Source: Actinomycetota bacterium (GTDB lineage: Bacteria; Actinomycetota; UBA4738; HRBIN12). Taken from it: 64,000 nucleotides of DNA. How positions within the stretch are numbered: position 1 is the stretch's first letter; each line of letters opens with the position of its first letter. The DNA is taken from assembly GCA_046716145.1 (NCBI GenBank), contig JBKJXU010000097.1, forward strand, positions 9,676 to 73,675. The letters run 5' to 3'. The notes under the pieces were generated by a model. That model was given only the letters and a program-made list of their open reading frames with translations. It was not told where the DNA came from and searched no databases. The translations under genes were made by a program, and so were the position numbers. Shown piece after piece: positions 1-64,000 of the stretch.

Positions 1-812
1 CCACCGACGGGCAGCCCGCGGATCCACGGTGCCACCGAGACGAACCGGTCGCGCAGCAGGAACTGGTGCCCGCCTGTCGGTACCTCGAGCCGCTCGGCGT
101 GGGGGATCAGCGCCGTCCACCGTTCCCCGTTATCCGGACCCACGCTCCGATCATCCTCGGCGTAGGCGAGCAGGACCCTCGCGTCGCTGGCCACCAAGGT
201 GGTCGCGGCGGCCGCGGTCTCCGGAACGAGCCCGGGGTCTCCCCAGAGCGACCACAACGTCCAGACGCGGCTGCGGATCGACTGGCGGCCGTAATCGCGC
301 ACCACGGCCCTGGGATAGGGCCCGAGCACCTGCACCGGGACGCTGAGGACCGGCCATGCGGCGCGGGCCGCTGCAACCAACGCGCGCGGTCCGAGCCCAC
401 GAGCCCCCCGCCACCGGGCCGGATCCCAGTCCGCCCGGGGTGAGGGGAACGGTGACGCGGCCATGACGAGACCGGCGATCGCGTCGGGGCGTCGTGCAGC
501 CCAGAGCATGCCGAGGACCCCGCCGAGCGAGTGCCCGATCACGACGGCCGGCTCCGCGAGGCTCTCCGCAACCCGGTCGAGCGTGGCGAGGTGGAATGCC
601 CTATCGGCCGGGTCGCGCTGCTTCGACGATCCGCCGAACCCACCCAGATCGGGAGCCACCACGCGGAACCCGTCGCCCAGCGCCTCGGCCAAGCCGTCCC
701 AATACCGGCCGGACCCGCCCAGACCGTGCACGGCCAGGACCGTCGTCGGACCCTCGCCGGCCTCCCAGATCTTGAGCCGGCCCCAGGGCATCTCCAGCCG
801 GCGGGCGCGCAT
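1..812 (-). CDS. alpha/beta hydrolase fold protein (partial; 3' end runs off the window start)
   Basis: Manual minus-strand translation from ATG at 812 is open to position 1: MRARRLEMPWGRLKIWEAGEGPTTVLAVHGLGGSGRYW...VVIGHSLGGVLG... with G-H-S-L-G-G nucleophile elbow and C-terminal GGHQ. Not in the ORF track because no in-window stop. Confidence 0.7.
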   Translation of the reverse strand, partial: MRARRLEMPWGRLKIWEAGEGPTTVLAVHGLGGSGRYWDGLAEALGDGFRVVAPDLGGFGGSSKQRDPADRAFHLATLDRVAESLAEPAVVIGHSLGGVLGMLWAARRPDAIAGLVMAASPFPSPRADWDPARWRGARGLGPRALVAAARAAWPVLSVPVQVLGPYPRAVVRDYGRQSIRSRVWTLWSLWGDPGLVPETAAAATTLVASDARVLLAYAEDDRSVGPDNGERWTALIPHAERLEVPTGGHQFLLRDRFVSVAPWIRGLPVG

Positions 813-887
813 CCGCGGGAGTCTAGGGCCGCTGACCAGGGCCTTCCGGTCGATGACCTGTGCATCACCCCGCGGTACGGTGGTTAG

Positions 888-1562
888 ATGGACGCGAAGG
901 TGAAGGCGCCTCCGGTCGGACCCACCGTCCCATCGGAGCCGCATACCGGCGGCTGGCGACGGGCGCTGCGCGGGTTCGGGATGGCCTGCCTCATGGGTTC
1001 GGCCTTCTTCGCCGGGTACGTGGCTTGGTTGCTGTGGGGAACCGGGCTGGAGACCGCGCGCGCGCAGGAGACGTTCCGCGGTGCGGTCGTCGAAGAGTGG
1101 GAGCAGCACCCGCGGCCAGTCTCGCAGGCGCCTGAGCCCGGCGAGCGCCAGGTCCCCGGAGACGCCTACGGGGTGATCCAGATCCCGTCCGTCGGCATCG
1201 ACTACGTGGTCGTCGAGGGCACCGGCTACGACGACCTCAAGTCGGGGCCCGGGCACTACGCCGACACGGCGGACCCGTGGGATGGCAGCGGCCGCGTCGG
1301 CATCGCCGGGCACCGCACCACCTACCTCGCGCCGTTCTTCGATCTGGACAAGGTGGCGGTCGGCGACACGATCGAGATCCTCACGGCGTTCGGCACCTAC
1401 ACGTACGAGGTCACGGCCAACTTCGTGCTGCCGGAGGAGACGGCCGGCAAGGTGCTGACCCAGACCAGCGACCCGACCTTGGTCCTCACGACGTGCAACC
1501 CGAAGTACGCCAGCAGCCAGCGTCTGATCGTGGAAGCCGAGCTGGTCAGCGCGCCCGGCTAG
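888..1562 (+). CDS. class E sortase (transpeptidase)
   Basis: 224 aa; N-terminal TM segment; conserved His region; TLVLTTCNP (TLxTC) active-site Cys motif typical of actinobacterial class E sortases. Confidence 0.85.
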   Translation: MDAKVKAPPVGPTVPSEPHTGGWRRALRGFGMACLMGSAFFAGYVAWLLWGTGLETARAQETFRGAVVEEWEQHPRPVSQAPEPGERQVPGDAYGVIQIPSVGIDYVVVEGTGYDDLKSGPGHYADTADPWDGSGRVGIAGHRTTYLAPFFDLDKVAVGDTIEILTAFGTYTYEVTANFVLPEETAGKVLTQTSDPTLVLTTCNPKYASSQRLIVEAELVSAPG

Positions 1563-1571
1563 TGGCGGCTA

Positions 1572-2006
1572 TCACGTGAACACCTGAAGCTCGGTGCACG
1601 AGGCGAGACGATCGAGGTCTGCGTCGCGGTGCAGGATGGCGACGCCGTCGCGCACGCACGGAGCGGCGATGAGGCAATCGAGCGTCTTGCGGATCGTGAC
1701 TCCCTTCCGCCTCGCTTGGCGATACAGGTTCGCCGCGAGCGCGAAGTCATCGATCGAGTCGAGCCGGAGCATCGGGAACGCGCGGAGCCGCCGCTCCACA
1801 CGATCGGCATCGGCCTCGAGCGCGAACCCCTGGAGGATCTCCGTGAAGATGACGTCGGTCAGCGCGAGTGGCGCACCTCCCTCGAGGAGTTCTATGCACC
1901 TGCGAGCTTCGCGCGAGTCACGCTCGTTCAGAACGTCGATCCAGACGCTCGTGTCGACGACGATCACGAACGGGCCCGTCGCGATCGAGCCAGGTCTCCC
2001 TCCCAC
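1572..2006 (-). CDS. vapC: VapC toxin (PIN-domain ribonuclease)
   Basis: PIN-domain signature VIVVDTSVWID...; overlaps upstream RHH antitoxin gene. True start may be an internal GTG. Confidence 0.8.
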   Translation of the reverse strand: MGGRPGSIATGPFVIVVDTSVWIDVLNERDSREARRCIELLEGGAPLALTDVIFTEILQGFALEADADRVERRLRAFPMLRLDSIDDFALAANLYRQARRKGVTIRKTLDCLIAAPCVRDGVAILHRDADLDRLASCTELQVFT

Positions 2007-2161
2007 CGCACGGTCCCTCGGAGCTGGAGGATGCCGGCCCGTTCGTACCGTGCGACGAGTTCGCGGAGCGCCAGGTCGACAGCCTCACGCTTCGTCCGAG
2101 CCCCGGTGAGCCGCTGGACCTCCCTGATCACGTCCTCGTCGATGTCGATGTTCGTTCGCAT
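1964..2161 (-). CDS. vapB: VapB antitoxin (ribbon-helix-helix)
   Basis: MRTNIDIDEDVIREVQRL... typical VapB/RHH N-terminus; overlaps vapC start. Confidence 0.75.
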   Translation of the reverse strand: MRTNIDIDEDVIREVQRLTGARTKREAVDLALRELVARYERAGILQLRGTVRWEGDLARSRRARS

Positions 2162-2229
2162 ACACATGACGATACACCATATTGCTGGAGTTCATACACA
2201 CAACATCCAGCCTCGCGCCGATCCGGACA

Positions 2230-2757
2230 CTAGCCGGCGGCTGCGAGCTTCCTCAGGTTGTCTCGGTCTCGTCGACTCAGCTCAGCGACACCGCGCAACT
2301 CGAGCGCAGCGTTGACGAGAGCGACGAACCTCGCGCGATCCCGCTCCTGATCGCTCACGACCCCGGCCCAGACGGCCACGTCGGACCACCGCCAGAGTCG
2401 GAACCGAGACCGCAGGTGCGACACGGGTGGTGGGAAGTCGCCGGCCCCCCGCTCGCCGGCGGCCAGCAGCCGAACGCTCTCGCGCGTACGCCCCATCCGC
2501 TCCGCGATCTCGGAGAGCGTGACCAGGTCGTCGGGTTCGACCCGGCGGACCCGGACACCATCCACGGACTCAACGTCGGTGATGGCCGAAAGGACGGCCT
2601 CGGCGAAGCCGTCTGCCTCGCGCTCGAACTCCCCGAACCCGACGGCATCGACGGATCCGAACGTCGCGTCATCGCAGCCGGCCTCGAAGAGCGCATCGAC
2701 CGTCGCCTCGTCATCGACGTCACCGTCGACCACCAGCACGAACTCGAACTCAGCCAT
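2230..2757 (-). CDS. putative antitoxin with C-terminal HTH (HicB-like?)
   Basis: 175 aa from ATG 2757 (MAEFEFVLVVDG...). Acidic N-terminal domain, C-terminal helix-turn-helix LVTLSEIAERMGRTRESVRLL. Start lies 2 nt after the stop of the upstream HicA-like gene. Confidence 0.35.
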   Translation of the reverse strand: MAEFEFVLVVDGDVDDEATVDALFEAGCDDATFGSVDAVGFGEFEREADGFAEAVLSAITDVESVDGVRVRRVEPDDLVTLSEIAERMGRTRESVRLLAAGERGAGDFPPPVSHLRSRFRLWRWSDVAVWAGVVSDQERDRARFVALVNAALELRGVAELSRRDRDNLRKLAAAG

Positions 2758-2974
2758 CGTGACCTCCGTGCGGACAACGCATCCCGCTGCGACGGACGGC
2801 CTTCGCATGGTTCATCGGGTTCTTCGGTGTGGACCACACCGATATCACGCAGCCGGCGCCGCAGCGTGCGACGCCCCATCGGTGACCTGCGGCCGTCTGC
2901 TCCACGATCCAGCCGTCCTTCTCGATGTCCTTGAGCGCAGCTTCGACGTCCTTCTTCGGATGGCGAGGCCGCAT
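2750..2974 (-). CDS. HicA-family-like toxin (YcfA-like mRNA interferase)
   Basis: 74 aa; LKDIEKDGWIVEQTAAGHRWGV...VISVWSTPKNP resembles HicA consensus (LEKNGW...GSHHQF...VTVPHPKKD). Confidence 0.45.
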   Translation of the reverse strand: MRPRHPKKDVEAALKDIEKDGWIVEQTAAGHRWGVARCGAGCVISVWSTPKNPMNHAKAVRRSGMRCPHGGHDG

Positions 2975-3039
2975 GCGTTGACATCATGCAACACGGTGTT
3001 GGACGATGTCAACGGTCCCGCCGCTCGGGAGCACGATGT

Positions 3040-3167
3040 GTATCGGCGGTGGGGAGGTGCTGATCCAAACCACCGAGCTGACCTTGGTCCTCACGACGTG
3101 CAACCCGAGGTACGCGAGCAGCTAGCGCCTGATCGTTGGAGCTGAACTGGTGAGCAGACCCGGCTGA
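3040..3167 (+). repeat. degenerate duplicate of the sortase gene 3' end (imperfect direct repeat of 1435-1562)
   Basis: About 85% nt identity to 1461-1562. In-frame it reads GGEVLIQTTELTLVLTTCNPRYASS* versus sortase AGKVLTQTSDPTLVLTTCNPKYASSQ. Confidence 0.7.
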
Positions 3168-3170
3168 GAC

Positions 3171-4325
3171 CTACACGGCGAGCGACGCCGCGATCTCGTC
3201 GTAGGTCGCACCCGCGATCCCTTCCGGCAGTTCCACGGACGCCTGGCCTTTCACGAGGTCATCGTCGGGGATGATGACCAGTGTCGTTCGTTGCTGCCAG
3301 GAGGCGGAGCCATCCACTTCGCGGGTCAGTTGAACGGTGATCGGCCCACCTGCGGGGTCACGCCAGGCCTGAAACTCGACCACGTCTGAGTCCGGGTTCG
3401 GCCTCATGACCGTGCATCCCAACCCCCCATAGTCGGAGCGCAGGCATATCAATGCGTCCTCGGCCTTCGCGATGCTGTCGGGGATGTGCACAGCGATCGA
3501 GACTCCGTCGAGGGTCTCCAAGATCTTCGTGGGCGCATCGAGCAGGCTCCTACAGAGCGGAGGTGCGGCATCCCAATAGGCCATCGTGCCAGGCGCGGGC
3601 AAGTCCGGAGGGGGCGGGAAGATCTCGTCCACGAGATCTTGGAAGCCCGTCATCACGGCGCCCGGCGATCCGCTCGCGTGTTCGATGTTCCAGTCGACGA
3701 TGAGCTGTGCCCTGCTGGCTTCATCCGGAACGCGAGAGGCTATGAACTCCTCGACCACGCTCTCACCGGACCGCGAACCCAGGACCTCGTTGGCGCGTTG
3801 GTCGTAGCCGAACGCAACGAAGAAGGACCCGGATGCGTTGCGTCCGTCGGAACCGATGGTCACCGGACCGGAACCCGAGGCTGCGATCAGATCGAGGAGG
3901 AGCGCCTGATCTCCCGAAAGGCGTACTTCAGAACCGGCTGCCACCGGCGCGTCGGAGCCGTCACCGAACCCGCGGTCCAAGAGCACCTCACTGATACTCG
4001 CCGCGAGGGTTCGATGGTCTGGGTGGTTGACCGGATCTTCGCTCGGCGTGAGACCCTCGGTACCCGGCGCCACGAGCAGCACGACGTCGGCGAAAGGCTC
4101 GGCCCTGATGAGGGGTGCGTCCTCCAGCGGCACGATGTCGTCCGGGTACGGATGCGGGGGTGAGGGTGAGGGTGAGGCATCCGGCCCACACCAGGGCCAC
4201 GGCAGCTCTTCATCCCGAGTGAAGGGTGTCGCCGCGTCCCCGCCGGAGCGCACTAGGAACGCGATCGGAGCCAACCCCACTACCACCAGGGCCAGCGCAA
4301 GGAGAGCCTGCCTGATGCCCTTCAC
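3171..4325 (-). CDS. secreted/membrane-anchored hypothetical protein
   Basis: 384 aa with N-terminal signal/TM (LLALALVVVGLAPIAFL), Pro/Ser-rich linker; no recognisable catalytic motif. Confidence 0.55.
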   Translation of the reverse strand: MKGIRQALLALALVVVGLAPIAFLVRSGGDAATPFTRDEELPWPWCGPDASPSPSPPHPYPDDIVPLEDAPLIRAEPFADVVLLVAPGTEGLTPSEDPVNHPDHRTLAASISEVLLDRGFGDGSDAPVAAGSEVRLSGDQALLLDLIAASGSGPVTIGSDGRNASGSFFVAFGYDQRANEVLGSRSGESVVEEFIASRVPDEASRAQLIVDWNIEHASGSPGAVMTGFQDLVDEIFPPPPDLPAPGTMAYWDAAPPLCRSLLDAPTKILETLDGVSIAVHIPDSIAKAEDALICLRSDYGGLGCTVMRPNPDSDVVEFQAWRDPAGGPITVQLTREVDGSASWQQRTTLVIIPDDDLVKGQASVELPEGIAGATYDEIAASLAV

Positions 4326-4583
4326 TGCGATCGCACCTTTACGTCATCCAGTCGAGCTTCCGCCCTGCACTGGTTCGGGATCTGCGCGCACGTGAACCAG
4401 AGCTTGTTCACCACGGACACGCGTACGGCGACGACAAGTCCAGGTGGTGAGTAACTCGTCGTCGAGTACTGGCTCCAAGTGAGGGTCGGAGTCACAGGAT
4501 TCTCCCGTCGAATCACCCAGTCACCCGAAGCCGAATACTCCCAATTGCAGTGAGCTGTGCTGTTGGGAGCCGGAATCCCAAAG

Positions 4584-5471
4584 TTATTGCCAAGATCCCG
4601 AAACAGCGCGCGTGAGCAGTCTCAGATCCAAACTGCCGTTGTGCGAATCAAGATCCTTGCGGATGTAGGCAGCAGCATCGATCGCTTGAGGGAAGGAAAC
4701 CATTTCCTGTTGGTACACATAAGGATCGCCACCGCCCTGAACCGGCTCCGTCCCTGTGTACCTGTAAGTCCAGCTGCCAACGGGCGAGGATGAACTGCTC
4801 ACTCGGGTCGGGGTCCCGGCGTTCATTGCTACAAATTGGTTGAGCGAGGCTGCGGCCTCGAAACTCGGATCAGCCTGGAATGGAGCATTCGCGCCTGAAG
4901 CCTGCTGATTCGTCAGGGCTGCCCGGTCATCCAGGGAAAGGGACGCCAATTCAGCCTGTGTCGCCTCGGCTGCGCTGTTGGATTGATAACAGGCGCTCGT
5001 GCGCATAGACGCGAGGGCCCCGCCGTTCGGAAGGTTCTCATCGATGGATACATGCGGCAGTCCAAGGACATGGCCGAATTCGTGCACAGCCACGCCGTCC
5101 ATGCGCGCCTGATGGCCTACCAAGGTCCTATCGAGCTCGACGACGCCGTCATCGCAGTGTCCTCTCCCGTACATGCCAAGGCCGGCCACTATCTTCACGT
5201 CGATGTCTGCATTACTCGATACGCGTCGAAGGTCAACGATGTCCGAGCCGTCACGATCGATGACGCTCTCCCATACTGACAAGGCGGCCTCGACGCTGTC
5301 CTTCTCGGCGACGGACCAATCATGATCAACGTTGACGAAGCGATACTTGACGGTGGGTCCGCACACGCCTGTACTGAAGGCGCCTCCCACGTCCTCTCGG
5401 GTTCTCCCATCTCGACTCAGTCCGATCGCGGGCGCAGGAAACTTCGCTGTCAGGGCGATCGCGATAATCAA
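4584..5471 (-). CDS. secreted zinc metalloprotease (metzincin, matrixin/M10-like)
   Basis: HEFGHVLGLPH = HExxHxxGxxH zinc-binding motif; hydrophobic N-terminus; gene region has visibly lower GC (about 50-58%) than surroundings. Confidence 0.75.
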   Translation of the reverse strand: MIIAIALTAKFPAPAIGLSRDGRTREDVGGAFSTGVCGPTVKYRFVNVDHDWSVAEKDSVEAALSVWESVIDRDGSDIVDLRRVSSNADIDVKIVAGLGMYGRGHCDDGVVELDRTLVGHQARMDGVAVHEFGHVLGLPHVSIDENLPNGGALASMRTSACYQSNSAAEATQAELASLSLDDRAALTNQQASGANAPFQADPSFEAAASLNQFVAMNAGTPTRVSSSSSPVGSWTYRYTGTEPVQGGGDPYVYQQEMVSFPQAIDAAAYIRKDLDSHNGSLDLRLLTRAVSGSWQ

Positions 5472-5604
5472 CGCAGCCAGGCAGAGGAGCTACCCTTACC
5501 TGGCTCGGCGCTCCTACCTTCACCCCTCCACCGTAGGGGGGTGGGCCGTTTCCGTCAAGGGAAACGAGATGGTCTGCCTCGCGGAGGAAGCCGAGGCGTG
5601 CCGC

Positions 5605-7143
5605 CTACTCCCACTCGATGGTGCCGGGGGGCTTGCTCGTTATGTCGTAGGCGACCCGGTTCACCCCGGGGACCTCGCGGACGATGCGGCTCGCGATCCG
5701 ATCGAGGACGTCGTGGGGCAGGCGCGCCCAGTCCGCGGTCATCGCGTCCTCGGAGGTGACCGCGCGGATCACGACCGGCGCTTCATAGGTCCGGCCGTCG
5801 CCCATCACTCCGACGCTCGACACATCGGCGAGCAGGACGCAGAACGCCTGCCAGGTCTCGCGTTCCAGGCCGGCGCGGCGGATCTCCTCGCGCACGATGT
5901 GGTCGGCGCCACGCACCTTCGCCAGGTTCTCAACGTTCACCTCGCCGACGATCCGGACGGCGAGACCCGGACCCGGGAACGGCTGACGGTGCACGATCTC
6001 CTCGGGCAGACCCAGCTGCAACCCGACCTGACGGACCTCGTCCTTGAACAGGTCGCGCAGTGGCTCGATCAGCTCGAGATCCATGTCATCGGGCAGGCCG
6101 CCCACGTTGTGGTGGCTCTTGATGTTGGCGGCGGTCTTCGAGCCCGACTCGATCACGTCGGGGTAGAGCGTGCCCTGGACCAGGAACCTCGCGCCCTCGT
6201 GCTCGCGGGCGACCTCCTCGAAGACGCGGATGAACTCCTCGCCGATGGCTTTGCGTTTGCGCTCCGGATCGGTGACACCGGCGAGCTTGACCAGGAACCG
6301 GTCCTGCGCCTTCACATGCACGAGCGGCACGTGGAAGTGGCGCGCGAACGTCTCCTCCACCTGGTCGGGCTCGCCCTCGCGGTTCAGTCCGTGGTCGACG
6401 AACACGCAGGTGAGCTGCTCCCCCACCGCGCGATGCACGAGCAGCGCTGCGACGGCCGAGTCCACCCCTCCGGAGAGCGCACACAGGACCTGCGCCTCGC
6501 CGACCTGCTCGCGGATCCGTGCGACCTGCTCGTCGATGATGTTCGCGGGCGTCCAATCGGGTAGCAGGCCGCAGCCGTCGTAGAGGAACCGTTTCATCAC
6601 GTCCTGGCCGTGCGGCGTGTGCGTGACCTCCGGGTGGAACTGCACCGCGAACAGGCCGCGTTCGGGATCCTCCATCGCCGCGACCGGGATCGTGTCCGTG
6701 GTGGCCGTGACGCGGAACCCCTCGGGGGCGCGCGTCACGGCGTCGCCGTGGCTCATCCACACCGTGTCCTCGGCCGGGAGATCCTGCAGGAGCAGGCCGG
6801 GTTGGGTGACGCGCACCGCGGTGCCGCCGTACTCACGGTCGCCGGTGGCGGCTACCTCGCCACCGAGCGCCTGCGCCATCAACTGGTGGCCGTAGCAGAT
6901 CCCGAGCACCGGGACCCCGAGGTCGAACACCCCCGGGTCGACCTGGGGACCGTCGGGTTCGTAGACGCTCGCGGGGCCGCCGGACAGGATGAGGCCTGCG
7001 GGGCGCTTCGCAGCGAGCTCCGCCTTGGTCAGATCATGCGGGACGATCTCGGAGTAGACGTGGGCCTCGCGGACCCGCCGGGCGATCAGCTGTGCGTACT
7101 GCGCCCCCAGATCGACGACGAGTACGGGCCGCGGATCACTCAT
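5605..7143 (-). CDS. guaA: GMP synthase (glutamine-hydrolysing)
   Basis: 512 aa; class I amidotransferase [11 protein letters not shown]-PPase SGGVDS motif, C-terminal ...KPPGTIEWE. Confidence 0.95.
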
Positions 7144-7161
7144 GCGCCCACCGTAACAGCC

Positions 7162-7593
7162 TCATCCCAGCCCCTTGACCGTGATGCCGATGAACTGCCG
7201 GAAGTCCGTGTCGTTCGTCAGGATCGTCGTGGCACCGTGCTCCAGGCACAACGCGGCGATCTGCGCATCGAACACCTCGTCCCCCCGGGGCGTGACGTCG
7301 GCGATCAAGCCGCGTAGCAGGGGGAGGTAGCGACGTCCAGGCATGAGTACCCGAGCGCTCGGGCTAGCGACCAGGTTGTCGACGACCTCCAACGCGCGAC
7401 CGGGGGCCGTCGGTCGTTGCATCGGACCCCTCGGATGCGTAACCACGCGTAGGAACTCACCGATCACGAACACCGGGATCGCCCACGCACCGTGGCCTTC
7501 CGCCAACGCCCTCAGCGCCTCCCGCGCCTGCGCATGCTGCGGCGCCTGGGCGTGGTGCGCGTACACGAGGACGTTGGTGTCGACCGCGATCAC
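7162..7593 (-). CDS. vapC: VapC toxin (PIN domain)
   Basis: MIAVDTNVLVYA... PIN fold; 4-nt overlap with upstream vapB. Confidence 0.8.
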   Translation of the reverse strand: MIAVDTNVLVYAHHAQAPQHAQAREALRALAEGHGAWAIPVFVIGEFLRVVTHPRGPMQRPTAPGRALEVVDNLVASPSARVLMPGRRYLPLLRGLIADVTPRGDEVFDAQIAALCLEHGATTILTNDTDFRQFIGITVKGLG

Positions 7594-7826
7594 CCGCGGC
7601 CTTCCATCCGATCGTAGAGGGCTTCACGGTCGGCGGCATCGACGATCGGGGGACCTCCGCCATCCGCCACGGGGATATCGAAGACATACGGCTCGGCTGG
7701 CGGTTCCTCGGAGAGCGACTTCCTCAGAGCGTCCTCGACCACTCTGGTGAGCGTCGTCCCGAACTCGGCCGCGCGCTTCTTGGCCTCGCGCATGAGGTCG
7801 TCATCGAGGTTCAGGGTCGTCTTCAT
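7590..7826 (-). CDS. vapB: VapB antitoxin (RHH)
   Basis: MKTTLNLDDDLMREAKKRAAEFGTTLTRVVEDAL typical RHH antitoxin. Confidence 0.75.
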   Translation of the reverse strand: MKTTLNLDDDLMREAKKRAAEFGTTLTRVVEDALRKSLSEEPPAEPYVFDIPVADGGGPPIVDAADREALYDRMEGRG

Positions 7827-7877
7827 GCCAGATAACCATATCGGTCACACAGCGATATGGCTATGCCGTCGGGGGAC

Positions 7878-9038
7878 CTAGCGCCCCATCCCGACGTGCT
7901 GCTGGGTCTGGTACGCCTTGCCCTCGGTCTTGATCGTCGGCGCGATGACCAACTCGGCCTTCTGGAACTCCTTGATGCTCTGGTAGCCCGTGGTGGCCAT
8001 GCTCGTGGCGAGCGCCCCGAACAGGTTGAACGTCCCGTCGTTCTCGTGGGCCGGTCCGATGAGGATCTCCTCCATCGAGGCGACCTGCTGGGTCTTCACG
8101 CGCGCGCCGCGCGGAAGCGTGGGGTGGAACGTGGCCATCCCCCAGTGGTAGCCGCGGCCCGGAGCTTCATATGCCCGTGTCATCGGCGAGCCGATCATCA
8201 CCGCGTCGGCGCCGCAGGCGATCGCCTTCGCGATATCGCCGCCGGTGCGCATCCCGCCGTCCGCGATCACGTGGCAATAGCGGCCGGTCTCGTGCAGGTG
8301 CTCGCGCCGGGCGGCGGCCGCATCGGCGATCGCGGTGGCCTGCGGGACGCCGATCCCCAGCACGCCGCGGCTGGTGCACGCGTTGCCGGGGCCGACACCG
8401 ACCAGCACGCCCACCGCTCCGGTCCGCATCAGGTGCAGCGCCGTGGAATACGAGGCGCACCCGCCCACGATCACGGGGATGTCGAACGCTGGGATGAACG
8501 TCTTCAGGTTGAGTGGCTCCACCTTCGTGGAGACGTGCTCGCCCGAGACGACCGTGCCTTGGATGACCAAGATGTCCAGGCCGGCCTCCAGCACGAGCGG
8601 CGCGTAGCGCTCGACGCGCTGCGGCGTGAGCGAGGCGCATGACAGCACCCCACCAGCCTTGATCTCTTCGATGCGCCTGCCGATCAGCTCTTCCTTGATG
8701 GGCTCGGCGTACAACTCCTGCATCCGGCGGGTGGCCTTCTCGTCGGGGAGCCCGGCGATCTCGTCGTAGATCGGGGTCGGGTCCTCGTACCGGGTCCAGA
8801 GCCCTTCCAGGTTCAGGCACGCGAGCCCACCGAGCCGGCCGATCTCGATCGCGGTCGTCGGTGTAACCGCCGCGTCCATCGCGCTCGCCATCATGGGGAG
8901 CGCGAAACGGTACGCGTCGATCTCCCAGGAGATGTCCACGTCCACCGGGTCACGGGTGCGCCGTGACGGAACGATGGCGACCTCGTCGAACCCATAGGCC
9001 CTGCGGGCCGTCTTGCCGATGCCGATCTCGAACTCCAT
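7878..9038 (-). CDS. guaB3: IMP dehydrogenase family protein lacking CBS pair (GuaB3-like)
   Basis: 386 aa TIM-barrel IMPDH/GMPR family; N-terminus MEFEIGIGKTARRAYGFDEVAIVPSRRTR matches the GuaB3 type. Confidence 0.8.
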   Translation of the reverse strand: MEFEIGIGKTARRAYGFDEVAIVPSRRTRDPVDVDISWEIDAYRFALPMMASAMDAAVTPTTAIEIGRLGGLACLNLEGLWTRYEDPTPIYDEIAGLPDEKATRRMQELYAEPIKEELIGRRIEEIKAGGVLSCASLTPQRVERYAPLVLEAGLDILVIQGTVVSGEHVSTKVEPLNLKTFIPAFDIPVIVGGCASYSTALHLMRTGAVGVLVGVGPGNACTSRGVLGIGVPQATAIADAAAARREHLHETGRYCHVIADGGMRTGGDIAKAIACGADAVMIGSPMTRAYEAPGRGYHWGMATFHPTLPRGARVKTQQVASMEEILIGPAHENDGTFNLFGALATSMATTGYQSIKEFQKAELVIAPTIKTEGKAYQTQQHVGMGR

Positions 9039-9126
9039 GCGGGGGTCCCTCCCTAGGTGGCCGGCGATCCATGGAACGCAGAACGCCCACCCGTCCCCGG
9101 ATGGGCGTCAGTGAGAAGCATGCACG

Positions 9127-9695
9127 TCAGGGTAGCAGCCAGCCGGGCGCCGCCCGCTCAGCCCCCCGGACGGCGTCGAGGGCACGGCGCGCCTGCGCCA
9201 GGTGGAACCGATCGTGCCCCGCGATCATGCGGTGGGAGAGGTCGTAGCTCTCTGGTCCGCGCTCGCTGTGCATGCCGACGCGGCCACGTTCGTCGGCGGT
9301 CGATCGCTGCCACAGCGCCACGCTGGCCCGCTTCAACACCACGAGCGTGGCGATGAGTTCGTCGGGTTCCTCCCGGCTCCGATGCAGGTGGTCGACCCAC
9401 AGGTCCTGGTCGTAACCGATCAGGGGCGGCTCGTCATGGGCGATGATCCACCGATAGCGAGCCTCATGACGATCTCGGCGTCGACCTCGTGCGCGCGGCA
9501 CTCGAGGACGGACCACTCGGTCGGCGTGGGGCGGGTCGAGCGGTCCTCGCCGGCCTCCTCGAGGAGCCGCTCCCACGATGCCACCGTCTCCGACTGGACC
9601 TGGGCGGGGTCGTCCTCGCCGAGAAGGTCCAGCAGGTGCTGCTGGTAGGCCTCGGGTTCGCCGATCGGGTCGGGACTGGGCACAGCTCGGTCCAT
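9127..9695 (-). pseudogene. DinB/DUF664-family protein, apparent frameshift
   Basis: N-terminal part in ORF 9420-9695 (TPTEWSVLECRAHEVDAEIV) and C-terminal part in a different frame 9127-9576 (GYDQDLW...HSERGPESYDLSHRMIAGHDRFHLAQARRAL). Together a DinB_2-like protein split by a frame change near 9450-9570. Confidence 0.4.
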
Positions 9696-9704
9696 CGGTC
9701 GAGC

Positions 9705-11159
9705 CTACCGCGCGTCCTCACAGAGGAAGGCCGCGATGCGCTCGCCGATGACCACCGTGGGTAGGTTCGTGGTGGCACGGACGGTCCGCGGCATCAGCGA
9801 TGCATCCGCGACGATCAGCCCGTCCACTCCACGGACCCTCCCCCGATCGTCCGTGACGTCGCCCATCGCGCAGGTCCCGACCGGGTGCCAGCAATGGGCG
9901 ACGTTCGCCCTGATCACGACGGGCAGGTCCGCGTCGGGGCCCGGGACGAGCTCGCGGGCGAACAACTTCGCCATCGGCGCGGCCGCCAGGAACCGCCGGG
10001 CGCGCTCGACCCCCTCGATCAGGACCGCCAGATCGTGGCCAGCTTCATCGGTCAGGAAGCCGTGGTCCAGGATCGGCGAGGTCTCCGGATTTGCGTCCCG
10101 CAGCCGGAGCCGGCCCCGCGAGCGCGGGGTGAGGCACACCACGAAGAGACCGGGCTGCTCTCCACTCATCCGGACCTCGCTGAACAGATGCAGGTCGACG
10201 ACACCATCGGTGGCGAGCGAGCTCGCGAGGCTCGCGAACCCGAGCTCGTCGGGAAGAGCGCTGCCCGTCGCCGCGAACGCCGCGGTCCGGCGCTCGTACT
10301 CCTCGTTCGGCCGAAGGATCAGCTCGTAGGAGGGGTGGTCGTGCAGGTTGCCCCCGACGCCGGGGAGGTCGGCGACGATGTCGAGCCCGAGCGCACGGAG
10401 GTCGGTCGCCGGGCCGACGCCGCTGCGCAGCAGCATCGCGGGCGAGCCGTACGTGCCGCCGGCGAGCACGATGCGGCCGGCCCTCGCTTCGAACGCCCCG
10501 TCGGGTCCGATCGCCCGCACGCCGAGCGCACGGCCGTCTTCGATGAGGACGCGATCGACGAGCGTGTCGCCCTGGATCGTGAGGTGAGGGTCACCCCGGA
10601 CCGGATCGAGGTAGGCGAGCGCGGCGTTCCAACGGATCCCGCCGGGTGAGTTCGAGGGCTCCGCGCACACGCTCGGCCGCACATCGAGCGTCTGGAGTCG
10701 ATCCTCCAGAGGCAGGCCCAACGCCACCCCCGCCTCGATGAACGCGCGGTGCAGCGGCGACCAGTCCCCCTCCTCGAAGAGCCGTACCCGCATCCGCCGC
10801 GACGCCTCCTCGAACAGTGGCTGCAGCATGTCGGCCTCCCAGCCAGCGAGGCCCCAGCCGTCGTAGTCGGCCCGGTGACCCCACGACGCGGTGCATCCGT
10901 TGTGGGCCGAGCAGCCGCCGATCACTCGAGCCCGCTCGAACGGCAGACCGCCGTCCTCCGAGACGTAGCCCCAGTCGTGCGAGGTCGGGATCCGCGTCGC
11001 GTCGAGGAGATCAGCGGGCCAACGGCCCTCTGGCAACGCACCGTGGTCCGGCCCAGCTTCGAGGAGCAGCACGGACGCGCCGCCTTGGACCAACCGCGCC
11101 GCGACGACGGGACCCGCGGTCCCTCCACCGCAGACGATGACGTCGGCGCCCGCTGGCAT
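9705..11159 (-). CDS. GMC-family FAD-dependent oxidoreductase (ChoD/choline dehydrogenase-like)
   Basis: 484 aa; N-terminal VIVCGGGTAGPVVAARL FAD-binding fold, GMC signature regions. Confidence 0.85.
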   Translation of the reverse strand: MPAGADVIVCGGGTAGPVVAARLVQGGASVLLLEAGPDHGALPEGRWPADLLDATRIPTSHDWGYVSEDGGLPFERARVIGGCSAHNGCTASWGHRADYDGWGLAGWEADMLQPLFEEASRRMRVRLFEEGDWSPLHRAFIEAGVALGLPLEDRLQTLDVRPSVCAEPSNSPGGIRWNAALAYLDPVRGDPHLTIQGDTLVDRVLIEDGRALGVRAIGPDGAFEARAGRIVLAGGTYGSPAMLLRSGVGPATDLRALGLDIVADLPGVGGNLHDHPSYELILRPNEEYERRTAAFAATGSALPDELGFASLASSLATDGVVDLHLFSEVRMSGEQPGLFVVCLTPRSRGRLRLRDANPETSPILDHGFLTDEAGHDLAVLIEGVERARRFLAAAPMAKLFARELVPGPDADLPVVIRANVAHCWHPVGTCAMGDVTDDRGRVRGVDGLIVADASLMPRTVRATTNLPTVVIGERIAAFLCEDAR

Positions 11160-11186
11160 GACCAGCAGCGTAGTCGGTCGCGACGG

Positions 11187-11819
11187 TCAGCTCTCCTTGA
11201 CCACGTGCCCCGACTCGGCCACCCGCAGGTCCGTCATGCCGGAGTGCACGCGGTCGCCTTCCATCAGGACCTCGTCGGCATCGAGACGGCCCAACTCCTT
11301 GAGGCGCGTGAGCACGAACCGCAGCGACTCCTCGGGGCTCTGCGACAGCGTGTCCACCACGATCTCGGGGTCCTCCGGCACCTCGTAGGGTGCGTCAGGA
11401 CTCACGCCCGTGAACTCCTTGATCTCCCCCGCCAAGGCCTTCTTGTAGAGGCCCTTGGGGTCACGGTTCGCAGCGATCTCATCGACGGTGGCGTGCACGT
11501 ACACCTCGACGAACTCTCCGATCAGCGCACGGTTGGCGTCGCGGGTCTCCTTGTAGGGACTGATCGGGCAGCAGATCGTGGCCACGCCGTTGCGCGTGAG
11601 CAGGTTCGCGACGAACCCGATCCGCATGATGTTGAGGTCGCGGTCCTCTTTCGAGAACCCGAGGCCCTTGGACAGGTTCTGGCGGACCACGTCGCCGTCG
11701 AGGATCTCGGTCTTCATGCCGCGCGCCTGGAACTCGTGGAAGAGCATCTCGGCGATGGTGGACTTGCCCGAGCCCGAAAGGCCGGTGAACCACACGGTGA
11801 ACCCGTTCTGGTCGCTCAC
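11187..11819 (-). CDS. cysC: adenylylsulfate (APS) kinase
   Basis: 210 aa; P-loop GLSGSGKST, typical APS-kinase core; no ATP sulfurylase domain or adjacent cysDN/sat. Confidence 0.9.
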   Translation of the reverse strand: MSDQNGFTVWFTGLSGSGKSTIAEMLFHEFQARGMKTEILDGDVVRQNLSKGLGFSKEDRDLNIMRIGFVANLLTRNGVATICCPISPYKETRDANRALIGEFVEVYVHATVDEIAANRDPKGLYKKALAGEIKEFTGVSPDAPYEVPEDPEIVVDTLSQSPEESLRFVLTRLKELGRLDADEVLMEGDRVHSGMTDLRVAESGHVVKES

Positions 11820-13228
11820 TACAGGAAGCTCCTTCCGACGACGCCCGGCAGTGCCGTGGTCGAGTCGATGCCGTAGATGGACAGGATGGAGGGGCCCACG
11901 TCGACGAGGCTGAGCCCGTCGACCTTGCCCGTCTGCTGGCCGGTGAGCCCGGTCATGATGAAGATGCCGTCGCGGTCGTGGTTGGCGCCATCAGGACCGG
12001 TGTCGTTCTCGTAGGTGTAGAGGCTGGGGTTGCCCACCGAACCGACCGAGCGCCACTCCAGGTCGCCGAAGTAGACGATCAGGTCCGGCGCCACACCGCG
12101 AACCTCGGGGTAGGCGTCCTGCGGCTTGTGGACCTTGGTTCCCAGTGGAGTACCGTCGGGGCCGACCTGCGCCTCCAGCTTCGCGACCAGCTCGTTCCGT
12201 GTCGCCTCGTAGTTCGCGGGCTCGACGATCCCCCGCGGTTCGCGTCCCTTCACGTTCAGGAACAACCGCCCGTAGTAGCCGCCGTCGCCCCAGGCGGCCG
12301 TGCGGTCCCAGTCGATCTTCGCGTCCTTGATGGGGATCGGGCCGTCGGTGACGGGCTCCGACAGGACGAGGTGCCCTTCCTGGATGAGCCAGTCGTTGAA
12401 ACACAGGCCTCCCATCATCGGACGTGCGCCATGGTCGCTCATCACCATCGTGACGGCGTCACTCGGCACCAGCTCGAGGAAGTCGGCGAGCTGCCGGTCC
12501 AAGAACCGGTAGTAATCCTGGAACACCCCTTCGTACCTGTTCCCCGGCTCGTAGAGCGGGTGGCGGGGGTCGAAGTACTGCCAGAACACGTGATGCAGGC
12601 GGTCCGGCGCGATGTCGCACAGCATGAAGAAGTCCCACGGCTTGTTCTGGATCAACCGGCGCCCTACCTGGAACCGGCGCTCGGTCATCTTGAACACCTG
12701 ATCCAGCGTCACGTCGAACCCGGCCTGACGGAAATTGGGGATGTCGAAGATGTAGTTGCCCTTGCCCTCGAGCTCTTCCTCGATCTCGACCTCGAGCTCC
12801 TGGGGGAACGCCCACTTCTCGGCGCTCGGAGGGGTCAGGAAGCAGCCCACGCGCCAGCCGGGGAAGCTGGTGGGCGGCGGGAACGAGGGCGGGACGCCGA
12901 TCAGGACCGAGCGCTTCCCCTGGGCGCCGAGCGCATCCCAGACGGCGGGATGCTTGATCGCCCCCGAGTGCGCGATCGCGAGCCCGTCGTAGGTGGTGTC
13001 CTTGCGGTTGCGGAACCCGTAGATGCCCAACTGTCCGGGGACCGCGCCGGTCATGGCGCAGGCCCACGCGGGAACCGTGATCGGCGGCGTGATGGAGGCG
13101 AGGTCCCCGTACATGCCCTCACCCATCAGTTTCGCGATGGTGGGCACTTCGGCATGCAGATCCTCGAAGAGGAGCTTCGGGGTGCCGCAGTCAAGGCCGA
13201 CCACGACGACCCGGGGACCCTGCTGCAT
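11819..13228 (-). CDS. alkaline-phosphatase superfamily protein, type I phosphodiesterase/nucleotide pyrophosphatase family (paralog 1)
   Basis: 469 aa; VVVGLDCGTP...ITPPITVPAWACAMTGAVPGQLGIYGF (catalytic Thr region of PF01663-like enzymes), SDHG metal site; stop overlaps cysC start codon. Confidence 0.75.
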   Translation of the reverse strand: MQQGPRVVVVGLDCGTPKLLFEDLHAEVPTIAKLMGEGMYGDLASITPPITVPAWACAMTGAVPGQLGIYGFRNRKDTTYDGLAIAHSGAIKHPAVWDALGAQGKRSVLIGVPPSFPPPTSFPGWRVGCFLTPPSAEKWAFPQELEVEIEEELEGKGNYIFDIPNFRQAGFDVTLDQVFKMTERRFQVGRRLIQNKPWDFFMLCDIAPDRLHHVFWQYFDPRHPLYEPGNRYEGVFQDYYRFLDRQLADFLELVPSDAVTMVMSDHGARPMMGGLCFNDWLIQEGHLVLSEPVTDGPIPIKDAKIDWDRTAAWGDGGYYGRLFLNVKGREPRGIVEPANYEATRNELVAKLEAQVGPDGTPLGTKVHKPQDAYPEVRGVAPDLIVYFGDLEWRSVGSVGNPSLYTYENDTGPDGANHDRDGIFIMTGLTGQQTGKVDGLSLVDVGPSILSIYGIDSTTALPGVVGRSFL

Positions 13229-13359
13229 GACTGACTCCTTGGGCGTTCGGAGGTGTCCGGGGCGGGGCGGGCGCGCTGCCGCGCAAGGCTGCCTCCGCGG
13301 TTGGCGTATCCTACCAGCCGTCCTGCGCCCGACCGCGGGCGCGCGGAGGGCCTGCGGAC

Positions 13360-13755
13360 ATGTTCCTCCTACGACGCGTGCTGAAGATCCAGTCCGCCCT
13401 ATGGGCGCTCACGGGACTGGCGCTGGGACTGGTTCCACTTACGGTCCTCGAGGCGTTGGGGCAGTCCTCCGTCGAGGAAACCGCGTGGCTCCGCATGCTC
13501 GGCGTCACGGCCGTCGTCCTCGCACTGCTGATGTGGCTCGTCGCCGGGGCGCTCGATCAGGTGTGGTGGTGGGCGTGGGCCTTCGCCGTCCTGGAAGCAG
13601 GGGTGGCGACCCTCGCGCTCGTGAACGCGACCTTCAGCGTGGACCCGGGCGCGCCGGCGTGGGCGTGGTGGGTCATCGGCGGGGTCTCCGTCGCCCTCGC
13701 AGCCCTGGATCTCGTGGGGCTCGGGCGGACCAGTCAGGAGAAGCCGCAGGTCTAG
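13360..13755 (+). CDS. small integral membrane protein (hypothetical)
   Basis: 131 aa, 4 predicted TM helices, Trp-rich; only plausible coding frame in this gap. Confidence 0.4.
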   Translation: MFLLRRVLKIQSALWALTGLALGLVPLTVLEALGQSSVEETAWLRMLGVTAVVLALLMWLVAGALDQVWWWAWAFAVLEAGVATLALVNATFSVDPGAPAWAWWVIGGVSVALAALDLVGLGRTSQEKPQV

Positions 13756-14828
13756 GCAGCGGCGATGCGCTCCGAAGCGATGTGGTCGGCGGCCGCCGCA
13801 GGCGTGATCGCCTCGGTCTCCGCGGTAGCGAATATCCCTCGAAGCGTCTCGCCGATGCCCATGAGCCGATCCTGCACCTGTTCCCGGCTCCAACCCAGAC
13901 GCTCGTAGCCGGCCAGGTGGATCACCCCGCCGGCGTTCACGACGTAGTCGGGGGCATACAGGATCCCGGCCGCGGCGAGGCGCTCTGCGTCGTCGGGACG
14001 GGAAAGCTGGTTGTTCGCCGCACCTGCGACGATCCGACAGTGGAGGCGGTCGATCGTGGCCTCCTTCAGGACGCCACCGGTCGCACACGGCGAGAAGACG
14101 TCGCACGCCACGTCGAACTCCTCGCCCGCATCCACCATCTGCGCGCCGATCCGGTCAGACACGGCCGCGGCTCGCTCCGGATCCACGTCGGCCACCACGA
14201 GGTGCGCTCCATCGCTCGCCAGCAACTCCGCGAGCGGCGCGCCGACGGCGCCGGCGCCCTGGATCACCACGGTCCGACCGGACGGGTCGTCGGACCCGTA
14301 GACATGACCGAGCGCTGCCCGGATCCCGTGATACACGCCAAGTGCCGTGTCCGGGGCGCTCGAACCGGAGCCGCCGCGTTCCTCGGACATCCCCATCACG
14401 TTCGGGCACCTCGACGCCAGCATGTCCATGTCATGCTCGTTCGTGTTCATGTCGCACGCCGTCACGTAGCTCCCGCCGAGCGAGCCGATGAGGTCGGCGT
14501 ACCGATCCATGAGGCGGCGGCGGTCCTCCCCCTGCGGCACGGCCGGTACCGCGAGCACGGCTTTGCCCCCACCGAACGGGACGCCGGCGATCGCGTTCTT
14601 GAGGGTCATCGCCTGCGAGAGCCGCAGCACGTCGCGCACGGCGTCGGCGACCACGGCGTACGGCTTCATCCGGGTGCCGCCGAACCCGGGACCGAGTCTG
14701 GTCGAGTGCACCCCCACGAGCATCCATGTCTGGGTGGGCGCATCGAAACGGCTGGCGAGGAACTCACCGTCCCAGTCTCGAAGCAGCTCCTCGAACGCCA
14801 CAGGGGGAGTCTCTGCGGCCACGCGCAT
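13752..14828 (-). CDS. Leu/Val/Phe dehydrogenase family (valine dehydrogenase-like)
   Basis: 358 aa; Glu/Leu/Phe/Val dehydrogenase catalytic region GGGKAV and Rossmann GAGAVG. Confidence 0.85.
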   Translation of the reverse strand: MRVAAETPPVAFEELLRDWDGEFLASRFDAPTQTWMLVGVHSTRLGPGFGGTRMKPYAVVADAVRDVLRLSQAMTLKNAIAGVPFGGGKAVLAVPAVPQGEDRRRLMDRYADLIGSLGGSYVTACDMNTNEHDMDMLASRCPNVMGMSEERGGSGSSAPDTALGVYHGIRAALGHVYGSDDPSGRTVVIQGAGAVGAPLAELLASDGAHLVVADVDPERAAAVSDRIGAQMVDAGEEFDVACDVFSPCATGGVLKEATIDRLHCRIVAGAANNQLSRPDDAERLAAAGILYAPDYVVNAGGVIHLAGYERLGWSREQVQDRLMGIGETLRGIFATAETEAITPAAAADHIASERIAAA

Positions 14829-14831
14829 CTC

Positions 14832-15359
14832 CTACGCCGAGGCGCGCTCGACCGTGAAGTGGTGAGCGTAGATGCCGAAGTAGATACTCGGGTCGGTCAC
14901 GCGATGCTGCACGACGACCGTCCACCGACCGGCGGGAAGGAGCCTGCTCTTCTCCATCGTCAGCGAGTAGTCCTCCTCACCGATGCCTCCGGATACCTCG
15001 AGGGCGAAGGTCATCGAGGACGGTCGCATCGGGCGGTGGTCGCTCTCACGCAGCGCCTTGAACCGGAGCTGGCACACGCCGTCGCCGACCCCATCCACGA
15101 CGGGCTCGCAGGAGGCGCTGGCGTCCAGCCGAGCGACCACGAGCCCGTGCTCGTCTGCAGGAACGGTCATCTGCACACTGGTAACCGTGCTCCAGTTCGT
15201 GCCGGAGGTGCCCACCAGGTTCTCGCCGTAGGTGGTCTTCACGGCGGTGATCGCCCCGCCGGCCGACAGGTTCAGATCCGCGGCGCGGCGCCCGATCGCC
15301 GTCCCCACGAGTCCTCCGACGAGTGCCCCTGCGAGTACGAGCCCTATCCACCTGCGCAT
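14832..15359 (-). CDS. secreted hypothetical protein
   Basis: 175 aa with signal peptide/TM (IGLVLAGALVGGLVGTAIG). Confidence 0.5.
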   Translation of the reverse strand: MRRWIGLVLAGALVGGLVGTAIGRRAADLNLSAGGAITAVKTTYGENLVGTSGTNWSTVTSVQMTVPADEHGLVVARLDASASCEPVVDGVGDGVCQLRFKALRESDHRPMRPSSMTFALEVSGGIGEEDYSLTMEKSRLLPAGRWTVVVQHRVTDPSIYFGIYAHHFTVERASA

Positions 15360-15418
15360 GACCTTTTCCTCCCCAGCTCCGAGCGACAGGAGGGACCTTA
15401 CCCCCGGGGATAGCGAGA

Positions 15419-15446
15419 GGGGGCGGCCCTTCGGGCCACCCCCTGC
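15419..15446 (-). terminator. GC-rich hairpin downstream of groEL1
   Basis: GGGGGCGGCCC-TTCG-GGGCCACCCCC inverted repeat about 25 nt after the groEL stop. Confidence 0.4.
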
Positions 15447-15468
15447 ACGCGTGACGCGTCAGCCGGTA

Positions 15469-17097
<1,629 letters not shown>

Positions 17098-17400
17098 TTA
17101 CTTGTTGAGGACGGCGAGCACGTCACGAGCCGACAGGATGAGGTACTCCTCACCGTCGACCTTGACCTCGGTGCCGCCGTACTTCGAATAGATGACGACG
17201 TCGCCGACCTTCACGTCGAGCGCGACGCGGCCCGTGCCGTCTTCGTTCCACCGGCCGGGGCCGGCGGCCACGACGCTGCCCTCTTGGGGCTTCTCCTTCG
17301 CCGTGTCCGGGATCACGAGACCCGACGCGGTGGTCTGGTCCCCCTCGCTCGCCTGCACGACGATGCGGTCCTCGAGCGGCCGGAGCTTGAAGTCAGCCAT
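17098..17400 (-). CDS. groES: co-chaperonin GroES
   Basis: 100 aa typical GroES. Confidence 0.95.
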
Positions 17401-17454
17401 CCCTCGACACCCTCCTTCTTTCGTTCAACGACTACCTGTGCGGTGCCCCGCGGG

Positions 17455-17481
17455 TTAGCACTCCCGGGGCGTGAGTGCTAA
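17455..17481 (-). promoter_or_regulatory. CIRCE element (HrcA operator) upstream of groES
   Basis: Perfect TTAGCACTC-N9-GAGTGCTAA inverted repeat about 55 nt upstream of the groES start. Confidence 0.85.
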
Positions 17482-17540
17482 CAGGATAGCCATGAGAGTG
17501 CCAGAGGGTCAACGAGGGGGCGGAGAACCGTGGACGACCC

Positions 17541-18764
17541 CTACGCCACGTTGTACCAATACCGGTGGGGCGTGCCCGGGGTGGACGTCATGGCGATCAG
17601 CCCCGTCGAAGCGCTCACCGTCTGTTTGGTCGACGTGGGGTTCGACAGCGTGTACACGTCGTCGGTGGTCCAGGGAATCGGGGCCTCGAACACCGGTGCG
17701 GACGCCGTGGCATGCCAGACGTAGGTGTCTCCTCCTAAGACGTTGGCGAACACGTGCACCTCATCCGCCAGGGGATCCACCACCACGATGGGGCGTGTGA
17801 AGTTGGATGTGACATCGCTCACCTGCACGGGCGACCAACCGGTCGACGTGCGTCGCAGGAGCATGACCAAAGGATCTGCCGGACTGGGCACCAGCGCGTC
17901 GTTCAGACTCGTCTTGACCGTGGCGTAGAGGGTGTCGCCGACCGCCTTGATGTTCAGGTGATCATCGGCGCAGGCGGTCGACGCCGTGACCGGGCATCCG
18001 GTGGCAGCTCCGAACGCCTCCTCGATCGTGAAGCTGGTACGGGACCTAGGAGCGGTGTCGTCCCGCGAGGCGAACAGGAAGCGTTGCGAAGCCTGATCCG
18101 ACCACAGGACACCGATCCGCCCGGGGCCGTAGGCGACGACGGCGGCGATGTCGTCGCTCGTAACCCCCGTGTCGGACACCCGGCGGAACGTGAACGCCGA
18201 CCCCCCGACCGACAGGTAGCCCGCCTTGATGGCCGCGGACTGCTCGAAGGCGACCCAGATCCGCCCCGTCGAGTCCTTGGCCACGGTGATCGTTTCGACG
18301 TTGGCGGTCGTGATCGCGGTCGGCGTCCCTTGCGCCGTCCAACCACCGGAACCGTCGTACGAGAGCCGGTGAAGGAGGCTCACGCGCGGGTTGGTCTCGG
18401 TCCCGGGCTTGTTGTCACGCAGGGACACCAGCAACTCGCTCGCGTCGGCATCGTAGGAAGCGTCGGCCTTGGCCCAGGGGTCGCTCTCGGGGAGCAGCAG
18501 CACCGGGGTCCATCCGGTCGGGTCGAGCCGGAAGAGGTAGACACCCGGGGTCACGTCCTTGGCCAAACCCAAGGCGGCCCACCAGATGCCGTCGGGGGTG
18601 TAGAAGAGCTTGCTCTCGGGCTTCTGGCCGGTCGCTTCAGCCCCTCGGCTGCTGACGGCGGAGCCTCGGAAGGGGCCCGGGATCCCCACCGTGTCCGCCG
18701 CGCTCGCCGGAAGCGCGATCGCGATGACCGCGAACGTGGTGAGGGCGATGAGGGTTCTGCGCAT
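17541..18764 (-). CDS. secreted BNR/Asp-box repeat protein (possible glycoside hydrolase/sialidase-like beta-propeller)
   Basis: Signal peptide MRRTLIALTTFAVIAIALPASA; several S-x-D-x-G-x-x-W-like repeats (SYDGSGGWT, KDSTGRIWVA, STGWSPV). Confidence 0.5.
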   Translation of the reverse strand: MRRTLIALTTFAVIAIALPASAADTVGIPGPFRGSAVSSRGAEATGQKPESKLFYTPDGIWWAALGLAKDVTPGVYLFRLDPTGWTPVLLLPESDPWAKADASYDADASELLVSLRDNKPGTETNPRVSLLHRLSYDGSGGWTAQGTPTAITTANVETITVAKDSTGRIWVAFEQSAAIKAGYLSVGGSAFTFRRVSDTGVTSDDIAAVVAYGPGRIGVLWSDQASQRFLFASRDDTAPRSRTSFTIEEAFGAATGCPVTASTACADDHLNIKAVGDTLYATVKTSLNDALVPSPADPLVMLLRRTSTGWSPVQVSDVTSNFTRPIVVVDPLADEVHVFANVLGGDTYVWHATASAPVFEAPIPWTTDDVYTLSNPTSTKQTVSASTGLIAMTSTPGTPHRYWYNVA

Positions 18765-18897
18765 GGCTTGAGGTCGGCGTCGGCCGCTACTTGAGAGTGC
18801 CTGAGGGCGCGCGGGAACGTCAATGGGACGAAGGTCTCGCCACCGGGGGAGCCGAAGGGCCGCCACGGCGATGGTGTCCCGTTGTTAGTTTGCCCGC

Positions 18898-19956
18898 ATG
18901 CTGAGGGACCGGGCGATGCTGGTGGAGGGTGGCATCGGGCACCAGTCCGCACGCGTGACGGTGGCAACGGCTCGGTTGTTGCACGCCGCCGGGGTCCACG
19001 TCGAGGTCCTGAGCTGGAACCCGTTTACGCTCGCCGGATCCACGCGCGCCGTCTCGCGGGTCGTGCGCGTGCCCGACGCGGAGCGCGCCGCCGAGAGCTT
19101 CGCGGATGTGAGCGGGGACCGCCTGGTCCTGCCGACGAGCGATGCGGCCGCGCTCGGGCTCTCGCTCCCTGGGTCGGGCCTGGTGGACAAGCGGGCGTTG
19201 TACGCGTACGCCCGCGAGCGAGGGGTGCCCGTCCCGGCGACGGATGTCTTCCCCGACGCGGAGAGCCTTCGAGACGCCGCCGCGTCTCTCGCGTACCCGG
19301 TGATCCTCAAGCCTGCGATCGGCAAACCGGTGATCCGAGCACGGTCGGCTACCGACGTGGAACCGTTCCTGCGGCGCGTGCAGCCGTCGACCGCGATCCT
19401 GGTGCAGACCGTCTTGCAGGGTCGCGTGCGCGCGGTCGCCGGGGTGGCCCGCGCGGGTGCCCTGGTCGGCGTCGTGCACCAGGTCGCGATCCGGGGCTGG
19501 CCCTCGACGAGCGGCACGACGACAGCCGCCGTGACCTCGGCTCCCGACCTCGCCCTCGAGGCGCACACGGTTGCGCTCGTCTCCGATCACGACGGGATCT
19601 TCCACGCCCAGTTCCTGGGCGGGAACGTGCTCGACCTCAACCTTCGGCCCTACGGCAGTATCGCGTTGGCTGCGGCCGCGGGCGTCAACCTGCCCGCGCT
19701 CTGCGCGGCCCTGGAGGCACCCGGGGCCGACGAGCCGATCAGAGCCCGCTCCGGGGTTCGCTACCGATGGATCGAGGCGGACATCCGGTTGGCGGTGGCG
19801 CGGATCCGCCGATCCCCCGGACGGACACTCTCGATCGCCTGGGAGCATCGGCCTCGATCGGGCACCGCGCACGGGGACGCCTCCACGGTCCGCGACCTCG
19901 GCCCCGCGTTCGGCCGGCTCCGCCTGGGGCGCGCCGTATCCCGAGGGCAGCTGTGA
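18898..19956 (+). CDS. ATP-grasp domain ligase (paralog 1)
   Basis: 352 aa; ATP-grasp core (YPVILKPAIG...), preceding pre-ATP-grasp domain; 4-nt GTGA overlap with downstream glycosyltransferase. Confidence 0.7.
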   Translation: MLRDRAMLVEGGIGHQSARVTVATARLLHAAGVHVEVLSWNPFTLAGSTRAVSRVVRVPDAERAAESFADVSGDRLVLPTSDAAALGLSLPGSGLVDKRALYAYARERGVPVPATDVFPDAESLRDAAASLAYPVILKPAIGKPVIRARSATDVEPFLRRVQPSTAILVQTVLQGRVRAVAGVARAGALVGVVHQVAIRGWPSTSGTTTAAVTSAPDLALEAHTVALVSDHDGIFHAQFLGGNVLDLNLRPYGSIALAAAAGVNLPALCAALEAPGADEPIRARSGVRYRWIEADIRLAVARIRRSPGRTLSIAWEHRPRSGTAHGDASTVRDLGPAFGRLRLGRAVSRGQL

Positions 19957-21071
19957 CCCCGCGCGCCACGCACGGGCGCGACGGCGTGTTGGTGGTCGGC
20001 CAGGGGCCGCCGGCTCGCGGGGGGATCCCTTCCTTCATCACCATGCTCCTCGATGACCCCGTGCTCGCCCACCGCGCCCGGCTCACCGCGCTCAACACCT
20101 CCCGGGCGCCGGCCCGACCGGGAGCAGCGACGCCCGCGAACGCCTGGTCGACCCTCCGCGACCTCGTACGCGTGTTCACCGCTGGGCGACGGGTGCGCAT
20201 CGTCCACCTGCACGTGGCGCCTGCGCCCCTGCTACCGCTGATGCGAGCGTCAGCGCTGGCCATCGCCGGGCGGATCTCGGGCGCGAAGGTGATCGTGCAC
20301 GCGCACAGCGGTCGGATGCACATCGCCGCCGCCTCGAGCCGCACCTACCGGGCCGGTCTCCGCTGGCTCGTTCGCATCGCGCATCGGATCGTGGTCGTGT
20401 CGAGCGACGGCGCCGACGTGTTGCGACGAGCGGGCGGCGAGCCGATCATGCTCCCGAACGCCGTCGACATCGGGCCGTCGGACCCCCCGTCGCGACCCGG
20501 GTCGCGGATCGTGGTCTTCGTGGGCACGGTGTGCGAGCGCAAAGGCCTGGATGACCTGCGGCTGGCCCTCGTCTCGCTCCGCGACGCAGGCGAGGAGGCG
20601 GCCGTGCCCGCGGGGGTCATCATCGTGGGTGACGGCCAGCAAGAGGGTCCGGGAGCATTCGATCGGGTCCGTGCCGCCTACGCGGCGAGCGGGCTGCTCG
20701 ACCTGGTCCGCTTCACCGGGGCGCTTCCTCCCGCAGGCGTCCGCTCCGAGCTGACGCGAGCGAGCGTGTTCTGCCTGCCCTCGCACTGGGAAGGTTCGCC
20801 CATCTCGATGCTCGAGGCGATGGCGGCCGGATGCGCGATCATCGCGACGCGTGTGGGTGAGATCTCATCCGTGCTGGAGGAGGCGGGGATCGTCATCGAA
20901 CCTCGTGACCCGGCCGCGCTCGCGGGAGCGATCGGCGGTCTCATGGCCGAACCCGCACGGAGAGCGGCACTCGGAGCGCATGCCCGGGAGCGCGTGGTGA
21001 GGAACTTCTCGCTCGACACGATGCGGGAGCGGCTGCTCGCGATCTACGCGGGCCTCGGTTACTCCAGGTAG
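19953..21071 (+). CDS. glycosyltransferase family 1 (GT4-like)
   Basis: GTG start overlapping ATP-grasp stop; C-terminal EGSPISMLEAMAAGCAIIAT (EX7E region). The 5' part of track ORF 18882-21071 is an Arg-rich alternate frame of the ATP-grasp gene. Confidence 0.8.
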   Translation: MTPRATHGRDGVLVVGQGPPARGGIPSFITMLLDDPVLAHRARLTALNTSRAPARPGAATPANAWSTLRDLVRVFTAGRRVRIVHLHVAPAPLLPLMRASALAIAGRISGAKVIVHAHSGRMHIAAASSRTYRAGLRWLVRIAHRIVVVSSDGADVLRRAGGEPIMLPNAVDIGPSDPPSRPGSRIVVFVGTVCERKGLDDLRLALVSLRDAGEEAAVPAGVIIVGDGQQEGPGAFDRVRAAYAASGLLDLVRFTGALPPAGVRSELTRASVFCLPSHWEGSPISMLEAMAAGCAIIATRVGEISSVLEEAGIVIEPRDPAALAGAIGGLMAEPARRAALGAHARERVVRNFSLDTMRERLLAIYAGLGYSR

Positions 21072-22696
21072 CCCAGACCTCGCAACGACTCTTCGATCTG
21101 CCGCTCGTCCTCTTCGGTGAAGGGGTAGACCGCGGGGTCGTCGCCCCCGTCGCCGCGCGCTTCGGCACCCGGCGCGACGTTCCGTTCGGCGCCCGTGGCC
21201 GCACGCGACACGATCTCTTCGGCCACGCGGCCGTCGAGCCCGTCGGGGACGCCGAGCCCCGCAACGCGGAACGCCGTCGGCAGGACGTCCACCACCCGCA
21301 GCGATCGCGGGATCGGCCCCGGCACGAAGGACGGACCGGCGCCGATGAACACCCCGTCCTGATGGTGATAACCCCACGGCCGATCGCGATGGTCGGTGAG
21401 CGGGGACGTCGCGGCGAGCGTGTCGGACAGTTCGTATCGCTGATCACGACAGATCGGGAACAGGTGCGGAGCCCGGGACGCGAACGGTCCGACGGCCGCT
21501 TTGTGGCGTGGGATCACGCGATCGACCACGGGGTCGCCGTCGGCCGGGTCGACGAGACCGAGGAGCCGTTCGGTGATCTCCGCGGTGACCTCCTCGGTGC
21601 GCCCGGCGTCGAGCACCCCGTGCGGCAACGCAGGACCGCGCTCGTTCACATGGATCCCCTGTTCGGCCACCTGCGATGCGAACGCCTCGGTGCTGTCCCA
21701 GTCCAGTCCTCGGTTGATGCGGTTCTTCGCCTTCAGCAACAGACCCCGAGGCAACAGGCGGCGTGCCGCCGCTTGGATCGGGCCGGCGACCACCCCGGCG
21801 CGCGTGATCCTGCTCACGGCCGGGAGCCGCAGGTACCCCCACTCGTGCAGCAAGAGGTTGACATTGAGCGTCTTCTCCCACGGCCCCGCCCCGTGATCGG
21901 AGACGATGAGGACATCGCCTTCGGGACCGGCCCACGCGACGAGATCCGCGATCGCGAGGTCGAGCTCGGCGAAGTATGCCCACGCGCGCTCGCGCATCCG
22001 CGGCGCCTCCGGCCGTGCGTACCAGTCCGAGCACTCCACCAGGTACTGGTAGTGCAGGTGCTGCAGGCGGTCGGTCCCTTCGAACACCGCGAAGACCATG
22101 TCGACGTCACGCCGTTCGAGCAGCGCCCCCAGAACCGCCCTGCGCTTGATCTGGATCGCGGTGACCTCGTCGATCGCGGAGGGACGCGTCCAGTCGTTCT
22201 CATACGACACGACCGTGTCGATCGGGTAGGACCCGCCGGTCACCTCGCGGATCACGTCGGCCACCTCCGGGTCGGAGGCGAACCCATCGACATCCGGAGA
22301 GGTCCAACCGGCCGCCAGGCCGCCGGACACGAGGAACCCCCGCACACCGGGAGCGGGTGGGTAGGTCATCGGCACGTTGTAGACGCCGATCGAGACGTCG
22401 CGTGCTTCGGTGAACCGCCAGATCGGGGTCGACGCGATCGTCCCCGCATGCGCGATCTTCGCCGGCTCCTGCGGAGTGGTGGCGAGGAAGCCGTAGACGT
22501 TGTGCCGGCCGGGGTTGACCCCGGTGATCATCGAGACCCAGGCGGGCGGCGTGTACGCAGGGGTCGTCGAGGTCAGCGTGCCGTGTGCGCCGCGGTCTCG
22601 GAGCGCGGCCAGGGCCGGCATCACGCCCGCAGCGAACAACGGGTCGAGCAGCCGGGAAGTCGCGCCGTCGAGCCCGATGATCGCCGTTTTGCCCAC
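21059..22696 (-). CDS. AlkP-superfamily type I phosphodiesterase/nucleotide pyrophosphatase family protein (paralog 2)
   Basis: GTG start at 22696 preceded by GGGAGG SD; VGKTAIIGLDGATS...TPPAWVSMITGVNPGRHNVYGF, SDHG; acidic C-terminal tail ...EEDERQIEESLRGLGYLE. Confidence 0.75.
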   Translation of the reverse strand: MGKTAIIGLDGATSRLLDPLFAAGVMPALAALRDRGAHGTLTSTTPAYTPPAWVSMITGVNPGRHNVYGFLATTPQEPAKIAHAGTIASTPIWRFTEARDVSIGVYNVPMTYPPAPGVRGFLVSGGLAAGWTSPDVDGFASDPEVADVIREVTGGSYPIDTVVSYENDWTRPSAIDEVTAIQIKRRAVLGALLERRDVDMVFAVFEGTDRLQHLHYQYLVECSDWYARPEAPRMRERAWAYFAELDLAIADLVAWAGPEGDVLIVSDHGAGPWEKTLNVNLLLHEWGYLRLPAVSRITRAGVVAGPIQAAARRLLPRGLLLKAKNRINRGLDWDSTEAFASQVAEQGIHVNERGPALPHGVLDAGRTEEVTAEITERLLGLVDPADGDPVVDRVIPRHKAAVGPFASRAPHLFPICRDQRYELSDTLAATSPLTDHRDRPWGYHHQDGVFIGAGPSFVPGPIPRSLRVVDVLPTAFRVAGLGVPDGLDGRVAEEIVSRAATGAERNVAPGAEARGDGGDDPAVYPFTEEDERQIEESLRGLGYLE

Positions 22697-22903
22697 CGTC
22701 GCCTCCCGACGTACGCTCGCGTGCGTCACAGCAGGATACGGGCAGGCAGGCGTGCGCCCACCCGGCCGATGGAGGGGACGAGGAGGGACCGGTCGGCCGA
22801 TGCGTCCGGACCTTTCGACCGGGTACCGTGTCGTCCCCCGAACGGGGGATCGGTCTCGGATCGATGAGTCGCGCGCTCGTGGCACGGTCGGAGGGACCAG
22901 CGC

Positions 22904-23884
22904 ATGATGGACAAGATCCTCGAGATCATCGAACGGCGATGGACGCTCGCGGTGTTGACCGGCGCCCTCATCGGCTCGTCGATCGGCTTGCTCGGAACCA
23001 TCACGGCGCCCGATGTCTACGTCGCTCGCTCGCTCGTCGTCCTCACCAACGCGAGCATCCCGCCCGAAGAGTTCGCCGGGGTAGCTGGGGCGATGTTCCC
23101 GACCGATGCGGTCCTGCGTCCCGTCATCCGCCAGCTCGGGTTGGATCGAACGCCCAGCCAGTTGATCGCGGACGGGTCCGTGTCGTTGGAACCCCAGCCC
23201 GGCGGCCTGGCCGTGAACGTCGTCGCCCGGACGAACGGACCGGACCTCGCCGTCGCTATCGCGAACGCGACGGCAGCCCAACTCGCCGACGTGAGCCAGA
23301 TCAATGGGATCGGTGAGCTCGCCGAGTTCCCCGCGGAGGGCCCAGCCGGGGTCCAGGCCGACTCGCCGCTGCGCGGGATCGCCCTGGGTGCTCTCATCGG
23401 CGCGGTGATCGCGGCGCTCGATGTGGCGATCGTCTTCCTGTTCCGGCGCAGGAGCCTCGGCTCCGACGGGAGGTTCCGGTTCGACGCGATGGTGCGCGCG
23501 AGCGTGACGGCCGCCACCGAGGAGACAACGTCTCCGACGGTGAGCGCCGCGTATCCGCTGGGGGCCCTGCTCGGCATGCTCGGTGAAGAGGCGGGCGGGC
23601 ATGAGGTGGTCGCCGTGGTCCTGGACGGTGGGCGCGACCTGTGGGCCTCGCTCGCGGCAGCCGACGAGCTCAGGCGTCTCGCGGAAGGTCGCCGCTCGGG
23701 CGGCTTCCGCGTGCTCTCCCCCGGCGAGGAGCCATCCGACGAAGACACCGCGGGCCCTGTGCTCGTGATCGCGGCCGACCACACGCCGGCCTCGCGGCTA
23801 CGTGACCTCCGCCGCCGGCTCCGCGACAGCAACGGTGACGCGACCACGGCCCTGCTCTTGGTCCGCGCATTCGACGGAGGCTGA
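22904..23884 (+). CDS. Wzz-like polysaccharide chain-length determinant / co-polymerase family protein
   Basis: N-terminal TM (LAVLTGALIGSSIGLLGTI), periplasmic region, second TM (LGALIGAVIAALDVAIVFLF), cytoplasmic C-terminal domain. Confidence 0.5.
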   Translation: MMDKILEIIERRWTLAVLTGALIGSSIGLLGTITAPDVYVARSLVVLTNASIPPEEFAGVAGAMFPTDAVLRPVIRQLGLDRTPSQLIADGSVSLEPQPGGLAVNVVARTNGPDLAVAIANATAAQLADVSQINGIGELAEFPAEGPAGVQADSPLRGIALGALIGAVIAALDVAIVFLFRRRSLGSDGRFRFDAMVRASVTAATEETTSPTVSAAYPLGALLGMLGEEAGGHEVVAVVLDGGRDLWASLAAADELRRLAEGRRSGGFRVLSPGEEPSDEDTAGPVLVIAADHTPASRLRDLRRRLRDSNGDATTALLLVRAFDGG

Positions 23885-23888
23885 AGCC

Positions 23889-24785
23889 GTGCGGGATGCG
23901 AGCGCCGATGACGGCCTGCTCGTCGACTGGCTCGCCCACTACGCGGCACTCATGCTCGTCATCATCGTCGTGATCACGGCGGGGGCTACGGCCTGGGCGG
24001 CGTTCGTCCTGCCGAGCCGCGAGATGTGGACCATCGTCGTGGACTCGACCCAAGACGTGCCGGCACGCGAGCTCGGCGTGGTCGGCGAGGCCCTCTTCCA
24101 GGCGGAGGACACCTCGACCGAGGCGATGGCGGCGCTCGGCTTGACCGGTGAGCCCGAGCAGCTCTATCGCTTCGTCCAGCTCCGAGCCGTCCCCGAGTCA
24201 CGTCTCCTGATCGTCGTCGCACGGACCGATGACCTCTACACCGCGTCGAGCGCCACCGACGCGATGGCACAGGCGCTCGTGCACGCGTTCGAGCGGGCCG
24301 GCTATACGGGGATGCGGGTCTTGGGGGCGCCGCAGCCGGCTCCCGTCGCCTCGGGCCTCTCGGTCGGTGTCGTGGCGCTCGCGGCCGTGGTGATGGGGAT
24401 CGTCCTGGCGCTCGGGGTCGCGATCGTCGCCTACCGATCGCGCCGGCCGGTCCTCACGATGCAACGTGCCGCCGCGCTCGTCGATCCGCTCACCGTCGCG
24501 TCGATCCCGGGAAGCGCCCGAGCGCTGGGCTCGCTCCGGCGGCGCCCGCCGAGGATCTCGAGGGGGTCGCTCCGGCTCGCAGCGCCGTTCGGTGACGACA
24601 CGAGGCTGCAGGCCCCCGGTTTCTCCGAGCGGGATCGGCGAAAGCTCGCGCGCTCGCTCGGGGTACCTGCGCGCAGCGAGGGTCCCCGCGCCGTCATCGC
24701 GTGCGACGCTGCCACGCGCGAGCGCGATCTCCGCGCCGTGACCAGCACGAACGCGTCCCCGCTCGAGCTGCTATGGATCGCGTGA
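23889..24785 (+). CDS. second Wzz-like two-TM membrane protein
   Basis: GTG 5 nt after previous stop; TM (LMLVIIVVITAGATAWAAFVL), periplasmic segment, TM (VALAAVVMGIVLALGVAIVAY), Arg-rich C-terminus. Confidence 0.45.
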   Translation: MRDASADDGLLVDWLAHYAALMLVIIVVITAGATAWAAFVLPSREMWTIVVDSTQDVPARELGVVGEALFQAEDTSTEAMAALGLTGEPEQLYRFVQLRAVPESRLLIVVARTDDLYTASSATDAMAQALVHAFERAGYTGMRVLGAPQPAPVASGLSVGVVALAAVVMGIVLALGVAIVAYRSRRPVLTMQRAAALVDPLTVASIPGSARALGSLRRRPPRISRGSLRLAAPFGDDTRLQAPGFSERDRRKLARSLGVPARSEGPRAVIACDAATRERDLRAVTSTNASPLELLWIA

Positions 24786-24938
24786 GCGGCACGCCCCTTC
24801 ACCGGCCTGGTCACCGCGGACCAGATCCTGGCAGGATGCGCGGGATCCCCCCTCACGTTTCGCCCCTTCCCCGCCGATGTTCTTCCATGAGTGGGGACCG
24901 TTCCTGGCCACGCTCAGCCGGAGGGACGGAAGGGGTTC

Positions 24939-25916
24939 GTGCGTGTGATCGAGGCTCGCCGATCGAGGCGATGGATGGGACTGGGAGTGAGCGCCGCGGT
25001 GCTCGCGGTCTCGATGGCGCCCGCTGCGCACGCGGTCTACAGACCGTTCGTGGATCGGAGCTACTGGAACCGATCGCTGCCGAACGACGCCCCACGCCAC
25101 CCCGACTCCGCACGAATCATCGACTTCCTGCGAGTCGACAACGACACGAACTACATCCGGCTGGCGGGAGCGACGCCGACGGGCGAGTGGGGCATGCCGA
25201 TCTACTGGCCCAGGCGCGAAGCACCCGTGTACGACGTCGGCCGCAACTGCAGCGTCGAGCAACCGCGCGAGTTCAACAACGTCCGCATCCCTCGGGGAGC
25301 GCGCCCAGATCCGACGAACGACGCCGCCATGACGATCATCGACAGGAACCGCGGGGTGGCCTACGGCCTCCATCACGCCCGCTACGACCGGAAGAACGAC
25401 CGCTGGACATCCTGCGGCGGGACCGTCTACTACCTCGCATCGAACGGCTTGCACGGCGACCTTCGCGCATCGGACGAGAAGCGCAATCGCGGTCACCGGG
25501 GCGTCCCGCCGACCATCTCGGCCGTGCGCTTCGACGAGGTGCGCGCGGGCTCGATCGACCACATCCTCAAGATCGCGGTGAACAGGACCGCGTGCCGGCA
25601 CGTCTTCCCGATGATCGACAGCGAGTGCGGTACGACGAACCGCTACGCGCCGCCGGAGGGCATACGGATCAGGATCAGGCCGGGGGTCAACCTCGAGAGA
25701 CTGCATCTGTCGCCGGCCGCGCTCGTCATCGCCCGGGCCCTGAAGCGGTACGGCGCGATCATCGGGGATCAATCCGGGGGTCCGATCGTCCTCAAGCTGG
25801 AGAACACGGTCGCGGAGGGTCGCGGGTTCCTGTGGAAGGGCATCCTCACACCGACATCGCTGGAGCGGATCCCGCTCCGCTATCTCGAGGTCTTGGCGCC
25901 GGGCTACCGGCCGTAG
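24939..25916 (+). CDS. secreted hypothetical protein (unknown function, in glycan cluster)
   Basis: Signal peptide RRSRRWMGLGVSAAVLAVSMAPAAHA; no recognised motif; start (GTG 24939 or Met 24975) uncertain. Confidence 0.5.
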   Translation: MRVIEARRSRRWMGLGVSAAVLAVSMAPAAHAVYRPFVDRSYWNRSLPNDAPRHPDSARIIDFLRVDNDTNYIRLAGATPTGEWGMPIYWPRREAPVYDVGRNCSVEQPREFNNVRIPRGARPDPTNDAAMTIIDRNRGVAYGLHHARYDRKNDRWTSCGGTVYYLASNGLHGDLRASDEKRNRGHRGVPPTISAVRFDEVRAGSIDHILKIAVNRTACRHVFPMIDSECGTTNRYAPPEGIRIRIRPGVNLERLHLSPAALVIARALKRYGAIIGDQSGGPIVLKLENTVAEGRGFLWKGILTPTSLERIPLRYLEVLAPGYRP

Positions 25917-25938
25917 CACCGCACCGAGGGAGGTCCGC

Positions 25939-27300
25939 GTGGACCTCCTGACGCTGGCGATCGGCGGCCTCGCGGCGATCTGCGCGTGGCTCTGGGCGGT
26001 GCGCGACCCGATGCGGACGATCGTGCCGGCCTACGCCGCACTCATCCCCTTGGGTGGGGTGCTCGCGCTGCGGATCCCGCTGCCGGCGCCGTTCAACACA
26101 CTCTCCTCGGCCGCGGGTGCACTCGCGATCGTCGCGCTGGCCGTGCACCTCGTGCGTTCCGGGCGTGGCCGTGTGCCCTCCCTCCCTGTGGGTGGCTGGC
26201 TCCTGTTCGTGGCGTGGGGCGCCATGACGGTGCTGTGGTCCGTCGACCCGACGGACGTCGTTCGGGAGATGACCCTCGCCGTGCCGCTGCTGGCCATCGT
26301 GGTGCTCGTCGCGATGGAGCCGGCGGATGATGGCGACCTCCGACGGATCGCATGGGCCACGCTGGCGTCGGGCGCAGCGATCGGCGCGTACGGGATGGCG
26401 CTCATCGTGGTCGGCGGCTCGCTCCCGGAGCACGGGCTGTCGGCGCGGTTCTCGCTCAGCGCCGACACGAACCCGAACCAACTGGCAACCAGTCTGTTGT
26501 TGCCCTTCTTCCTGGGCTTGGGCCTGACCCTGGATCGTCGCGACCCCGGTGCGCAGCGTTGGCGGGCCTACGCGGCGCCGGGCGGCACCATCCTGACGGG
26601 TGCGGCCATCGCGCTGTCCGGCTCGCGTGGCGGCGCGCTCGCTACGGCATTGGGCTCCGCCGTGTTCGTGGCGCTCGCCTGGCGCTGGTCGCCGTGGCGG
26701 CGCGACGCGGTCCGCCGCCTCGTCGCGGCAGGCATGGCCGGTGCCGCCGCGCTCGTTCTCACGGGCGTGCTCGCTACTTCGCTAGCGCCCGACAGCCGCA
26801 TCGCCTCGCTCCTTGCTGGGGACGCGGTCGGCCGGCTGGGAGCTGTGGAGTCGTCTTCGGGCCGGGCAGAGATCTGGACGGCCGGGGCCTTGGCGTGCAC
26901 GGCATACTGCGGCGTCGGATCCGGTCTCGGCACGTTCCCCGACGTGTACAACGACGTGTTCGCGTTCTCCAACGTCACCCGCAACGTCGGTGCCAGCCGC
27001 CCCGGACACAACCTCTACCTGGAGATCGCGGTCGAGACCGGACTACTCGGCATCGTGCTGTTCTGGATGGCGATCGGGAGCGAGTTCCGCGCGATCGCCA
27101 GACGCCGTGCCTCATGGCTCGCCCCGGCGCTGGCCGCAGCCATCGTTGCGATCCTGGTGGCTGACATCTTCGAGGGATTCCTGTGGTTCAAGCATGCGTG
27201 GCTGCCCTTCACCGTGATCCGCGTCTTCGAGTCCGCGGCGGATCGGAGCGCATCGGCCGAGGCCCGCCGGGAAGCGGCGTTCCCGCGGGTCATCTCGTGA
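25939..27300 (+). CDS. O-antigen ligase/polymerase family membrane protein (Wzy/WaaL-like)
   Basis: 453 aa, about 10-12 TM helices, LSGSRGG motif in a periplasmic loop typical of the O-antigen ligase/Wzy_C family. Confidence 0.7.
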   Translation: MDLLTLAIGGLAAICAWLWAVRDPMRTIVPAYAALIPLGGVLALRIPLPAPFNTLSSAAGALAIVALAVHLVRSGRGRVPSLPVGGWLLFVAWGAMTVLWSVDPTDVVREMTLAVPLLAIVVLVAMEPADDGDLRRIAWATLASGAAIGAYGMALIVVGGSLPEHGLSARFSLSADTNPNQLATSLLLPFFLGLGLTLDRRDPGAQRWRAYAAPGGTILTGAAIALSGSRGGALATALGSAVFVALAWRWSPWRRDAVRRLVAAGMAGAAALVLTGVLATSLAPDSRIASLLAGDAVGRLGAVESSSGRAEIWTAGALACTAYCGVGSGLGTFPDVYNDVFAFSNVTRNVGASRPGHNLYLEIAVETGLLGIVLFWMAIGSEFRAIARRRASWLAPALAAAIVAILVADIFEGFLWFKHAWLPFTVIRVFESAADRSASAEARREAAFPRVIS

Positions 27301-28223
27301 ACCTGCCGAACCTCCTGATCGCCGGGGTCCCGAAGGCAGCGACCGGGTCGCTGTTCGCCTACCTGGGACAACACCCGGCCGTGTGTGCGTCGAGCCGCAA
27401 GGAGATCAAGTACTTCTCCCCCGACGCCGCTGATGGCCGGTCGCGTCCGCTCGAGTGGTACGAGCGCTTCTTCGCCCATCGCGCCGGTGAACCGTTCGCG
27501 CTCGAGGCGACGCCGTCCTACTGCTACATGGGACCACGTGTGATCGACGCCATCGGGTCGAGCCTGGAGCGTCCCCGGGTGATCTGGATCCTTCGTGATC
27601 CGGTGGATCGCCTCTGGTCGGCCTACACGTTCCAACGGAGCCTCGGGCACCTGCCCGCGGGTATCGACACGTTCGAGGTGTACATCGATGCATGCATCGC
27701 CGAACGGACGGCCCATCCCCGCGTGCTGGACCAAGGATCGTTCAAAGGACTGTCGATAGGGATGTACGGCGAGCACCTACCGGCCTGGGACGAGGCCTTC
27801 GGCGAGGATCTGCGCGTGCTCTTCTTCGATGATCTCGCGAGGGACCCCGTCGAGGTGGTTCGGGGCGTGTGTGGGTGGCTGGGCATCGACGGCTCCGTGG
27901 TCGACGGGTTCGTGTGGGAAGCACACAACCCGACGGTGCACCCCCGCAGCGTGACACTCGCGCGAGGTGCAGCGACCGCCCGCGGTTGGAGCAAGCGCGT
28001 GCTTCGGCGGGCGCCGGGCCTGCGCAAACGGCTTCGCGATACCTACGTCCGGGCGAACGCGGGCATCCTGCGGGAAAGGCCGCGACCCGAGACGACCGAG
28101 CGGCTCCGGACGCTGTACGCCGGGTCCAACGCTGTCGTGATGAACGTGGCGCGGCGGCGCGGCATGACGCCGCTCCCGGACTGGCTCGAGCCCCCTCAGC
28201 CCTCCGGCACGAACCCCGCCTGA
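27297..28223 (+). CDS. PAPS-dependent sulfotransferase (Stf0-like, paralog 1)
   Basis: GTG overlapping previous stop (GTGA); 5'-PSB LIAGVPKAATGSL and 3'-PB ILRDPVDRLWSAY motifs. Confidence 0.75.
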   Translation: MNLPNLLIAGVPKAATGSLFAYLGQHPAVCASSRKEIKYFSPDAADGRSRPLEWYERFFAHRAGEPFALEATPSYCYMGPRVIDAIGSSLERPRVIWILRDPVDRLWSAYTFQRSLGHLPAGIDTFEVYIDACIAERTAHPRVLDQGSFKGLSIGMYGEHLPAWDEAFGEDLRVLFFDDLARDPVEVVRGVCGWLGIDGSVVDGFVWEAHNPTVHPRSVTLARGAATARGWSKRVLRRAPGLRKRLRDTYVRANAGILRERPRPETTERLRTLYAGSNAVVMNVARRRGMTPLPDWLEPPQPSGTNPA

Positions 28224-29740
28224 TCGGGGTCCCGGCCGCTCGCGGAGTCCTCACCACGCACGCGCAGCGCCCGCAGCGCCGATCTGTCCTCCTCGGACAG
28301 ACCCAGTCCCCAGAGGGCGACGACGTACGCCACAGCGACGACCGCCGCCGCGACGATGGCAGCGCTCGCGCCGTCGACCGGGACGATCGCCACGACGAGC
28401 AGCGAGCCAGCCGCGGCGACGCTCGCGGCGAGTGCAGGTTTCCAGACGTCGCGCGAGAACGGGAGTATCCGCTCGCGTGCCCAGATCTGCAGCAGGGGGA
28501 CCACGTTGTTCGAGGCGGTTCCCGCCGCCTTCGCGATGGCAGCGCCCGCGACGCCGTGCCGTGGGATGAGGACGAACGCGAGCCCGATCTCGAGCGCGAT
28601 CACGACGAGGTAATCGGCGAGCGCCGTCGCCGAGCGCCCCATCATGATCAGCGTGACGGTCACCGGGCCCGTCCCGAAGTTGAACAGCATCCCGAGGGCG
28701 AGGATCCGAAGCGCCGTCGTCCCTTCGGTGAACCCCGGCCCGAATACGGACAACAGCTCATGCGGGAAGGCGAGCATCAGGACCAGCAGGGGAGCACCGA
28801 GGGTGAACGTCCACCTGGTCGCGCTGCGATAGAGCGCGGCGAACTCCGTGCGCTTGCCCTGCAGGAAAAGGTCGGAGCCGATCGATGTGTAGACCTGGTT
28901 CAGCGAGTTCACGACCGATGTGAGGGCCCCGGCGATGCGGTTCGCGGCGGCGTACACGGCGGTCGCGATGACCGCCGCGATGGAACCCAAGAGCACCGGC
29001 ATGATCTGGCCTCGGCTCTGGCCGGCCAAGCGGGAGCCCCAGGCGGGCAATGCGAACCGTATGAGCGACCACGGTTCGACCGGTGCCACATCGCCCGTGA
29101 GCGGGACGCGACGCCACAAGACCGCGAGGGACACGGCGAGCAGAACGCACTCCGCCAGCAGGAGTCCGGCGTAGGCGGCCACCAACGACGCCGAGGCCAT
29201 CGCAAGCGCGCCGACCACGAGGAGCCGCACGGTCGGCTGCAGGACGTTGCGGATCAACGCCGCGTCGCGCATCTCCTTGAACGCCTGGGTGGCATACACG
29301 AGCACTTGACGCATACCGACGACCGGCGCCATCACGGCGGTCAGGCGCAACAGGGGCTCCAGATCCGCGTCGTGGAACACGGAGCGCGCGACGGGCCCCG
29401 CTGCCAGGAACAAGCCGGCACCGAGCAACGCGAGTCCGACCCCGGCGAGCGCCAGCGCCACGTGGATCGTTGCCCGTAGACGTGGGATATCGCCGATGCC
29501 GTGCTGGTAGGAGCCCTGACGCATCACGATCCAGTCGGCGCCGAGTTGCCCCACGATCGACAGGAGTTGCCCCAAGGAGAAGGCGATCGCCCACAGGCCG
29601 AAGGCGAGCTTGCCGTAGGTGCGCGCGATCACCACGGCCAGGACGAACGACCCGGCGAAGCTCACGACACCGCTGGACACGAGCAACGCCGAACCGCGCG
29701 CCATGCGGCCCGTGTGCGCGTGCACGACGGGGTCGTTCAT
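28196..29740 (-). CDS. wzx: Wzx-type polysaccharide flippase (MOP/PST family)
   Basis: 514 aa, 12-14 TM helices, polysaccharide biosynthesis protein family pattern; ATGA overlap with upstream sulfotransferase. Confidence 0.8.
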   Translation of the reverse strand: MNDPVVHAHTGRMARGSALLVSSGVVSFAGSFVLAVVIARTYGKLAFGLWAIAFSLGQLLSIVGQLGADWIVMRQGSYQHGIGDIPRLRATIHVALALAGVGLALLGAGLFLAAGPVARSVFHDADLEPLLRLTAVMAPVVGMRQVLVYATQAFKEMRDAALIRNVLQPTVRLLVVGALAMASASLVAAYAGLLLAECVLLAVSLAVLWRRVPLTGDVAPVEPWSLIRFALPAWGSRLAGQSRGQIMPVLLGSIAAVIATAVYAAANRIAGALTSVVNSLNQVYTSIGSDLFLQGKRTEFAALYRSATRWTFTLGAPLLVLMLAFPHELLSVFGPGFTEGTTALRILALGMLFNFGTGPVTVTLIMMGRSATALADYLVVIALEIGLAFVLIPRHGVAGAAIAKAAGTASNNVVPLLQIWARERILPFSRDVWKPALAASVAAAGSLLVVAIVPVDGASAAIVAAAVVAVAYVVALWGLGLSEEDRSALRALRVRGEDSASGRDPDQAGFVPEG

Positions 29741-30660
29741 GCGTACCCGAGCCGCGCCAACAGCGGCGCGCAGACCTCACCGACGGCACCCTGCACGTCC
29801 CCGGCCCAGGCGCGGTGCCGGCCGGTGTTCGGCTCGATCGAGGACCGCCGGGCGACACCGGGGTCTTCGAGGCCGGCGTGGTGAGGCGCGTCCGCGTACG
29901 CCATCACCGACGGATCCCACGCCTCGCCCAGGAACACGAAGAGGGGCGCGAGCGTGGCCGCCGGATCGGCCGTGAGGTCCTCGTAGCGGATCCGATAGCA
30001 CGCCTCGGGATGAGCGGCCTCGAAAGCCAGGATCTTCTCGGTCTGGGCGACCCAGAACCGTGCAGCACCGAGGGGCACGTCACCACCCGCCTCCCGCACC
30101 GACGCTCGTATGGCGGGGTAGAACCGCTCCGAGAGCGAATACGCGACATCGCGACCGTCGCGGACGATCGTTACGAAGCGTGCGCCGGGCCCGAACAGCG
30201 TCCAGAGGTCCTCGAGGAGGTCGACGTGATGCGGTGTCTTATCCGCCCACCGCGGCTTCCCCTGCGCGTCGGCGTAGGACTCGTAGAAGGACGCGATGAA
30301 CCGTGCGAGGGCCTGCGTGACGGCTTCGGCGCCGTACCCCATCCCGTCGAACCCCTTCCGCGCGCGAGGGTCGTGCAGCAGGTGCACGAGAGGACCGACG
30401 AACGCCGTCTCGGGGGGGCACGCGATCTTCGGATGCGAGTCGACGATACGGCGGAGCAGCGACGTGCCGCTCCTTTGGCAGCCAACCAGGAAGATGGCGT
30501 CCGCTCGGTCGGCATCACCGACCGAAGGCGCAGCCAGGGCTGGCGCACGGGGGTCGCGGGGCGCGGTGAGGCGGCCGACGGATCGACGCAGGCGACGTCG
30601 AAGGGTCACGGGCGGCTCACTCGATGTACCCGAGGCCGCGCAGGTGCTGCGCGATCTCAT
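29737..30660 (-). CDS. PAPS-dependent sulfotransferase (Stf0-like, paralog 2)
   Basis: 5'-PSB IFLVGCQRSGTSLL, 3'-PB IVRDGRDVAYS; start is either ATG 30660 or GTG 30609 (8 nt after the upstream AlkP stop). Confidence 0.75.
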   Translation of the reverse strand: MRSRSTCAASGTSSEPPVTLRRRLRRSVGRLTAPRDPRAPALAAPSVGDADRADAIFLVGCQRSGTSLLRRIVDSHPKIACPPETAFVGPLVHLLHDPRARKGFDGMGYGAEAVTQALARFIASFYESYADAQGKPRWADKTPHHVDLLEDLWTLFGPGARFVTIVRDGRDVAYSLSERFYPAIRASVREAGGDVPLGAARFWVAQTEKILAFEAAHPEACYRIRYEDLTADPAATLAPLFVFLGEAWDPSVMAYADAPHHAGLEDPGVARRSSIEPNTGRHRAWAGDVQGAVGEVCAPLLARLGYA

Positions 30661-32161
30661 CCTCTTCGGAGCGACCGAGGCCATCCCCCGGCATGGGCGC
30701 AGCGGCATCGGCCAGGTCTCCCCCGGTCCCTGCGATCGCCGGGATGGGCCGCCCGTCGATGTCGTCGGCGCGGAGCCCCTGGAGGCTGAGCAGCGTGGGC
30801 GCCAGATCCACGATCGACGGGGTGCCGAGATCCGCGGCGGCGGCCTCCGAACACACGATGATCCCCTCGCGACGATGGTCGCCCGACGGCCAGGTCGACG
30901 GCTGGGTGACGTGGTCGATGTTCCCCAGCCCCCAGCCGGGAGCCGGGCGAGCGAGGAGGTCGGGGGCGAGGTCGAGGTGGGGACCCGCCGGGAGCTCCTC
31001 GCGGAAGGTCACCTGGGCGACCGGTGCCTCACCGCTCTGCGGATCGCGGAACGCCAGCAGCGCTCCCGCCACCTCCCGCCGCACCCGGTCGTAGTCACCC
31101 GGGGCGACCGTTCCGTGGATCTCGCGCCCCTTGAGGTTGATCGCGATCGCCCCTCCGGACCCCGCCGAGTACGCAGCCGTGCGGCCCCAGTCGAGCGCAG
31201 CGGGAGCGCGGACCCGCTGCTTCAGCCGGTAGCCGGCTCGCGTCTTGCCGAGGGCGCGTGTGGGCGCCCATCGCCTCAGGGACCGCCCGAGCCGCGCGCG
31301 CGAGTCCGACGAGGCGAGCCCGAGCGCCTCCAACAACTTGCCGGTGCCGGCCAGGTGCGCGATGGGCCGGAAGCCGTGATCGGACATCACGATGGTGAGA
31401 GCGTCGGGCCCCGCCGCACGGCGCAGACGCGCGAGCGACTCATCGAGCAGTGCATACATCGACCGGAGCGACTCCCCCACCTGCGTCTGTCGAAGTCCCG
31501 CGTGCGCAGGGTGCGTCGGTAGGAGATAGGCGCCCATGGCGTGCTGCACACGATCGGGGGCCACGAACACGCAGACGGCGACATCCCATCGCCCCTCCAA
31601 CAAGATCTCGAAGGAGGCGCTTCGCTGCTCGACGAGGCGAAGGGCGTCACCGACCAAGCTCTCGGGCTCGTCGCGGTGGTGCATCCACTCGAGCCCGTTG
31701 ATCGGGAACGGGGCGCGCGCATCGAGTTCCTCGGCGAACGCCGAAGGGGTCACGAAGGGCGCACCCCGAGGGATCGCCACACCACCGATCATCCGTCCGT
31801 TGACCTCCCAAGGAGGGAACGTGACCGGGATGTTGGCGGCCCGCACCTCGAGGCCCGCCGCAGAGAGGCGATCGAGGAAGGTGGCTTTCCTGATGGACGT
31901 GGATGACACCGGGATACGCCGATCGGCGTCGGTCGGGTCGCGCTGCACGAAGTCCCACACACCGTGGCCGGCTGGGTGCGAACCGGTCAGGAACGATGAC
32001 CACGCGGCCCACGAGTGAGACGGAACGGTGGACAGCAGCGTCCCGCGGCCCCCTTCGCGGATGAGTGCTTCGAGGTTGGGCAGGAGACCGCGGGAAAGGA
32101 GATCGTCCACGATCTCCCAGTCGGCTCCATCCCACCCGACCACCAAGACCCGTCGTCTCAC
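30617..32161 (-). CDS. AlkP-superfamily type I phosphodiesterase/nucleotide pyrophosphatase family protein (paralog 3)
   Basis: GTG 32161 overlapping ATP-grasp stop (GTGA); VLVVGWDGADW...TVPSHSWAAWSSFLTGSHPAGHGVWDF, SDHG; C-terminal ...SEEDEIAQHLRGLGYIE as in paralog 2. Confidence 0.75.
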   Translation of the reverse strand: MRRRVLVVGWDGADWEIVDDLLSRGLLPNLEALIREGGRGTLLSTVPSHSWAAWSSFLTGSHPAGHGVWDFVQRDPTDADRRIPVSSTSIRKATFLDRLSAAGLEVRAANIPVTFPPWEVNGRMIGGVAIPRGAPFVTPSAFAEELDARAPFPINGLEWMHHRDEPESLVGDALRLVEQRSASFEILLEGRWDVAVCVFVAPDRVQHAMGAYLLPTHPAHAGLRQTQVGESLRSMYALLDESLARLRRAAGPDALTIVMSDHGFRPIAHLAGTGKLLEALGLASSDSRARLGRSLRRWAPTRALGKTRAGYRLKQRVRAPAALDWGRTAAYSAGSGGAIAINLKGREIHGTVAPGDYDRVRREVAGALLAFRDPQSGEAPVAQVTFREELPAGPHLDLAPDLLARPAPGWGLGNIDHVTQPSTWPSGDHRREGIIVCSEAAAADLGTPSIVDLAPTLLSLQGLRADDIDGRPIPAIAGTGGDLADAAAPMPGDGLGRSEEDEIAQHLRGLGYIE

Positions 32162-33348
32162 GTGACCCCCTCGGACCCTCGCCCGGTGCCCGAGCGTCCC
32201 CGGAGCGACGCCACGCCACGCGCGGCGACGTGGCCGGCCGCCCGCAACGCGGGCCGGAGATCGTCCATCGCCAACAGTGCACCTTCCTCGACGCCTCGGA
32301 ACGACGCGAGCCACGATCTGGCTGTCAGCCAGCCAGCCGTACGGTACGGCAGCATGCTGCTCGCAACATGGCTTTCCAGGATCCAGCCGCGTCCGTCCGG
32401 CACCACCTCATCCGGGATCGCGCCTCCGGTCAGATCCAGATACGCGCACCGCGCCACGTCGAGACCGCCAACGGCGACGAAGGCGCGGAACGTCCCACCG
32501 ATCCTCGGGTTCACGTCGAGCAGGACGTACCGGCCGGTCCGTTCGTCGAACCGGACGTCGACATCCACGGGCCCCACGTAGCCGAGGTCGCCGAGGAAAC
32601 CGGTGACGAGGCGCGCGATGTCGTCGTTGCGTTCGGTCACGGCGTGCGTCGCCGTCCCCGCATAGGCGGGATGCTGCGCGATCTTGCGTCCCGTCGCCCA
32701 GAACCGGCACGTGCTCGACGCATCGAAGTACGCATCGAAGATCCAGTTCACGCGCCGGGGTGATCCCGGCAGATGCTCCTGCAGGAGGACGCCGTCCTCA
32801 CCGAGCATCCGCACGGCTTCCTCACGTGTCGCCGCGATGACCACGCTCCGACGCCCACGAGCCCGCGGACCGGCAGGAGCCTTCACCACCAGCGGCAGCC
32901 CCACGAGATCGCAGAAGGCGTCGAGTTCTTCGGGCGTACGCACCCGACGGATCCGTAGGGTCGCGACGCCTGCGTCTTCCGCCATGGCAGCCAGGGTCTC
33001 CTTGTCTATCGATCGCTCGACAAGACCTACGGGCAACTCGGGGAAGACGAACCCTTCGCGGAGCGCATCGGCGTGGGTCTGGACGAACATCGCCGCCTCA
33101 TCATCGGTCGGCAGCAGCACCGAGCGGCCGTGGCGTGCCGCCAGGGCGGTGAGCGCCCCGACCCCGCCCGGCCCGGGGGTGAAACGCTCGAAGGCGTGGA
33201 CGTAACGAGAGCGCCCCGCGATCCCGCTGCGGGGATCGGGGCTGGCGAGGATGACCGGGACGCCCCAGCGCCCGAGGGAACGGATCGCACCGAGGACCCC
33301 GTGTTGTGGGAACGGTTCGCTCGCTGTGCGCAGGACCGTGACCGGCAT
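32158..33348 (-). CDS. ATP-grasp domain ligase (paralog 2)
   Basis: About 396 aa; ATP-grasp core (LVVKAPAG..., LLQEHLPG...), C-terminal extension. Confidence 0.7.
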   Translation of the reverse strand: MPVTVLRTASEPFPQHGVLGAIRSLGRWGVPVILASPDPRSGIAGRSRYVHAFERFTPGPGGVGALTALAARHGRSVLLPTDDEAAMFVQTHADALREGFVFPELPVGLVERSIDKETLAAMAEDAGVATLRIRRVRTPEELDAFCDLVGLPLVVKAPAGPRARGRRSVVIAATREEAVRMLGEDGVLLQEHLPGSPRRVNWIFDAYFDASSTCRFWATGRKIAQHPAYAGTATHAVTERNDDIARLVTGFLGDLGYVGPVDVDVRFDERTGRYVLLDVNPRIGGTFRAFVAVGGLDVARCAYLDLTGGAIPDEVVPDGRGWILESHVASSMLPYRTAGWLTARSWLASFRGVEEGALLAMDDLRPALRAAGHVAARGVASLRGRSGTGRGSEGVT

Positions 33349-33446
33349 GCCGGTGCGCGAACTCAGACGGGGTGCCATGGGGGTCGTATCATCGCAGCAC
33401 GCCGTTGCGCCACCGCCGGCACCCGTGAAAGGACCTGCGATCGACC

Positions 33447-34235
33447 ATGGCTGTGCTGACGTATCACGCCGTCGACCCGGAGTGGTCTGCGCCGTTGTCC
33501 GTTGGTCCGGATCAGTTCAGGAGACATCTCGATTGGATCGGCAACAACCGTCGTGTCGTTGCCCTGGAAGAGACCTTGGCCCGGAACGGCCATCTGGCAC
33601 ATGACGAGGTGGCGATCACGTTCGACGACGGCTTCACGTCCGTCGCCCAGCACGCACTCCCGGCGCTTCGCGACCGCGGGATGCGCGCCACGATCTTCCT
33701 CGTCGGCAAGATGCTCGACGGGAGCGGCGGAACCATCGACTGGGTTGACCGGCCGCCGGGGCACCCTCTCGCGGTGCTGGACCCCGCCCTGATCCGCGAG
33801 TTGCGCGATGAGGGCGTGGAGTTCGGGAGCCATTCCTACGCGCACCGCGATCTCACGACGCTCGGCTTCGCGGCGTGCGTCGAGGACCTTCACAGGGGCC
33901 GCGATGTCCTGCAGGACACCCTCGGGAAGGAGGTCACCACGCTCGCCTACCCCTTCGGGCGCCACGACGCCGACGTTCGACGGGCCGCCGCCGAGGCGGG
34001 ATTCACGTGGGCGTTCGCGATGGCCATGCCACCTCGTGCCCACGTCTCGATGGCCATACCGCGGGTGGGCATCTACGCGAACGACGACCTTGCGAGGCTC
34101 CGGATGAAGACCCACTCCTGGTACGGCCGGGTGCGGTCAAGCGCCATCTACCCGGCGTTGCATCGCATCAGGGCGCGCATCCGCGGTGATGCCGCCGTGG
34201 ATGGACACGATGGGACGTCCGGGAGTCCACCCTAA
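33447..34235 (+). CDS. polysaccharide deacetylase (CE4/NodB homology domain)
   Basis: ITFDDGF (TFDDG motif), HSYAH; 262 aa. Confidence 0.8.
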   Translation: MAVLTYHAVDPEWSAPLSVGPDQFRRHLDWIGNNRRVVALEETLARNGHLAHDEVAITFDDGFTSVAQHALPALRDRGMRATIFLVGKMLDGSGGTIDWVDRPPGHPLAVLDPALIRELRDEGVEFGSHSYAHRDLTTLGFAACVEDLHRGRDVLQDTLGKEVTTLAYPFGRHDADVRRAAAEAGFTWAFAMAMPPRAHVSMAIPRVGIYANDDLARLRMKTHSWYGRVRSSAIYPALHRIRARIRGDAAVDGHDGTSGSPP

Positions 34236-34304
34236 GCCGAAAGGCGGGGTTTTCAGTCGACGGGGGTCAATGTATGCTCCCTACGCACACGAGGAGCAGC
34301 CCCT

Positions 34305-35690
34305 TTGGCCTACGTACAGCCCCCCGAACGCATCACCCGGACAGTGGGCACCCGGGTCGGTACCACACCCACCGAGGTCCGCGACCGTCGCGCCGAGCGG
34401 GTCTCCACGCGCAGACTCGTCCTCGCGCTCGATATCGTCGTGCTCGGGGTCTTCGTTGCGTCGTTGCCAGGTGCGGCCGTCGCGCTCTATGCGGCACTCG
34501 CACTCCTGGGATTGAAGAGCGTCGGCGTCTACGGGGCCAGGCTGATGCCACGCGTCGGCGATGACGTCCCGCGATTGCTCGCCGCGGTCGCCGTCCCCGC
34601 CGTCGTGCTGCCGTGGGTCGCTGCGCCGGAACTGGCCGTGCAGCTCACGACACGGATCCCCGCGCTGCTCCTGGCGCTCGTCGCCGGGCGCTCGGTCACC
34701 TATTGGATCCTGCACCGCGCTCGCGCGACGGGGCGGCGACACGAACGGGTCCTGATCGTCGGAGCCGGCGATCGCGGGCGCGACCTCGCCCGCATCCTCG
34801 TCGAGCGCCCGCGGTTCGGCCTCGAGCCGGTCGGCTTCGTGGACGAGGCCGCGATCGCACCCCTCCCCCATCCGTTGCTCGGGGGCGTCGACGACCTCCC
34901 CAAACTCGTTGCCGTGCACGGGATCGACCGCGTGATCGTCGCGGAATGGGAGGGCGAAGACGAGGATCTGATGCACGTGCTGCGGGCCTGCACCGAACAC
35001 CGGGTCCACGTGCACGTCGCGCCACGCTTGTTCCAACTCGGGACCGCCCCATCGGGGCCGTCCACGGACTGGTTGTGGACGACGCCCTTGGTGCGACTGT
35101 CCGAAACCCCGCAACGAACGCGCGCCTGGCGAGCCAAGCGCCTGATGGACATCTCGGTCGCGGCGATCCTCCTGGTGGTCTCGGCACCGCTCTGGCTCGC
35201 CGCCGCCGTCGCGATCAAGTTTTCGGGGCCGGGCCCGGTCCTGTTCCGCCAGGTCCGCTTGACGGAGGGCGGACGCCTCTTCGAAGTCCTCAAGCTCCGG
35301 ACGATGCCTGTGAACGACACATCGGATACTCGATGGGGCGATGCCGGGCAACAGCCGACGCGGGTGGGTCTCCTCCTTCGGCGATCGGGCTTGGACGAGC
35401 TCCCGCAGTTGCTCAACATCATCAAGGGCGAGATGTCGCTCGTGGGACCGCGCCCCGAACGGCCGTACTTCGTCGAGCGCTTCTCCACATCGATCGAGGG
35501 CTACCGCGACCGCCTGCGCGTCCCGGCGGGGCTCACGGGGTGGGCCCAGGTCCACGGCCTGCGCGGGGAAACCTCGATCGAGGAACGGGTGATGTTCGAC
35601 AACGAGTACATCGAGTACTGGTCGTTGTGGCGCGACATCGTGATCCTCGTCCGCACGATCAAGGCCTTCGTCGTGGGCGAGGGCTCGTAG
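34305..35690 (+). CDS. undecaprenyl-phosphate glycosyl-1-phosphate transferase (WbaP/EPS priming sugar transferase family)
   Basis: 461 aa; N-terminal TM block, C-terminal bacterial sugar transferase domain (KRLMDISVAAILL...PGPVLFRQVRLTEGGRLFEVLKLRTM...DELPQLLNIIKGEMSLVGPRPE). Confidence 0.85.
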   Translation: MAYVQPPERITRTVGTRVGTTPTEVRDRRAERVSTRRLVLALDIVVLGVFVASLPGAAVALYAALALLGLKSVGVYGARLMPRVGDDVPRLLAAVAVPAVVLPWVAAPELAVQLTTRIPALLLALVAGRSVTYWILHRARATGRRHERVLIVGAGDRGRDLARILVERPRFGLEPVGFVDEAAIAPLPHPLLGGVDDLPKLVAVHGIDRVIVAEWEGEDEDLMHVLRACTEHRVHVHVAPRLFQLGTAPSGPSTDWLWTTPLVRLSETPQRTRAWRAKRLMDISVAAILLVVSAPLWLAAAVAIKFSGPGPVLFRQVRLTEGGRLFEVLKLRTMPVNDTSDTRWGDAGQQPTRVGLLLRRSGLDELPQLLNIIKGEMSLVGPRPERPYFVERFSTSIEGYRDRLRVPAGLTGWAQVHGLRGETSIEERVMFDNEYIEYWSLWRDIVILVRTIKAFVVGEGS

Positions 35691-35709
35691 CCGGCGCCCC
35701 CTCCCCCCC

Positions 35710-36723
35710 GTGGACACGACGGTCATCATCCCCGCCCGGAACGAGGAAGCCTCCATCGAGCGCTGCCTCACCTCGGTCTTGGCGCAGGACGCGCCCGACC
35801 TGGAGGTCATCGTCATCGACGGTGCGTCGACGGATGGCACCCTCGCCGTCATCGAGGCGATCGCCGGGTCCGACCACCGCGTCCGCATCCTGCACAACCC
35901 CGACGGCGCCATCCCTGTGTCCCTGAACATGGGGCTGATGGCGGCGCACGGACGGTGGCTCGTCCGCGTCGACGCGCATTCGACGGTGCCGCCGGGATAC
36001 GTTCGCACGCTCACCGGACACCTGGCAACGGGTCGCTGGGGCGGCGTCGGAGGCCGCAAGGACGCGGATGCAAGCACACCCATGGGCGAGGCGATCGCGC
36101 TCGCTCTGGGATCCCCGGCCGGCGTGGGTGATTCCGCCTACCACTGGGCGCAGGAACCACGCCGCACGGATCACGTTCCGTTCGGCGCCTACCCGGTCGC
36201 GCTCCTGCGCACGCTGGGGGGCTGGGACGAGCGCCTGGACGCGAACGAGGACTACGAGATGGACCTGCGTATCCGCCAGGCCGGGCACGACCTCCTGCTC
36301 GACCCCGCCGTACGTATCCGCTGGCGATCCAAGGATTCGCTCGGTGCGCTGTGGCGCCAGTACCTGCGCTACGGACGCGGCAAGGCTGACGTCGCGCGAC
36401 TGCACCCGGGGACCCTCGCCCCCCGCCACCTGGCCGCCCCCGCGATGGTGGCAGGCGTCTCGATGGCAGTGCTCATCGCCCCGCTCGCACCCGCGGCCGC
36501 GGCACTGCTCGCCGCCCCGTACCCGATGTTCGTGCTCGGCGCTGGCGTGTGGATCGCAGTACGAGCCGGCCGCGCATCATCGGCGCCGAGGATCGCCGCG
36601 GCCCTCGCCACGATGCACGTGGCCTGGGGGCTCGGGTATTGGCAGGGACGCGTGCGTCCTCGGATCCGATCGCGCGCCGGGGGCGTCGCGGCGGTTCAGT
36701 CGCCCGCGGGCCCCGTCCGGTAG
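35710..36723 (+). CDS. glycosyltransferase family 2
   Basis: VIIPARNEE...VIVIDGASTDGT GT2 N-terminal signature, DxD region (DANEDYE), C-terminal TM segments. Confidence 0.8.
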   Translation: MDTTVIIPARNEEASIERCLTSVLAQDAPDLEVIVIDGASTDGTLAVIEAIAGSDHRVRILHNPDGAIPVSLNMGLMAAHGRWLVRVDAHSTVPPGYVRTLTGHLATGRWGGVGGRKDADASTPMGEAIALALGSPAGVGDSAYHWAQEPRRTDHVPFGAYPVALLRTLGGWDERLDANEDYEMDLRIRQAGHDLLLDPAVRIRWRSKDSLGALWRQYLRYGRGKADVARLHPGTLAPRHLAAPAMVAGVSMAVLIAPLAPAAAALLAAPYPMFVLGAGVWIAVRAGRASSAPRIAAALATMHVAWGLGYWQGRVRPRIRSRAGGVAAVQSPAGPVR

Positions 36724-37682
36724 CCACGCGCCTCCAGGTGCCCGCCGATCGCTTCCTCGAGCTGCTCCACCTGGCGAACCGTGAGATCGCCCCGGAACGC
36801 CTCGCGCCGCCCGGTGGCCACGGGGTAGGCCTCGAACGCGGCCTCGAACCGCTCATCCCATGCAAGCCCCGCGGTCTCCAGGATGGCCGGCCAGTGCGTT
36901 CGGGGCTCAGCGACCAGATCCTCGTAGCGCAGCTCGAGCCACCGATCATCGCCGACCTCCTCGCGCGCGGCGTCGAAGGCGTCCATCAGGATCCGCCACT
37001 CGAGGCCCGCCAGCGTGATGAGAGACCGGTCGTGCTTCGCCCAGATCTCCGCGAGCTCCGGTGAGAGATCGCCGAAGCCCCAGCCGGGTACACCCAGGCG
37101 TCCCTTCCACCATGGCCGCTGTACGATCGACGATGCCACGGCCCGGCCGTCACGGACCACGTGGAGGAACCGCGCTTCCGGCATGACCGCGTGGATGAAC
37201 CGAGCACGAGGCCACCCCGTGAACTTGTGCATGAAGACCGGCGTGCCCTGCGCCTGCGCACGCTCGGTGAAGAACGTGCGGAAACGCGCGGCGAGCCAGG
37301 GCGTGACATCGTCCGCGTTCAGATCGCGGAACGGCTCCGACACGATCGGCGACAGGTGCCTGTCGATCAGCCGGTAGGCCTCCGACGGACCGAAGTGAAC
37401 GTGCTCGGCGAGCGTGTACCGGCGGTGCTTGAGGTAGGCGCTGTCGCGACGCGCGAGCGACCCGGACACGACGCGAGCCAACGCTCGGTTCGCCCTCCCC
37501 TTCGGGTTGAACGCCGAGAGCGCCATGTCGACGTTCGAGATGTACCCGACGTCCGGATGGTGGGCGATGAGTTCCTGCACGAGCGTCGAACCGCACCGGC
37601 CGGTCACGATGATGAACAGGAAGCGTGGATCGCTCACGACCCCCCCTCCCCCGAACGGCTCGCTGCCCGGGACTTCAACCAT
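36696..37682 (-). CDS. PAPS-dependent sulfotransferase (Stf0-like, paralog 3)
   Basis: 5'-PSB FIIVTGRCGSTLV, 3'-PB VVRDGRAVASS; 328 aa. Confidence 0.75.
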   Translation of the reverse strand: MVEVPGSEPFGGGGVVSDPRFLFIIVTGRCGSTLVQELIAHHPDVGYISNVDMALSAFNPKGRANRALARVVSGSLARRDSAYLKHRRYTLAEHVHFGPSEAYRLIDRHLSPIVSEPFRDLNADDVTPWLAARFRTFFTERAQAQGTPVFMHKFTGWPRARFIHAVMPEARFLHVVRDGRAVASSIVQRPWWKGRLGVPGWGFGDLSPELAEIWAKHDRSLITLAGLEWRILMDAFDAAREEVGDDRWLELRYEDLVAEPRTHWPAILETAGLAWDERFEAAFEAYPVATGRREAFRGDLTVRQVEQLEEAIGGHLEARGYRTGPAGD

Positions 37683-38782
37683 GCCTTCGCGGAGGCCGGA
37701 ACCCTGTTCCGCACGCCATCAGCCACGAACGAGGGGGCGACACCGACCCACGTCCGAGGTGAAGCCGCAGCGCGCGAAGGCACCAGGCGGACCCAATCGA
37801 GGTCCTCCGCGTGGTCGGTGAACCGGGCCTTGTACCCCTGCCGGCCCGCTCCGAGGCCCACGGACGTGTCACCGGACGCCCACGCATGCTCGATCGCGGC
37901 CAGGAGCGTCACCATCGCCGGAGAGTACCGCGCGAACCGATCGTCGAAGCCACCGAGCCAGTAGCCCGCCCGGCCGCCGGCGCAGATGAACAGATGCGAG
38001 GAGATCGTCTCGCCGCCGAGGTCCACGGACCACAGGCGGAAGCGCCCGGACGGCAGGAGTTCCTCGGCCAGGTCCGCCAGGAAGGCGCCCGTCGCGGGCC
38101 TGAGCCGGCCGGAGCCGCCCCTCCACTCCCAGCGGCTCTCGTGCAGCCGCTCGAACGCAGCCAGATCCGCGTGAGCCTGCCCCACGCTCGCCGACAGACG
38201 CACCACGGCACCCTCGGCCTCCAGTTGACGGCGACGGCGCCGGAGCGTCTGCCGGAAGTTCGTGCTCTTGGCCGCCATCCAGTCGTCGAAGGACGTGCCC
38301 GCCATCACGATCGTCGGCAGGGGCCGGCGCGCCTCGCGCTGCAGGACCGCCCCGCCCGGCCACCCACGACGCAGCGCCTGCGGCCAGGGCGAGCTCGCGG
38401 GCACGCCGTCGAGGTGGACCGCGTGCAGACGCGGCCGGGCCTCCGCGAGCCCCCCCGCGATCGCAGCGGCGACCTCGCGCTCACGCCCAGCCGCGGCGAG
38501 CGGGCCGAGAGGGGTTCCCCCGTAGCGGGCTGCCAGGAGCCGGCCATGCCAGGTACCGGCCGTCTCGCGAACGAGGTGGAACGCCCCGAGCCCGACCAGT
38601 TCATCGCCATCGCGGACCGCGAACACCCGCAGATGGGCGCCGGGTGGGGCGAGATGACGCCACCACGCGAGCATCCACGCCGGTCCCGCGTAGGGCAGAC
38701 CGAGGCCCACGGCGAGTCCGTCCCACTCGTGGAGGAGCCCCGGAAGGTCTTCCTCGCGCTCGAACGTCGTCGTGTGCAGCAC
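37634..38782 (-). CDS. GNAT-fold acyltransferase (Acetyltransf_6 / CelD-BioF2-like)
   Basis: 382 aa; architecture and motifs of the FemAB-like GNAT family common in polysaccharide loci. Confidence 0.6.
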   Translation of the reverse strand: MLHTTTFEREEDLPGLLHEWDGLAVGLGLPYAGPAWMLAWWRHLAPPGAHLRVFAVRDGDELVGLGAFHLVRETAGTWHGRLLAARYGGTPLGPLAAAGREREVAAAIAGGLAEARPRLHAVHLDGVPASSPWPQALRRGWPGGAVLQREARRPLPTIVMAGTSFDDWMAAKSTNFRQTLRRRRRQLEAEGAVVRLSASVGQAHADLAAFERLHESRWEWRGGSGRLRPATGAFLADLAEELLPSGRFRLWSVDLGGETISSHLFICAGGRAGYWLGGFDDRFARYSPAMVTLLAAIEHAWASGDTSVGLGAGRQGYKARFTDHAEDLDWVRLVPSRAAASPRTWVGVAPSFVADGVRNRVPASAKAWLKSRAASRSGEGGS

Positions 38783-38854
38783 CGTTCTCCCATCGACAAG
38801 GCGTCCGAGCGAGGTTAGCGGGCCGGGCGGGCCGGCACGCCCGCCCCCTGGCGT

Positions 38855-40264
38855 TCAGGAATCGAATCCGAGCCCGACCGCGTCGAGCAGGCGAAGCCAT
38901 GGACCCCGGCGCCCCTGCCGGCGGTCGGCCCGAGCCAGCGCCCGGCGCGTGAGCCACACACCCGCCGATCGCAACGGCTCCGGCGGGAACGGCAGTGGCT
39001 TCGTCCGTACCATCCGCAGGCGCGTGCGCTCCGTGTCACGTCCGTCCACCAGGTCGAGCGCCACGCGGGCGCCCCAGCGCGTCGCCCCGACACCGAGACC
39101 CGTGTAGCCGGCCGCATAGGCCACACGCCCGTCCAACTCGGTGCCGAAGAAGACACAGAACCGGCTGCACGTGTCGATCGCCCCGGCCCAGGCGTGGGTG
39201 AACCTCACGCCTTGCAGTTGCGGGAATGTCTGGAAGAACTGGCTCGCCAACAGACGGTAGGTCTGGGGACGCCGCTCGAGTTTGGGTCTGACGCCGTTGC
39301 GCCAGTGATAGATGGCGTCGTACCCACCCCAGAGGATCCGGTCGTCGCGGGTGAGCCGGTAGTAGTGGAACTGGTTGCCCATATCTGCCAGGCCCTGCCG
39401 GTTGCGCCACCCGATGGCGTCCATCTGTGCCTTCGACAGCGGCTCGGTCATCAAGACGTAGTCGTAGACTGGCACGACGTAGCTGCGTATGCGGCGAACG
39501 AGCGGTGGGAACGCGTTCGTCCCGAGCACCACCCTGCGCGCGTGGACCCGGCCTCGCCCCGTGGCGAGCGATACGCCGTCACCCTCCGGCGACATCGCGT
39601 GCACGGGGGTGAACTCGTGGATCCGCACCCCGAGCCCCGCCGCGGCCTCGGCGAGCCCCCATGCGAGCCGTGCAGGGTCCACCTGCGCGCCGAGGCCCTT
39701 GATCCACATCCCCCCGAGATAGGTGGGGGAGCCGACCTCCGCTCGCACCGCCTCCTCATCGAAGAGGACCGATCCATGACCGTGCGCCACCGCTCGCTCG
39801 ACGGCGTGCGCGCACCACTGCACCTCGTGCGGCTCGCGCGCGACCATGAGGGTCCCTGTCGGCTCCCAGTCACAGTCGATGTCGTAGCGCTCGAGCGTGT
39901 CGCGCAACCCGTCGAATGCCGCCCGGCCTTGCCGATCGATCTCGTCGATCTCGTCGGGGAAACGCCGGATCCCGTTGGGAAGCCCGTGGGTCAGCGAGGC
40001 TTCGCAGAAGCCACCGTTCCGGCCGCTCCCCCCGAAGGCGATCCGCTCGCCTTCCACGAGGATCACGTCGCGTCCGGGGTCTTCCTCCTTCGCGTGGATC
40101 GCTGTCCAGAGCCCGGTGAACCCGCCTCCGACGACGGCCAGGTCCGCGGAGGTATCGCCCGCGAGCGGCGGCCGAGGCTCCGGGCGGTCGGTTCGATCGA
40201 GCCAGAACGGCACGGGGGAAGCGTCGGCGAGCGCCGCGTCGATCCACGGCTCGGACGACGTCAC
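38855..40264 (-). CDS. FAD-dependent oxidoreductase (DAO family)
   Basis: GTG 40264 overlaps cupin stop (GTGA); dinucleotide-binding LAVVGGGFTGLWTA; the first about 70 residues of the listed ORF are an Arg-rich alternate frame. Confidence 0.75.
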   Translation of the reverse strand: MTSSEPWIDAALADASPVPFWLDRTDRPEPRPPLAGDTSADLAVVGGGFTGLWTAIHAKEEDPGRDVILVEGERIAFGGSGRNGGFCEASLTHGLPNGIRRFPDEIDEIDRQGRAAFDGLRDTLERYDIDCDWEPTGTLMVAREPHEVQWCAHAVERAVAHGHGSVLFDEEAVRAEVGSPTYLGGMWIKGLGAQVDPARLAWGLAEAAAGLGVRIHEFTPVHAMSPEGDGVSLATGRGRVHARRVVLGTNAFPPLVRRIRSYVVPVYDYVLMTEPLSKAQMDAIGWRNRQGLADMGNQFHYYRLTRDDRILWGGYDAIYHWRNGVRPKLERRPQTYRLLASQFFQTFPQLQGVRFTHAWAGAIDTCSRFCVFFGTELDGRVAYAAGYTGLGVGATRWGARVALDLVDGRDTERTRLRMVRTKPLPFPPEPLRSAGVWLTRRALARADRRQGRRGPWLRLLDAVGLGFDS

Positions 40265-40638
40265 CCGCTCACGTCCGCCAGGGTGATCTGATAGACCTTG
40301 CGGAGCGTTTCGTGCACCGTCCAGCGGGTCCGCGCCCCGCGCGCGAGCACCGCCATGTCGCCCGGTTCGACCTCCAAGGTCTCCCCGCCCTCGACCTCGA
40401 TGGTCGCCCTCCCGTGGACGACGATGAAGACCTCGTCTTGCTCCACGTCGATCACGGTGCCTTCCGTGATCTCCCACACGCCTCGGAGCACGCGGCCGTC
40501 GGCGGAGGACCAGAGCAGCGCTTCGGTCACCCTGGGCGAGCCTTCCAGCACGGTGGCGGGATCGAGGACGCCCTCATCCAGGACGAGGTCGGCGACGTGG
40601 ATCGCGAACGTGCTTCCGGGTCCGGCGGGCTCAGGCAC
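40261..40638 (-). CDS. cupin domain protein
   Basis: 125 aa; two-motif cupin pattern (DEVFIVVHGRATIEVEG...PGDMAVLARG). Confidence 0.65.
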   Translation of the reverse strand: MPEPAGPGSTFAIHVADLVLDEGVLDPATVLEGSPRVTEALLWSSADGRVLRGVWEITEGTVIDVEQDEVFIVVHGRATIEVEGGETLEVEPGDMAVLARGARTRWTVHETLRKVYQITLADVSG

Positions 40639-40695
40639 GCGCGAGAGGCTACCCCGAGATCTTGAGCTCCGACCGATCCGCTCGGTCGAGCTCCG

Positions 40696-41640
40696 TCAAA
40701 CCCCCTTGAGGTACGCGACCGTCTCCGCGAGCCCATCCTCGAGGTGGGTCCAAGGTTTCCATGCGATCGCGCTCGAGGCGCTCGCGATGTCCAGAGCGCT
40801 CCGGCGGAGCTCCCCGGACGGCAGCGCGCCGTGCTCGGGGTCGCCCGCGAACCCCGTGATGTCCGCGAGGAGGCGGTACAGACCGTTCACGCTGGTCTCG
40901 AGTCCCGTCCCGATGTTCACGGTCTTGCCCGAGCCACGATCCATCGCCTGGGCGAACGCGTGCACGACATCGTCCACGAACACGTAGTCCCGCGTCTGGT
41001 TGCCATCGCCGAAGATGACGGGGGTCTTCCCGGCGAGCATCGCCGAGGCGAACAGCGCGATCACGCCGGCCTCGCCGAACGGATCCTGGCGGGGTCCGTA
41101 GACGTTGGCCAACGCCAGGGCCGTGAAGTCCAGGCCCCGGTACCGCTGGAAGAAGGCGAGGTAGTCGAGGACCACCTTCTTCGAGACACCGTACGGGCTG
41201 AGGGGATGTGAGCTCTGGGCGGCCGATTCCTTCGCCGGGATCCGCTTGGGCTCGCCGTAGAGGGTTCCACCGCTCGCGGCGAAGACCACCTTGCGCACGC
41301 CCACCGCGTGTGCGCACGTCAGCAGGTTGAGCGTGCCCATGATGTTGACGCTGGCGTCGTGCGATGGATCCTCCAGCGAAGGCCGCACCCCCGCCTGGGC
41401 GGCGAGGTGGAAGACGACCTCGGGGCGATGACGCTCGAAGAGGGGAAGCAGGCCCTCGGCTCGCACGTCCATGTTGAAGAAGGTGTAGGCCTTGCCGTAG
41501 CCGCGAGCCTCCGCGAGGTTGGCGATCCGTCCCGTGGACAGGTCGTCCACCGCGATCACGCGATGGTCTTCAGCCAGGAGCCGGTCGGCCAGGTTGGAGC
41601 CGATGAACCCGGCCCCCCCGGTCACCAGGACGGTCGTCAC
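40696..41640 (-). CDS. NAD-dependent sugar epimerase/dehydratase (UDP-glucose 4-epimerase-like SDR)
   Basis: GTG 41640 overlapping tsaD stop; VLVTGGAGFIGS Rossmann motif, YxxxK (SPYGVSKK). Confidence 0.85.
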   Translation of the reverse strand: MTTVLVTGGAGFIGSNLADRLLAEDHRVIAVDDLSTGRIANLAEARGYGKAYTFFNMDVRAEGLLPLFERHRPEVVFHLAAQAGVRPSLEDPSHDASVNIMGTLNLLTCAHAVGVRKVVFAASGGTLYGEPKRIPAKESAAQSSHPLSPYGVSKKVVLDYLAFFQRYRGLDFTALALANVYGPRQDPFGEAGVIALFASAMLAGKTPVIFGDGNQTRDYVFVDDVVHAFAQAMDRGSGKTVNIGTGLETSVNGLYRLLADITGFAGDPEHGALPSGELRRSALDIASASSAIAWKPWTHLEDGLAETVAYLKGV

Positions 41641-42644
41641 GGCGCCAACCTTAGGTTGGGATCCGCGGCGATGTCCAACGAGGTTCGTTCCCCGCGAGCC
41701 AACCTCGCCGCCCCCACGCACGCGATCATCGCAGCGTTGTCCGTGCAGAGGTCGAGCGGCGGGACGAAGATCTGCAGGCCCGCGGCCGCTCCGTCGGCCA
41801 GGAGCCGCTCCCGCAGACGGCTGTTCGCGACGACTCCACCTCCGAGCAGGACCGTCCCGACGCCGCAGGTATGGGCCGCTTCGATGGTCTTGCTCACCTG
41901 TACGTCGACGATCGCCTCTTGGAACGACGCCGCGATGTCGGGCAGGTGAAGGTCTCTCCCCGCCGCCTGCTCGGCCTGCACGTACCGGAGCACGGCCGTC
42001 TTGAGGCCACTCAACGAGAAATCCAGGTCCGAGGAGCCTGCCATCGCGCGCGGGAACGCGATCGCCGCGGGGTCACCGTCGCGCGCCATCGCGTCGATGG
42101 CGGGACCACCGGGGAATCCGAGACCGAGGAGGCGGGCCACCTTGTCGAACGCCTCCCCGGCGGCGTCGTCGAGCGTCTGTCCCAGGAGCTCGTGATGGTG
42201 CACCTGCGCGACGTGGACGAGCATCGTGTGGCCGCCGCTCACGATGAGGGCGACGTAGGGGGGCTCGAGCATGCCGTGCACCAGGAAGTTGGCCCAGTAG
42301 TGCCCCTCCAGGTGGTTCACCCCGATCAACGGGACCCCGGTCGCGAGTGCGATCGACTTCGCCGCGGCCATCCCGACCAGCAACGCCCCCACCAAGCCCG
42401 GCCCGACGGTCACAGCCACCCCGTCCAGATCGCCGAAATCCACCTCAGCCGCGCCGAGGGCTTCTTCGAGCAGCGGGTTGAGCGCCTCGACGTGTGCCCT
42501 CGCGGCCACCTCCGGGACGACGCCCCCGAACCGTTCGTGCAGGTGCACCTGGGCCGCGATGAGGTTGGACCGGACGGTGGAGCCATCCTCCAGGACGGCG
42601 ACGGCGGTTTCGTCGCACGAGGTCTCGATGCCGAGGGTGATCAC
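41637..42644 (-). CDS. tsaD: tRNA N6-adenosine threonylcarbamoyltransferase TsaD
   Basis: ITLGIETSCDETAVAV..., HxxGH metal site (VNHLEGH); GTG start overlaps rimI stop; N-terminal Arg-rich extension of track ORF rejected. Confidence 0.9.
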   Translation of the reverse strand: MITLGIETSCDETAVAVLEDGSTVRSNLIAAQVHLHERFGGVVPEVAARAHVEALNPLLEEALGAAEVDFGDLDGVAVTVGPGLVGALLVGMAAAKSIALATGVPLIGVNHLEGHYWANFLVHGMLEPPYVALIVSGGHTMLVHVAQVHHHELLGQTLDDAAGEAFDKVARLLGLGFPGGPAIDAMARDGDPAAIAFPRAMAGSSDLDFSLSGLKTAVLRYVQAEQAAGRDLHLPDIAASFQEAIVDVQVSKTIEAAHTCGVGTVLLGGGVVANSRLRERLLADGAAAGLQIFVPPLDLCTDNAAMIACVGAARLARGERTSLDIAADPNLRLAP

Positions 42645-43135
42645 GCCGGGCGGACACCCACGGGCAGGGCACTCGCGATCCGTTGCATGCGCTCGCGGTA
42701 GGCCGGGGTGCGGATGTCGTCGGTCCACATGATCAGCGCGTCTTCGTGCAGCTCCGCGTAGTAGTTGCGCCGGATCCCCGCCGGGCGGAACCCGAAGCGG
42801 CCGTAGAGGCGTTGGGCGCGCCAGTTCGTGATGCGGACCTCGAGGGAGATCGCGTGACCGCCCAGACCGGTCGCCGCGTCGACCTGCTCCAGCAGGAGGC
42901 GGTGCGCCACGCCGTGTCCTTGCAGCATGGGGTCGACCGCGACGTTGGTGATGTGGGCCTCCTCGCCGTAGCAGATCAGACCGGCGTACCCCGCCACCTC
43001 GCGGTCGATCTTGGCCACCAGGTAGTTGCGGTTGCTGGGCTCGGTCATCTCGGCCACGAACAGGTTGGGGCTCCATGGGCGCGCGTACGCCTGGCGCTCG
43101 ATCGCCATCACGCCGCGCAGGTGACGGCGGCGCAT
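42641..43135 (-). CDS. rimI: ribosomal-protein-alanine N-acetyltransferase RimI (GNAT)
   Basis: GNAT motifs (ITNVAVDPMLQGHGVAHRLL), conserved position between tsaB and tsaD. Confidence 0.8.
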   Translation of the reverse strand: MRRRHLRGVMAIERQAYARPWSPNLFVAEMTEPSNRNYLVAKIDREVAGYAGLICYGEEAHITNVAVDPMLQGHGVAHRLLLEQVDAATGLGGHAISLEVRITNWRAQRLYGRFGFRPAGIRRNYYAELHEDALIMWTDDIRTPAYRERMQRIASALPVGVRPA

Positions 43136-43157
43136 CTTGGCGATCTCGAGCCGGGTG

Positions 43158-43853
43158 CTACCCGCTTCGGCGATCCCACGTGATCTCAGCATCGGACTTC
43201 CTCAGGTACATCGGCACGACCTCGTGAACCTTGTCGTGTTCTTCCCGGAGCAGGCGAGGCGCTGCGAGTTCGACCAGGGAGGCTGCGTCGGGGTGCGCAG
43301 ACGCCGCCGAGCCGAACTCGACGTGCCCCCCCACCTCGCGGAGCACGTCTCGGTACAGGATGGCACCGTCGCCGACCGCGAGCACATCGCCCGGGATCGC
43401 CTGGAGTGCAGCGGCCAGATGCTCGGGCCGGGCCACCTCGGGCTCGGTCTGTCGCATGAGTCCCCCCGGCACCGCCCGGTAGAAAGCGAAGAAGACCTCG
43501 CCGCGCCGGCCGTCGATCACGGCGGCCACGGTCCTGTGGGTGAACCGATGCGGGTAGGCGAGCGCGTCGATGCTCGGGATCGCCACGATCGGTGTCTTCG
43601 TCACCTGTGCCAACGTCTTCGCCGTCTGCACCCCGACGCGCAGCCCCGTGAACAAGCCGGGGCCGATACCGACCGCGAACCCGGCGATCTGCGACATCTC
43701 GAGCCCGGTCCATGCGAGGAGCTGCTGCAGCACCGGGGTGACAGACTCCTGCCGCGCTTTGCCCGCCACCTGGATGCGTCCGAGCATCCTCTGCTCATCA
43801 CCGATGGCGACCGACACCTGCGGCGTCGAGGTATCGATCCCGACGACGTTCAC
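43158..43853 (-). CDS. tsaB: tRNA threonylcarbamoyladenosine biosynthesis protein TsaB
   Basis: YeaZ-like (VNVVGIDTSTPQVSVAIG...); GTG 43853 overlaps tsaE stop. Confidence 0.8.
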   Translation of the reverse strand: MNVVGIDTSTPQVSVAIGDEQRMLGRIQVAGKARQESVTPVLQQLLAWTGLEMSQIAGFAVGIGPGLFTGLRVGVQTAKTLAQVTKTPIVAIPSIDALAYPHRFTHRTVAAVIDGRRGEVFFAFYRAVPGGLMRQTEPEVARPEHLAAALQAIPGDVLAVGDGAILYRDVLREVGGHVEFGSAASAHPDAASLVELAAPRLLREEHDKVHEVVPMYLRKSDAEITWDRRSG

Positions 43854-44347
43854 GCCGGGACCTCCCACGCGCGCAAGGATGACCGGAGTCGGTCCCACCG
43901 CTTCACCCAGGAGGGTCCCTCCGCGCACAGTTCGATCCGCCGGTCCTCGCTCAGGGGGTCGGGCGCGGTGAGCTCGACGCGCAGATGCTCCCCCGGCAGC
44001 AGGTCCTCGATCGCGTCACCCCACTCGACGATGATCACGCCGGTCATGCCCCCGTCGAGCTCCTCCAGCGCCAGGTCGACGACATCCTGCATCTGCCGCA
44101 GGCGGTACACGTCGACGTGGGCAACGGGCAGACGGCCACTCAGGTACTCGCGCACGAGCGTGAACGTCGGGGACTGGACGTGCTCCGACGCGCCGAGTCC
44201 TTCGGCGATGCCTCGCGTCAGCGTCGTCTTTCCAGCACCGAGGTCACCGGTCAACACCAGGACGTCACGGGGCTCGAGCAGGTCTGCCAAGGCCGCCCCG
44301 GCCTCGCGGGTGGCAGCGGCGCTCACCGTCGATGCGACCATCTCCAT
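43850..44347 (-). CDS. tsaE: tRNA threonylcarbamoyladenosine biosynthesis ATPase TsaE
   Basis: Walker A GDLGAGKTTL; 165 aa from Met 44347. Confidence 0.8.
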   Translation of the reverse strand: MEMVASTVSAAATREAGAALADLLEPRDVLVLTGDLGAGKTTLTRGIAEGLGASEHVQSPTFTLVREYLSGRLPVAHVDVYRLRQMQDVVDLALEELDGGMTGVIIVEWGDAIEDLLPGEHLRVELTAPDPLSEDRRIELCAEGPSWVKRWDRLRSSLRAWEVPA

Positions 44348-44991
44348 CAGAACAACTCCAGTTGCTCGTCGGGGGGCACGTCGTCGTTCGGAGCCTGGGC
44401 CGCGACCGGATCGGCCGCGAGTGCTGCCGCGCGATCCAGGGTTCGCCGGATCAGGTCGAAGTCCTCGCGAAGGTCCTGGAACTGTCGGCTCTTCTCGCCG
44501 CCGCCCCGCAAGATGGCAGCGGGATGGAACGTGGGGATCACCTGCCGTCCCTGCCACGGATACACCGACCCGCGCATCGACGTGATCCCTCGCTGGGTCT
44601 GCAGCACGAACTTCGTGGCGAAATTCCCGAGCGTGACGAGGACGTTCGGCTGGATCAACGAGATCTGCTCCACGAGCCATGGGGTGCAGGCTTCGATCTC
44701 GCCGGGCAGCGGGTCCCGGTTGCCGGGTGGCCGGCACTTGATGACGTTGGCGATGTAGGCGTCGGCTCTACGCAGGCCGATCTCGCCGAGCATCCGCGTG
44801 AGCAGCTGGCCGGCCGCACCCACGAACGGCTCCCCCTGCCGGTCCTCGTGCATGCCGGGTGCTTCTCCGATGAACATCAGATCCGCCTGAGGATCCCCGG
44901 CACCGAAGACCACCTGCGTGCGCGTGCCCGCCAGCGCGCATCGCGTACAGCCCGCGGCCTCGGCGGCTGCTGCAGCCAGTGGGCGCGTCAT
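44347..44991 (-). CDS. uracil-DNA glycosylase, family 4 (Fe-S type)
   Basis: Cys cluster CTRCAL..., GEAPG motif (FIGEAPGMHEDRQGEPFVGAAGQLL), HPAAILR region. Confidence 0.8.
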   Translation of the reverse strand: MTRPLAAAAAEAAGCTRCALAGTRTQVVFGAGDPQADLMFIGEAPGMHEDRQGEPFVGAAGQLLTRMLGEIGLRRADAYIANVIKCRPPGNRDPLPGEIEACTPWLVEQISLIQPNVLVTLGNFATKFVLQTQRGITSMRGSVYPWQGRQVIPTFHPAAILRGGGEKSRQFQDLREDFDLIRRTLDRAAALAADPVAAQAPNDDVPPDEQLELF

Positions 44992-46088
44992 CCGACGTAC
45001 TCCCGCGGCACCCGGGCGCCCACGCCCGTGAGGACCTCGTAGCCGATGGTGCCGGCCCACCCAGCCACGTCCCAGGCATCGATCCGCTCATCACCCTGCC
45101 GGCCGAGCAAGACCACCTCATCACCGGGCGCGGCGCGGCGCTCGCCCAGGTCGACCATCATCTGATCCATCGTCACGGTGCCGGCCACGGTCCGGCGTTC
45201 ACCACCGACCAGCACGCTCGCGCTCCCCGATGCAGGTCTGGGGTAGCCGTCCGCGTACCCGACCGGGAGCGTGGCGACCCAGCCGTCGGCGGGCATGGCG
45301 TAGCGCAGGTTGTACGAGAGTCGCTCCCCGGCGCGGAGCCGCTTGACAGAGGCGACCCCCGTGCGCCAGGAGAGCGCGGGCTCGAGCCCCAGGTCCGCTC
45401 CGACGCCCGGCGCGGGAGGCACCCCGTACAGCGCGATGCCCGAGCGGACCATGTCGAAGTGGGTCTCGGGATGCAGGATCGTCGCGGCGCTGTTCGCAGC
45501 GTGCACGATGCTGGGTCCCACACCCGCAGCGCGGGCGGCATCGACCACCGAGGTGAACAGTGCCAACTGCGCGGCCGTGGTTCCCGGATCGTCCTCGCTG
45601 GAGGCGAAGTGTGTCCAGAGGCCCTCCACGTCCAGCCCCTGCTCGCGAACCCGTAGCAGGAACGCGACGGCGTCCTCCGCCGGCCACACACCCACCCGAT
45701 GCATCCCCGTGTCGACCTTGACATGCACGGCGATCGGAGCGCCGCGAGCGGCCGCAGCGAGTCGTGCGAGCGCGGTCTCGGTGTAGATGGTCGGTGTGAG
45801 GCGCGCCGCGACCGCGAGCGCCTCGGCGCCGGGCGGCGCCTCCGAGAGCAGCAGGATAGGCGCCTCGAGTCCTGCTTCACGCAGGGCGAGGCCCTCTTCC
45901 ACGAGAGCGACAGCGAGCCAGGTCGCGCCGCCCTGTAGCGCCGCGCGCGCCACCTGCGCCGCGCCGTGGCCATAGCCGTCGGCCTTCACGACGGCCATCA
46001 GTCCTGCGCCTGCCGGCTTGAGCACGCCCGCGTTGTGCCGGATCGCTCCGAGGTCCACCACCGCGACGGTAGCGCGCAGCCTCGTCAT
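44988..46088 (-). CDS. alr: alanine racemase
   Basis: PLP-Lys region AVVKADGYGHG, C-terminal alr domain; ATGA overlap with nnr stop. Confidence 0.9.
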   Translation of the reverse strand: MTRLRATVAVVDLGAIRHNAGVLKPAGAGLMAVVKADGYGHGAAQVARAALQGGATWLAVALVEEGLALREAGLEAPILLLSEAPPGAEALAVAARLTPTIYTETALARLAAAARGAPIAVHVKVDTGMHRVGVWPAEDAVAFLLRVREQGLDVEGLWTHFASSEDDPGTTAAQLALFTSVVDAARAAGVGPSIVHAANSAATILHPETHFDMVRSGIALYGVPPAPGVGADLGLEPALSWRTGVASVKRLRAGERLSYNLRYAMPADGWVATLPVGYADGYPRPASGSASVLVGGERRTVAGTVTMDQMMVDLGERRAAPGDEVVLLGRQGDERIDAWDVAGWAGTIGYEVLTGVGARVPREYVG

Positions 46089-47533
46089 GCCTGTCGCCTC
46101 ACCGCGGCGATCGCCTCGGGCAGACGGTCTGCGACATCGCCCGCCACGGCGCCTTCGCCTTCGTCCCTGCCCGCGTAGGTCCCCGCGAGCCCATGGACAT
46201 AGGCCCCGGCCCACGCCGCGTCGAACGGCGTCAGCCCGCGCGCCAGGAGCCCAGCGATCGCACCCGTCAGCACGTCCCCCGTCCCCGCGGTCGCGAGCGC
46301 CGGTGTTCCCGTGACGTTGATCCGCGCTCGTCCTGCGGGCTCGGCGATGACGGAGCGGGCGCCCTTGACGAGCGCGACGGCGTTCGTCACCTGGGCGAGC
46401 GATCGTGCGGCACGCAGCGAGTCCTCGTCGCCCACGCCGAGGCGAGCGGCCTCGCCACGGTGAGGCGTCACCACGGCATCCGCCTTCCTGTCGGCCAGTG
46501 CGGATGCCTCCCCTGCGAACGCGTTCAGGCCGGCGGCGTCGAGCACGACGGGGACCGGCGCCTCACGCAGGAGCGCGCGGATGAACGCCCGGGTCGAGGG
46601 GTGGGCCGACAGACCCGGACCGACGGCGAGCGCGTGCACGCCCGCGGCAGCGCGCTCGAGCACCACATCGAGCGCCCGCTCGTCCACGGTGCCCTCCTCC
46701 GTCTCGGCCAGGGGGAGCGTGACGGCCTCCGGCAACCCGGCGGCGCATCGCTCCAGGGCCGACGCCGGGGCCGCCATGACCACGTACCCCGCTCCCACCC
46801 GCAGGGCGGCCCCGGCGACCAACCGCGCGGCCCCGGGCATCGCGCGGGAACCGGCCACCACCATGACCACCCCGCTCCGCTTCTTGTGCGCGTCCATCTC
46901 GCGTTCGCCGATCGCCATATGCACGTCGTCAGGCTCGGTGAGGCCCACCGCGCGCGGGATGAGGTCGTCGGGGAACCCGATGTCGACGACCCGCAGGTCC
47001 CCCACGAGCGCCGCACCGGGCATGAGCACGGCGCCGAGCTTCGGCGCCCCGAAGGTGACGGTCAGTCGGGCCGCCACGGCCGGACCGGGGACCGCGCCGG
47101 TCGCCCCGTCGACGCCGCTCGGGATGTCGACCGCGATCACGGGGCATGGCGCACCGCCGAGCACCTCGATCGCGTCCGCCCACTCTCCCGCAGGAGCACC
47201 GCGGAACCCGGTTCCGAAGATCGCGTCGACCCCCAGGTCGGCCCGCGCGAGCTCCCGGACGAGGATCCGGACGTCCGCGCCCGGCAGCCGCACCACCGAG
47301 ACCTTCATCCCCCAGCGCGTCAGATGCCTCGCGGCCACGACACCGTCGGCGCCGTTGTTCCCCTTCCCGCTAACGATCACGGCTCGACGACCGTACGTGC
47401 CACCGGCCACGTCTGCCGCGGCCCGGGCCACCGCCCACCCGGCGCGCTCCCGGAGCGTCTCGGCGTCGATACCTCGCCCCTGCGTGGCGATATCCAGCTC
47501 CTCGGCCTCCGCCGGACTCATGACCGGGCGCAT
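46085..47533 (-). CDS. nnr: bifunctional NAD(P)H-hydrate repair enzyme Nnr (epimerase + ADP-dependent dehydratase)
   Basis: YjeF-N (SGKGNNGADG) and YjeF-C carbohydrate kinase domains. Confidence 0.85.
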   Translation of the reverse strand: MRPVMSPAEAEELDIATQGRGIDAETLRERAGWAVARAAADVAGGTYGRRAVIVSGKGNNGADGVVAARHLTRWGMKVSVVRLPGADVRILVRELARADLGVDAIFGTGFRGAPAGEWADAIEVLGGAPCPVIAVDIPSGVDGATGAVPGPAVAARLTVTFGAPKLGAVLMPGAALVGDLRVVDIGFPDDLIPRAVGLTEPDDVHMAIGEREMDAHKKRSGVVMVVAGSRAMPGAARLVAGAALRVGAGYVVMAAPASALERCAAGLPEAVTLPLAETEEGTVDERALDVVLERAAAGVHALAVGPGLSAHPSTRAFIRALLREAPVPVVLDAAGLNAFAGEASALADRKADAVVTPHRGEAARLGVGDEDSLRAARSLAQVTNAVALVKGARSVIAEPAGRARINVTGTPALATAGTGDVLTGAIAGLLARGLTPFDAAWAGAYVHGLAGTYAGRDEGEGAVAGDVADRLPEAIAAVRRQA

Positions 47534-47534
47534 G

Positions 47535-47909
47535 TCAGTCCCGCACCGCCACCGCGAACGCCACCGCGTTCGTCTTCTCGTGGGTGAACGTGATCAAGAT
47601 CCGCGTGACCCCCAGCGCCTCGGCACGCGCTTTCGCATTGCCGGCCAGGGCGATGGAGGGGGCGCCGCTCGGATGCCGGGTCACGCTGATGTCCTGCCAC
47701 AGCTTGCCGCGATAGCCTCCGAGCGCCTTGATCGTGGCCTCCCGGGCAGCGAATCGACCCGCGTAGGACTCCGCCGGACGGGCCTTCGAGTCGCAGTAGG
47801 CGATCTCCTCGGACGTGAACACGCGAGCGCGCATGCTCGGATGACGGCCGAGGGCTTGCTCCATCCGCGCGATCTCACAGATGTCGACGCCGAGTCCCGC
47901 GATGTCCAC
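47535..47909 (-). CDS. acpS: holo-[acyl-carrier-protein] synthase
   Basis: 124 aa; GVDICEIARM..., 4'-phosphopantetheinyl transferase fold. Confidence 0.85.
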   Translation of the reverse strand: MDIAGLGVDICEIARMEQALGRHPSMRARVFTSEEIAYCDSKARPAESYAGRFAAREATIKALGGYRGKLWQDISVTRHPSGAPSIALAGNAKARAEALGVTRILITFTHEKTNAVAFAVAVRD

Positions 47910-47942
47910 GATGCCAAGGCTAGCGGCTCGCGGCCGCCGGTC

Positions 47943-48572
47943 CTATCCCGCCTGCTCCGGCGGCGGAGCCTCCTCGGGCAGGGACGCCGTACCGACCCGC
48001 CGGGCTCGCCGGAGGCCGGCGAGGGTCGACCCTCCGATCAGCGCGGCCGCGGCGAGCGCCCCGAGGCCCACGACCTGCCACCACGCGAGAAGTGCGTCGT
48101 CCTCCGCGTCGGTGCCCACGACCGGGGGGGGCTGCGTGGGCGCGATGGCGTCCGGATCGGGCGGGCGCGGCGTCCCCCCCAGCCGCCGCACGTCATCGAC
48201 GCTCAGCATCGAGCAGAGGCTCTGCGACAATCGGCCCGGCGCATCCTCCTCGAGCACCATGGCCACCTCGTGGCCACCGGAGAACAACACCGAGCACGTA
48301 TCCACGATCCCGGGGCCTATCGCCGCATACACCTCGATCTCGGGCGGGAGCGTTCCGACGAACACCTCATCCACCCGGACACGCTGGATCGTGCCGTCCT
48401 GCACGAGCCGATCGCCGACCACCTCGCCCACGAGGACCGCGTCGGCACCCCGGAGGATCTTCCCCGCCGGCCGGGAGACGCAGGAACACGCGGACGCCGG
48501 TGTGATGACGATCGCGAGTGATGCCACCGAGAACACCAGAGCGATCACCAGCCGCGCGATCCGACGCCGCAT
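47943..48572 (-). CDS. hypothetical exported/membrane-anchored protein
   Basis: N-terminal signal/TM, Cys-containing SACSC region, C-terminal TM and Pro-rich tail. Confidence 0.4.
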   Translation of the reverse strand: MRRRIARLVIALVFSVASLAIVITPASACSCVSRPAGKILRGADAVLVGEVVGDRLVQDGTIQRVRVDEVFVGTLPPEIEVYAAIGPGIVDTCSVLFSGGHEVAMVLEEDAPGRLSQSLCSMLSVDDVRRLGGTPRPPDPDAIAPTQPPPVVGTDAEDDALLAWWQVVGLGALAAAALIGGSTLAGLRRARRVGTASLPEEAPPPEQAG

Positions 48573-48575
48573 GGC

Positions 48576-50411
48576 TCACTCCACGGTGACGCTCTTCGCC
48601 AGGTTCCGCGGTTGATCGACATCGCAGCCGCGCAGCACGGCGAGGTGGTAGGCGAGCAACTGCAGCGGCACGATCACGACCACAGGAGACAGCAGTTCGG
48701 GTGTCTCGGGCACCTCGAGCACGTGATCGGCGAGCGACGCCGTCTCGGCATCGCCCTCGGTGATGACCGCGATCACGCGCGCGCCGCGCGCGCGGACCTC
48801 TTGGATGTTGGAGCGCATCTTCGGCAGGACGTGGCAGGTCGTGGCGACCGCGACCACGGGTACGCCGCCTTCGATCAGCGCGATGGGGCCGTGCTTCAAC
48901 TCACCTGCCGGGAACCCCTCGGCGTGTTGATAGGACAGCTCCTTCAGCTTCAATGCCCCCTCGAGCGCGGCGGGATAGCCGGTGTGACGCCCGATGAACA
49001 GCACGTCCGGGGCATCGCGCAGTCGTTCGGCGATGGCCATGACCTCCGGCTCCAGGGCGATCGCCCGCTCCACCCTCTCCGGGAGCCCGTCCAGGTCGGC
49101 CAGCACCGCGGCGATCTCCTCGGGGAACATCGACCCACGGACCTGTGCGAGATACAGGGCCACCAGATACTGCGAGACCATCTGCGTCGCGAACGTCTTC
49201 GATGCCGCCACGCCGATCTCGGGACCGGCGTGCATGTACAACACGCCGGCCGCCTCGCGCGCGAGCGATGACCCGACCGTGTTGGTCACCGCGATGACGT
49301 GCGAGCCCTGCCTCGCCGCATGACGGGCCGCCTCCAGCGTGTCGATCGTCTCCCCGGACTGGGAGACGGCGAGCGTGAGCGTGTCGGGTCCGAGGACCGG
49401 ATCGCGGTAGCGGAACTCGCTCGCGATCTCGATCTCCACCGGGAGCCGCGTCCAGTGCTCGATCGCGTACTTCGCCACCATCCCCGAGTGGAACGCCGTG
49501 CCACACGCCACCACGAAGACCTTGGACACCTCGCGCAACACGTCGTCGGAGATGTGCAGCTCGTCCATGACGAGACGGCCATCCACCGTGCGCCCCGCCA
49601 GCGTGTCGCGGATCGCCGAGGGCTGCTCGTCGATCTCCTTGCGCATGAAGAACTCGTACCCGCCCTTCTGCGCCGCCGCGACGTCCCAGTCGACCTGGAT
49701 CGGCTCGATCGCGACGGCGTTGCCATCGACGTCCGTCAGGCTGAGGCCGGCAGGGCTGATCGAGGCGATCTGCCCCTCGGCGAGCGGCACGACCGTCCGC
49801 GTTCTCCCCAGGACGGCGGGGATGTCGGAAGCGAGGATGGTCTCGCCCTCGCCCAAGCCCACCACCATCGGCGAGGAGACCTTCACGCCCACCATCTCGT
49901 CGGGGAACGCCGCCGAGAGCACGACGAGGGAGTAGGCGCCCTCCATGACACGGAGCACCACGCGAACGGCCTCCGTGAGTGACGTGGCTCCAGCGGTGAG
50001 CGCGTCCTCGATCAGATGCGCGACCGCCTCGGTGTCCGTCTCGGAGGTGAAGGTATGCCCCGCCTTCTCGAGGCGGGCACGTAAGGCTTGGTGGTTCTCC
50101 ACGATGCCGTTATGGATCACGGCGACGCTGCCCGAACAGTCGGTGTGCGGATGAGCGTTCGCGTCGGTCGGCGCCCCGTGCGTCGCCCACCTCGTGTGAC
50201 CCATCGCGGTGGTACCGGCCGGCGCGGGGTCGGCCGCGAGCGCCACTTCGAGCTCACTCAACTTGCCGGCCCGGCGCCGGATCGCCATACCCTCGGGGAC
50301 GACCACGGCGACACCGGCGGAGTCATACCCGCGGTATTCGAGCCTGCGGAGACCCTCCAGGACGATCGGGAGCGCCTCGTCGGGACCCACGTAGCCGACG
50401 ATGCCGCACAT
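48576..50411 (-). CDS. glmS: glutamine--fructose-6-phosphate aminotransferase
   Basis: MCGIVGYVG N-terminal Ntn-Cys, two SIS domains, C-terminal ...KSVTVE. Confidence 0.95.
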   Translation of the reverse strand: MCGIVGYVGPDEALPIVLEGLRRLEYRGYDSAGVAVVVPEGMAIRRRAGKLSELEVALAADPAPAGTTAMGHTRWATHGAPTDANAHPHTDCSGSVAVIHNGIVENHQALRARLEKAGHTFTSETDTEAVAHLIEDALTAGATSLTEAVRVVLRVMEGAYSLVVLSAAFPDEMVGVKVSSPMVVGLGEGETILASDIPAVLGRTRTVVPLAEGQIASISPAGLSLTDVDGNAVAIEPIQVDWDVAAAQKGGYEFFMRKEIDEQPSAIRDTLAGRTVDGRLVMDELHISDDVLREVSKVFVVACGTAFHSGMVAKYAIEHWTRLPVEIEIASEFRYRDPVLGPDTLTLAVSQSGETIDTLEAARHAARQGSHVIAVTNTVGSSLAREAAGVLYMHAGPEIGVAASKTFATQMVSQYLVALYLAQVRGSMFPEEIAAVLADLDGLPERVERAIALEPEVMAIAERLRDAPDVLFIGRHTGYPAALEGALKLKELSYQHAEGFPAGELKHGPIALIEGGVPVVAVATTCHVLPKMRSNIQEVRARGARVIAVITEGDAETASLADHVLEVPETPELLSPVVVIVPLQLLAYHLAVLRGCDVDQPRNLAKSVTVE

Positions 50412-50453
50412 GTAGCTCCCAGGGTACCCGGTGCCTCCGCGGCGGGTTGGACC

Positions 50454-51782
50454 TCAGCCGAGCTCCGCCCGCACCACGTCTGCGATCGACTCCGCGTGCG
50501 TGCGGGCTTCGTCCTGCGTCTCGGCTTCGACCATGACCCGGACGAGCGGCTCCGTCCCGCTCGCCCGCACGAGCACACGACCACGGTCACCGAGCTCGCC
50601 CTCGGCACCGGAGACCGCCTCCCACACCGGTTCCGCCCCGGACAAGGCCTCCCGGTCGCGCACGGTCACGTTCAGCATCACTTGCGGGAAGCGGCGCATC
50701 ACGGCGGCGAGGTCCCCGACGGTCGTACCCCGCTCAGCCGCGAGCGACAAGAACCGTACCGCGGTCAAGAGACCGTCGCCGGTACTCGCATGGGATCGGA
50801 AGATCACGTGTCCGCTCGGTTCGCCGCCGAGCGAGATGCCGTTGGCCTCCATCGCCTCGAGCACGTAGCGGTCCCCCACGGCCGCCTGGACCACGCGGAT
50901 ACGCTCCCGCTGCATGGCGCGGAGGAAGCCGACGTTCGACATGACGGTACCCACCACCGCATCCCCGCCCAGCGAGCCATCCGCCTTCATCGCGATGGCA
51001 CACGCCGCCAGGACCTGGTCACCGTCGATCACGTTGCCCTCGGCGTCGGCGAACAGAGCTCGATCCGCGTCTCCGTCATGAGACACGCCGGCGGCGGCGC
51101 CGAGGCGCACGACCGCGGCGGCGACGACGTCGGGATGTAGCGCCCCACACCCGTCGTTGATGTTGGATCCGTCGGGCTCGGCGTTGATGGCGGTGACATC
51201 GGCACCCAGGCGCCGAAGGACCTCCGGAGCAAGCACCGACGCAGAACCGTTCGCGCAATCGACGACCACCCGCATCCCATCGAGCCGCGTCAACGCCGAG
51301 TCCAGCAGATGCCCCAGATAGCGCTCCCGGCCCTCCTCGGAAAGCTGGCGCACTTCTCCAGAGGCGTGCTCGCCCCACTGCTCGGTCATGGCGGCCTCGA
51401 TCTTGTCCTCGAGCGCGTCGGAGAGCTTCATCCCGGCGGAGGAGAAGAGCTTGATGCCGTTGTACTCGGGGGGGTTGTGCGACGCGGAGATGACGATCCC
51501 GCTCGATGCCCCCAGATCAATCGTCAGGAACGCGATCGCGGGCGTCGGCTCGACCCCAGCGAGCCACGCATCGCCGCCGGCCGACGTGATGCCCTCGACG
51601 AGCGCCGACTCCAGCCATACGCCCGAGGAGCGGGGATCACGACCCACCACGAAGGCGGGCCGGGGCCCAGCCCTGTGACCGAGGACGCGGACCGCCGCGA
51701 CCCCCAGGTCACGGGCGAGATCCGCGGTCAGTTCGGTACCGGCCAGGCCGCGCACGCCGTCGGTGCCGAAGAGCCGTCCCAT
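50454..51782 (-). CDS. glmM: phosphoglucosamine mutase
   Basis: MGRLFGTDGVRG..., active-site SASHNP. Confidence 0.95.
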   Translation of the reverse strand: MGRLFGTDGVRGLAGTELTADLARDLGVAAVRVLGHRAGPRPAFVVGRDPRSSGVWLESALVEGITSAGGDAWLAGVEPTPAIAFLTIDLGASSGIVISASHNPPEYNGIKLFSSAGMKLSDALEDKIEAAMTEQWGEHASGEVRQLSEEGRERYLGHLLDSALTRLDGMRVVVDCANGSASVLAPEVLRRLGADVTAINAEPDGSNINDGCGALHPDVVAAAVVRLGAAAGVSHDGDADRALFADAEGNVIDGDQVLAACAIAMKADGSLGGDAVVGTVMSNVGFLRAMQRERIRVVQAAVGDRYVLEAMEANGISLGGEPSGHVIFRSHASTGDGLLTAVRFLSLAAERGTTVGDLAAVMRRFPQVMLNVTVRDREALSGAEPVWEAVSGAEGELGDRGRVLVRASGTEPLVRVMVEAETQDEARTHAESIADVVRAELG

Positions 51783-51814
51783 GAGGCGGCACCCTACCGC
51801 AGGCTCGGCGCGGC

Positions 51815-52210
51815 TCAGCCGAGCAGTTCATCGATGAGCTCGCGAACGAGCCCGTCGATCTGGTCACGGATGACACCGACCGCCTCGAGGGGAAGTCCGG
51901 ACGGGTCGTCCAGTTGCCAATCCAGGTATCGCTTCCCGGGGAAGACCGGGCATGCGTCGCCGCAGCCCATCGTGATGACGACATCGGCCACCTCCACGGC
52001 CTCGGTGGTGAGTGCCTTCGGACGCTCCTCGGCAACGTCGACGCCGATCTCGGCCATCGATCGTATGACCGTCGGGTGCAGGGTTTCGGACGGCATGGTT
52101 CCTGCCGAGCGCACATCGATACGTTCACCCGCATGCCGCGCCAGGAGCGCTGCGGCCATCTGCGATCGTCCGGCGTTGTGGACGCAGACGAACAGGACGG
52201 ACGGCACCAC
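51815..52210 (-). CDS. low-molecular-weight phosphatase family protein (ArsC-like arsenate reductase / LMW-PTP)
   Basis: CVHNAGRSQMAAAL P-loop (CX5R) at N-terminus, 131 aa. Confidence 0.6.
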   Translation of the reverse strand: MVPSVLFVCVHNAGRSQMAAALLARHAGERIDVRSAGTMPSETLHPTVIRSMAEIGVDVAEERPKALTTEAVEVADVVITMGCGDACPVFPGKRYLDWQLDDPSGLPLEAVGVIRDQIDGLVRELIDELLG

Positions 52211-52279
52211 GCCGCAAGGCTACCCGGCCTGGATCGACGCCGGTCGGACGTGGGCCGCCACGTGTGCGACGATGTCGGG

Positions 52280-52537
52280 ATGAGCGACCTGGTCCGGGTC
52301 TATGCGAGCGGGGACACGTTCGCCGCCGAGCTGATGCGAGCACGCCTGCAGGCGGAGGACATCGCCGTGCTCGCGAAGGGCGAGGGCGAGGGCCCCTACC
52401 GCGTGGGACCCGTCTACCTCTTCGTCCCGGAACCGGACGCGATCCGCGCGAAGGCGCTGGTGGACGCGGTGGAGTCCGGCGCGTTCGCGATCAACGATGA
52501 CGACGTGTTCGAGCCCGCCGAGAGCGACGCGGACTAG
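52280..52537 (+). CDS. small DUF2007-like protein (putative signalling/ribosome-associated)
   Basis: 85 aa MSDLVRVYASGDTFAAELMRARLQAEDIAVLAKGEG... resembles the DUF2007 family. Confidence 0.4.
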   Translation: MSDLVRVYASGDTFAAELMRARLQAEDIAVLAKGEGEGPYRVGPVYLFVPEPDAIRAKALVDAVESGAFAINDDDVFEPAESDAD

Positions 52538-52926
52538 CGCTTGGAATACTGCGGCGCCTTCCGGGCCTTCTTGAGCCCGTACTTGCGACGCTCCTTCTCT
52601 CGCGCGTCGCGCCTGAGGTAACCCTCGGCCTTCAGCTGGGCCCGGAGTTCGGGATCGACCTCGAGCAAGGAACGGGCCACACCCAAGCGCACCGCGCCCG
52701 CTTGCCCTGCGACCCCGCCGCCCTTCACCGTGGCTACGACATCGAAGTCCTTCTCACGACCGATGGACACGAGCGGAGAACGGGCGACCATGCGAAGGAC
52801 CCGGGTCGGGAAGAACTCGTCGATGTGACGGCCGTTGACGGAGAAGGCTCCGGACCCCGCCACGAGACGGACGCGCGCGACCGCTTCCTTGCGGCGTCCC
52901 GTGATGAGCTTGTCGGTGACAGGCAC
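52534..52926 (-). CDS. rpsI: 30S ribosomal protein S9
   Basis: C-terminal ...ARKAPQYSKR. Confidence 0.95.
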   Translation of the reverse strand: MPVTDKLITGRRKEAVARVRLVAGSGAFSVNGRHIDEFFPTRVLRMVARSPLVSIGREKDFDVVATVKGGGVAGQAGAVRLGVARSLLEVDPELRAQLKAEGYLRRDAREKERRKYGLKKARKAPQYSKR

Positions 52927-52932
52927 GTCTGG

Positions 52933-53562
52933 TTACTCCTCGGGAGTCTCGGGCGCCTTCGTCGGCGCGGCCTTCTTCGCCTTCGGCTTCGCGGTCGTCG
53001 CCTTCGCCTTCGGTTTCGCGGTCGTCGCTTCAGCCTTGGCTTCGGCGGTCGTTGCTTCCGGCTTCGTGACTGGCTTCTCCGCCTTCAACGGTGTGGCGCT
53101 CGGTGCGGGCAAGCCCTCCCACACGGGGCGCTCCCCCACCGCGAGAGAGACCGGCTGCTGTGCGGCGTGGGGATGCTCCGGTCCAGCAACCACGTGCAAC
53201 TTCTTGAGCATCTGGCGGCCGAGCGTGTTCTTCGGCAGCATCCCTCGCACCGCCCTCTCGACGGCCGCGATCGGCCGCAAGGACAGGAGGTCACCGTAGG
53301 AGACCGCTGTGATGCCGCCCGGGTAACCGGAGTGGCGGTAGGCGAACTTGTCCGTGGCCTTGTTGCCCGTCAGTTCTATCTTGTCGGCGTTGATGATGAT
53401 GACGTGGTCGCCCGTGTCCATGTGCGGGGCGAACATCGGCTTGTGCTTGCCCCGCAGCAGGGTCGCTACCTGGGTCGCCAGGCGGCCGAGGACCTGCCCG
53501 CTGGCGTCCAGCACGTACCAGCGGTGCTCGATGTGATCCGGCTTGGGTGAGTAGGTCTTCAT
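52933..53562 (-). CDS. rplM: 50S ribosomal protein L13 with Lys/Ala/Thr-rich C-terminal extension
   Basis: N-terminal 145 aa canonical L13; C-terminal about 60 aa low-complexity tail ([31 protein letters not shown]). Confidence 0.9.
52975..53055. repeat. 3 x 27-bp tandem repeat inside rplM 3' end
   Basis: cttcgccttcggcttcgcggtcgtcgc / cttcgccttcggtttcgcggtcgtcgc / ttcagccttggcttcggcggtcgttgc, encoding the KA-rich tail. Confidence 0.7.
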
Positions 53563-53738
53563 ACGCGAAAAGGGGTTCCTACGTGGAAGTGCCGGCCCAG
53601 GCGGGCCGACCGGATAGGCATGCTACCTGCGAGAACGTGCCCACGTCAAAAGGCGTAGCATCGCGCCGCGAGGCCGCTCCGCCGCCGTGGCCTCGGAGAC
53701 CGGCGCCCCGCCGGTGCCGGCGAGATGGAGGAGGGTTC

Positions 53739-54194
53739 ATGGTACGACCACGCATCGTAGCCGCAGGCGTTCTTGCGGTCGTCGCGCTCGCAGCGTGCGG
53801 GAGCGACTCGTCCGCTCCGAGCGGGGGCGGCGGCGGGACGGTCGCCGTCACACTGCAGGAGTTCGCCATCACAGCGGTCCCGGCGACCGTCGCGGCGGGA
53901 AGCGTCACCTTCGAAGCGACGAACAACGGCCCGGATGACATCCACGAGATGGTGGTGATCAAGACCGACCTCGATCCGACCGCTCTGCCTACCAAGGACG
54001 ACGGCAGCGTCGACGAGGCGGGCGAGGGCATCGAGGCGATCGACGAGATCGCCGGATTCGACCCGGGGAACACCGAGTCCCTGACCCTCGACCTCGAAGC
54101 CGGCGCCTACGTCTTGATCTGCAACATCTACGACGCCGATGAGGTCGAAGCCCATTACGAGAAGGGCATGCGCCTGGCGTTCACGGTGACGTAG
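53739..54194 (+). CDS. lipoprotein (hypothetical; possible cupredoxin-like domain)
   Basis: Lipobox VVALAACGSDS after signal peptide; SD GGAGGAG upstream of ATG 53739. Confidence 0.5.
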   Translation: MVRPRIVAAGVLAVVALAACGSDSSAPSGGGGGTVAVTLQEFAITAVPATVAAGSVTFEATNNGPDDIHEMVVIKTDLDPTALPTKDDGSVDEAGEGIEAIDEIAGFDPGNTESLTLDLEAGAYVLICNIYDADEVEAHYEKGMRLAFTVT

Positions 54195-54209
54195 AAGGAC
54201 CCGCTTCGA

Positions 54210-54971
54210 TCACGCCGGCCTACGGGCACGAACGATGGCGCCGTGCATGCCGTCGGTGAGCTCGTGGGTCGGCGTGATCTCGACCTCTTCGAACCCCGCT
54301 CGCTCCAGCAACGACCGATACTCCGCGAACGAGAGCTCACCGGCGATGCACCCCACGTAAGATCCGCGCCGTTGCCGGTCCTCCGCCGTGAGGTGGTCCT
54401 CGGCCACGACATCGCTGATGCCGACCCTTCCCCCCGCCCGGAGCACGCGCGCGATCTCACGGATGACCGCCGGCTTGTCGGTGGAGAGATCGATCACACA
54501 GTTCGAGATGACCACGTCCACTCTGGCGTCGGGGAGCGGCACGTCTTCTATCAGCCCCGGGGGAACTCGACGATCGTCGCTCCGGCCCGCTCGGCGTTCT
54601 CCCGCGCCAGTCGGAGCATCTCCTCGGTCATGTCGAGGCCGTAGGCCTTCCCCGTGGGTCCCACGCGCTGGGCGGAGAGCGAGACATCGATGCCGCCGCC
54701 CGAGCCGAGATCCAGGACGGTCTCGCCTTCGCGCAGGTCGGCCACCGCGGTGGGGTTGCCGCACCCGAGGCTCGCGAGGACCGCCTCTTCGGGCAGGCTT
54801 CGCGCTCGTGGGCATCGTAGATCTGCAGCCCGAGGCCTTCGGAGGGGTCGCACGAGCCGTCGCCGCACTCATCCTCCGCAGCGCCTGCGCCCTGCAGGAC
54901 CGTCCTGGCCGCTCGAGCGCGTACCGTTCGCGCACGTCCTCCCGGAGATCGCTCATACCGTCCCCTTCCAC
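54210..54971 (-). pseudogene. arsM: arsenite S-adenosylmethionine methyltransferase ArsM, disrupted by multiple frameshifts
   Basis: Successive ArsM segments lie in three different frames: [13 protein letters not shown] (frame of 54971), [26 protein letters not shown] (frame of 54993), [38 protein letters not shown] (frame of 54868), then [24 protein letters not shown]...(first frame again). Confidence 0.55.
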
Positions 54972-55348
54972 GCCGCCGGATCGAGAGCGTCACGCAGCAA
55001 CTCGAGCGGAGCGGGGACCAGCCGGTAGTGGACCCATCGCCCGCGCTTCTCCCGAGCCACGATCCCCGCGTCGTGCAGCACCTTCAGGTGGTGCGAGACG
55101 GTCGGTTGGGACAGCGCCAGCGGATCGGTCAGATCACAGACGCACACCTCGCCTCCGTCCGCGGCCAACAGGCTCAACGATCGAAGGCGGGCCGGGTCGG
55201 CAACCACCTTGAGCGCATCCGCGAGACGTTCGGCTTCGGCATCCCCCAACGGTGCGGCGACGACGGGCACGCAGCAGGCCTCGTCGATCTCCTGGATGAG
55301 CCGCAACGCCATGGGCGACATATCGACACTGTTCGATCTATCCGTCAC
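54953..55348 (-). CDS. arsR: ArsR/SmtB-family metalloregulator
   Basis: [22 protein letters not shown]; Cys pair CVC in the metal-sensing position. Confidence 0.8.
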
Positions 55349-55371
55349 CCCAGAGGGCGCTCTCGAACCCG

Positions 55372-56136
55372 CTACGCGAAGGTACGGCGACCGTAGACCA
55401 CCCGTTCGAGGGTCAACCCACGCGTGGGAGCCGGAGATGACGCTGCAGAGCGATCCCGGGCCGCGAGGATCGCCTCGGCGTCCGCGGCCGCCATCCTGCC
55501 CTCTCCCACCGCGACCATCGTGCCCACCAAGGAGCGGACCATCTGGTGCACGAACGCGTTCGCGCGGATGCGGATCTCCACGCTCGCGCCGGTACCGCCC
55601 ACGGTGAACCGTTGGATCTCCCGCACGGCCGATCGTCCCTCACCGGGGTGCCGGCAGAACGCCGAGAAGTCGTGCTCGCCCACGAACGACCGAGCGGCTT
55701 GGCGCATGGCCGGAACACGGAGCGCACCTGGACGGTGCCAGGCGAACCGAGCATCGAACGGATCGGGAAGGGGCGCGGTATCGATCACGTACCGATACTC
55801 GCGAGCGCTCGCCGAGAAGCGGGCATCGAACCCCGCCGGCGCGACCGACGCGCGCGTGATCACCACCTCGGGCGCCACCGCGGAGTTCAAGGCCGCCTGC
55901 AGACGCTGGGGCGTGACGCGTGTGTCCACCACGAACGACGCGACCTGCCCCCGTGCGTGCACCCCCGCGTCCGTGCGGCCCGCCACGGACAGTCGTGGCC
56001 GCTCGCGGAGGATCCGCTCGAGATGATCCGACAACGTGCCCTCGATCGTCCGGATGGACGGATCACCCTGTGCGGCCCAACCCCGGAACCCGGTCCCGTC
56101 GTAGGCGAGGTCGAGCCTGATCGTCCGCTCCGTCAC
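55372..56136 (-). CDS. truA: tRNA pseudouridine(38-40) synthase
   Basis: LAYDGTGFRGWAAQ... TruA signature. Confidence 0.9.
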   Translation of the reverse strand: MTERTIRLDLAYDGTGFRGWAAQGDPSIRTIEGTLSDHLERILRERPRLSVAGRTDAGVHARGQVASFVVDTRVTPQRLQAALNSAVAPEVVITRASVAPAGFDARFSASAREYRYVIDTAPLPDPFDARFAWHRPGALRVPAMRQAARSFVGEHDFSAFCRHPGEGRSAVREIQRFTVGGTGASVEIRIRANAFVHQMVRSLVGTMVAVGEGRMAAADAEAILAARDRSAASSPAPTRGLTLERVVYGRRTFA

Positions 56137-56199
56137 GGGCCCAGGCTACGACGAAGGCCCGGGCCTGCGGCCCGGGCCTTCGAGGTCGAAGCCTGTGAG

Positions 56200-56562
56200 C
56201 TACTCGCCTTTCACGACGAGTTCGATGCGGGCCATCTCGGCGCCATCGCCCTTGCGCGGGCCTAGCTTGAGGATCCGCGTATAGCCGCCTTGACGTCCCT
56301 CGAAACGCGGCGCGATCTCGTGGAACAGCAGCGCAACGATCTCGCGATCGGGGATGTCCTTGAGCACCTCGCGACGCGAGGCCAGGTCACCCTTGCGCGC
56401 CTTGGTGATGAGCTTCTCCACGTACGGGCGCAGCACCTTGGCCTTGGCGACCGTGGTGTCGATGGCCTCGTGCGTGAACAGCTGCTTCGCCAGCGTCGTC
56501 AGGATCAGCCGCTGGTGGTCAGGACCGCCCCCGAGGCGAGGACCCTTCTTGGGAGTGGGCAC
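56200..56562 (-). CDS. rplQ: 50S ribosomal protein L17
   Basis: [21 protein letters not shown]... Confidence 0.95.
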
Positions 56563-56569
56563 GGGCGGC

Positions 56570-57499
56570 TCACTCCTCCCGAAGGCCCAGGCCCAGCTCT
56601 TCGAGCTTGAGCTTGACCTCGTCGATGGATTTCTGCCCGAAGTTGCGGATGTCCATCAGCTCGCCTTCGGACTTCTGGATCAGATCGCCCACGGCGTTGA
56701 TGCCCTCGCGCTTGAGGCAGTTGTAGGAGCGCACGGACAGGTTCAGCTCCTCGATGGTGATCTGGTAGTCACCGGGAACCTCCTCGTCCTCCGCAGGTCC
56801 CACCGAAACGCTGGCGGCTTCGGCCAGGTCCGAGAACAACTGGACCAGTTCCAGGAGGGTTCCCCCCGCCGAAGCGAGCGCCTCACGTGGAGACATCGAT
56901 CCGTCGGTCTCGACGTCCAGGATCAGTCGGTCGCGGTCGGTCATCTGCTCGACGCGCGTGTTCTCCACGGCGTAGGAGACCTTCCGCACGGGCGAGAAGA
57001 TCGAGTCGACCGGCACCACGCCGATCGGATCGCGGGCCTTCTTGTTCTTGTCGGCCATGCGGTAGCCGACGCCGCGCTCCACGGTCATCTCCATCTCTAG
57101 CGACCCGCCCTTGCCGATGGTGGCGATGTGCAGATCGGGGTTCAAGATCTCGATGCCGGCCGGCGGAGCGACGTCACCGGCGGTGACCTCCGCGGGCCCC
57201 TTCGACTTGAGGTAGATCGTGGTGGGCTCGTCCAGATCGGAGCGCACCACCAGCTCCTTCAGGTTCAAGATGATGTCGGTGACATCCTCGGTGACCTTGG
57301 GGACGGTGGTGAACTCGTGGAGCACCCCGTCGATCCTCACCGCCGAGATGGCGGCCCCGGGGATCGACGAGAGCAGCGTGCGGCGGAGCGAGTTGCCGAC
57401 CGTGTACCCGAAACCGGGTTCGAGCGGCTCGATGGTGAACTTCGACCTGATCGGCGAAAGAACGTCTTCACTGATCTGCGGTCTCGCGACGATGAACAA
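56570..57499 (-). CDS. rpoA: DNA-directed RNA polymerase subunit alpha
   Basis: 309 aa; ...[27 protein letters not shown]..., C-terminal domain ...[13 protein letters not shown]. Confidence 0.9.
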
Positions 57500-57595
57500 C
57501 GTGCATCCCTCCTCGGCGGGGGTTCATCCACTTCGACCCCGCCCTCTTGGGGCGTCCCGGACCGCGGATCAGATGCGGCCGGGGGTGCTGCCGCG

Positions 57596-57988
57596 TTAGA
57601 CGCGGCGGCGCTTGCGTGGCCGGCACCCGTTGTGCGGTACCGGTGTGACATCTTGGATCCCGGCGATCTCCAGACCGGTGGCCGCCAGCGATCGGATCGC
57701 CGTTTCGCGGCCCGACCCCGGACCCTTCACGAACACGTCGACCCTCTGCAGACCATGTTCCTGCGCCGTGCGCGCCGCCTTCTCGGCTGCGAGCTGCGCC
57801 GCGAACGGCGTGGACTTGCGGGAGCCCTTGAAGCCCACGTTGCCGGCGCTCGCCCAGGACAGCGTGTTGCCCTGCAGGTCGGTGATCGTGACGATGGTGT
57901 TGTTGAACGTCGACTTGATATGCGCCTGCCCGTGCGGGACGTTCTTCTTCTCGCGACGTTTCGTCTTCTTGGTCTTCGGCTTCGCCAT
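57596..57988 (-). CDS. rpsK: 30S ribosomal protein S11
   Basis: Canonical S11. Confidence 0.95.
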
Positions 57989-58003
57989 GGAACCGGTGCT
58001 CCC

Positions 58004-58384
58004 CTACTTCTTGGTCGCCTTCTTCTTGCCGGCGATGGTCTTCTTCGGCCCCTTGCGGGTACGCGCGTTCGTGTGCGTACGCTGGCCGCGCACCGGCAGG
58101 GAACGGCGGTGGCGGATGCCCTGGTAGCACCCAATCTCGATCTTCCGTTTGATGTCTTGGGCGACCTCACGGCGGAGGTCACCCTCGACCTTGAGATTCG
58201 CGTCGATGAACGCCCGGATCTTCGAGACCTCGTCTTCGGAGAGATCGCGGACCTTGGTGCCGCCCTCGATGCCGGCACCCGCGACGATCGCGTAGGCGCT
58301 CGTGGGACCGACCCCGTAGATGTAGCGCAGGGCGATGTCCAGACGCTTGTCGCGCGGGAGGTCGACGCCGGCGATACGTGCCAT
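58004..58384 (-). CDS. rpsM: 30S ribosomal protein S13
   Basis: [14 protein letters not shown]... Confidence 0.95.
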
Positions 58385-58402
58385 CTGGTGACTCCTTCTC
58401 CC

Positions 58403-58516
58403 TCAGCCCTGGCGCTGCTTGTGACGTGGGTTCGTGCAGATCACCATGACGCGGCCGCGCCGACGGATCACCCTGCAGCGATCGCAGATCTTCTTCACCG
58501 ACGGACGGACCTTCAT
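58403..58516 (-). CDS. rpmJ: 50S ribosomal protein L36
   Basis: [37 protein letters not shown] (37 aa, internal Met of a longer track ORF). Confidence 0.9.
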
Positions 58517-58523
58517 ATCTGCC

Positions 58524-58742
58524 TCACTTGTACCGGTACACCACGCGACCCCTGGTGAGGTCGTACGGTGACAGCTCCACCCGGACACGATCCCCCGGCA
58601 GGATCCGGATGTAGTGCATCCGCATCTTGCCCGAGATGTGTGCGAGCACCTTATGCCCGTTCTCCAATTCGACCCGGAACATGGCGTTGGGCAAGGGCTC
58701 CACGACGGTGCCCTCCACCTCGATCGCGTCGTCCTTCGTCAC
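58524..58742 (-). CDS. infA: translation initiation factor IF-1
   Basis: GTG start; [72 protein letters not shown]. Confidence 0.9.
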
Positions 58743-58905
58743 TCTTTCGGATGTCCTGTCTTCGAACGGATCCCGAGCCCGGGCGCGCGAACAGCACACC
58801 TCGTGCAGGGGCGAACAGGAAGTATAGGTGCAGGTCGCGCGGTCTGTCCACGCAGGCTGCAAGGGTCCCGCTCGGGTTACGAGCGCCACGGGAGGTGCGG
58901 TTAGC

Positions 58906-59346
58906 CTAAGCCGTCGAGGACGGGCAGAACTCCTGACGCATCGGGTGGTCGCTCCCCAGCTCCAGGCACAGGGCGTGGAGGCGAGCCAGGAGTTCCCGCT
59001 CGACCAACCACTCATCGTCGGCGGGTATGCCGGCGTACCGAGGGTCGGTCAAGCTCGATCCTGGGAGGTCGATCCGCCATAGATGGAGCATCCACTCCGC
59101 GACCTCGTCGTCTCGAAGTTCATACGCCCCCGTTCGAGACATCCAACTATCAACGCGAGAAGCCAGCTCTCGTTCGATCATCGTGCCGTCCGAGCGGATC
59201 CCCGCCGGGATCGGCGCCACTTCGGCCAACTCCTCGAAGCCCGCCGCCAGTGGGTCGCTCGGACCCGTGCCCGCCTTGGCCCCGATCGCGAACACAGCTG
59301 AAGCGACGACCAGCGCGCCTACTCCTGCGATCCGCCTGCCTATCAT
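58906..59346 (-). CDS. hypothetical secreted protein
   Basis: 146 aa with signal peptide ([21 protein letters not shown]); sits between map and infA. Confidence 0.4.
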
Positions 59347-59510
59347 CTCAGTCTGTCCACCGCACTCTAGCCAGGCCCGGATCCGCAGTTCACTGAGTCC
59401 GAGCCGTCACCCGCGACCAAAACCTACACCGGTGAGTTGATCACGGACCGCGAGGCGGCGACAGTCAAGAGGTGCGGGTGTCGCGAGGCCTGCGCATGCA
59501 TCGAGCGGGT

Positions 59511-60269
59511 TCAGCGTGCCGTCAGGACCTCGTGACCGTCCTCGGTGACCGCGATCGTGTGCTCGAAGTGCGCGCTCAGTGATCCGTCGGCTGTGACCAC
59601 CGTCCAGCCGTCGGCCAGGGCCATGGTCTCGTCCCCGCCGAGGGTTAGCATCGGCTCGACGGCGATCACCAGGCCCGGGCGGAGTTCGAGGCCACGCCCC
59701 GGCGGGCCCCAGTTCTGGATGAAGGGGTCCTCGTGCATCTTCCGGCCGATCCCGTGCCCGCCGTACTCCCGCACGATGCCGAGACCCGCTGCATCGGCGA
59801 TGGTCTCGATGGCGTGGCCGATGTCGGAGAGCCGCGCCCCGGGCGCGATCGTCACGATGGCGGCATCCAGCGCCTCCTGTGTGGTCGTGACAAGCCTGGC
59901 GGCATCCTCGCTGGGTGCCGACCCACCGACGAAGACCGTGACCGCGGAGTCGGCGTGGAACCTCTGCCAGATCGCCCCGAAATCGAGCGAGAGGACGTCC
60001 CCCTCGTGGAGCACCCGGTCGCGCGCGGGGATCCCATGGACGATCTCGTGGTTGACGGAGGCGCAGATGCTCGCGGGGTACGTCCCCTTATACCCCTTGA
60101 ACGACGGGATGGCGCCCTCGGCCTGGATATGGGCTTCGGCGATGCGATCGAGGTCGAGCGTCGTCCGCCCCGGCGCCACGGACTCCACGACCCGGTCGAT
60201 GGTTCCCGCGACGATCCTGCCCGCTCGCCGCATCTTCGCGAGGTCATCGGCGTTCTTGCGCACGATCAT
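59511..60269 (-). CDS. map: type I methionine aminopeptidase
   Basis: Canonical MetAP-I metal ligands, 252 aa. Confidence 0.9.
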   Translation of the reverse strand: MIVRKNADDLAKMRRAGRIVAGTIDRVVESVAPGRTTLDLDRIAEAHIQAEGAIPSFKGYKGTYPASICASVNHEIVHGIPARDRVLHEGDVLSLDFGAIWQRFHADSAVTVFVGGSAPSEDAARLVTTTQEALDAAIVTIAPGARLSDIGHAIETIADAAGLGIVREYGGHGIGRKMHEDPFIQNWGPPGRGLELRPGLVIAVEPMLTLGGDETMALADGWTVVTADGSLSAHFEHTIAVTEDGHEVLTAR

Positions 60270-60279
60270 GGACGCGGCC

Positions 60280-60930
60280 TCATAGGAGATCGACGAGCGC
60301 CGACAGCATGCGTTCGGAGACCGTCGCCGCCGGCGCCTCCGCGTCCACGTCGCGCAGGAGGTGCCGCTCGCGGTAGAAGGCCACGAGCGGCTCCGTCTCG
60401 ACGCGGTACAGCGCGAGGCGCCGCTTCACCGTCAACTCGTCCTCATCGCTCCGCTTCTCGAGGGCGACGCCGTCGAAGTCGCAGACGCCGGCGGCCAGCG
60501 GCGGGCTCCACAGGGCGTGATACGTGCGCTTGCAGGACGGGCACGTCGACCGGCCCGCGATGCGGCGCACGGCGATGCCGTCGGAGATGGTGAACCGGAC
60601 CGCGGCATCCAGTGGCGATCCCGCCGCCGCGAGGACGCGTTCGAGCACCACCGCCTGTGGCACCGTCCGGGGGAACCCATCGAGGATGAACCCCTTGGAT
60701 GCATCGGGCTCACGCAAGCGGTCCTCGACCATGCGCACGACCAGCCCGTCGGGGACGTACTCACCGCGATCCATGAAGGTTCGCGCCTCGATCCCGAGCG
60801 GCGTGCCTTCTTGCACGTGCTCGCGCAGGATGTCGCCCGTGGAGACCTGCGGGATGCCCAGGCGCTCGGACAATACCCGCGCCTGGGTCCCCTTGCCGGC
60901 GCCTGGAAGGCCGAAGAAGACGAACCGCAT
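60280..60930 (-). CDS. adk: adenylate kinase
   Basis: MRFVFFGLPGAGKGTQA...; Zn-lid CPSCKRTYH; starts at internal Met of the long track ORF. Confidence 0.9.
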   Translation of the reverse strand: MRFVFFGLPGAGKGTQARVLSERLGIPQVSTGDILREHVQEGTPLGIEARTFMDRGEYVPDGLVVRMVEDRLREPDASKGFILDGFPRTVPQAVVLERVLAAAGSPLDAAVRFTISDGIAVRRIAGRSTCPSCKRTYHALWSPPLAAGVCDFDGVALEKRSDEDELTVKRRLALYRVETEPLVAFYRERHLLRDVDAEAPAATVSERMLSALVDLL

Positions 60931-60938
60931 CCGGTGCC

Positions 60939-62219
60939 CTAGCGGAGGAAGCCCTCGTAATGTCGCATCATCAGCTGCGACTCGATCTGCTTCATCGTCT
61001 CGAGCGCGACGCCGACCGCGATCAAGACCGACGTTCCACCGAACGGGAAGTCCTGACTGCCGCCCACGGCCCAGTAGGCGTACACGATCGAGGGCACGAG
61101 CGCGATCGCGGCCAGGAAGAGGGACCCAGGCAGCGTGATGCGTACCAGGATGCTGTTCAGGTAGTCCGCGGTCGGTTCGCCGGGCCGGATCCCGGGGATG
61201 AACCCTCCCTGCTTGCGCAGGTTGCCCGCGGTGCGGACGGGATCGAACTGGATGGCCGTGTAGAAGTAGGCGAAGAACACGATCAGCCCCGCCAGGATGA
61301 TCATGTACACGACGCTCCGCGGGTTCTGCAGCACGTTCGTCACGAAGTCGCGGAACCACTGCGCAGAGATGACGCTCGCAAGCAGCACCGGGAAGTAGAT
61401 GATCGACGTGGCGAAGATGATCGGGATGACGCCCGCCTGGTTCACCTTCAAGGGGAGGTACGTGCTCGTGCCGCCCATCATCTTCCGGCCGACGACGCGT
61501 TTGGCGTACTGGACGGGCACCCGCCGCTGCCCCTGATCCATGAAGACGACGGCGACGATGATGCCGACCCCGAGTAAGACGATCGCGATGAACTTGAACG
61601 TCCCTCCGGTCGAGAGGATCGCGTTCCCCTCCTGCGGAAGTCTGCTGATCACGCTCGTGAAGATGAGCAGCGACATCCCGTTGCCGACACCCCGCTGCGT
61701 GATCAACTCGCCGAGCCACATGATGAGCGCCGTGCCGGCCGTCATCACGAGCACGATCAAGAGCACCTTCGAGGTGGTGAAGGTGTTCGGCGGGAAGATA
61801 TCCGCGCCCATCTGGCCCGAATGGAAGAGGAACACCAGCCCGGTGGACTGCAGCAGCGCCAAGACGACGGCGACGTAGCGCGTCCATTGGTTGATCTTCT
61901 TCGTCCCGGCCTCGCCCTGCTCCTGCCACTGCGTGAGCTTGGGGATCACCACGGTCAGCAGCTGCATGATGATCGACGAGGTGATGTAGGGCATGATCCC
62001 CAGCGAGAACACGGAGAACTGCGACAACGCCCCACCTGAGAAGAGGTTGATGAGGTCGAGGAAACCACCCTGGCCCGCGCTGTTCCGCAGCTGCGTCACA
62101 TCGACCACCGGAACGGGGATGAACGACCCGAACCGGTAGAGGGCGATGATGAACAGCGTGAAGAAGATCTTGTTGCGCAGGTCCGGGACCCGGAACGAGT
62201 TGAGGAAGGCGCGCAGCAC
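60939..62219 (-). CDS. secY: preprotein translocase subunit SecY
   Basis: 426 aa, 10 TM, SecY signature. Confidence 0.95.
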   Translation of the reverse strand: MLRAFLNSFRVPDLRNKIFFTLFIIALYRFGSFIPVPVVDVTQLRNSAGQGGFLDLINLFSGGALSQFSVFSLGIMPYITSSIIMQLLTVVIPKLTQWQEQGEAGTKKINQWTRYVAVVLALLQSTGLVFLFHSGQMGADIFPPNTFTTSKVLLIVLVMTAGTALIMWLGELITQRGVGNGMSLLIFTSVISRLPQEGNAILSTGGTFKFIAIVLLGVGIIVAVVFMDQGQRRVPVQYAKRVVGRKMMGGTSTYLPLKVNQAGVIPIIFATSIIYFPVLLASVISAQWFRDFVTNVLQNPRSVVYMIILAGLIVFFAYFYTAIQFDPVRTAGNLRKQGGFIPGIRPGEPTADYLNSILVRITLPGSLFLAAIALVPSIVYAYWAVGGSQDFPFGGTSVLIAVGVALETMKQIESQLMMRHYEGFLR

Positions 62220-62239
62220 GGTTCGCTAAGCCTACCCGC

Positions 62240-62674
62240 TCATGTGATCAGGTCGGCCGAGCCGCCGGCGGCCTCGATCTTCGCCTTCGCGGCCGCCGAG
62301 AAGGCGTGCGCACGAACGGTCAGCGCCTTGGAGAGGTCGCCACGAGCGAGCACCTTGACCTTCATCCCCTTGTGGGCGAGCCCGTGGTCGTACAGGGCCC
62401 CGGGCGTGACCTCACCGTCGAAGTACTGATCGAGGACCCCGACGTTCACGGGGGCGTATTCGACGCGGTTCGGGTTGGTGAAACCCTTGAGTTTGGGGGT
62501 CCGCCGCTGCAGCGGCATCTGCCCACCTTCGAAGCCGGCCCGGACGTTCTTGCGGGCTCCCGTGCCCTTCGTACCCCTCCCGGCCGTCTTCCCACGCGCT
62601 CCCGCACGGCCGCGACCGACACGTACCTTGTCCTTCGTGGCTCCCTCGGCGGGGCGCAGGTGATGCAGCTTCAC
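62240..62674 (-). CDS. rplO: 50S ribosomal protein L15
   Basis: [12 protein letters not shown]... Confidence 0.95.
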
Positions 62675-62675
62675 G

Positions 62676-62858
62676 TCAGTCCACCTCTTCCACGCGCACC
62701 AGGTGACGCACCTTGGAGATCATGCCGCGGATCTCGGGGCGGTCGGCCTTGATCACGCTGTCGTTGATCCGGTGCAGACCGAGTCGGCGGACCGTGTCCT
62801 TCTGGTCCTTCGGCCGGTCGATCACCGACCGCGTCTGCGTGACCTTGAGCTGGGTCAC
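62676..62858 (-). CDS. rpmD: 50S ribosomal protein L30
   Basis: GTG 62858 overlapping rpsE stop; [35 protein letters not shown]... Confidence 0.85.
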
Positions 62859-63493
62859 CGGCGGCCTCCGCGGGCGGGGGCGGGAGCACCGTCGGGCTCG
62901 GCGAGTCCGTACTGCTCCTGGAGCGCCTGCGCTCGGGCGGCCGTCAACCGGGCATCGGCCGCGGCGATGGCCTCGATCATCGGCCTGGGGGCGACCTGGT
63001 GCTCTTCGAGGCCGCGGAGCCGGGCGATATCCGCCGGACGGCGGAGCCCCTGGAGCCCCGCGACGGCGGCCTTCAAGATGTTGATCTTGTTCGATGAGCC
63101 CATCGACTTGGACAGGATGTCCTTGATGCCGGCGCACTCCACGAGCGCGCGGACGGGCCCACCGGCGATGACGCCCGTCCCGGGCGCGGCAGGCTTGAGT
63201 AACACGACCCCCGCCCCCGCTTCACCGGTGATCTCGTGCGGGATCGTGGTGCCCATCATCGGGACATCGAACATCTTGCGCCTGGCTTCCTCGACGCCCT
63301 TCGCGATCGCGGCAGGCACTTCCTTCGCCTTGCCGTAGCCGAAGCCGACACGGCCGGCGCCGTCGCCGACGACGACGAGCGCGGCGAACGAGAACCGCCG
63401 TCCGCCCTTGACCACCTTGGCCACACGGTTGATCGAGATCACCCGTTCCTCGAACGGGCTCTTGTCTTCGTTCCTGGCGTCGTAGCGTCGCAT
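62855..63493 (-). CDS. rpsE: 30S ribosomal protein S5
   Basis: dsRBD + S5 C-terminal domain; short C-terminal extension. Confidence 0.95.
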
Positions 63494-63837
63494 CAGATCT
63501 GCAGTCCTCCCTCACGCGCACCGTCGGCGACCGCGGCGACGCGTCCGTGGTACTGACGCCCCCCGCGGTCGAACACGACGCGCTCGATGCCGGCGTCCTT
63601 CGCTCGGCTCGCGATCAACCCGCCCACTGCTTTGGCTCTTTCGATCGGCGAGGAACCCTGCACCTCGGTATCGGAGGCTGCGGCGAGCGTCACGGCCGCG
63701 ACATCGTCGATCAGCTGCGCGTACACGTGGCGGCTCGACCGGAACACGGCCAGCCGGGGACGACCCGGAGAGCCGCTGACCTTCTTGCGCACGCGGGCGT
63801 GCCTGCGGATACGACCTGCGGTCTTCGCGTCCATCAC
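63493..63837 (-). CDS. rplR: 50S ribosomal protein L18
   Basis: 114 aa canonical L18. Confidence 0.9.
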
Positions 63838-64000
63838 GCAGCACCCTTCGCGGCCTTGCCGGCCTTCTTCCGCACGACCTCGTTCTCGTACCGGATCCCC
63901 TTGCCCTTGTACGGCTCCGGCTTGCGGATCTTCCGGATGTTGGCTGCGATCTCGCCGACCTGCGCCTTATCGTTGCCGCGCACCACGATCGACGTGGGGG
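63837..64000 (-). CDS. rplF: 50S ribosomal protein L6 (3' end only; gene continues past window end)
   Basis: Reverse translation of 63840-64000 gives ...[50 protein letters not shown]. Confidence 0.8.

Follow-up and report, generated by a model that had tools for sequence, protein, structure and literature searches.

The 3' end of a class E-like sortase gene occurs twice in the window (the whole 64-kb stretch of DNA that was analysed), once as the tail of the intact gene (T1) and once more, in the same orientation, as a copy whose sequence supports its reading as a non-functional, displaced or orphan sortase 3' end (T2). T2 is real and is best read as an ordinary recombination scar, of a kind that is already known. 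It lies in the gap between sortase and guaA which, judging from its gene content in relatives, is a hypervariable cassette hotspot, and we see about an even chance that it was orphaned when two variants of the locus became joined through recombination, with a homologous exchange on one side and an illegitimate one opposite. Current understanding is unchanged by these results. They offer a small and clean example of the turnover of a core-gene hotspot without mobile-element machinery, in which selection for the catalytic tail of a gene shapes which recombinants survive. For annotators, they illustrate that a repeat of a gene 3' end flanking toxin-antitoxin (TA) genes is insufficient as proof of an integrated element.

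Gene content of the locus

The order in the window is sortase, vapBC, PDC-M06 pair, T2, sec-M10 pair and guaA, with the following features (window coordinates, strand):

888-1562, plus: complete class E-like sortase gene (Pfam Sortase PF04203, E 5e-29), conserved anchor on the left side of the variable locus
1447-1562, plus: T1, functional sortase 3' end, repeat copy 1, encoding TLVLTTCNP (catalytic Cys) and the conserved SQR
1572-2006 (longest ORF), minus: vapC, predicted PIN toxin; likely start at about 1967, overlapping the vapB stop
1964-2167, minus: vapB, predicted antitoxin (PF09957, 66.5 bits, cutoff 23.4)
2168-2205, minus: vapBC upstream region, right edge of the vapBC module, with an operator-like motif (ACACAT..GATACACC ... 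TACACA)
2230-2757, minus: 175-aa HTH protein, PDC-M06B-like, putative antitoxin/regulator; AlpA/excisionase-like winged HTH in the C-terminal half
2750-2974, minus: 74-aa protein, PDC-M06A-like with a HicA-like fold, putative toxin; 8-nt overlap with the next gene
2977-3012, minus: right edge of the cassette, where a promoter-like site and an inverted repeat of 9 bp (GTTGACATC / GATGTCAAC) precede the 74-aa gene
3047-3167, plus: T2, orphan decaying sortase 3' end, repeat copy 2, with an in-frame TAG at 3123-3125 and a terminal TGA at 3165-3167
3171-4325, minus: sec384, predicted secreted protein of 384 aa, function unknown, no family matches
4322-5471, minus: M10-like zinc metallopeptidase gene (Peptidase_M10, E 2e-6), apparent frameshift near 4590
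5605-7143, minus: guaA (GMP synthase), conserved anchor on the right side, sharing 97% aa identity with L001 and L046

The left flank of the locus is syntenic core. More than 25 relatives share the synteny of the sortase with an a/b-hydrolase gene and its convergence with guaA; the closest relative found has approximately 80% sortase identity. The best NCBIfam match of the sortase is class_E_sortase, at 135 bits under the cutoff of 160. GC3 is 0.65-0.83 in the genes between the anchors versus 0.86-0.92 in the anchors themselves, and a mosaic check of guaA against L001, L045, L003, L002, L007 and L046 revealed no region of deviating identity.

The two TA pairs that a preliminary description of this DNA had placed between the sortase copies are present as described, in the form of two overlapping minus-strand operons, and the best reading is that both act as ordinary putative type II TA or defence-candidate modules. 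The first carries a predicted PIN toxin (PF01850, E 2e-14; NCBIfam TA_toxin_VapC, 140.7 bits against a cutoff of 80) and an adjacent VapB-type antitoxin located immediately upstream on the same strand, the vapB stop at 1964-1966 overlapping the likely vapC start. The antitoxin shows 88-91% aa identity to its counterparts in L001, L003, L004, L027 and L046, and the operator-like motif is kept in all six loci compared. The module shares with VapBC type II systems the PIN toxin, the VapB, the antitoxin-first order, the overlapping genes and the upstream operator-like motif; it has no notable difference from them and is resident at this locus in several related species.

The second pair matches both PADLOC models of PDC-M06, PDC-M06A for the 74-aa protein (E 6e-19) and PDC-M06B for the 175-aa protein (E 3e-24), with the two genes adjacent and on the same strand. 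A promoter-like TTGACA-18-CATGAT lies upstream of the 74-aa gene on the minus strand, and the inverted repeat can be read straight from the sequence. The preliminary label "HicA-like" held for the 74-aa protein at the level of fold and by PADLOC, which together support it, and found no support in Pfam or NCBIfam. The predicted structure (AF2, pLDDT 87.7) is alpha-beta-beta-beta-alpha, and the top three PDB matches found by Foldseek are the HicA chains 6g26_E, 6g26_F and 5yrz_B, with probabilities of 0.96-0.69 and TM scores of 0.54-0.65, but E values of only 0.12-0.6 (for 6g26_E: 0.96, 0.55/0.64 and 0.12). Pfam HicA_toxin (PF07927) did not match the window protein, nor did any NCBIfam model for HicA; PF07927 matched one of 13 members of the 74-aa family, with E 0.48, and a profile of that family found no match among PDB sequences. 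Residues G30-H31 are invariant in sets of 13 and 16 homologues and are placed in the beta1-beta2 turn of the model; they resemble the Gly/His motif of the HicA active site and may be its counterpart.

The 175-aa protein falls in phrog_2620, "excisionase and transcriptional regulator" (E 4.5e-30), has a weak AlpA match in PDB (E 0.11) and contains a central HTH with weak Sigma70_r4/HTH_17-like matches, while its AF2 model from the single sequence without an alignment (pLDDT 49) was left unused. In phage Cyrano, the homologue of this protein is annotated as HicB, and the 74-aa protein is 41% identical to the Cyrano "HicA toxin protein". Compared with PDC-M06 and HicAB systems, the pair shares the small-protein gene in first position, the overlapping gene for an HTH partner, matches to both PDC-M06 models, the predicted alpha-beta-beta-beta-alpha fold of the small protein and HicA toxins as its best structural matches, and homologues of the pair on SSU5-type phage-plasmids are annotated HicA/HicB. 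It differs in the lack of a significant Pfam HicA_toxin match, in the additional invariant residues C38, C42, C67 and H69, and in a partner with an AlpA/excisionase-like winged HTH instead of the typical HicB RHH or Xre domain. A literature search for PDC-M06 by name returned no paper. The present analysis places this little-known candidate defence/TA pair in Actinomycetota chromosomes as well as in enterobacterial phage-plasmids.

Regarding the third module, sec384 has no match in any profile set searched, PADLOC and PHROG included, and just three other homologues among 5.8 billion proteins. Two of them, in L027 and L029, are paired with an M10-like gene; that of L029 adjoins IS3 genes, and the third (P0004) is located on a contig of 1,247 nt. 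The M10-like homologue of L029 matches two frames of the window gene. The low GC3 of the latter (0.65) was considered as a sign of recent import and dropped; it was left out of the ordering of events because the frameshift makes decay an equally good explanation. Exact look-ups of sec384, the 74-aa ORF and protein P0001 found nothing on record.

The repeated sortase 3' end

T1 and T2 form a direct repeat in which positions 1450-1560 match 3055-3165 over 111 nt, gapless and with 85% identity. Both the alignment and blastn (94/111 identities, E 7e-31, whole 64-kb window) put it where the preliminary description had claimed a repeat of about 85% with an in-frame stop, at 3040-3167; the next-best blastn matches in the window are all of 27 nt or less, with E values of at least 0.04. 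In tblastn, the sortase returned a single extra fragment in the 64-kb window, aa 187-224, and no sortase-like sequence besides T2. The left limit of the homology was aligned to approximately 3047-3055, whereas the right limit coincides exactly with the stop codons (TAG at 1560-1562, TGA at 3165-3167), downstream of which the flanks of T1 and T2 share no similarity. Within the repeat there is an identical core of 29 nt, for which gene conversion or a recombinase core site could be alternative causes.

T2 translates as GGEVLIQTTELTLVLTTCNPRYASS*, in agreement with the preliminary description. In addition to the nonsense codon, which changes CAG to TAG, T2 is altered at residues invariant in 23 orthologues; T1 retains the residues conserved across all sortase orthologues. 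The 18 differences between the two copies over 105 nt are mostly derived on T2 and are distributed across all codon positions. T2 itself most likely has no function, and a terminator scan found nothing at it. Its stop codon is 3 nt from that of sec384, and other junctions after the sortase are similarly tight, with 4 nt in L045 and L050, 3 nt in L027 and 9 nt between T1 and vapC. The nearest neighbour of T2 was T1 in 992 of 1000 bootstraps, and identity at fourfold sites is 0.74 between them versus 0.53-0.55 for sortase orthologues, so the source of T2 would have been this lineage or a very close relative. The suggestion that the intact sortase carries a "replacement" 3' end was borne out relative to T2, since 3047-3167 is the displaced or orphan copy and ends at the stop codon.

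The window probably stems from a MAG contig, and the contigs of L048 and L049 end right after the sortase stop, suggesting strain heterogeneity at that point. A metagenome assembly chimera of two co-occurring strains could be suspected on these grounds; we hold it to be extremely improbable, as assemblers join sequences at shared k-mers and not a cassette promoter to codon 186 of a sortase, and the nonsense codon and multiple disabling changes of T2 are unlike the sortase of a live strain.

The sortase-guaA interval in relatives

Three modules occupy the interval in the window, namely vapBC, the PDC-M06/HicA-fold pair and the sec-M10 pair, and relatives add an ECF sigma pair, an MFS transporter, a GNAT gene and others. 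Writing S for sortase, V for vapBC, A for the PDC-M06 pair and G for guaA, L001 and L003 are S/V/G, with homology continuous across the sortase/vapC junction and no second tail. L046 is S/V/A'/GNAT/G; it matches window positions 283-2588 in one homology block, its HTH gene is truncated, and it also lacks a second tail. The position of vapC and the sortase/vapC junction are identical in L001, L003 and L046. In L004 the order is S/sigma pair/V/G. The five best sortase homologues yielded two more states of the locus, L046 and the empty site of L050; in the latter, as in L045, the stop codons of sortase and guaA are 4 nt apart.

The PDC-M06 pair directly follows the sortase (S/A) in L027 and L030, being alone in L030, and in L027 vapBC and the PDC-M06 pair are in the opposite order to the window. 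The V/G junction is homologous in L003, L004 and L027, where the guaA stop or its remnant is found 12-20 nt past the vapBC operator-like motif. In L027, the sec homologue comes after vapB, behind an orphan guaA tail of approximately 70 nt that lies directly before its stop, and region x is a remnant of the redoxin-domain gene of L004. In L027 and L004, the sequence CCGGATAG, located left of vapC, might be taken for a sortase-end remnant but is too short and GC-rich to be accepted as one.

On 15 contigs the two genes of the PDC-M06 pair form a self-contained cassette that brings its own promoter, with housekeeping genes as neighbours in most cases. It was kept as a pair in 13 of the 15 metagenome loci plus L027, and 13 other contigs carry it in unrelated contexts. 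The homology of its right edge with L027 ends at 3013, and L030 and L031 match over shorter spans that stop short of or near that position. Nine other loci of the cassette were inspected for tail-like flanking direct repeats; none comparable was found, although unrelated repeats are present.

Relatives with two full sortase genes, which would make T2 simply the decayed tail of a second paralogue, did not turn up: no related locus has two sortase tails or two complete sortases (0 of more than 30, comprising 0 of 26 genome loci and none of the metagenome loci). An imported fragment could nevertheless have brought a whole sortase, and T2 would then be the last remnant of a complete second gene (paralogue or import) whose first 185 codons were deleted later. 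We give this a slim chance, given that a longer sortase fragment is equally missing from these loci, the 64-kb window holds no other sortase-like sequence, and T2 begins just some 33 nt from the conserved cassette promoter.

Origin of the orphan tail

The preliminary description had explained the repeat by site-specific integration into the sortase 3' end with subsequent loss of the integrase. No integrase-like ORF or remnant was detected between sortase and guaA (1562-5605), where all coding capacity is accounted for, no recombinase is among the ten largest ORFs of the approximately 10 kb beyond guaA (7.2-17 kb), and neither a tRNA nor an Rfam element was detected at the locus. Nor was the related idea supported that the 1.5 kb between the copies are one element with TA cargo: L001 and L003 have vapBC alone at this junction, and vapBC and the second pair occur separately and without a second tail, which speaks against integration of the TA islet as a unit.

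In its explicit form, this account would have vapBC and the second pair travel on a circular integrative element with a sortase-tail-like attP, which entered the sortase 3' end, supplied T1, displaced T2 and later lost its integrase. It would explain the same-orientation direct repeats, derived from the 3' end of the target gene, that flank the 1.5 kb, their 29-nt identical core and the end of their homology at the stop codon; the excisionase PHROG and weak AlpA likeness of the 175-aa protein would also suit it, as would L043, where a homologous cassette lies 1.2 kb from a tyrosine integrase. We nevertheless find it improbable. Apart from the missing integrase, relatives do not carry or lack the intervening DNA as a whole, three of them have vapBC at the window's sortase/vapC junction but no second tail, the separation of the two pairs and their reversed order in L027 are not the behaviour of a single element, and the PDC-M06 pair is self-contained.

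The alternative of a duplication/deletion scar, which the preliminary description had also offered, is closer to the data than integration. In a purely intragenomic version, a tandem or dispersed duplication including the sortase tail, e.g., of [tail-vapBC-PDC-M06], would have been followed by a deletion that left the extra tail before sec384. The closeness of T2 to its own T1 is in favour of this, and so are the other deletions and remnants at the locus (region x of L027, the truncated HTH gene of L046). However, at least two events are needed, the deletion ends must hit the T2 stop exactly and a point 3 nt short of the stop of sec384, the right end of the repeat falls at the gene end, which would not be expected of a random duplication, and no relative compared holds an intermediate. 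We therefore rate this version as unlikely, with a modest chance of being correct.

The reading that we prefer, recombination between two locus versions, would start from an empty state in which sortase and guaA are convergent core genes with stops 4 nt apart, the gap between them acting as a hotspot that stacks self-contained modules, each with its own promoter. One parent would have had the order sortase, vapBC, PDC-M06 pair, further content and guaA, which is seen in L046 and in simpler form in L001 and L003. The other parent would have had sortase, sec-M10 and guaA; we infer this version. No collection searched contained a sortase with sec-M10-guaA directly behind it; neither the five best sortase homologues nor the check proposed earlier, for relatives in which the sortase immediately precedes the 3171-4325 gene, revealed one. 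Recombination would have been homologous in one conserved flank, on either the guaA or the sortase/hydrolase side, and illegitimate on the other side, where the upstream end of the PDC-M06 cassette (at about 3014-3046, the finest placement of this junction) became joined to codon 186 or so of a sortase. Such a process corresponds to homology-facilitated illegitimate recombination (HFIR), also called "C-terminal displacement", and T2 looks as its scar would: a start-less 3' fragment that follows an intact gene in the same orientation and is homologous to it as far as the gene end. That the right boundary of the repeat is the stop codon is expected, because the homology of the two versions would stop where the gene stops. 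The last 39 sortase codons hold the catalytic Cys and a conserved Arg; only recombinants with a complete tail would therefore keep a working sortase, and surviving products would retain one such tail, T1, while the severed T2 was orphaned and has presumably decayed neutrally since. The orphan guaA tail of L027 is taken as a parallel scar, and the lower GC3 of the intervening genes and the missing integrase, tRNA and Rfam elements also fit this reading. The missing second parent and the lack of a mosaic signal in guaA speak against it; either side may have been the donor, and an intragenomic origin retains a modest chance.

The orphan tails T2 and that of guaA in L027 could alternatively be the signature of a dedicated insertion site at the 4-nt sortase/guaA junction, where modules would be stacked by an unrecognised recombinase-independent or trans-acting mechanism that cuts into and regenerates the flanking 3' ends, possibly involving the AlpA/excisionase-like protein. 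We regard this as very improbable.

Comparison with known systems

Integrase-mediated genomic islands insert at the 3' ends of genes and restore them, as in tRNA genes or, for GIsul2-type islands, in guaA. The present locus shares with them the direct repeats of a gene 3' end that flank extra DNA while the gene remains intact. It differs in that there is no recombinase, that the content between the repeats is no unit in relatives and that vapBC is located at the same junction in genomes free of the repeat.

For rhs, CDI and T6SS effector loci, HFIR or C-terminal displacement has been given as the cause of orphan 3' ends (Kirchberger et al., 2017, PMC5361080, citing Jackson et al., 2009). Common to those loci and to this one are an intact gene with a working tip, inserted genes and then a start-less, decaying old tip, as well as one conserved side that serves as homologous anchor, a recombinase gene being unnecessary. 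In contrast to the polymorphic toxins described there, the gene affected here is a housekeeping-type sortase with a single orphan, the displaced tip has almost the same sequence instead of being an alternative toxin domain, and the mechanism is inferred from the arrangement.

For hotspots of horizontal gene transfer without mobile elements, recombination within the core genes on either side has been proposed to drive the turnover (Oliveira et al., 2017, PMC5635113). The sortase-guaA gap resembles these in having variable genes between two core genes, empty and differently filled states, and no integrase or transposase. It differs in its very small size (0-4 kb) between convergent stops that are 4 nt apart when the site is empty, and in that it was observed across MAGs and metagenome contigs of different species, whereas the published hotspots were defined in within-species pangenomes.

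The duplicated sortase tail

The genes sortase and guaA are two conserved convergent anchors, and the window carries the following features in and beside the interval that they bound.

888-1562, plus strand: sortase, its own 3' end being T1
1572-2167, minus strand: vapBC
2230-2757, minus strand: 175-aa HTH protein
2750-2974, minus strand: 74-aa protein
~3047-3167: T2, second copy of the sortase 3' end
3171-4325, minus strand: predicted secreted 384-aa protein (sec)
4322-5471, minus strand: M10-like metallopeptidase
5605-7143, minus strand: guaA
7162-7593, minus strand: PIN-domain (VapC-like) gene directly upstream of guaA, between it and an IMPDH-family gene

About 115 nt at the sortase 3' end recur as T2. 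A repeat search paired 1450-1560 with 3055-3165 (111 nt, 85%), and blastn of the repeat against the whole 64-kb window gave a gapless match (94/111 identities, E 7e-31), all other matches being at most 27 nt long with E of at least 0.04; tblastn found no further sortase-like sequence within the window. Similarity fades upstream of ~3047 and stops exactly at the stop codons (TAG at 1560-1562, TGA at 3165-3167), past which the two sequences are unrelated. With an in-frame TAG at 3123-3125 of T2, the alignment confirms the imperfect duplication that the preliminary description had reported.

T1 keeps all residues conserved among sortase orthologues; T2 combines the nonsense codon with replacements at invariant positions (DPTL to ELTL, KY to RY, E to G). 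The majority of the 18 differences over 105 nt (2, 6 and 10 at codon positions 1, 2 and 3) are derived on T2, a substitution pattern that fits neutral decay since its separation from T1. This pseudogene state contradicts an assembly chimera, which we consider highly improbable. Furthermore, T1 was the nearest neighbour of T2 in 992 of 1000 bootstraps, and fourfold-site identity is 0.74 between the copies (23 sites) versus 0.53-0.55 between the sortase of the window and those of the closest sampled relatives. T2 thus derives either from the window's own lineage or from some relative nearer to it than those sampled, the best of which have a sortase ~80% identical to that of the window.

Genes between the two copies

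Two operons of two overlapping genes each, both on the minus strand, separate T1 from T2. The first, encoding PIN and VapB proteins, is a genuine vapBC. Upstream of vapB (2160-2205), the motif ACACAT-N3-GATACACC, followed ~20 nt on by TACACA(T), is conserved at corresponding sites in five compared loci (L001, L003, L004, L027 and L046) and probably represents the operator and promoter for VapB.

The second operon encodes the 74-aa and then the 175-aa protein. Neither matched a Pfam or NCBIfam family, Pfam HicA_toxin included for the former. In PADLOC both hit the candidate system PDC-M06 (E 6e-19 for A and 3e-24 for B), and among the PHROGs they hit phrog_5923 and phrog_2620, the latter annotated 'excisionase and transcriptional regulator' (E 4.5e-30). 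The AlphaFold model of the 74-aa protein, for which 16 homologues were used (pLDDT 87.7), has an alpha-beta-beta-beta-alpha fold, and its top three PDB matches are HicA toxins (6g26_E/F, 5yrz_B; prob 0.96-0.69, TM 0.54-0.65, weak E 0.12-0.6). Among its homologues G30-H31 and a number of Cys/His positions do not vary, and the HTH region of the 175-aa protein weakly resembles AlpA. Directly upstream of the 74-aa gene, the cassette is furnished with a promoter-like site of its own and with a 9-bp inverted repeat. Two toxin-antitoxin pairs had been proposed here: vapBC stands as such, while for the other 'HicA-like' is a reasonable label at the level of the predicted fold, given the PDB matches and despite the absent Pfam match, the pair being no more than a candidate for HicAB proper.

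Homologous pairs are carried by enterobacterial SSU5-type phage-plasmids, annotated as HicA/HicB in Escherichia phage Cyrano (L047, OV696614.1, 51112-51960), whereas the annotation in SSU5 reads AlpA-like or excisionase. Homologues of the 74-aa protein occur on ~120 PLSDB plasmids. The pair was also found in 13 further unrelated contexts, mainly among housekeeping genes. Only one examined context, locus L043 (4890-6617), has a recombinase nearby: 1.2 kb upstream of the cassette is a tyrosine integrase that carries an HTH_17 domain at its N terminus. In L035 (424-5551) the cassette is embedded among 50-90-nt repeats that recur at spacings of 2275, 964 and 1838 nt, a layout like that of a cassette array. 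Palindromic repeats that contain GACCTTAAAAGGTC and are 5 kb apart enclose it in L039 (6353-11580). In L034 it is 3.6 kb from a CRISPR-like array of five ~39-nt repeats with 65-74-nt periodicity (12133-12494), and in L033 it lies just downstream of a 62-nt direct repeat (79%) with copies 420 nt apart (2236-2297 and 2656-2717). Both L033 copies end in a stop codon and could represent a further gene-tail duplication or a pair of small paralogues.

The sortase-guaA interval in relatives

In more than 25 related Actinomycetota MAGs, sortase and guaA stand side by side in convergent orientation, with an interval whose content varies from genome to genome.

Contents of the sortase-guaA interval at compared loci
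L045 (8763-8768), L050 (2909-2914), two different organisms: nothing; empty site with an identical 4 nt between the stops (stop-GCGC-stop)
L001, L003: vapBC alone; homology unbroken across the sortase/vapC junction, as in the window
L004: ECF sigma and redoxin-domain genes, then vapBC
L046: vapBC, C-terminal two thirds of the 175-aa gene (93% aa), GNAT gene
L027: PDC-M06 pair 3 nt past the sortase stop, remnant of the L004 redoxin gene, vapBC, ~70-nt orphan guaA tail, sec and M10 homologues, IS3-type transposase end
L030: sortase followed at once by the PDC-M06 pair and two further genes
L007, L009, L011, L019: MFS transporter
L021: two-component system (called from reading ORFs only)

L046 forms a single homology block with window positions 283-2588, sharing the order vapBC, PDC-M06 pair; in its 1998-2931 region, a GNAT acetyltransferase gene that overlaps the guaA stop stands where the 74-aa gene and the first third of the HTH gene would be, leaving a truncated HTH ORF deprived of its putative toxin. 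The vapB-guaA junction is homologous among L003, L004 and L027, and vapBC is a long-standing resident beside the sortase. Among metagenome contigs, the two whose sortases are closest (L048 and L049, 79-80%) break 7 and 31 nt past the sortase stop, as one would predict were this junction to differ between co-occurring strains.

T2 as the remains of a decayed second sortase is unlikely, being without any supporting relative: neither a second sortase, which the preliminary description had named as the refuting result, nor a second tail was seen at any compared locus. That description had also proposed site-specific integration with subsequent loss of the integrase. No recombinase gene was found between sortase and guaA or in the ten largest ORFs of the ~10 kb beyond guaA, the search for integrase remnants between the anchors returned none, and scans of the locus gave no tRNA or Rfam element. 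Since the modules are independently distributed, vapBC is long-standing and a recombinase is missing, the 1.5 kb between T1 and T2 is not one element; integrase-mediated integration is contradicted by the module independence and the lack of a remnant, and we regard it as doubtful.

As for the right-hand genes, the M10-like gene has an apparent frameshift near 4590, with aa 34-312 of its 398-aa homologue in locus L029 aligning to frame -2 and aa 313-397 to frame -3. Its GC3 is just 0.65, and it is either a pseudogene or affected by an assembly indel. In L027, a diverged copy of the guaA 3' end (2350-2417 in locus coordinates; …VPGLNRVEEAITRKNPSTIEWG…) lies between vapB and the stop of the sec homologue, and an IS3-type transposase C-terminus lies upstream of the M10 homologue at the contig end. 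This orphan tail, from another organism, is a second scar of the T2 kind at the same locus, made at the opposite anchor.

Origin of the second copy

Three features point to sortase and sec-M10 having once been directly adjacent: the homology stops at the stop codon; only 3 nt separate T2 from the following gene's stop, other post-sortase junctions being comparably tight; and on its upstream side T2 begins at an arbitrary codon (~186) beside the edge of the PDC-M06 cassette. In the simplest reading, the window locus would be a join of two locus versions, one observed (sortase, vapBC, PDC-M06 pair, ..., guaA) and one inferred (sortase, sec-M10, guaA), brought together by homology within one conserved flank and by an illegitimate junction at the opposite side. 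The sortase tail encodes the catalytic Cys (TLVLTTC) and a conserved Arg, so only recombinants with one complete tail keep the enzyme, which would account for a duplicated tail being tolerated or selected. Our confidence in such a join is moderate, because guaA shows no mosaic and the inferred parent was not found among the compared loci, sortase being nowhere followed directly by the sec gene as the preliminary description had suggested checking. In addition, T2 could have been made by intragenomic duplication and deletion, a less probable course that would require precisely placed deletions.

T2 is thus, in our view, a genuine recombination scar of an ordinary sort, and the hypervariable hotspot that holds it is small, with conventional toxin-antitoxin content (vapBC and a PDC-M06/HicA-fold pair). 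The proposed join follows the same pattern as the HFIR, or 'C-terminal displacement', described for rhs, CDI and T6SS loci (PMC5361080), and the behaviour of element-free hotspots (PMC5635113) also fits the sortase-guaA locus; the sortase-tail scar would then be another case of an already known kind of event.

Follow-up and report, generated by a model that had tools for sequence, protein, structure and literature searches.

A gene for a PF01663-family protein and cysC, which encodes a stand-alone APS kinase, form a translationally coupled operon in the stretch of Actinomycetota DNA analysed here (64,000 nt, hereafter the window), and this pairing is conserved from bacteria to archaea. Recurrent operons and gene fusions support a functional tie between the PF01663 enzyme and the PAPS pathway. 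Our best explanation, which we hold to be probable, is that the protein is a cytoplasmic NPP-fold pyrophosphatase co-produced with APS kinase, the pair feeding PAPS to the sulfotransferases of a neighbouring polysaccharide island.

The coupled gene pair and the PF01663 protein

The PF01663 protein is encoded on the minus strand (11819-13228, 469 aa), with residues 7-413 matching the Pfam model at E 2.3e-39, and its ATG start and the Shine-Dalgarno sequence AAGGAG before it together span 13226-13240 (minus strand). cysC (11187-11819, minus strand, 210 aa) follows. Its identification as a stand-alone APS kinase in the original prediction is borne out by matches to PF01583 APS_kinase (E 6.7e-57) and TIGR00455 (200 bits, above the cut-off of 138.7), and by an intact P-loop GLSGSGKST and an LDGD motif read in the sequence. 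We also verified the coordinates and the claim that cysC starts on the last stop-codon base of the upstream gene. The junction reads CTG TAG TGA GC, where the stop TAG occupies 11821-11819 and the start GTG 11819-11817, the last base of the former being the first base of the latter (1-nt overlap). This GTG is the earliest start codon available in the cysC frame. Its Shine-Dalgarno sequence, GGAAGGAG, lies at 11836-11829, 9 nt upstream of the start, and the whole coupling junction spans 11817-11836 on the minus strand. In related loci (n = 27) the junction is a 4-nt GTGA/ATGA/TTGA overlap. The closely related locus L010 (98% identity) reads CTGCAGTGA, so that a single C>T change makes the TAG of the window junction.

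Downstream of cysC, at a distance of 27 nt, lies a GMC oxidoreductase gene (9705-11159, minus strand; PF00732/PF05199) that is possibly co-transcribed with it. L010 carries a comparable 487-aa ORF after cysC, no GMC oxidoreductase occupies that position in L001, L003 and L004, and the placement is lineage-specific. On the other side, a 131-aa membrane protein with no Pfam match is divergently transcribed (13360-13755, plus strand); in most loci of the close clade tblastn placed it 100-250 nt upstream, in the opposite orientation, and as a neighbour it is conserved in the close clade only. A promoter and terminator scan of positions 9000-14000 found no site, an absence that carries no information in a genome of 69% GC.

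The subfamily conserves D13, T51, D209, H213, D265, H266 and H417, and these residues coincide in alignment with the ligand motifs of Xac NPP. The protein has a complete two-metal site and a Thr nucleophile and falls within the NPP group of alkaline-phosphatase-fold enzymes. Its closest structures are Xac NPP and ENPP4/6/7/1/3, and a plain sequence search of the PDB gave no match. The N-terminus, MQQGPRVVVVGLDCG, leads directly into beta-strand 1 with neither a hydrophobic leader nor a signal peptide, and the protein is predicted to be cytoplasmic, in contrast to the secreted or periplasmic location typical of canonical NPPs. It further differs from Xac NPP and ENPP1-7 in its low identity to them (13-17%), in a conserved subfamily insertion of about 130 residues, in the motif YGFR-x-R near the nucleophile region and in its likely substrate, which would be PPi rather than a nucleotide diester. 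YGFR-x-R is one of the Arg-rich motifs invariant in the subfamily, the others being GGYYGR, GREP and WRS. The family is large (2033 clusters at E<1e-30), with neither an NCBIfam model nor a solved structure.

Genomic context across bacteria and archaea

We surveyed 80 species-level loci of PF01663 homologues. cysC is the next gene on the same strand in 48 of the 74 loci with enough downstream sequence, and it is directly downstream in 30 of 31 close relatives. Among distant relatives, Sat directly upstream and/or CysC directly downstream was found in 25 of 48, a frequent arrangement being Sat>PF01663>CysC>PHP phosphatase. A second Actinomycetota clade shows this order, Anaerolineae have Sat>PF01663>CysC, one Thermodesulfobacteriota MAG has Sat>PF01663>PHP, and the archaeon Ferroglobus placidus has Sat>DHH>PF01663>CysC>TauE. 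The Ferroglobus PF01663 protein (P0492) aligns with that of the window over its full length (44% identity over 454 residues, E 1e-149). For the PHP neighbour, the match is to Cv1693 (2yb1; E 1.7e-29). Chance adjacency of the PF01663 gene and cysC is ruled out by this survey. Conservation of the neighbourhood across Actinobacteria, envisaged in the original prediction, is confirmed by the close relatives and by the second clade; the opposite possibility, an adjacency unique to this genome, fails decisively, given its recurrence in Actinomycetota, Anaerolineae and Ferroglobus and the existence of fusions.

These fusions are of several kinds. Sat-PF01663 (P0125) is present in two independent assemblies and is followed by cysC; CysC-PF01663 (P0134) and PF01663-PK-Sat (P0235, where PK is a pyruvate-kinase barrel) were also found. 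An NTP_transferase-PF01663 fusion (P0252) joins the domain to a second, unrelated type of PPi-releasing enzyme, and in P0151 the domain is fused with GT2.

The other 23 of the 48 distant homologues are not beside Sat or CysC, and those whose neighbours were scanned lie mostly in glycan clusters with Wzx flippases, PMT-like and GT4 glycosyltransferases, GDP-mannose dehydratase, DegT aminotransferase and LTA-synthase-like proteins. Together with the GT2 fusion and the two further family members in the glycan island of the window, this context would fit an enzyme whose substrate is a nucleotide sugar/NDP or a phosphorylated intermediate in glycan synthesis, and whose link to Sat and CysC reflects only shared sulfated-polysaccharide clusters. 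We judge such a role improbable. The Sat>PF01663>CysC>PHP operons are self-contained, with outer neighbours that are varied and mostly non-glycan, the clusters of Ferroglobus and Thermococcales serve sulfate activation (PMC8268124), and an enzyme fused directly to Sat or CysC is more likely to act in the activation step itself. PPi-releasing nucleotidyltransferases also occur in glycan clusters, so the glycan context suits a pyrophosphatase too.

Pyrophosphate as the probable substrate, and the alternatives

ATP sulfurylase converts ATP and sulfate to APS and PPi, with a very unfavourable equilibrium. In the mechanism that we favour, the PF01663 enzyme would most likely hydrolyse this PPi and APS kinase would phosphorylate APS to PAPS; both would thereby remove products of ATP sulfurylase and pull its reaction forward, with coupled translation keeping the two enzymes in step. 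That PPi is the substrate is suggested by the archaeal counterpart and by the logic of the fusions.

The cluster of T. onnurineus comprises TON_1704 (APS kinase), TON_1705 (pyrophosphatase), TON_1706 (PAP phosphatase) and TON_1707 (ATP sulfurylase) (PMC4463584). TON_1705 is tabulated as a PPase with a pH optimum of 9.5, a kcat of 2.1 s-1 and a Km of 18.8 uM (PMC9653972 Table 1, from Lee et al. 2009, J Bacteriol 191:3415), and this kcat is 2-4 orders of magnitude under those of the other PPases with a kcat listed there, except TON_0002 (0.16 s-1). In P. yayanosii the corresponding place is taken by PYCH_17550, which is called a 'type I phosphodiesterase/nucleotide pyrophosphatase' and is a proposed PPi degrader; the same paper draws a Sat>DHH PAP phosphatase>PF01663>CysC cluster, which the Ferroglobus locus matches (PMC8268124). 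Gene order common to T. onnurineus, P. yayanosii and F. placidus, rather than alignment, leads us to infer that TON_1705 is a PF01663 gene. The archaeal homologues recovered by homology searches and cluster look-ups came from Thermoprotei, Asgard, Desulfurococcaceae and Ferroglobus, with no Thermococcus among them; the Thermoprotei-type P0271 and P0323 lie outside Sat/CysC clusters, one of them with TauE upstream.

The window protein resembles the archaeal cluster enzyme in family, in length (469 versus 457 aa), in its cytoplasmic character and in the position of its gene directly upstream of that for APS kinase. The window pair differs in being bacterial, in being reduced to PF01663>cysC with no adjoining Sat or PAP phosphatase, in the overlap of its start and stop codons, and in adjoining a sulfotransferase-rich glycan island, whereas the archaeal cluster stands alone. 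The pair most likely marks a pyrophosphatase of a kind described before, though poorly annotated, with a part in driving PAPS synthesis. The earlier view that such a role is not established for the family no longer applies to the archaeal cluster, where TON_1705 has been reported as a PPase (PMC4463584; PMC9653972; PMC8268124), although the searchable literature yielded no assayed bacterial member. Literature searches on COG3379, or on PF01663 together with sulfotransferase, returned nothing relevant.

Pyrophosphatases are physically tied to sulfate-activating enzymes in eukaryotes as well, where ATPS fusions carry a family I soluble PPase unrelated in fold to PF01663. Such fusions are described for stramenopiles and haptophytes, the partner being worded only as 'inorganic pyrophosphatase' (PMC2275785), and the prokaryotic Sat-PF01663 fusions mirror them, with the same logic of pulling an unfavourable reaction forward; the window candidate, in contrast, belongs to the alkaline phosphatase superfamily and is linked through coupled translation instead of a fusion. 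In an ATPS/APSK assay, PPi removal was rate-limiting (PMC10322725).

The original prediction had proposed a role in sulfonucleotide metabolism for the AlkP-family enzymes. For the cysC-linked enzyme, the link to the PAPS pathway is supported by the conserved operons and fusions; the proposed hydrolysis or transfer of PAP, PAPS or APS is the less likely activity, given the dedicated PAP phosphatases in the same operons. An enzyme that hydrolyses PAP as a 3'-phosphatase, or cleaves PAPS or APS, could serve PAP detoxification or regulation of the PAPS pool, and its closest structural relatives would agree with this, as NPP-fold enzymes cleave nucleotide pyrophosphate and phosphodiester bonds. Moreover, the neighbour scan and tblastn of the window placed neither a PHP nor a DHH gene beside the pair in the window clade, where the role of PAP phosphatase is formally vacant, and the low kcat tabulated for TON_1705 (PMC9653972) means that PPi may not be the best substrate and leaves room for a better one. 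We nevertheless consider this activity unlikely. PAP phosphatase was our initial working idea and was downgraded once Cv1693-like PHP and DHH genes were found in the same operons. Where the operon is fuller, the PF01663 gene already has a PAP phosphatase gene beside it, of the Cv1693-type PHP or the DHH kind (PMC8268124; PMC10322725 for the latter), leaving PPi removal as the unfilled step. The known PAP phosphatases (CysQ; DHH NrnA/MtPAPP; PHP Cv1693) are likewise metal-dependent phosphohydrolases from PAPS-pathway operons, but the PF01663 protein is not of the CysQ/FIG, DHH or PHP fold, and its gene co-occurs with theirs instead of being replaced by them. Fusing an enzyme that destroys PAPS or APS to Sat or CysC would create a futile cycle, and the NTP_transferase fusion releases PPi without any connection with sulfonucleotides.

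Queries with Sat, CysD, CysN, CysH, PHP and PK gave no tblastn match in the window, in agreement with the initial observation that it contains no ATP sulfurylase, and neither Sat nor CysDN occurs within 10 kb in 30 close-clade loci. cysDN normally lies elsewhere in Actinomycetota genomes, and ATP sulfurylase (Sat or CysDN) and a PAP phosphatase would in our mechanism be encoded outside the window. The same absence could be taken to mean that in this Sat-less clade the PF01663 enzyme is itself a non-canonical ATP sulfurylase: NPP chemistry passes through a nucleotidyl-Thr intermediate, and AMP could be moved from a covalent Thr-AMP to sulfate, with CysC trapping the APS. This is very improbable. 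Homologues of about 50% identity with the same invariant residues are beside or fused to a canonical Sat, where the activity would be redundant, and we know of no biochemical precedent for an NPP-fold ATP sulfurylase.

The sulfotransferase island and wider significance

PAPS from the coupled pair would supply the sulfotransferases, at least three in number, of the Wzx/Wzy polysaccharide island nearby. Three have Pfam support and are presumed PAPS consumers: one on the plus strand (27183-28223; PF00685, E 5.7e-13) and two on the minus strand (29737-30708, PF13469, E 2.3e-32; 36696-37682, PF13469, E 4.4e-22). The island also holds two further PF01663 proteins, as had been predicted, but they are not the close paralogs claimed. 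Paralog b (30617-32314, minus strand; PF01663, E 3.9e-37), directly upstream of the second sulfotransferase and ending in the C-terminal tail LRGLGYIE, is 29% identical to the cysC-linked protein and has FVQR in place of FRNR. Paralog c (21059 to about 22702, minus strand; PF01663, E 5.6e-29) is 28% identical; its ORF (21059-23782, 907 aa) is over-extended, the PF01663 match beginning at residue 367. By tblastn the identities are 26-27%. Both paralogs are distant from the cysC-linked subfamily and lack its YGFR-x-R motif, so it would be unsafe to assume that they share its function.

The very low turnover of PPi reported for the archaeal counterpart, the invariant Arg-rich motifs with the 130-residue insertion, and fusion partners that include Sat, CysC and a pyruvate-kinase barrel suggest a broader and more speculative reading, to which we give little credence. 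The family might be more than a housekeeping-style PPase, serving as a dedicated component of a prokaryotic assembly for PAPS synthesis and acting on another or an extra substrate (APS/PAPS editing, or PAP removal in clades without PHP or DHH). In the Actinomycetota clade that lacks Sat, even APS formation by the enzyme itself is conceivable, and the distant paralogs near the sulfotransferases could have a further activity of their own in sulfated-glycan synthesis.

The pyrophosphatase reading opens no new kind of biology. If it is true, the role of PPi remover in prokaryotic PAPS-supply modules could be assigned to thousands of entries now called only 'alkaline phosphatase family protein' or 'predicted AlkP superfamily phosphohydrolase/phosphomutase', and a compact Sat/PPase/CysC/PAP-phosphatase cassette would be available for PAPS regeneration in biocatalysis. 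A PF01663 gene paired with a stand-alone cysC would then also flag makers of sulfated glycans or metabolites.

Architecture of the gene pair and its surroundings

The APS kinase gene cysC (11187-11819, minus strand) encodes a 210-aa protein with the P-loop GLSGSGKST that matches PF01583 (APS_kinase, E 6.7e-57) and passes TIGR00455. Upstream on the same strand, a gene at 11819-13228 with its own AAGGAG, 6 nt 5' of the ATG, encodes a 469-aa protein matching Pfam PF01663 (Phosphodiest, residues 7-413, E 2.3e-39). The minus-strand junction reads GGAAGGAG-N9-GTG. The TAG stop of the PF01663 gene (11821-11819) shares one G with the GTG start of cysC (11819-11817), the earliest start codon available in that frame, bearing out the original prediction that cysC starts on the last base of the upstream stop codon. 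In 27 loci of relatives the junction is a 4-nt overlap (GTGA/ATGA/TTGA). Compared with the 98% identical locus L010, the window differs at 11817-11823 by a single C>T change (CAG>TAG), which ends the PF01663 gene one codon sooner and thus reduces the clade-typical GTGA overlap to 1 nt.

The region around the pair is a conserved core (sortase, guaB, IMPDH-like gene, the pair, ELFV dehydrogenase, groEL/ES). A Wzx/Wzy-type glycan island spans about 18 to 42 kb, and beyond it lie tsaD, alr, glmS, glmM and ribosomal genes. The island carries a priming sugar transferase, GT2, a deacetylase, ATP-grasp proteins, three sulfotransferases with Pfam support and two additional PF01663 proteins of a longer type (30617-32314 and 21059-22702, both minus strand). 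To call these close paralogs was an overstatement: their identity to the cysC-linked protein is just 28-29%, its YGFRNR motif (YGFR-x-R) is missing from them, and they carry a C-terminal LRGLGY(I/L)E tail. In the window, as in an unrelated metagenomic locus (L005, 5079-7249), the longer type immediately precedes a sulfotransferase gene; the 907-aa ORF at 21059-23782 reaches too far at its 5' end.

Several other genes were observed nearby. An intervening gene for a PIN-domain protein (7162-7593, minus) separates guaB (5605-7143) from the IMPDH-like gene (7878-9038). A GMC oxidoreductase (9705-11159, minus; top NCBIfam match MftG, far under cut-off) begins 27 nt past cysC and is matched by a 487-aa ORF at the equivalent position in L010; in other relatives that place is taken by a GT4 or IMPDH-like gene. 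Divergent from the PF01663 gene, a 131-aa predicted membrane protein without Pfam match (13360-13755, plus) is kept 100-250 nt 5' of that gene in most close-clade loci and is absent from other clades. Four sizeable ORFs with coding-like GC3 and no Pfam match lie in or beside the island (17541-18866, minus; 22904-23884, 23802-24785 and 24891-25916, plus).

Linkage to sulfate-activation genes

The cysC-linked PF01663 protein has thousands of homologues (2033 clusters at 50% identity, E<1e-30), labelled at best 'alkaline phosphatase family protein'; NCBIfam lacks a model of it, and a plain sequence search turned up no PDB relative. A pattern scan that took one genome for each GTDB species gave 80 loci, which were screened by tblastn with queries for ATP sulfurylase (Sat), CysC, the PHP-type PAP phosphatase and others; the top locus (98% identical) is from the MAG 'Actinomycetota bacterium LejiaA_69_12'. 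Neighbourhood conservation, the check proposed with the original prediction, was clear. Of the 31 loci from the close Actinomycetota clade (62-98% identity) that had sufficient sequence, 30 carry cysC immediately after the PF01663 gene, and in this clade tblastn found no Sat within 10 kb of that gene. Among more distant species (46-53% identity), 25/48 encode Sat just before the PF01663 gene, CysC just after it, or both, all in the same orientation. Recurring orders are Sat>PF01663>CysC>PHP, found in a second clade of Actinomycetota, Sat>PF01663>CysC in Anaerolineae and Sat>PF01663(>PHP) in other lineages. Genes outside this core differ between loci, and the module is therefore self-contained. 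In the second clade (L040-L053, e.g. L040 8667-12938) the compact four-gene module, whose PHP protein is Cv1693-like, seems to be a full cassette for supplying PAPS and clearing PAP.

Across the 64-kb window, tblastn queries for Sat, CysD, CysN, CysH, PHP and pyruvate kinase gave no match, confirming the absence of ATP sulfurylase reported from sequence reading. A rival explanation, in which the PF01663 protein is itself a non-canonical sulfurylase, draws on this absence but is made unlikely by the loci where a canonical Sat adjoins the gene or is fused to it.

The remaining 23 of the 48 distant homologues adjoin neither Sat nor CysC. Neighbours scanned in 13 of these loci were mostly glycan-synthesis genes (Wzx, PMT-like GT, GT4, GDP-mannose dehydratase, DegT, LTA-synthase-like proteins); they favour a competing, less probable view of the protein as a glycan-pathway esterase, against which the linked loci speak. 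A CobW/COG0523 GTPase follows the homologue in a Binatia MAG (L058, 11416-12372) and a 'delta proteobacterium' MAG (L089, 11421-12368). These GTPases are a metal (Zn) chaperone family, which would fit a Zn-dependent homologue. A TauE/DUF81 anion exporter-like gene adjoins the PF01663 gene in a metagenomic locus retrieved with a Thermoprotei query and lacking Sat/CysC (L094, 5163-7350).

Several of the diverse representative homologues are multidomain fusions: PUA_2 + ATP sulfurylase + PF01663 (P0125, 45% identical), APS kinase + PF01663 (P0134), PF01663 + pyruvate-kinase barrel + ATP sulfurylase (P0235), PF01663 + pyruvate-kinase barrel (P0262), NTP_transferase + PF01663 (P0252) and PF01663 + GT2 (P0151). 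P0125 is identical in two independent assemblies; cysC comes next, and upstream lies a second, longer PF01663 gene beside sulfotransferases and GT2s, so that its locus, like the window, holds both PF01663 types. P0235 overlaps by 4 nt a following PHP protein that matches PDB 2yb1 (E 1.7e-29), the entry for Cv1693, a 3',5'-bisphosphonucleotide phosphatase. The pyruvate-kinase barrel occurs in two fusions, P0235 and P0262 (L007, 7459-10914), once with ATP sulfurylase; one guess is that it regenerates ATP for PAPS synthesis.

A comparable archaeal cluster comprises ATP sulfurylase, a DHH PAP phosphatase, the 'type I phosphodiesterase/nucleotide pyrophosphatase' PYCH_17550, for which PPi removal was proposed, and APS kinase, and is given for T. 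onnurineus, Ferroglobus placidus and others; a TauE/DUF81-type gene was likewise noted beside it in Pyrococcus (PMC8268124). Our profile search recovered the F. placidus protein (P0492; locus order Sat>DHH>PF01663>CysC>TauE, the TauE/DUF81 gene just after cysC; L097, 8899-9642). The window protein, 44% identical to P0492 over 454 residues (E 1e-149), is thus homologous along its full length to the archaeal component. In T. onnurineus, TON_1704 to TON_1707 are APS kinase, pyrophosphatase, PAP phosphatase and ATP sulfurylase (PMC4463584). From identical gene order, not sequence, we infer that TON_1705 is the PF01663 component; it is listed among characterised PPases (pH optimum 9.5, kcat 2.1 s-1, Km 18.8 uM; PMC9653972 Table 1, citing Lee et al. 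2009), the kcat on PPi being low. The statement that a role is not established for this family overlooked this archaeal work.

Active site and proposed function

Fold comparison gave 29.3 for Xac NPP, 28.5-29.0 for ENPP4/ENPP7/ENPP6, 25.6 for PhnA and 24.2 for PafA, at only 13-17% identity; about 335/469 residues align, the remainder being a subfamily insertion of ~130 residues. Aligned by profile to Xac NPP, and in the family alignments, the protein shows the complete metal-ligand set (D13, D209, H213, D265, H266, H417) and the nucleophile T51, within PPITVPAW. No signal peptide was found, and the protein is predicted from its sequence to be a catalytically competent, cytoplasmic enzyme. The subfamily-invariant motifs YGFR-x-R, GGYYGR, GREP and WRS are Arg-rich, and their Arg residues may line a pocket that could accommodate the PPi anion.

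We regard PPi as the probable substrate, because homologues are fused to two unrelated PPi-releasing enzyme types (Sat and a sugar-phosphate nucleotidyltransferase domain), because separate PAP phosphatases share the operons, because TON_1705 is reported active on PPi, and because ATPS-PPase fusions occur in parallel in stramenopiles and haptophytes. The general link to sulfonucleotide metabolism thus has strong comparative evidence, while hydrolysis of PAP, PAPS or APS, as first suggested, is less likely than that of PPi. The ATP sulfurylase equilibrium is very unfavourable and is driven by removal of PPi and APS (PMC2275785), PPi removal being rate-limiting in vitro (PMC10322725). The operon would co-produce a PPi-removing PF01663 enzyme and an APS-removing APS kinase, together pulling the reaction of an ATP sulfurylase that, in the window's clade, would lie beyond the sequence examined; the resulting PAPS would feed the sulfotransferases of the glycan island.

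The window protein is most likely a bacterial member, in a reduced and translationally coupled setting, of a kind of enzyme already known but very poorly annotated, and the chief value of the finding is annotation.

Follow-up and report, generated by a model that had tools for sequence, protein, structure and literature searches.

RESULTS

Limits and Gene Content of the Insert

The DNA analysed here (64,000 nucleotides, referred to as the window) comes from an uncultured soil actinobacterium that is known from metagenome assemblies only. It contains a housekeeping block, with alr, UDG, tsaE, tsaB, rimI and tsaD in this upstream order together with glmS and glmM, which hosts the locus described below (Table 1). 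Gene calling by codon usage places 21 genes (g19 to g39) between tsaD and groES rather than the 17 of the initial annotation, which had left out the two secreted proteins g19 and g25, the FAD oxidoreductase g37 and the Cupin_3 protein g38. They are laid out, as had been described, in divergent or convergent blocks, seven in number, with several 4-nt overlaps.

On the groES side the limit of the insert is the groES promoter-like site and its CIRCE operator, TTAGCACTC-N9-GAGTGCTAA, which has 0 mismatches and gave 0 matches across 100 shuffles. On the tsaD side the epimerase g39 overlaps tsaD by 4 nt and is translationally coupled to it; because it is 80% identical in the island-less relative L075 and adjoins tsaD in L151, it lies outside the insert and belongs to the conserved context. 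The insert proper thus spans 17541-40638 (20 genes, ~23 kb). Of the two genes at its tsaD-side edge, g38 is variable, occurring in L081 but in neither L084 nor L089, and g37 matches TIGR03329 at 233.8 bits, below the cutoff of 632.8. A 65% identical g37 orthologue sits at the equivalent edge in L084 and L089, and the gene is absent from L075 and L151.

Table 1. Features of the insert and its surroundings (window coordinates)
Feature	Assignment	Position	Strand	Profile match
g12	APS kinase, beyond groEL	11187-11819	minus	APS_kinase E 6.7e-57
g13	Third AlkP/NPP-family protein, beyond the region first flagged	11819-13228	minus	PF01663 E 2.3e-39
groEL		15469-17085	minus	
groES		17098-17400	minus	
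groES control site	Promoter-like site (17512-17483) and CIRCE (HrcA) operator	17455-17512	minus	
g19	Secreted seven-bladed beta-propeller; last insert gene, beside groES promoter	17541-18764	minus	
g20	ATP-grasp ligase; core gene	18898-19956	plus	ATPgrasp_Ter 25.7 bits (below cutoff of 29.1)
g21	GT4 (GT1-fold) glycosyltransferase	19953-21071	plus	Glyco_trans_1_4 E 1.7e-27; Glycos_transf_1 E 5e-26
g22	Cytoplasmic AlkP/NPP-family enzyme A	21059-22729	minus	PF01663 E 1.7e-29
g23	Two-TM protein, putative polysaccharide co-polymerase (Wzz-like) 1	22904-23884	plus	
g24	Two-TM protein, putative co-polymerase 2	23889-24785	plus	
g25	Secreted domain, function unassigned; core gene	24975-25916	plus	
g26	Wzy_C-family polytopic membrane protein, putative repeat-unit polymerase	25939-27300	plus	PF04932 57.9 bits (cutoff 31.7)
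g27	Sulfotransfer_1 enzyme, carbohydrate type	27297-28223	plus	PF00685 E 4.1e-13
g28	Wzx-type flippase (MOP superfamily)	28196-29740	minus	Polysacc_synt 66.3 bits (cutoff 28.2); MatE
g29	Sulfotransfer_3 enzyme	29737-30609	minus	PF13469 E 1.7e-32
g30	Cytoplasmic AlkP/NPP-family enzyme B	30617-32161	minus	PF01663 E 1.9e-36
g31	Second ATP-grasp ligase; variable accessory	32158-33378	minus	ATP-grasp_3 E 4e-7
g32	CE4 polysaccharide deacetylase, cytoplasmic	33447-34235	plus	Polysacc_deac_1 E 2.3e-28
g33	Polyprenyl-phosphate hexose-1-phosphate transferase (WbaP/WcaJ type)	34305-35690	plus	Bac_transf E 1e-56; CoA_binding_3
g34	GT2 glycosyltransferase	35710-36723	plus	Glycos_transf_2 E 1.4e-27
g35	Sulfotransfer_3 enzyme	36696-37637	minus	PF13469 E 4.4e-22
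g36	FemAB-type GNAT (Acetyltransf_6); variable accessory	37634-38782	minus	PF13480 E 4.8e-29
g37	DAO-family FAD amine oxidoreductase; tsaD-side insert edge	38855-40264	minus	PF01266 E 1.3e-55
g38	Cupin_3 protein; first insert gene, tsaD side	40261-40638	minus	PF05899 E 1.2e-17
g39	GalE-like NAD-dependent sugar epimerase	40696-41640	minus	Epimerase E 2e-58
tsaD		41637-42644	minus	PF00814 E 5.6e-91

Genes for Polysaccharide Assembly

Profile searches uphold the family assignments made initially, apart from the Wzz-like pair, for which the evidence is topology and weak matches of orthologues. Most assignments exceed curated cutoffs, namely those of the priming transferase, GT2, GT4, Wzx, Wzy_C, CE4 and the three sulfotransferases. 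Pfam matches confirm the two glycosyltransferases, the GNAT, the CE4 deacetylase and the epimerase, and the three sulfotransferases, two ATP-grasp proteins and two AlkP/NPP proteins are present as claimed. The priming transferase g33 also scores above the cutoff of TIGR03025 (346.7 bits against 295.55), the flippase g28 has a multi-TM topology, and g21 overlaps the ATP-grasp gene g20 by 4 nt. The Wzy_C protein g26 has at least 10 TM-like segments and orthologues of 35-72% identity in all related clusters.

The TM segments lie at ~14-35 and ~154-182 in g23 and at ~8-43 and ~150-185 in g24, and in relatives g24 always adjoins g23 and Wzy. Neither window protein gave a family match in profile searches. 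Among the g23 orthologues (4 homologues were found), the N-terminus approaches the Wzz profile PF02706 in L084 (24.7 bits, cutoff 25.5), L083 (E 2.5e-3) and P0225 (E 0.073), as does the L083 orthologue of g24 (E 1.4e-3), so that assignment of the pair as PCP/Wzz proteins is sub-threshold and weakly supported. The matches uphold the description as a glycan assembly locus of Wzx/Wzy type that includes three PAPS-type sulfotransferases, but that of a complete pathway goes too far, given this weakly supported pair and the lack of any LCP anchoring or export component among the Pfam-scanned window genes. The genes scanned, which reach up to ~56 kb, where the ribosomal-protein end of the window begins, likewise yielded no BY-kinase.

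Sulfotransferases and PAPS Supply

Each of the three sulfotransferases retains both PAPS-binding motifs intact. In g27 these are PKAATGS (5'-PSB) and RDPVDRLWS (3'-PB), and the nearest solved structures are heparan-sulfate 3-O-sulfotransferases and the N-sulfotransferase domain of NDST (E ~1e-10). The motifs of g29 (QRSGTS and RDGRDVAYS) and g35 (GRCGST and RDGRAVASS; 313 aa with the L081 start) accompany a nearest resemblance, among solved structures, to protein-tyrosine (TPST) and polyketide (CurM) sulfotransferases. The g29 gene always lies directly downstream of g30, and this AlkP-sulfotransferase adjacency is kept in L081, L083, L084, L087 and L089. L083 and L084 have g35 orthologues of 70-72% identity; the orthologue of L086 is 49% identical and lies beside g19-like and g25-like domains. 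Sulfation itself we infer from this gene content.

The two AlkP/NPP-family enzymes of the insert are 28% identical to each other and, to judge from their residues, both retain an intact two-metal site. In g22, for which topology prediction gives no TM segment, conservation extends to the metal ligands and the S/T nucleophile region, and the C-terminal tail LRGLGYLE is invariant; its orthologues in L083, L084, L085 and L087 are 61-87% identical. In g30 (514 aa, taking the start from a 97%-identical MAG) the invariant positions are D6, S39/T40, D198, H202, D256, H257 and H424 together with an LRGLGYIE tail. A search at E<1e-10 found 486 homologues of g30 of ~520 aa, chiefly in Actinomycetota MAGs, and the PDB gave a weak match only, to phosphonoacetate hydrolase.

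A third family member, g13, shares 26-27% identity with g22 and g30. It overlaps the APS kinase gene g12 by 1 nt, the two forming an operon (11187-13228), and g12 is located 5.7 kb outside the island edge. In 68 of 68 metagenomic loci the g13 homologue is succeeded within 0-72 nt by an APS kinase gene, which ties this uncharacterised AlkP family to PAPS metabolism; in L155 a SulP sulfate permease lies downstream. As part of the conserved backbone, present in island-less lineages as well, the APS kinase is not specific to the island. The same scan of window genes, up to ~56 kb, turned up neither ATP sulfurylase nor CysQ. Because their paralogue is so strictly paired with APS kinase, g22 and g30 most likely service sulfation chemistry, e.g. 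by clearing the inhibitory product PAP, a role suggested by gene context.

Other Modifying Enzymes and Secreted Proteins

The modifying enzymes of the island have no signal peptides or TM segments, g32 included, whose NCBIfam matches comprise PgaB-type and HfsH-type deacetylases. For g20 the NCBIfam matches are weak and of RimK/LysX type; its orthologues occur in L084, L085 and L088, with the GT4 gene always adjoining. The second ligase, g31, is shared by the window with L081 and L082 only, and the slot of g36 is filled by a PF04185 phosphoesterase in L083, L084 and L089, an Acetyltransf_6 gene being present also in L087. The products of g19 and g25 carry signal peptides and have relatives fused to carbohydrate-binding or cell-wall-binding modules, among them CWB2 domains in g25 relatives. 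No solved structural relative was found for g25. The propeller g19 resembles glycan-active families barely more than generic propellers, and is probably a glycan-binding or glycan-cleaving protein.

The Locus in Related Genomes

The island occupies the equivalent site in the relatives L081, L084, L085 and L089, with proteins 50-87% identical. The core set is in the same order in these four and in L083, and rearranged in L087 and L088 (35-60% identity); in more distant Actinomycetota a 15-gene core is found at 35-60% identity. In L087 and L088 the clusters lie in other genomic contexts, and therefore the module moved at some point. The metagenomic relative L151 has an empty site, in which epimerase, CIRCE operator and groES follow one another with CIRCE 54 nt past the epimerase stop, and the close relative L075 has at the junction a small cargo of another kind, GNAT and MFS genes. 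Direct succession of tsaD and groES, which the initial annotation had described for many Actinobacteria, holds for some Coriobacteriia and Bifidobacteriaceae MAGs and fails in Streptomyces, where the genes are 3-9 kb apart. That the island interrupts a junction is borne out by the empty site, with the restriction that this junction runs from the epimerase, which is conserved context, to groES.

DISCUSSION

The gene content and its conservation point to a chromosomally fixed, lineage-conserved locus (17541-40638) that probably directs the Wzx/Wzy-dependent synthesis of a sulfated heteropolysaccharide of the cell surface. The insertion would have occurred in the clade ancestor, in the interval from the epimerase stop to the groES promoter, and been followed by divergence in place. 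In the proposed pathway, the APS kinase g12 would serve PAPS synthesis and so supply the sulfotransferases, and g33, placed by its family, would load a hexose-1-phosphate, the presumed substrate, onto polyprenyl phosphate. The repeat unit would be lengthened by g34 and g21, deprived of an N-acetyl group at the cytoplasmic face by the signal-less g32, and given up to three sulfates from PAPS by g27, g29 and g35, while g20, g31 and g36 may add amide-linked substituents, possibly amino-acyl groups. Wzx g28 would then flip the unit across the membrane for polymerisation by g26, with chain length set by g23 and g24, and the secreted g19 and g25 may bind or trim the polymer extracellularly.

An island acquired recently by horizontal transfer, as the initial annotation might be read, would agree with its absence from L075 and L151 and with the displaced clusters of L087 and L088, but we regard such an origin as very unlikely. 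The GC, GC3 and tetranucleotide usage of the island match those of its flanks (GC3 0.863 against 0.882; tetranucleotide correlation to the flanks 0.975±0.006, with flank windows themselves at 0.969±0.010), no tRNAs, no flanking repeats and no integrase or transposase genes were found, and the copies at the same site have diverged to 50-87% identity. The island is therefore not recent. Over the epimerase segment, moreover, the island-bearing L084 and L089 are nearer to the window (86.5%) than is the island-less L075 (76%), and comparison of these loci indicates that the island is old and vertically maintained within this clade.

A different question is what the locus makes. It might be a composite, in which a plain Wzx/Wzy cluster is mixed with sulfotransferases, ATP-grasp and AlkP enzymes acting on another substrate; a sulfated peptide (tyrosine sulfation), a lipid or a small metabolite are the candidates. 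The structural neighbours of g29 and g35, the peptide bonds formed by ATP-grasp and FemAB enzymes, and the g35-type gene of L086, where the 12.7 kb retrieved contain g19-like and g25-like genes and no Wzx/Wzy, would suit such an arrangement. We nonetheless think it improbable, as the genes for the sulfotransferases and AlkP enzymes are interspersed among those for Wzx, Wzy and the glycosyltransferases, to which they are translationally coupled (e.g. the 4-nt overlaps g26/g27 and g28/g29), this interleaving is kept in every relative, g27 is of the carbohydrate type, TPST and CurM are the main solved Sulfotransfer_3 members, and the island has no precursor peptide, NRPS or PKS gene. Somewhat more weight, though still as an unlikely outcome, is due to a product that, in place of a free or loosely attached exopolysaccharide, is a wall-anchored anionic secondary cell-wall polymer or a glycan ligated by Wzy_C to protein or lipid (WaaL/PglL type). 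Wzy_C proteins can be ligases instead of polymerases, g26 is the single Wzy_C gene of the island, and its best NCBIfam match, below cutoff at 50.7 bits, is to a putative O-glycosylation ligase family. The gene set, Wzy included, is kept across deep lineages, unlike hypervariable capsule loci, the locus has alr, glmS and glmM as neighbours in a housekeeping block, and CWB2 domains, which are of a cell-wall-binding type, occur in g25 relatives. Against this, the scanned window genes include neither an LCP (LytR-CpsA-Psr) ligase nor a gene for an acceptor protein, and the paired two-TM PCP-like proteins beside Wzy suggest polymerisation with chain-length control. In a wall polymer, sulfate would take the role of teichoic-acid phosphate.

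For the preferred reading, a sulfated Wzx/Wzy-dependent heteropolysaccharide, there are several systems to compare. To our knowledge, sulfate-decorated surface polysaccharides have seldom been documented in bacteria other than cyanobacteria. The sulfated capsule locus of Cobetia marina reportedly combines sulfotransferases with PAPS-synthesis genes. In animals, heparan-sulfate NDST acts as N-deacetylase and then as N-sulfotransferase; the insert likewise has a deacetylase (g32) together with a sulfotransferase (g27) close to the NDST N-sulfotransferase domain and to the 3-O-sulfotransferases, but its deacetylase has another fold and the two are separate proteins, so that NDST-like deacetylation-sulfation is suggested by resemblance only.

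The combination of PAPS genes with sulfotransferases has been proposed as a hallmark of sulfated polysaccharide synthesis (PMC11641403), and is seen in the capsule locus of the marine Vibrio sp. KMM 8419, which is Gram-negative, dependent on an ABC transporter (Kps) and carries a second cysDNC copy inside (PMC11641403), whereas the insert has nearby only the backbone APS kinase, with an AlkP-family partner in place of sulfurylase. Wzx/Wzy clusters with sulfotransferases are described for synechan (xss) and for Actinoplanes wps-1 (PMC8205485, PMC13390465). The Synechocystis xss cluster shares with the insert Wzx/Wzy, a PCP (putative in the insert), several glycosyltransferases and PAPS-type sulfotransferases of two subfamilies, and sulfation is proposed there to occur at the lipid-linked unit (PMC8205485). 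It differs in its cyanobacterial megaplasmid location, its 8 glycosyltransferases, 2 sulfotransferases and XssQ/R/S regulator and, as far as the available text goes, in having no AlkP/NPP-family enzymes, ATP-grasp ligases, CE4 deacetylase or secreted propeller (PMC8205485). Synechan sulfation has been shown chemically (PMC8205485), whereas that of the insert's product is predicted from genes. The wps-1 cluster of Actinoplanes missouriensis (PMC13390465, 2026), compared here by description, belongs to a cultured genus and is tied to sporangium formation; it differs from the insert in carrying a GH26 enzyme, a methyltransferase and a kinase-like protein, and the terms 'Alkaline phosphatase' and 'ATP-grasp' each occur 0 times in the text of that paper. 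Like the insert, where Wzz is putative, this actinomycete cluster combines Wzx/Wzy/Wzz with sulfotransferases of different families (two, one of them heparan-sulfate-like) and includes a glycan-degrading enzyme, and its predicted product is a sulfated EPS (PMC13390465).

Gene Content and Limits of the Insert

A glycan-assembly gene set does lie between tsaD and groES, as the initial annotation had described, but the 17 genes then counted become 21 (g19-g39) in a codon-usage gene call, which gives 71 genes for this window of ~70% GC. The four genes absent from the earlier count encode the secreted proteins g19 and g25, a DAO-type FAD oxidoreductase (g37) and a cupin (g38). The accompanying statement that tsaD directly abuts groES in many Actinobacteria holds for some Coriobacteriia and Bifidobacteriaceae MAGs but not for Streptomyces, where the two are 3-9 kb apart. 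Between alr and tsaE lies a UDG-superfamily gene, which is placed likewise in the related locus L075 and in loci of Coriobacteriia and Bifidobacteriaceae (L001, L017, L080) but not in those of Streptomyces.

Positions of the genes around the island, of its two secreted proteins and of the APS kinase pair
Feature	Coordinates	Strand	Remark
alr	44988-46088	-	upstream block
UDG-family gene	44347-44913	-	upstream block, between alr and tsaE
tsaE	about 43925-44350	-	followed by tsaB, rimI, tsaD
tsaD	41637-42644	-	followed by 21 genes, then groES
g25, secreted protein	24975-25916
g19, secreted protein	17541-18764
groES	17098-17400	-
groEL	15469-17085	-
g13, PF01663 AlkP/NPP protein	11819-13228	-	overlaps g12 by 1 nt; 26-27% identical to g22 and g30
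g12, APS kinase	11187-11819	-	E 6.7e-57

At the tsaD end, the GalE-like epimerase g39 overlaps tsaD by 4 nt, an arrangement of translational coupling. At the other end, a promoter-like site (17512-17483) and a perfect CIRCE (HrcA) operator (17455-17481, TTAGCACTC-N9-GAGTGCTAA, with 0 matches in 100 shuffles) directly follow the g19 stop codon, the operator lying between the promoter-like site and groES. The CIRCE element is also present at the unoccupied junction of a metagenomic relative, L151, in which a 114-nt spacer with a perfect CIRCE (1403-1429) separates the epimerase stop (1349) from the groES start (1464). A scan of a genome collection with TsaD listed matches mostly from distant phyla; L075 was the sole close one and is the nearest relative among the matches listed, its flanking proteins being ~80-89% identical. 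In L075, tsaD is followed by an epimerase 80% identical to g39, then by unrelated cargo of 2.8 kb, consisting of two GNATs and an MFS transporter, and finally by groES; a 414-aa ORF beside groES, considered as a counterpart of g19, proved to be an unrelated MFS transporter. These relatives bear out the insertion, and since the epimerase is shared with both of them and the promoter and CIRCE come right after the g19 stop, g39 is conserved context. The boundary previously drawn at 41640 is therefore corrected, and the insert proper extends over 17541-40638, comprising 20 genes and about 23.1 kb that lie between the stop codon of the epimerase gene and the promoter of groES.

Further features were recorded in the flanks. 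A VapC (PIN)/VapB-like toxin-antitoxin pair (7162-7826) lies between guaA and an IMPDH-like gene, and a second, solitary PIN gene (1572-2006) adjoins a sortase gene (888-1562). The region 2700-5600, of lower GC (0.63-0.65), is the sole compositionally odd part of the window and contains two ORFs, an unannotated one of 384 aa (3171-4325) and one of 295 aa (4584-5471) that carries a matrixin/reprolysin-type zinc-protease motif. Next to glmM and glmS is a gene for a low-molecular-weight phosphotyrosine phosphatase (51815-52210); the window genes scanned included no BY-kinase partner for it. No matches came from an Rfam scan covering the whole window.

Age and Origin of the Insert

The initial annotation took the island to be probably horizontally acquired; as a recent event this is not supported, in view of the native composition, the lack of mobility hallmarks and the presence of the island at the same site in related lineages. 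The proposed comparison of GC, codon usage and tetranucleotides showed the island to match its flanks: island windows correlate with a flank-only tetranucleotide profile at 0.975±0.006 and flank windows, treated by leave-one-out, at 0.969±0.010; both have a GC of about 0.70, and GC3 is 0.882 in the flanks and 0.863 in the island. A check of the island for mobility hallmarks found 0 tRNAs, short flanking repeats at chance level only, and no integrase, transposase or other mobility domain in any island ORF.

At the same site, the related locus L081 has an island with 94.9% nucleotide identity, colinear over 21.5 kb, and L085 has a g19 homologue (78% identical) with groES and groEL directly after it. 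The islands of L084 and L089 begin after the same epimerase and encode proteins 46-77% identical to those of the window. In the shared epimerase segment, L084 and L089 are closer to the window, with 86.5% identity compared with 76% for the island-less L075, and in GroEL and g15 L085 is at least as near the window as L075. The simplest history would be one insertion in the ancestor of the clade, followed by divergence in place, the alternative being loss or replacement in the line of L075. Clusters related at 35-60% identity occur in other contexts, beside groEL on its other side in L087 and elsewhere in L088, so that the module predates this insertion and has moved at some time. In L087 (L087:15290-17634) the cluster is downstream of groEL (73% identical) and not upstream of groES, and its g30 is 49% identical.

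The label of L089 (GCA_050257835.1, Planctomycetaceae) raised the case of a cross-phylum transfer, which was rejected on account of the synteny of its 19-kb contig with the actinobacterial L084. This synteny includes the housekeeping epimerase and comes with ~84% nucleotide identity, and the contig is thus probably mis-binned.

Assembly Machinery

The earlier functional assignments were all reproduced in place by family searches, with weaker results for the Wzz-like pair. Matches were obtained for a WbaP/WcaJ-type transferase, GT2, GT4, Wzx, Wzy_C, CE4, the GalE-like epimerase and an Acetyltransf_6 GNAT, as well as for three sulfotransferases, two ATP-grasp proteins and two PF01663 AlkP/NPP proteins. 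The initiating polyprenyl-phosphate sugar-phosphate transferase g33, of the WbaP/WcaJ type, matches Bac_transf with E 1e-56 and TIGR03025 with 346.7 bits against a curated cutoff of 295.55, and the multi-TM g28 matches Polysacc_synt (66.3 bits, cutoff 28.2) as a Wzx flippase of the MOP superfamily. The repeat-unit glycosyltransferases g34 (GT2) and g21 (GT4) each score above their cutoffs. With at least 10 TM segments, g26 reaches 57.9 bits for Wzy_C (cutoff 31.7), a family that includes ligases too, so that polymerase activity is not readable from sequence.

For g23 and g24, the pair previously called Wzz-like, no family match was found in the window. Both have two TM helices either side of a ~120-aa extracytoplasmic loop, and four orthologues have sub-threshold Wzz matches at the correct N-terminal position (best 24.7 bits, cutoff 25.5); a role as putative co-polymerase (Wzz/PCP) is plausible, not established. 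Wzy can be aligned across related loci at 35-72% identity, which suggests that the repeat unit is conserved, unlike that of a hypervariable serotype locus.

A fifteen-gene core recurs across the loci, made up of all of g19-g30, g32, g33 and g34-g35, and the variable genes are g31, g36, g37 and g38. In L083, L084 and L089 a PF04185 phosphoesterase takes the place of the FemAB-type GNAT. With 28% identity between g22 and g30 and 30% between g29 and g35, the members of each pair are ancient paralogues, and their origin by a recent duplication was rejected.

Modifying Enzymes and Secreted Proteins

The sulfotransferases g27, g29 and g35 are all above Pfam cutoffs, have both PAPS-binding motifs (5'-PSB and 3'-PB) intact, and are encoded by genes interleaved with those for Wzx and Wzy. 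The nearest solved structures of g27 are heparan-sulfate 3-O-sulfotransferases and the NDST N-sulfotransferase domain, and those of g29 and g35 are tyrosylprotein sulfotransferases and the CurM sulfotransferase, the main solved members of Sulfotransfer_3. PDB matches of g31 and g36 were spurious or generic to ATP-grasp only. As no signal peptide or TM segment was detected in the modifying enzymes, the CE4 deacetylase included, modification would be expected on the lipid-linked unit, ahead of flipping by Wzx. The earlier functional reading of the locus is largely supported, and we infer the chemistry of the product throughout from gene content and context.

Comparison of g19, g25 and g30 with solved structures gave no useful sequence match. 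In a distant MAG (L086:1385-7594), a g19 homologue and a g35-type sulfotransferase are accompanied by a PF04185 phosphoesterase that carries a fused g19-like domain and by a 537-aa protein with a g25-like domain; the 12.7 kb retrieved for L086 contains no Wzx or Wzy gene. The fusion of these domains to other secreted enzymes beside a g35-type sulfotransferase links g19 and g25 to the predicted sulfated product.

The AlkP/NPP Family and APS Kinase

The APS kinase g12 sits 5.7 kb from the island edge, across groESL, and belongs to a conserved backbone (groESL, g13, cysC, guaB-like gene, guaA) present in island-less lineages too. Searching metagenomes with g13 gave 80 loci, 70-89% identical. For 68 of these the sequence continues downstream for at least 500 nt, and in every one of the 68 an APS kinase gene follows the g13 homologue on the same strand after 0-72 nt. 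One locus has, directly downstream of the pair, a gene for a SulP-family sulfate permease containing a STAS domain (L155:2931-4694). The window genes scanned included no ATP sulfurylase, and no canonical ATP sulfurylase or CysQ was seen adjoining the g13-g12 pair. A 254-279-aa ORF that recurs downstream of the APS kinase in relatives was considered as CysQ and is without a Pfam match.

The bimetallo ligands and the Ser/Thr nucleophile (D6, S39/T40, D198, H202, D256, H257, H424) are invariant in 13 members including g22 and g30, and g13 has the AlkP motif equivalents GLDCG, TPP, DRLHH and SDHG. An invariant C-terminal tail, LRxLGY(I/L)E, which may be a docking peptide, is found in g22, g30 and all aligned homologues and is absent from g13. 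A sulfotransferase gene follows g30 in the window (7-nt gap), L081, L083, L084, L087 and L089, but not in L088. Gene context thus ties the family, as a candidate participant, to PAPS or PAP chemistry, and its strictly conserved linkage to APS kinase in an operon suggests a step of PAPS or PAP metabolism that has yet to be described. A putative PAP phosphatase would be the conservative guess; a nucleotidyl-transfer enzyme, an NPP-fold sulfurylase, is speculative. Nothing relevant emerged from a search of the literature for this AlkP family in combination with sulfotransferases or ATP-grasp enzymes, nor did any paper on the proposed link to PAPS or PAP chemistry.

DISCUSSION

Sulfated polysaccharides are valuable both industrially and medically. 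According to papers as recent as 2026, their occurrence in bacteria is still essentially confined to cyanobacteria (PMC8205485, PMC13390465). The window locus, and the reappearance of its 15-gene core in many uncultured Actinomycetota from soil, suggest that the envelope of a whole lineage may regularly include sulfated surface glycans; if true, such glycans would be no curiosity. Several proteins of the locus are also concrete candidates for novel chemistry. Among them are the three sulfotransferases, which represent two families, and the cytoplasmic deacetylase, which could free an amine to be N-sulfated or acylated. The others are a large family of secreted domains without a solved structural relative, and the AlkP-fold family paired with APS kinase, which is the most interesting open element of the locus.

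A broader proposal, which we consider improbable, concerns the cytoplasmic, ~470-560-aa AlkP/NPP-fold proteins g13, g22 and g30. They would form an unrecognised class of PAPS-pathway enzymes, and the island would use the chemistry of this class to make a conserved heparan-like N/O-sulfated, amino-acylated envelope polymer. Such a polymer would be a permanent trait of an actinobacterial lineage that is widespread in soil and uncultured. Such enzymes could be PAP phosphatases replacing CysQ or, more radically, NPP-fold sulfate adenylyltransferases in which a Thr-AMP intermediate passes AMP to sulfate, feeding the APS kinase that always shares their operon.

Three known systems invite comparison. 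The synechan xss cluster of Synechocystis combines Wzx/Wzy with two sulfotransferases, and there sulfation was chemically shown (PMC8205485). The wps-1 cluster of Actinoplanes missouriensis has Wzx/Wzy/Wzz and two sulfotransferases, with sulfation inferred (PMC13390465), and for marine Vibrio and Cobetia, with their sulfated capsule loci, sulfotransferases combined with PAPS genes are proposed as the hallmark (PMC11641403). The window locus would work like all of these. From the three as described it is set apart by the conserved enzymes of the AlkP fold, the ATP-grasp ligases, the cytoplasmic CE4, the secreted propeller and the g25 domain; it is, moreover, fixed in the chromosome of an uncultured lineage.

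Follow-up and report, generated by a model that had tools for sequence, protein, structure and literature searches.

A probable sulfated-polysaccharide island of the Wzx/Wzy type in an uncultured Actinomycetota genome, with ATP-grasp and AlkP-family genes as apparently independent accessories

Introduction

To our knowledge, bacterial sulfated polysaccharides have been documented almost only in cyanobacteria; the synechan xss cluster of Synechocystis is reportedly a Wzx/Wzy-dependent cluster for a sulfated exopolysaccharide. A cluster of this kind was proposed in an actinomycete only recently, the available text of that report presenting the predicted wps-1 cluster of Actinoplanes missouriensis as a sulfated-polysaccharide Wzx/Wzy locus (PMC13390465). 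For the HS:2 capsule of Campylobacter jejuni, Cj1438 uses its ATP-grasp domain to couple GlcA with either serinol-phosphate or ethanolamine-phosphate, and the phosphatase Cj1435 then takes off the phosphate (PMC11800397, PMC11800379).

The stretch analyzed here (the window) comprises 64,000 nt of an Actinomycetota bacterium (GCA_046716145.1, contig JBKJXU010000097.1, positions 9,676–73,675 of the forward strand) and contains a polysaccharide island of ~24 kb (about 17.5–41.7 kb of the window) that is flanked left and right by core genes of this uncultured genome, with groES on one side and tsaD on the other. As in synechan xss and, as far as its available text goes, wps-1, the island holds Wzx, Wzy, glycosyltransferases and at least two cytoplasmic PAPS-type sulfotransferases of different families in one locus. 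Further genes of the island are predicted to encode a pair of NPP-like enzymes, a pair of ATP-grasp ligases, and single copies of a FemAB-like transferase and a deacetylase; the available text on wps-1 mentions no ATP-grasp, phosphatase or phosphodiesterase gene (PMC13390465).

With C. jejuni HS:2 the island shares an ATP-grasp enzyme associated with a glycosyltransferase (GT2-fused in Cj1438, GT4-adjacent here) and a phosphohydrolase encoded nearby. The two systems differ in that Cj1438C is a TupA-like ATP-grasp domain whereas neither island ligase has a TupA-like Pfam match (E ≤ 0.01, a comparison by family profile only), that Cj1435 is a HAD phosphatase whereas the island enzymes are of the AlkP/NPP type, that nothing in the island corresponds to the aminotransferase and decarboxylase genes with which C. 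jejuni makes the donor, and that the HS:2 capsule uses the ABC-transporter pathway and not Wzx/Wzy.

Gene content of the island

The island genes, with Pfam or NCBIfam matches where found, are as follows.

18898–19956, +, ATPg1, ATP-grasp carboxylate-amine ligase of a small subfamily
19953–21071, +, GT4 glycosyltransferase (PF13692, PF00534)
21059–22696, −, AlkP1 (PF01663, 104 bits; C-terminus ...LRGLGYLE)
22904–23884, 23802–24785 and 24891–25916, +, three conserved genes without assigned function
25939–27300, +, Wzy-type polymerase (PF04932, 57.9 bits, cut-off 31.7)
27270–28223, +, ST1, sulfotransferase of the Sulfotransfer_1 type (PF00685, 49.6 bits, cut-off 22)
28196–29740, −, Wzx flippase (PF01943, 66.3 bits)
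29737–30609, −, ST2, sulfotransferase of the Sulfotransfer_3 type (PF13469, 113.4 bits; ends ...LLARLGYA)
30617–32161, −, AlkP2 (PF01663, 129.5 bits, cut-off 23; C-terminus ...HLRGLGYIE)
32158–33378, −, ATPg2, ATP-grasp carboxylate-amine ligase of a large subfamily (PF02655, 30.6 bits)
33447–34235, +, polysaccharide deacetylase (PF01522, 99.1 bits), divergent from the ATPg2-AlkP2 operon
34305–35690, +, initiating polyprenyl-phosphate glycosylphosphotransferase (TIGR03025, 346.7 bits, cut-off 295.55; PF02397)
35710–36723, +, GT2 glycosyltransferase (PF00535)
36696–37682, −, ST3, sulfotransferase (Pfam match)
37634–38782, −, FemAB-like protein, Acetyltransf_6 (Pfam/NCBIfam matches)
38855–40477, −, DAO-type FAD oxidoreductase (Pfam/NCBIfam matches)
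40696–41721, −, NAD-dependent sugar epimerase/dehydratase, closing the island on its right side ahead of tsaD

The glycosylphosphotransferase, Wzx, Wzy, glycosyltransferase and sulfotransferase domains that mark a Wzx/Wzy locus with sulfation all score above their cut-offs, as does the deacetylase, with PF13469 scores of 113.4 and 79.8 bits among the island sulfotransferases. Of the three genes without assigned function, the first two encode membrane proteins, and the product of the third begins with a stretch resembling a signal peptide; none matches Pfam or NCBIfam, and most related islands carry syntenic homologues of them. Synteny of the island is seen in related MAGs (loci L001, L004, L005–L015 and L020). 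By Pfam, the island gene list contains neither a UDP-sugar dehydrogenase nor a HAD phosphatase, and genes that would supply a phosphorylated amine are likewise absent from it.

The fusion of ATPg2 and AlkP2 by a GTGA stop/start overlap, reported in the initial annotation, is confirmed at 32161–32158, as is the continuation of this operon into ST2 and then Wzx, the latter two joined by an ATGA overlap (29740–29737). Two starts were corrected: ST2 most likely begins at GTG 30609, 8 nt past the AlkP2 stop, and not at 30708, and ATPg2 probably begins at 33378 (406 aa, identical to the database protein P0143) instead of the earlier call at 33348.

The AlkP-family proteins

AlkP1 and AlkP2 had been called paralogs, and they do align over their full length with 28% identity (E = 4e-41), both passing the PF01663 profile well above its cut-off of 23 bits. 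The window contains a third member of the family outside 18898–33348, which is followed by an APS kinase gene with an overlap of 1 nt.

11819–13228, −, AlkP3, tail-less (PF01663, 136.4 bits)
11187–11819, −, APS kinase (PF01583, 192.2 bits)

The two-metal ligands D11, D203, H207, D261, H262 and H429 are kept, being invariant among 60 AlkP-family sequences, and the nucleophile column, occupied by Ser in AlkP2 and by Thr in AlkP1 and AlkP3, aligns with the Thr of PhnA and Xac NPP. Structure comparison finds the NPP-type three-dimensional core, with fold and active site intact, and the nearest structures are the phosphodiesterases ENPP4, ENPP6, ENPP7 and Xac NPP. AlkP1 and AlkP2 carry neither a membrane anchor nor a signal peptide, and from their sequences they are predicted to be cytoplasmic NPP-type phosphoesterases that look active.

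The relationship to described enzymes is distant: about 335 of the 514 residues align with NPPs and PhnA (Xac NPP 7mw8, ENPP4 4lr2, PhnA 1ei6), at 17–20% identity. The window proteins differ from these in being cytoplasmic, in an insertion of some 170 residues peculiar to the family, in a conserved C-terminal HLRxLGYIE tail and in their context, which is glycan biosynthesis and not nucleotide or phosphonate catabolism. The PhnA equivalog TIGR02335 gives 30 bits against a cut-off of 407, so the AlkP proteins are not PhnA, and no NCBIfam model scores above its cut-off for AlkP1, AlkP2, ATPg1 or ATPg2. Phosphonate chemistry, suggested by this weak likeness to PhnA and by a TIGR03329 score of 233 bits (cut-off 632) for the DAO protein, was rejected since all phosphonate scores fall far under their cut-offs and no gene of the PEP-mutase type was seen in the island.

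The ATP-grasp ligases

The two ATP-grasp proteins were also described as paralogous, which holds only loosely: they share 28% identity (E = 0.017) and belong to different subfamilies. In a Pfam scan at E ≤ 0.01 they match PF15632, PF02655 and PF02786 only, with ATPg1 falling under the PF15632 cut-off (25.7 vs. 29.1 bits) and ATPg2 exceeding that of PF02655 (30.6 vs. 23.2 bits). The fold and the ATP/Mg-binding motifs (ATP-binding Lys, D/E-x-N Mg motif) are those of PurK/PurT, PylC, BacD and BL00235, at 10–18% identity to solved ATP-grasp structures and with no curated family reached. K98, K138, D246, N248 and R250 are invariant in the ATPg1 subfamily, as are K126, K166, Q200, D278, N290 and R292 in that of ATPg2, for which 115 homologues were found under the source names 'carboxylate--amine ligase' or 'D-aspartate ligase'. 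Such ligases are expected to form an acyl-phosphate, which an amine then attacks.

A reading of the repeated genes as duplicates in decay, or as pseudo-enzymes that contribute nothing to the product, is suggested by the sub-threshold Pfam score of ATPg1, by the Gln (Q238) at its first acidic Mg ligand position and by an ATPg2 remnant in locus L008. This reading is largely refuted and we consider it very improbable: catalytic columns of the AlkP, ATPg1 and ATPg2 families are invariant across dozens of homologues, the reading frames are full length with coding-type GC3, and both structure models are confident (pLDDT 90–91). Q238 itself is nearly invariant in the ATPg1 family, which makes it a family trait and not a sign of decay.

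ATPg1 is translationally coupled to its neighbor by a GTGA overlap of the ATPg1 stop and GT4 start (19953–19956), and the two genes also adjoin in L009, L010, L015, L020, L080 and L085 and share a locus in L081; GT4 appears to be the conserved partner of ATPg1, and AlkP1 is convergent to the pair. Neither AlkP nor sulfotransferase genes accompany the four ATPg1 relatives examined, which are located in Wzx/Wzy loci; ATPg2 relatives adjoin the sulfolactate genes ComA/ComB and not AlkP. No homologue of ComA/ComB was found in the window, and the idea that AlkP2 replaces ComB was dropped; a 425-aa partner of ATPg1 relatives likewise has no homologue in the window.

Gene neighborhoods

We compared 16 syntenic actinobacterial AlkP2 islands with a further 59 AlkP loci, of which about 35 belong to phyla other than Actinomycetota. 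Genes in neighboring loci were called with a log-odds caller, and some mis-called ORFs, unmatched in Pfam, remain. The 16 loci are orthologous islands, and the association of AlkP with sulfotransferases in them may reflect shared ancestry and not a functional coupling.

The initial annotation had proposed a recurrent ATP-grasp + AlkP module as its leading candidate for an undescribed system. As a mechanism, a dedicated module would have the ATP-grasp ligase join a phosphorylated amine or acid to a sugar carboxylate by an amide bond, after which AlkP would strip the phosphate, possibly freeing a hydroxyl for sulfation, for which Cj1438 and Cj1435 of C. jejuni HS:2 offer a precedent (PMC11800397, PMC11800379). 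The GTGA-joined ATPg2 and AlkP2 share an operon with ST2 and Wzx, and ATP-grasp genes of the ATPg1/ATPg2 types occur within 10 kb of the AlkP2-type gene in 11 of the 16 islands; this enrichment and the translational coupling make a local functional link possible. The positions vary, however, and direct adjacency is limited to the window and L005, a remnant of 180 aa upstream of AlkP2 in L008, and divergent pairs in L014 and L019. AlkP2 has no ATP-grasp gene upstream in L001, L002, L004 and L007, such genes are absent from all 59 other AlkP loci, and no PF01663 gene lies within 8 kb of the ATP-grasp relatives (0/4 for ATPg1, 0/4 for ATPg2). Adjacency was thus not found across independent lineages, the co-occurrence being confined to one clade, and the two gene types are distributed largely independently. 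The coupling of ATPg1 to GT4, the lack of genes for a phosphorylated amine or a UDP-sugar dehydrogenase and the absence of a match to the TupA-like family of Cj1438C also count against a dedicated module, which we regard as unlikely.

ATPg2 directly upstream of AlkP2, found only in the window's own lineage and as the remnant in one relative, is best seen as a recent, lineage-specific insertion. The ATP-grasp and AlkP genes appear instead to be separate tailoring genes, with a sulfotransferase as the steady partner of AlkP2: one is present in 13 of the 16 actinobacterial AlkP2 loci and directly adjoins AlkP2 in most, with ST2 directly after AlkP2 in L001/L015, L003, L004/L006, L005, L007 and L008, and beside it in L009, L010, L013 and L020. 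AlkP1 has orthologues in L005, L014 and L015. In AlkP3-type loci an APS kinase is the immediate neighbor in 23 of 23 cases, a second, independent tie of the AlkP family to sulfation.

The picture changes outside Actinomycetota, where a sulfotransferase occurs in 1 of about 35 tail-bearing AlkP loci and AlkP genes, in glycan loci, are often repeated in tandem with as many as 5 paralogs in a row; across phyla, the neighbors include GT2, GT4, Wzx, deacetylase, ABC-2, methyltransferase and sulfatase genes. Since sulfotransferases are almost lacking there and tandem arrays are frequent, tailoring of the glycan fits better than PAP-clearing housekeeping. AlkP1 and AlkP2 might then attach a phosphodiester-linked substituent to the lipid-linked repeat unit or a nucleotide sugar, or take one off, with the sulfotransferase link in Actinomycetota incidental. 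In favor of this are the arrays, which look like sets of position-specific tailoring enzymes, the phosphodiesterases found as nearest structures, and the family-specific insertion, which could bind glycan or lipid. Nevertheless, membrane anchors and signal peptides are missing from the proteins, no donor-synthesis genes of the CDP-alcohol type were seen nearby, and the tight AlkP2-ST2 pairing in most islands, together with the constant AlkP3-APS kinase pairing, favors a real link to sulfation, which leaves a purely glycan-directed role a credible but clearly less probable reading.

Proposed function of the island

The analysis shows which genes the island contains, their synteny, the intactness of folds and active sites, and the way in which the genes co-occur. 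We regard it as probable that the island serves the Wzx/Wzy-dependent synthesis of a sulfated and probably amide-decorated polysaccharide, and that within it the ATP-grasp and AlkP genes are independent accessories, with AlkP tied to the sulfation branch in this lineage. From the enzyme families we infer the order of steps and the substrates of both ATP-grasp ligases and of AlkP. The polyprenyl-phosphate glycosylphosphotransferase would begin the repeat unit, which GT2 and GT4 would lengthen. Tailoring would take place on the cytoplasmic side, where the deacetylase may take off an N-acetyl group, the two ATP-grasp carboxylate-amine ligases and the FemAB-like transferase may form amide bonds, and the three PAPS-dependent sulfotransferases would add O-sulfate, before Wzx flips the unit and Wzy polymerizes it. 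Our best guess for AlkP1 and AlkP2 is phosphoester hydrolysis linked to sulfation, acting on a PAP/PAPS by-product or on phosphate of the lipid-linked repeat unit.

Of the decoration chemistry proposed earlier, a polysaccharide with amide and sulfate groups is reasonable, but amidated uronic acid specifically has no support in the window since the island lacks a UDP-sugar dehydrogenase. It was set aside as the specific role of the ATP-grasp ligases and retained as one option only, because a UDP-sugar dehydrogenase lies near one ATPg1 relative (L080); a deacetylated amino sugar as amine partner is an equally good option. Literature searches on ATP-grasp with uronic acid, amide and O-antigen found nothing, nor did those on PF01663 with sulfotransferase, and nothing relevant was found on COG3379.

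The occurrence of the island in many uncultured Actinomycetota MAGs broadens the known range of bacterial sulfated-polysaccharide loci. With sulfotransferase and, in the sister clade, APS kinase as steady partners of AlkP, the first assays should use PAP, PAPS and APS, while ATP-grasp is not a steady partner and effort need not go into a dedicated module that in all likelihood does not exist.

The C-terminal tail

The ending shared by AlkP1 (LRGLGYLE) and AlkP2 (LRGLGYIE) was correctly noticed at the outset but is not unusual, being nearly invariant family-wide and across phyla. The tail-bearing family is large and uncharacterized (2,097 cluster representatives, E ≤ 1e-30), and the island provides a genomic foothold for this very large family without assigned function. 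It is conceivable, though speculative, that the tail-bearing NPP-like proteins make up a previously unrecognized type of cytoplasmic enzyme tied to the sulfation of glycans, whose C-terminal ...LxxLGY(I/L)E docks into the assembly machinery and which forms a self-contained sulfonucleotide toolkit with the AlkP3-APS kinase pair. If true, this toolkit might serve PAP/PAPS turnover or, most radically, an NPP-type APS route, and the island, with two ATP-grasp ligases of which one subfamily is sulfolactate-linked, would make an amide/sulfo polysaccharide of a kind undescribed in bacteria. LGY endings are enriched (19/266 vs. 10/744 non-AlkP genes), and as they include the secreted family unkC, a single docking explanation cannot fit all cases. 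Similar endings occur on ST2, ST3 and GT4 of the island and, in other phyla, on some sulfatase-sized proteins and APS kinases.

Organization of the Island

The best reading of these genes is that they belong to a conserved Wzx/Wzy (flippase/polymerase) island for a sulfated heteropolysaccharide, where ATP-grasp ligases and NPP-like enzymes serve separate accessory functions. The G+C content of the window is ~70%, and real genes were picked by third-position GC and then searched with Pfam and NCBIfam. The island covers ~24 kb (17.5-41.7 kb) with core genes on either side, namely sortase, guaA, an IMPDH-like gene and groEL/groES on the left and tsaD, nnr, glmS, glmM, rpoA, map and secY on the right.

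Genes of the island, in order, and AlkP3 to its left (ATPg, ATP-grasp carboxylate-amine ligase; AlkP, NPP-like metallophosphoesterase protein; ST, sulfotransferase; GT, glycosyltransferase)
11819-13228 (-): AlkP3 (PF01663), left of groEL
17541-18866 (-): secreted protein of 441 aa with a signal-peptide-like segment, divergent from ATPg1; first island gene
18898-19956 (+): ATPg1
19953-21071 (+): GT4
21059-22696 (-): AlkP1
then three unknowns, Wzy, ST1, Wzx (-) and ST2 (-)
30617-32161 (-): AlkP2
32158-33378 (-): ATPg2
then a polysaccharide deacetylase
then a polyprenyl-phosphate glycosylphosphotransferase (TIGR03025, above cut-off)
right end: GT2, ST3, a FemAB-like Acetyltransf_6 protein, a DAO-type oxidoreductase and a sugar epimerase/dehydratase

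The coordinates in the initial annotation, which proposed a two-gene module of ATP-grasp ligase and AlkP protein, were right, and AlkP1 and AlkP2 are indeed paralogs, with 28% identity along their full length (E=4e-41). ATPg1 and ATPg2, described there as a second paralogous pair, are both ATP-grasp proteins but not close paralogs, belonging to different subfamilies (28% identity, E=0.017). The GTGA overlap between ATPg2 and AlkP2 is real; another GTGA overlap joins ATPg1 and GT4, an ATGA overlap joins ST2 and Wzx, and the ST2 start most likely lies 8 nt past the AlkP2 stop.

Distribution of the AlkP and ATP-Grasp Genes

Reference genomes were scanned with the AlkP alignment. This yielded 75 loci, each taken with flanks of up to 10 kb, and all of their ORFs were searched with the island proteins of the window and with iterated profiles. 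The 441-aa ORF has no family match and no homologue in any of these 75 related loci. AlkP2 orthologues occur in 16 Actinomycetota loci (L005-L020), mostly in syntenic islands; 13 of the 16 loci carry sulfotransferases, with ST2 directly after or abutting AlkP2 in most of the sulfotransferase-bearing loci. ATP-grasp genes of the two types are present in 11 of the 16, in variable positions, and in none of the 59 other AlkP loci searched with iterated profiles, where sulfotransferases are found in only 4. Fisher tests give p ~1e-9 for both associations, the 16 loci being orthologous islands and not independent events.

Of the 16 loci, only L005, a relative with 97% identity, has ATPg2 immediately upstream of AlkP2. 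Where ATPg2 occurs elsewhere, its neighbour is GT2, a Fem-like gene or AlkP1; GT4 always adjoins ATPg1 (L009, L010, L015, L020). No ATP-grasp gene precedes AlkP2 in L001, L002, L004 or L007. Between its deacetylase and AlkP2 genes L008 keeps a 180-aa ORF (L008:9442-9981) that matches ATPg2 at 101 bits, apparently what is left of an ATP-grasp gene that this island has lost. For some 35 non-actinobacterial loci with tail-bearing AlkP proteins, 101 genes of the neighbourhood were scanned with Pfam. Families that came up were GT2, Wzx, GT4, deacetylase, sulfatase, methyltransferase and ABC-2, with ATP-grasp and sulfotransferase outside the 25 most frequent families. Some of these loci have as many as five AlkP paralogs in a row; the Chloroflexota loci L024-L027 have four or five tail-bearing paralogs in tandem within 20 kb.

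Seen from the ATP-grasp side, three of the four ATPg1 relatives compared (~36-40% identity) belong to Wzx/Wzy loci that also carry GT4, deacetylase, glycosylphosphotransferase and GT2 genes, one of these three loci having UDP-glucose dehydrogenase as well. No PF01663 or sulfotransferase gene lies within 8 kb of any of the four. A conserved protein of ~425 aa directly follows the ATPg1 relative in three of the four (L080:9152-10444; L084:1911-3188; L085:9083-10354); the copies match one another at E ~1e-90 to 1e-100 and have no Pfam family, and in the window GT4 occupies this position. ComA is phosphosulfolactate synthase and ComB is phosphosulfolactate phosphatase. Both directly adjoin three of four ATPg2 relatives (39-42% identity, within the 36-42% range of all four), from Gaiellaceae, Dormibacteraeota and a metagenome contig (L082:6470-9248; L086:8001-10661; L087:6460-9287), together with a methyltransferase in L082 and L086. 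These neighbours suggest an ATP-grasp ligase using sulfolactate or a related acid. The fourth relative has an unrelated Streptomyces context, and no AlkP gene is beside any of the four. The window encodes no homologue of ComA, of ComB or of the ~425-aa protein.

The distribution data argue against an obligate ATP-grasp/AlkP pair. The initial annotation is partly confirmed as an observation and partly supported as an interpretation.

Active Sites and Proposed Roles

As judged from sequence, catalytic residues are kept in the AlkP proteins and in both ATP-grasp proteins, and neither pair is made up of pseudo-enzymes. Among 60 AlkP family sequences D11, D203, H207, D261, H262 and H429 are invariant, and the Ser/Thr following "PSH/PAY" lines up with the Thr nucleophile of both PhnA and Xanthomonas NPP (~335 of 514 residues alignable, 17-20% identity). 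Since the protein begins directly at the first core strand, it lacks a signal peptide and is cytoplasmic. AlkP1 and AlkP2 are predicted to be intact cytoplasmic phosphoesterases, and sulfation is their steady context in this lineage.

The C-terminal tail, ...HLRxLGYIE, had been called unusual in the initial annotation. It is nearly invariant in a family of 14,875 cluster representatives at E≤1e-3 (2,097 at E≤1e-30), most of them 540-560 aa and matching through to the last residues, and is found in Chloroflexota, Deltaproteobacteria, Acidobacteriota, Planctomycetota and others, so it is a family hallmark and not an island peculiarity. AlkP3-type proteins do not have the tail. We found no literature on the tail-bearing family.

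ATPg1 has 22 detectable homologues and invariant K98, K138, D246, N248 and R250; its nearly invariant Q238 occupies the first acidic Mg ligand position of other ATP-grasp enzymes. ATPg2 keeps the canonical residue set and has 115 homologues, named "carboxylate--amine ligase" or "D-aspartate ligase" in their sources, many fused to a methyltransferase. Amide bonds on the repeat unit are probably the work of these two enzymes. Because ATPg1, GT4 and a deacetylase recur as neighbours, a deacetylated amino sugar is plausible as the amine partner. The alternative, amidation of a uronic acid carboxylate as first proposed, finds no support in the island.

An amino-acid dehydrogenase at 13752-14828 (-) best matches the tryptophan dehydrogenase ScyB, and the DAO-type oxidoreductase at 38855-40477 (-) a putative aminophosphonate oxidoreductase, both below threshold. 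In L008 the island itself contains a homologue of the dehydrogenase, so both enzymes may take part in providing or altering an amine or acid substituent.

Comparison with Known Loci

Sulfated Wzx/Wzy islands are a known kind of locus, of which the synechan xss cluster is reportedly one. The wps-1 cluster of Actinoplanes has been proposed as another; a text search of its paper turned up no NPP-like or ATP-grasp gene (PMC13390465). The window island has both. In Campylobacter HS:2 an ATP-grasp amidoligase acts before a HAD phosphatase (PMC11800397, PMC11800379), which is a fair analogy to the proposed module; the window proteins are of different families and the HS:2 donor-synthesis genes have no counterpart here.

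Sulfation Pairings and Shared Endings

The most useful leads are the AlkP-sulfotransferase pairing, the AlkP3-APS kinase pairing and the shared C-terminal LGY endings. AlkP3 and the APS kinase gene directly after it overlap by 1 nt (pair at 11187-13228, -), and APS kinase is the immediate neighbour in all 23 AlkP3-type loci scanned (Actinomycetota, L050-L078 range), usually near groEL/IMPDH. The complete chromosome OY969099.1 is among the genomes carrying the pair. The AlkP enzyme family is here paired with sulfation genes a second time, independently. ATP sulfurylase is found neither in the window nor adjoining these pairs. AlkP3 might serve APS kinase as a partner that handles PAP/PAPS; a speculative alternative is an NPP-type route to APS.

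AlkP1 and AlkP2 have two candidate roles. The AlkP2-ST2 and AlkP3-APS kinase pairs favour clearing of PAP/PAPS-type nucleotides; the distribution of AlkP in other phyla favours action on a phosphoester of the glycan intermediate.

A C-terminal ...LxxLGY is common to AlkP1/2, ST2 (11 of 12 orthologues), ST3, GT4 and the secreted unkC family (window 29737-29760, the 21059-21071 region and 30617-30640; also L005-L020). Among non-AlkP genes it ends 19 of 266 in actinobacterial islands vs. 10 of 744 in other loci. The shared ending may be a docking peptide. In other phyla, 630-aa proteins adjoining AlkP end in 'RLKALGYIK' (L033:12906-14795; L049:9897-11810), and the endings of two APS kinases read 'RLRALGYV' and 'LEELGYLTGS', L050:12189-12710 being among the LGY-ending sites.
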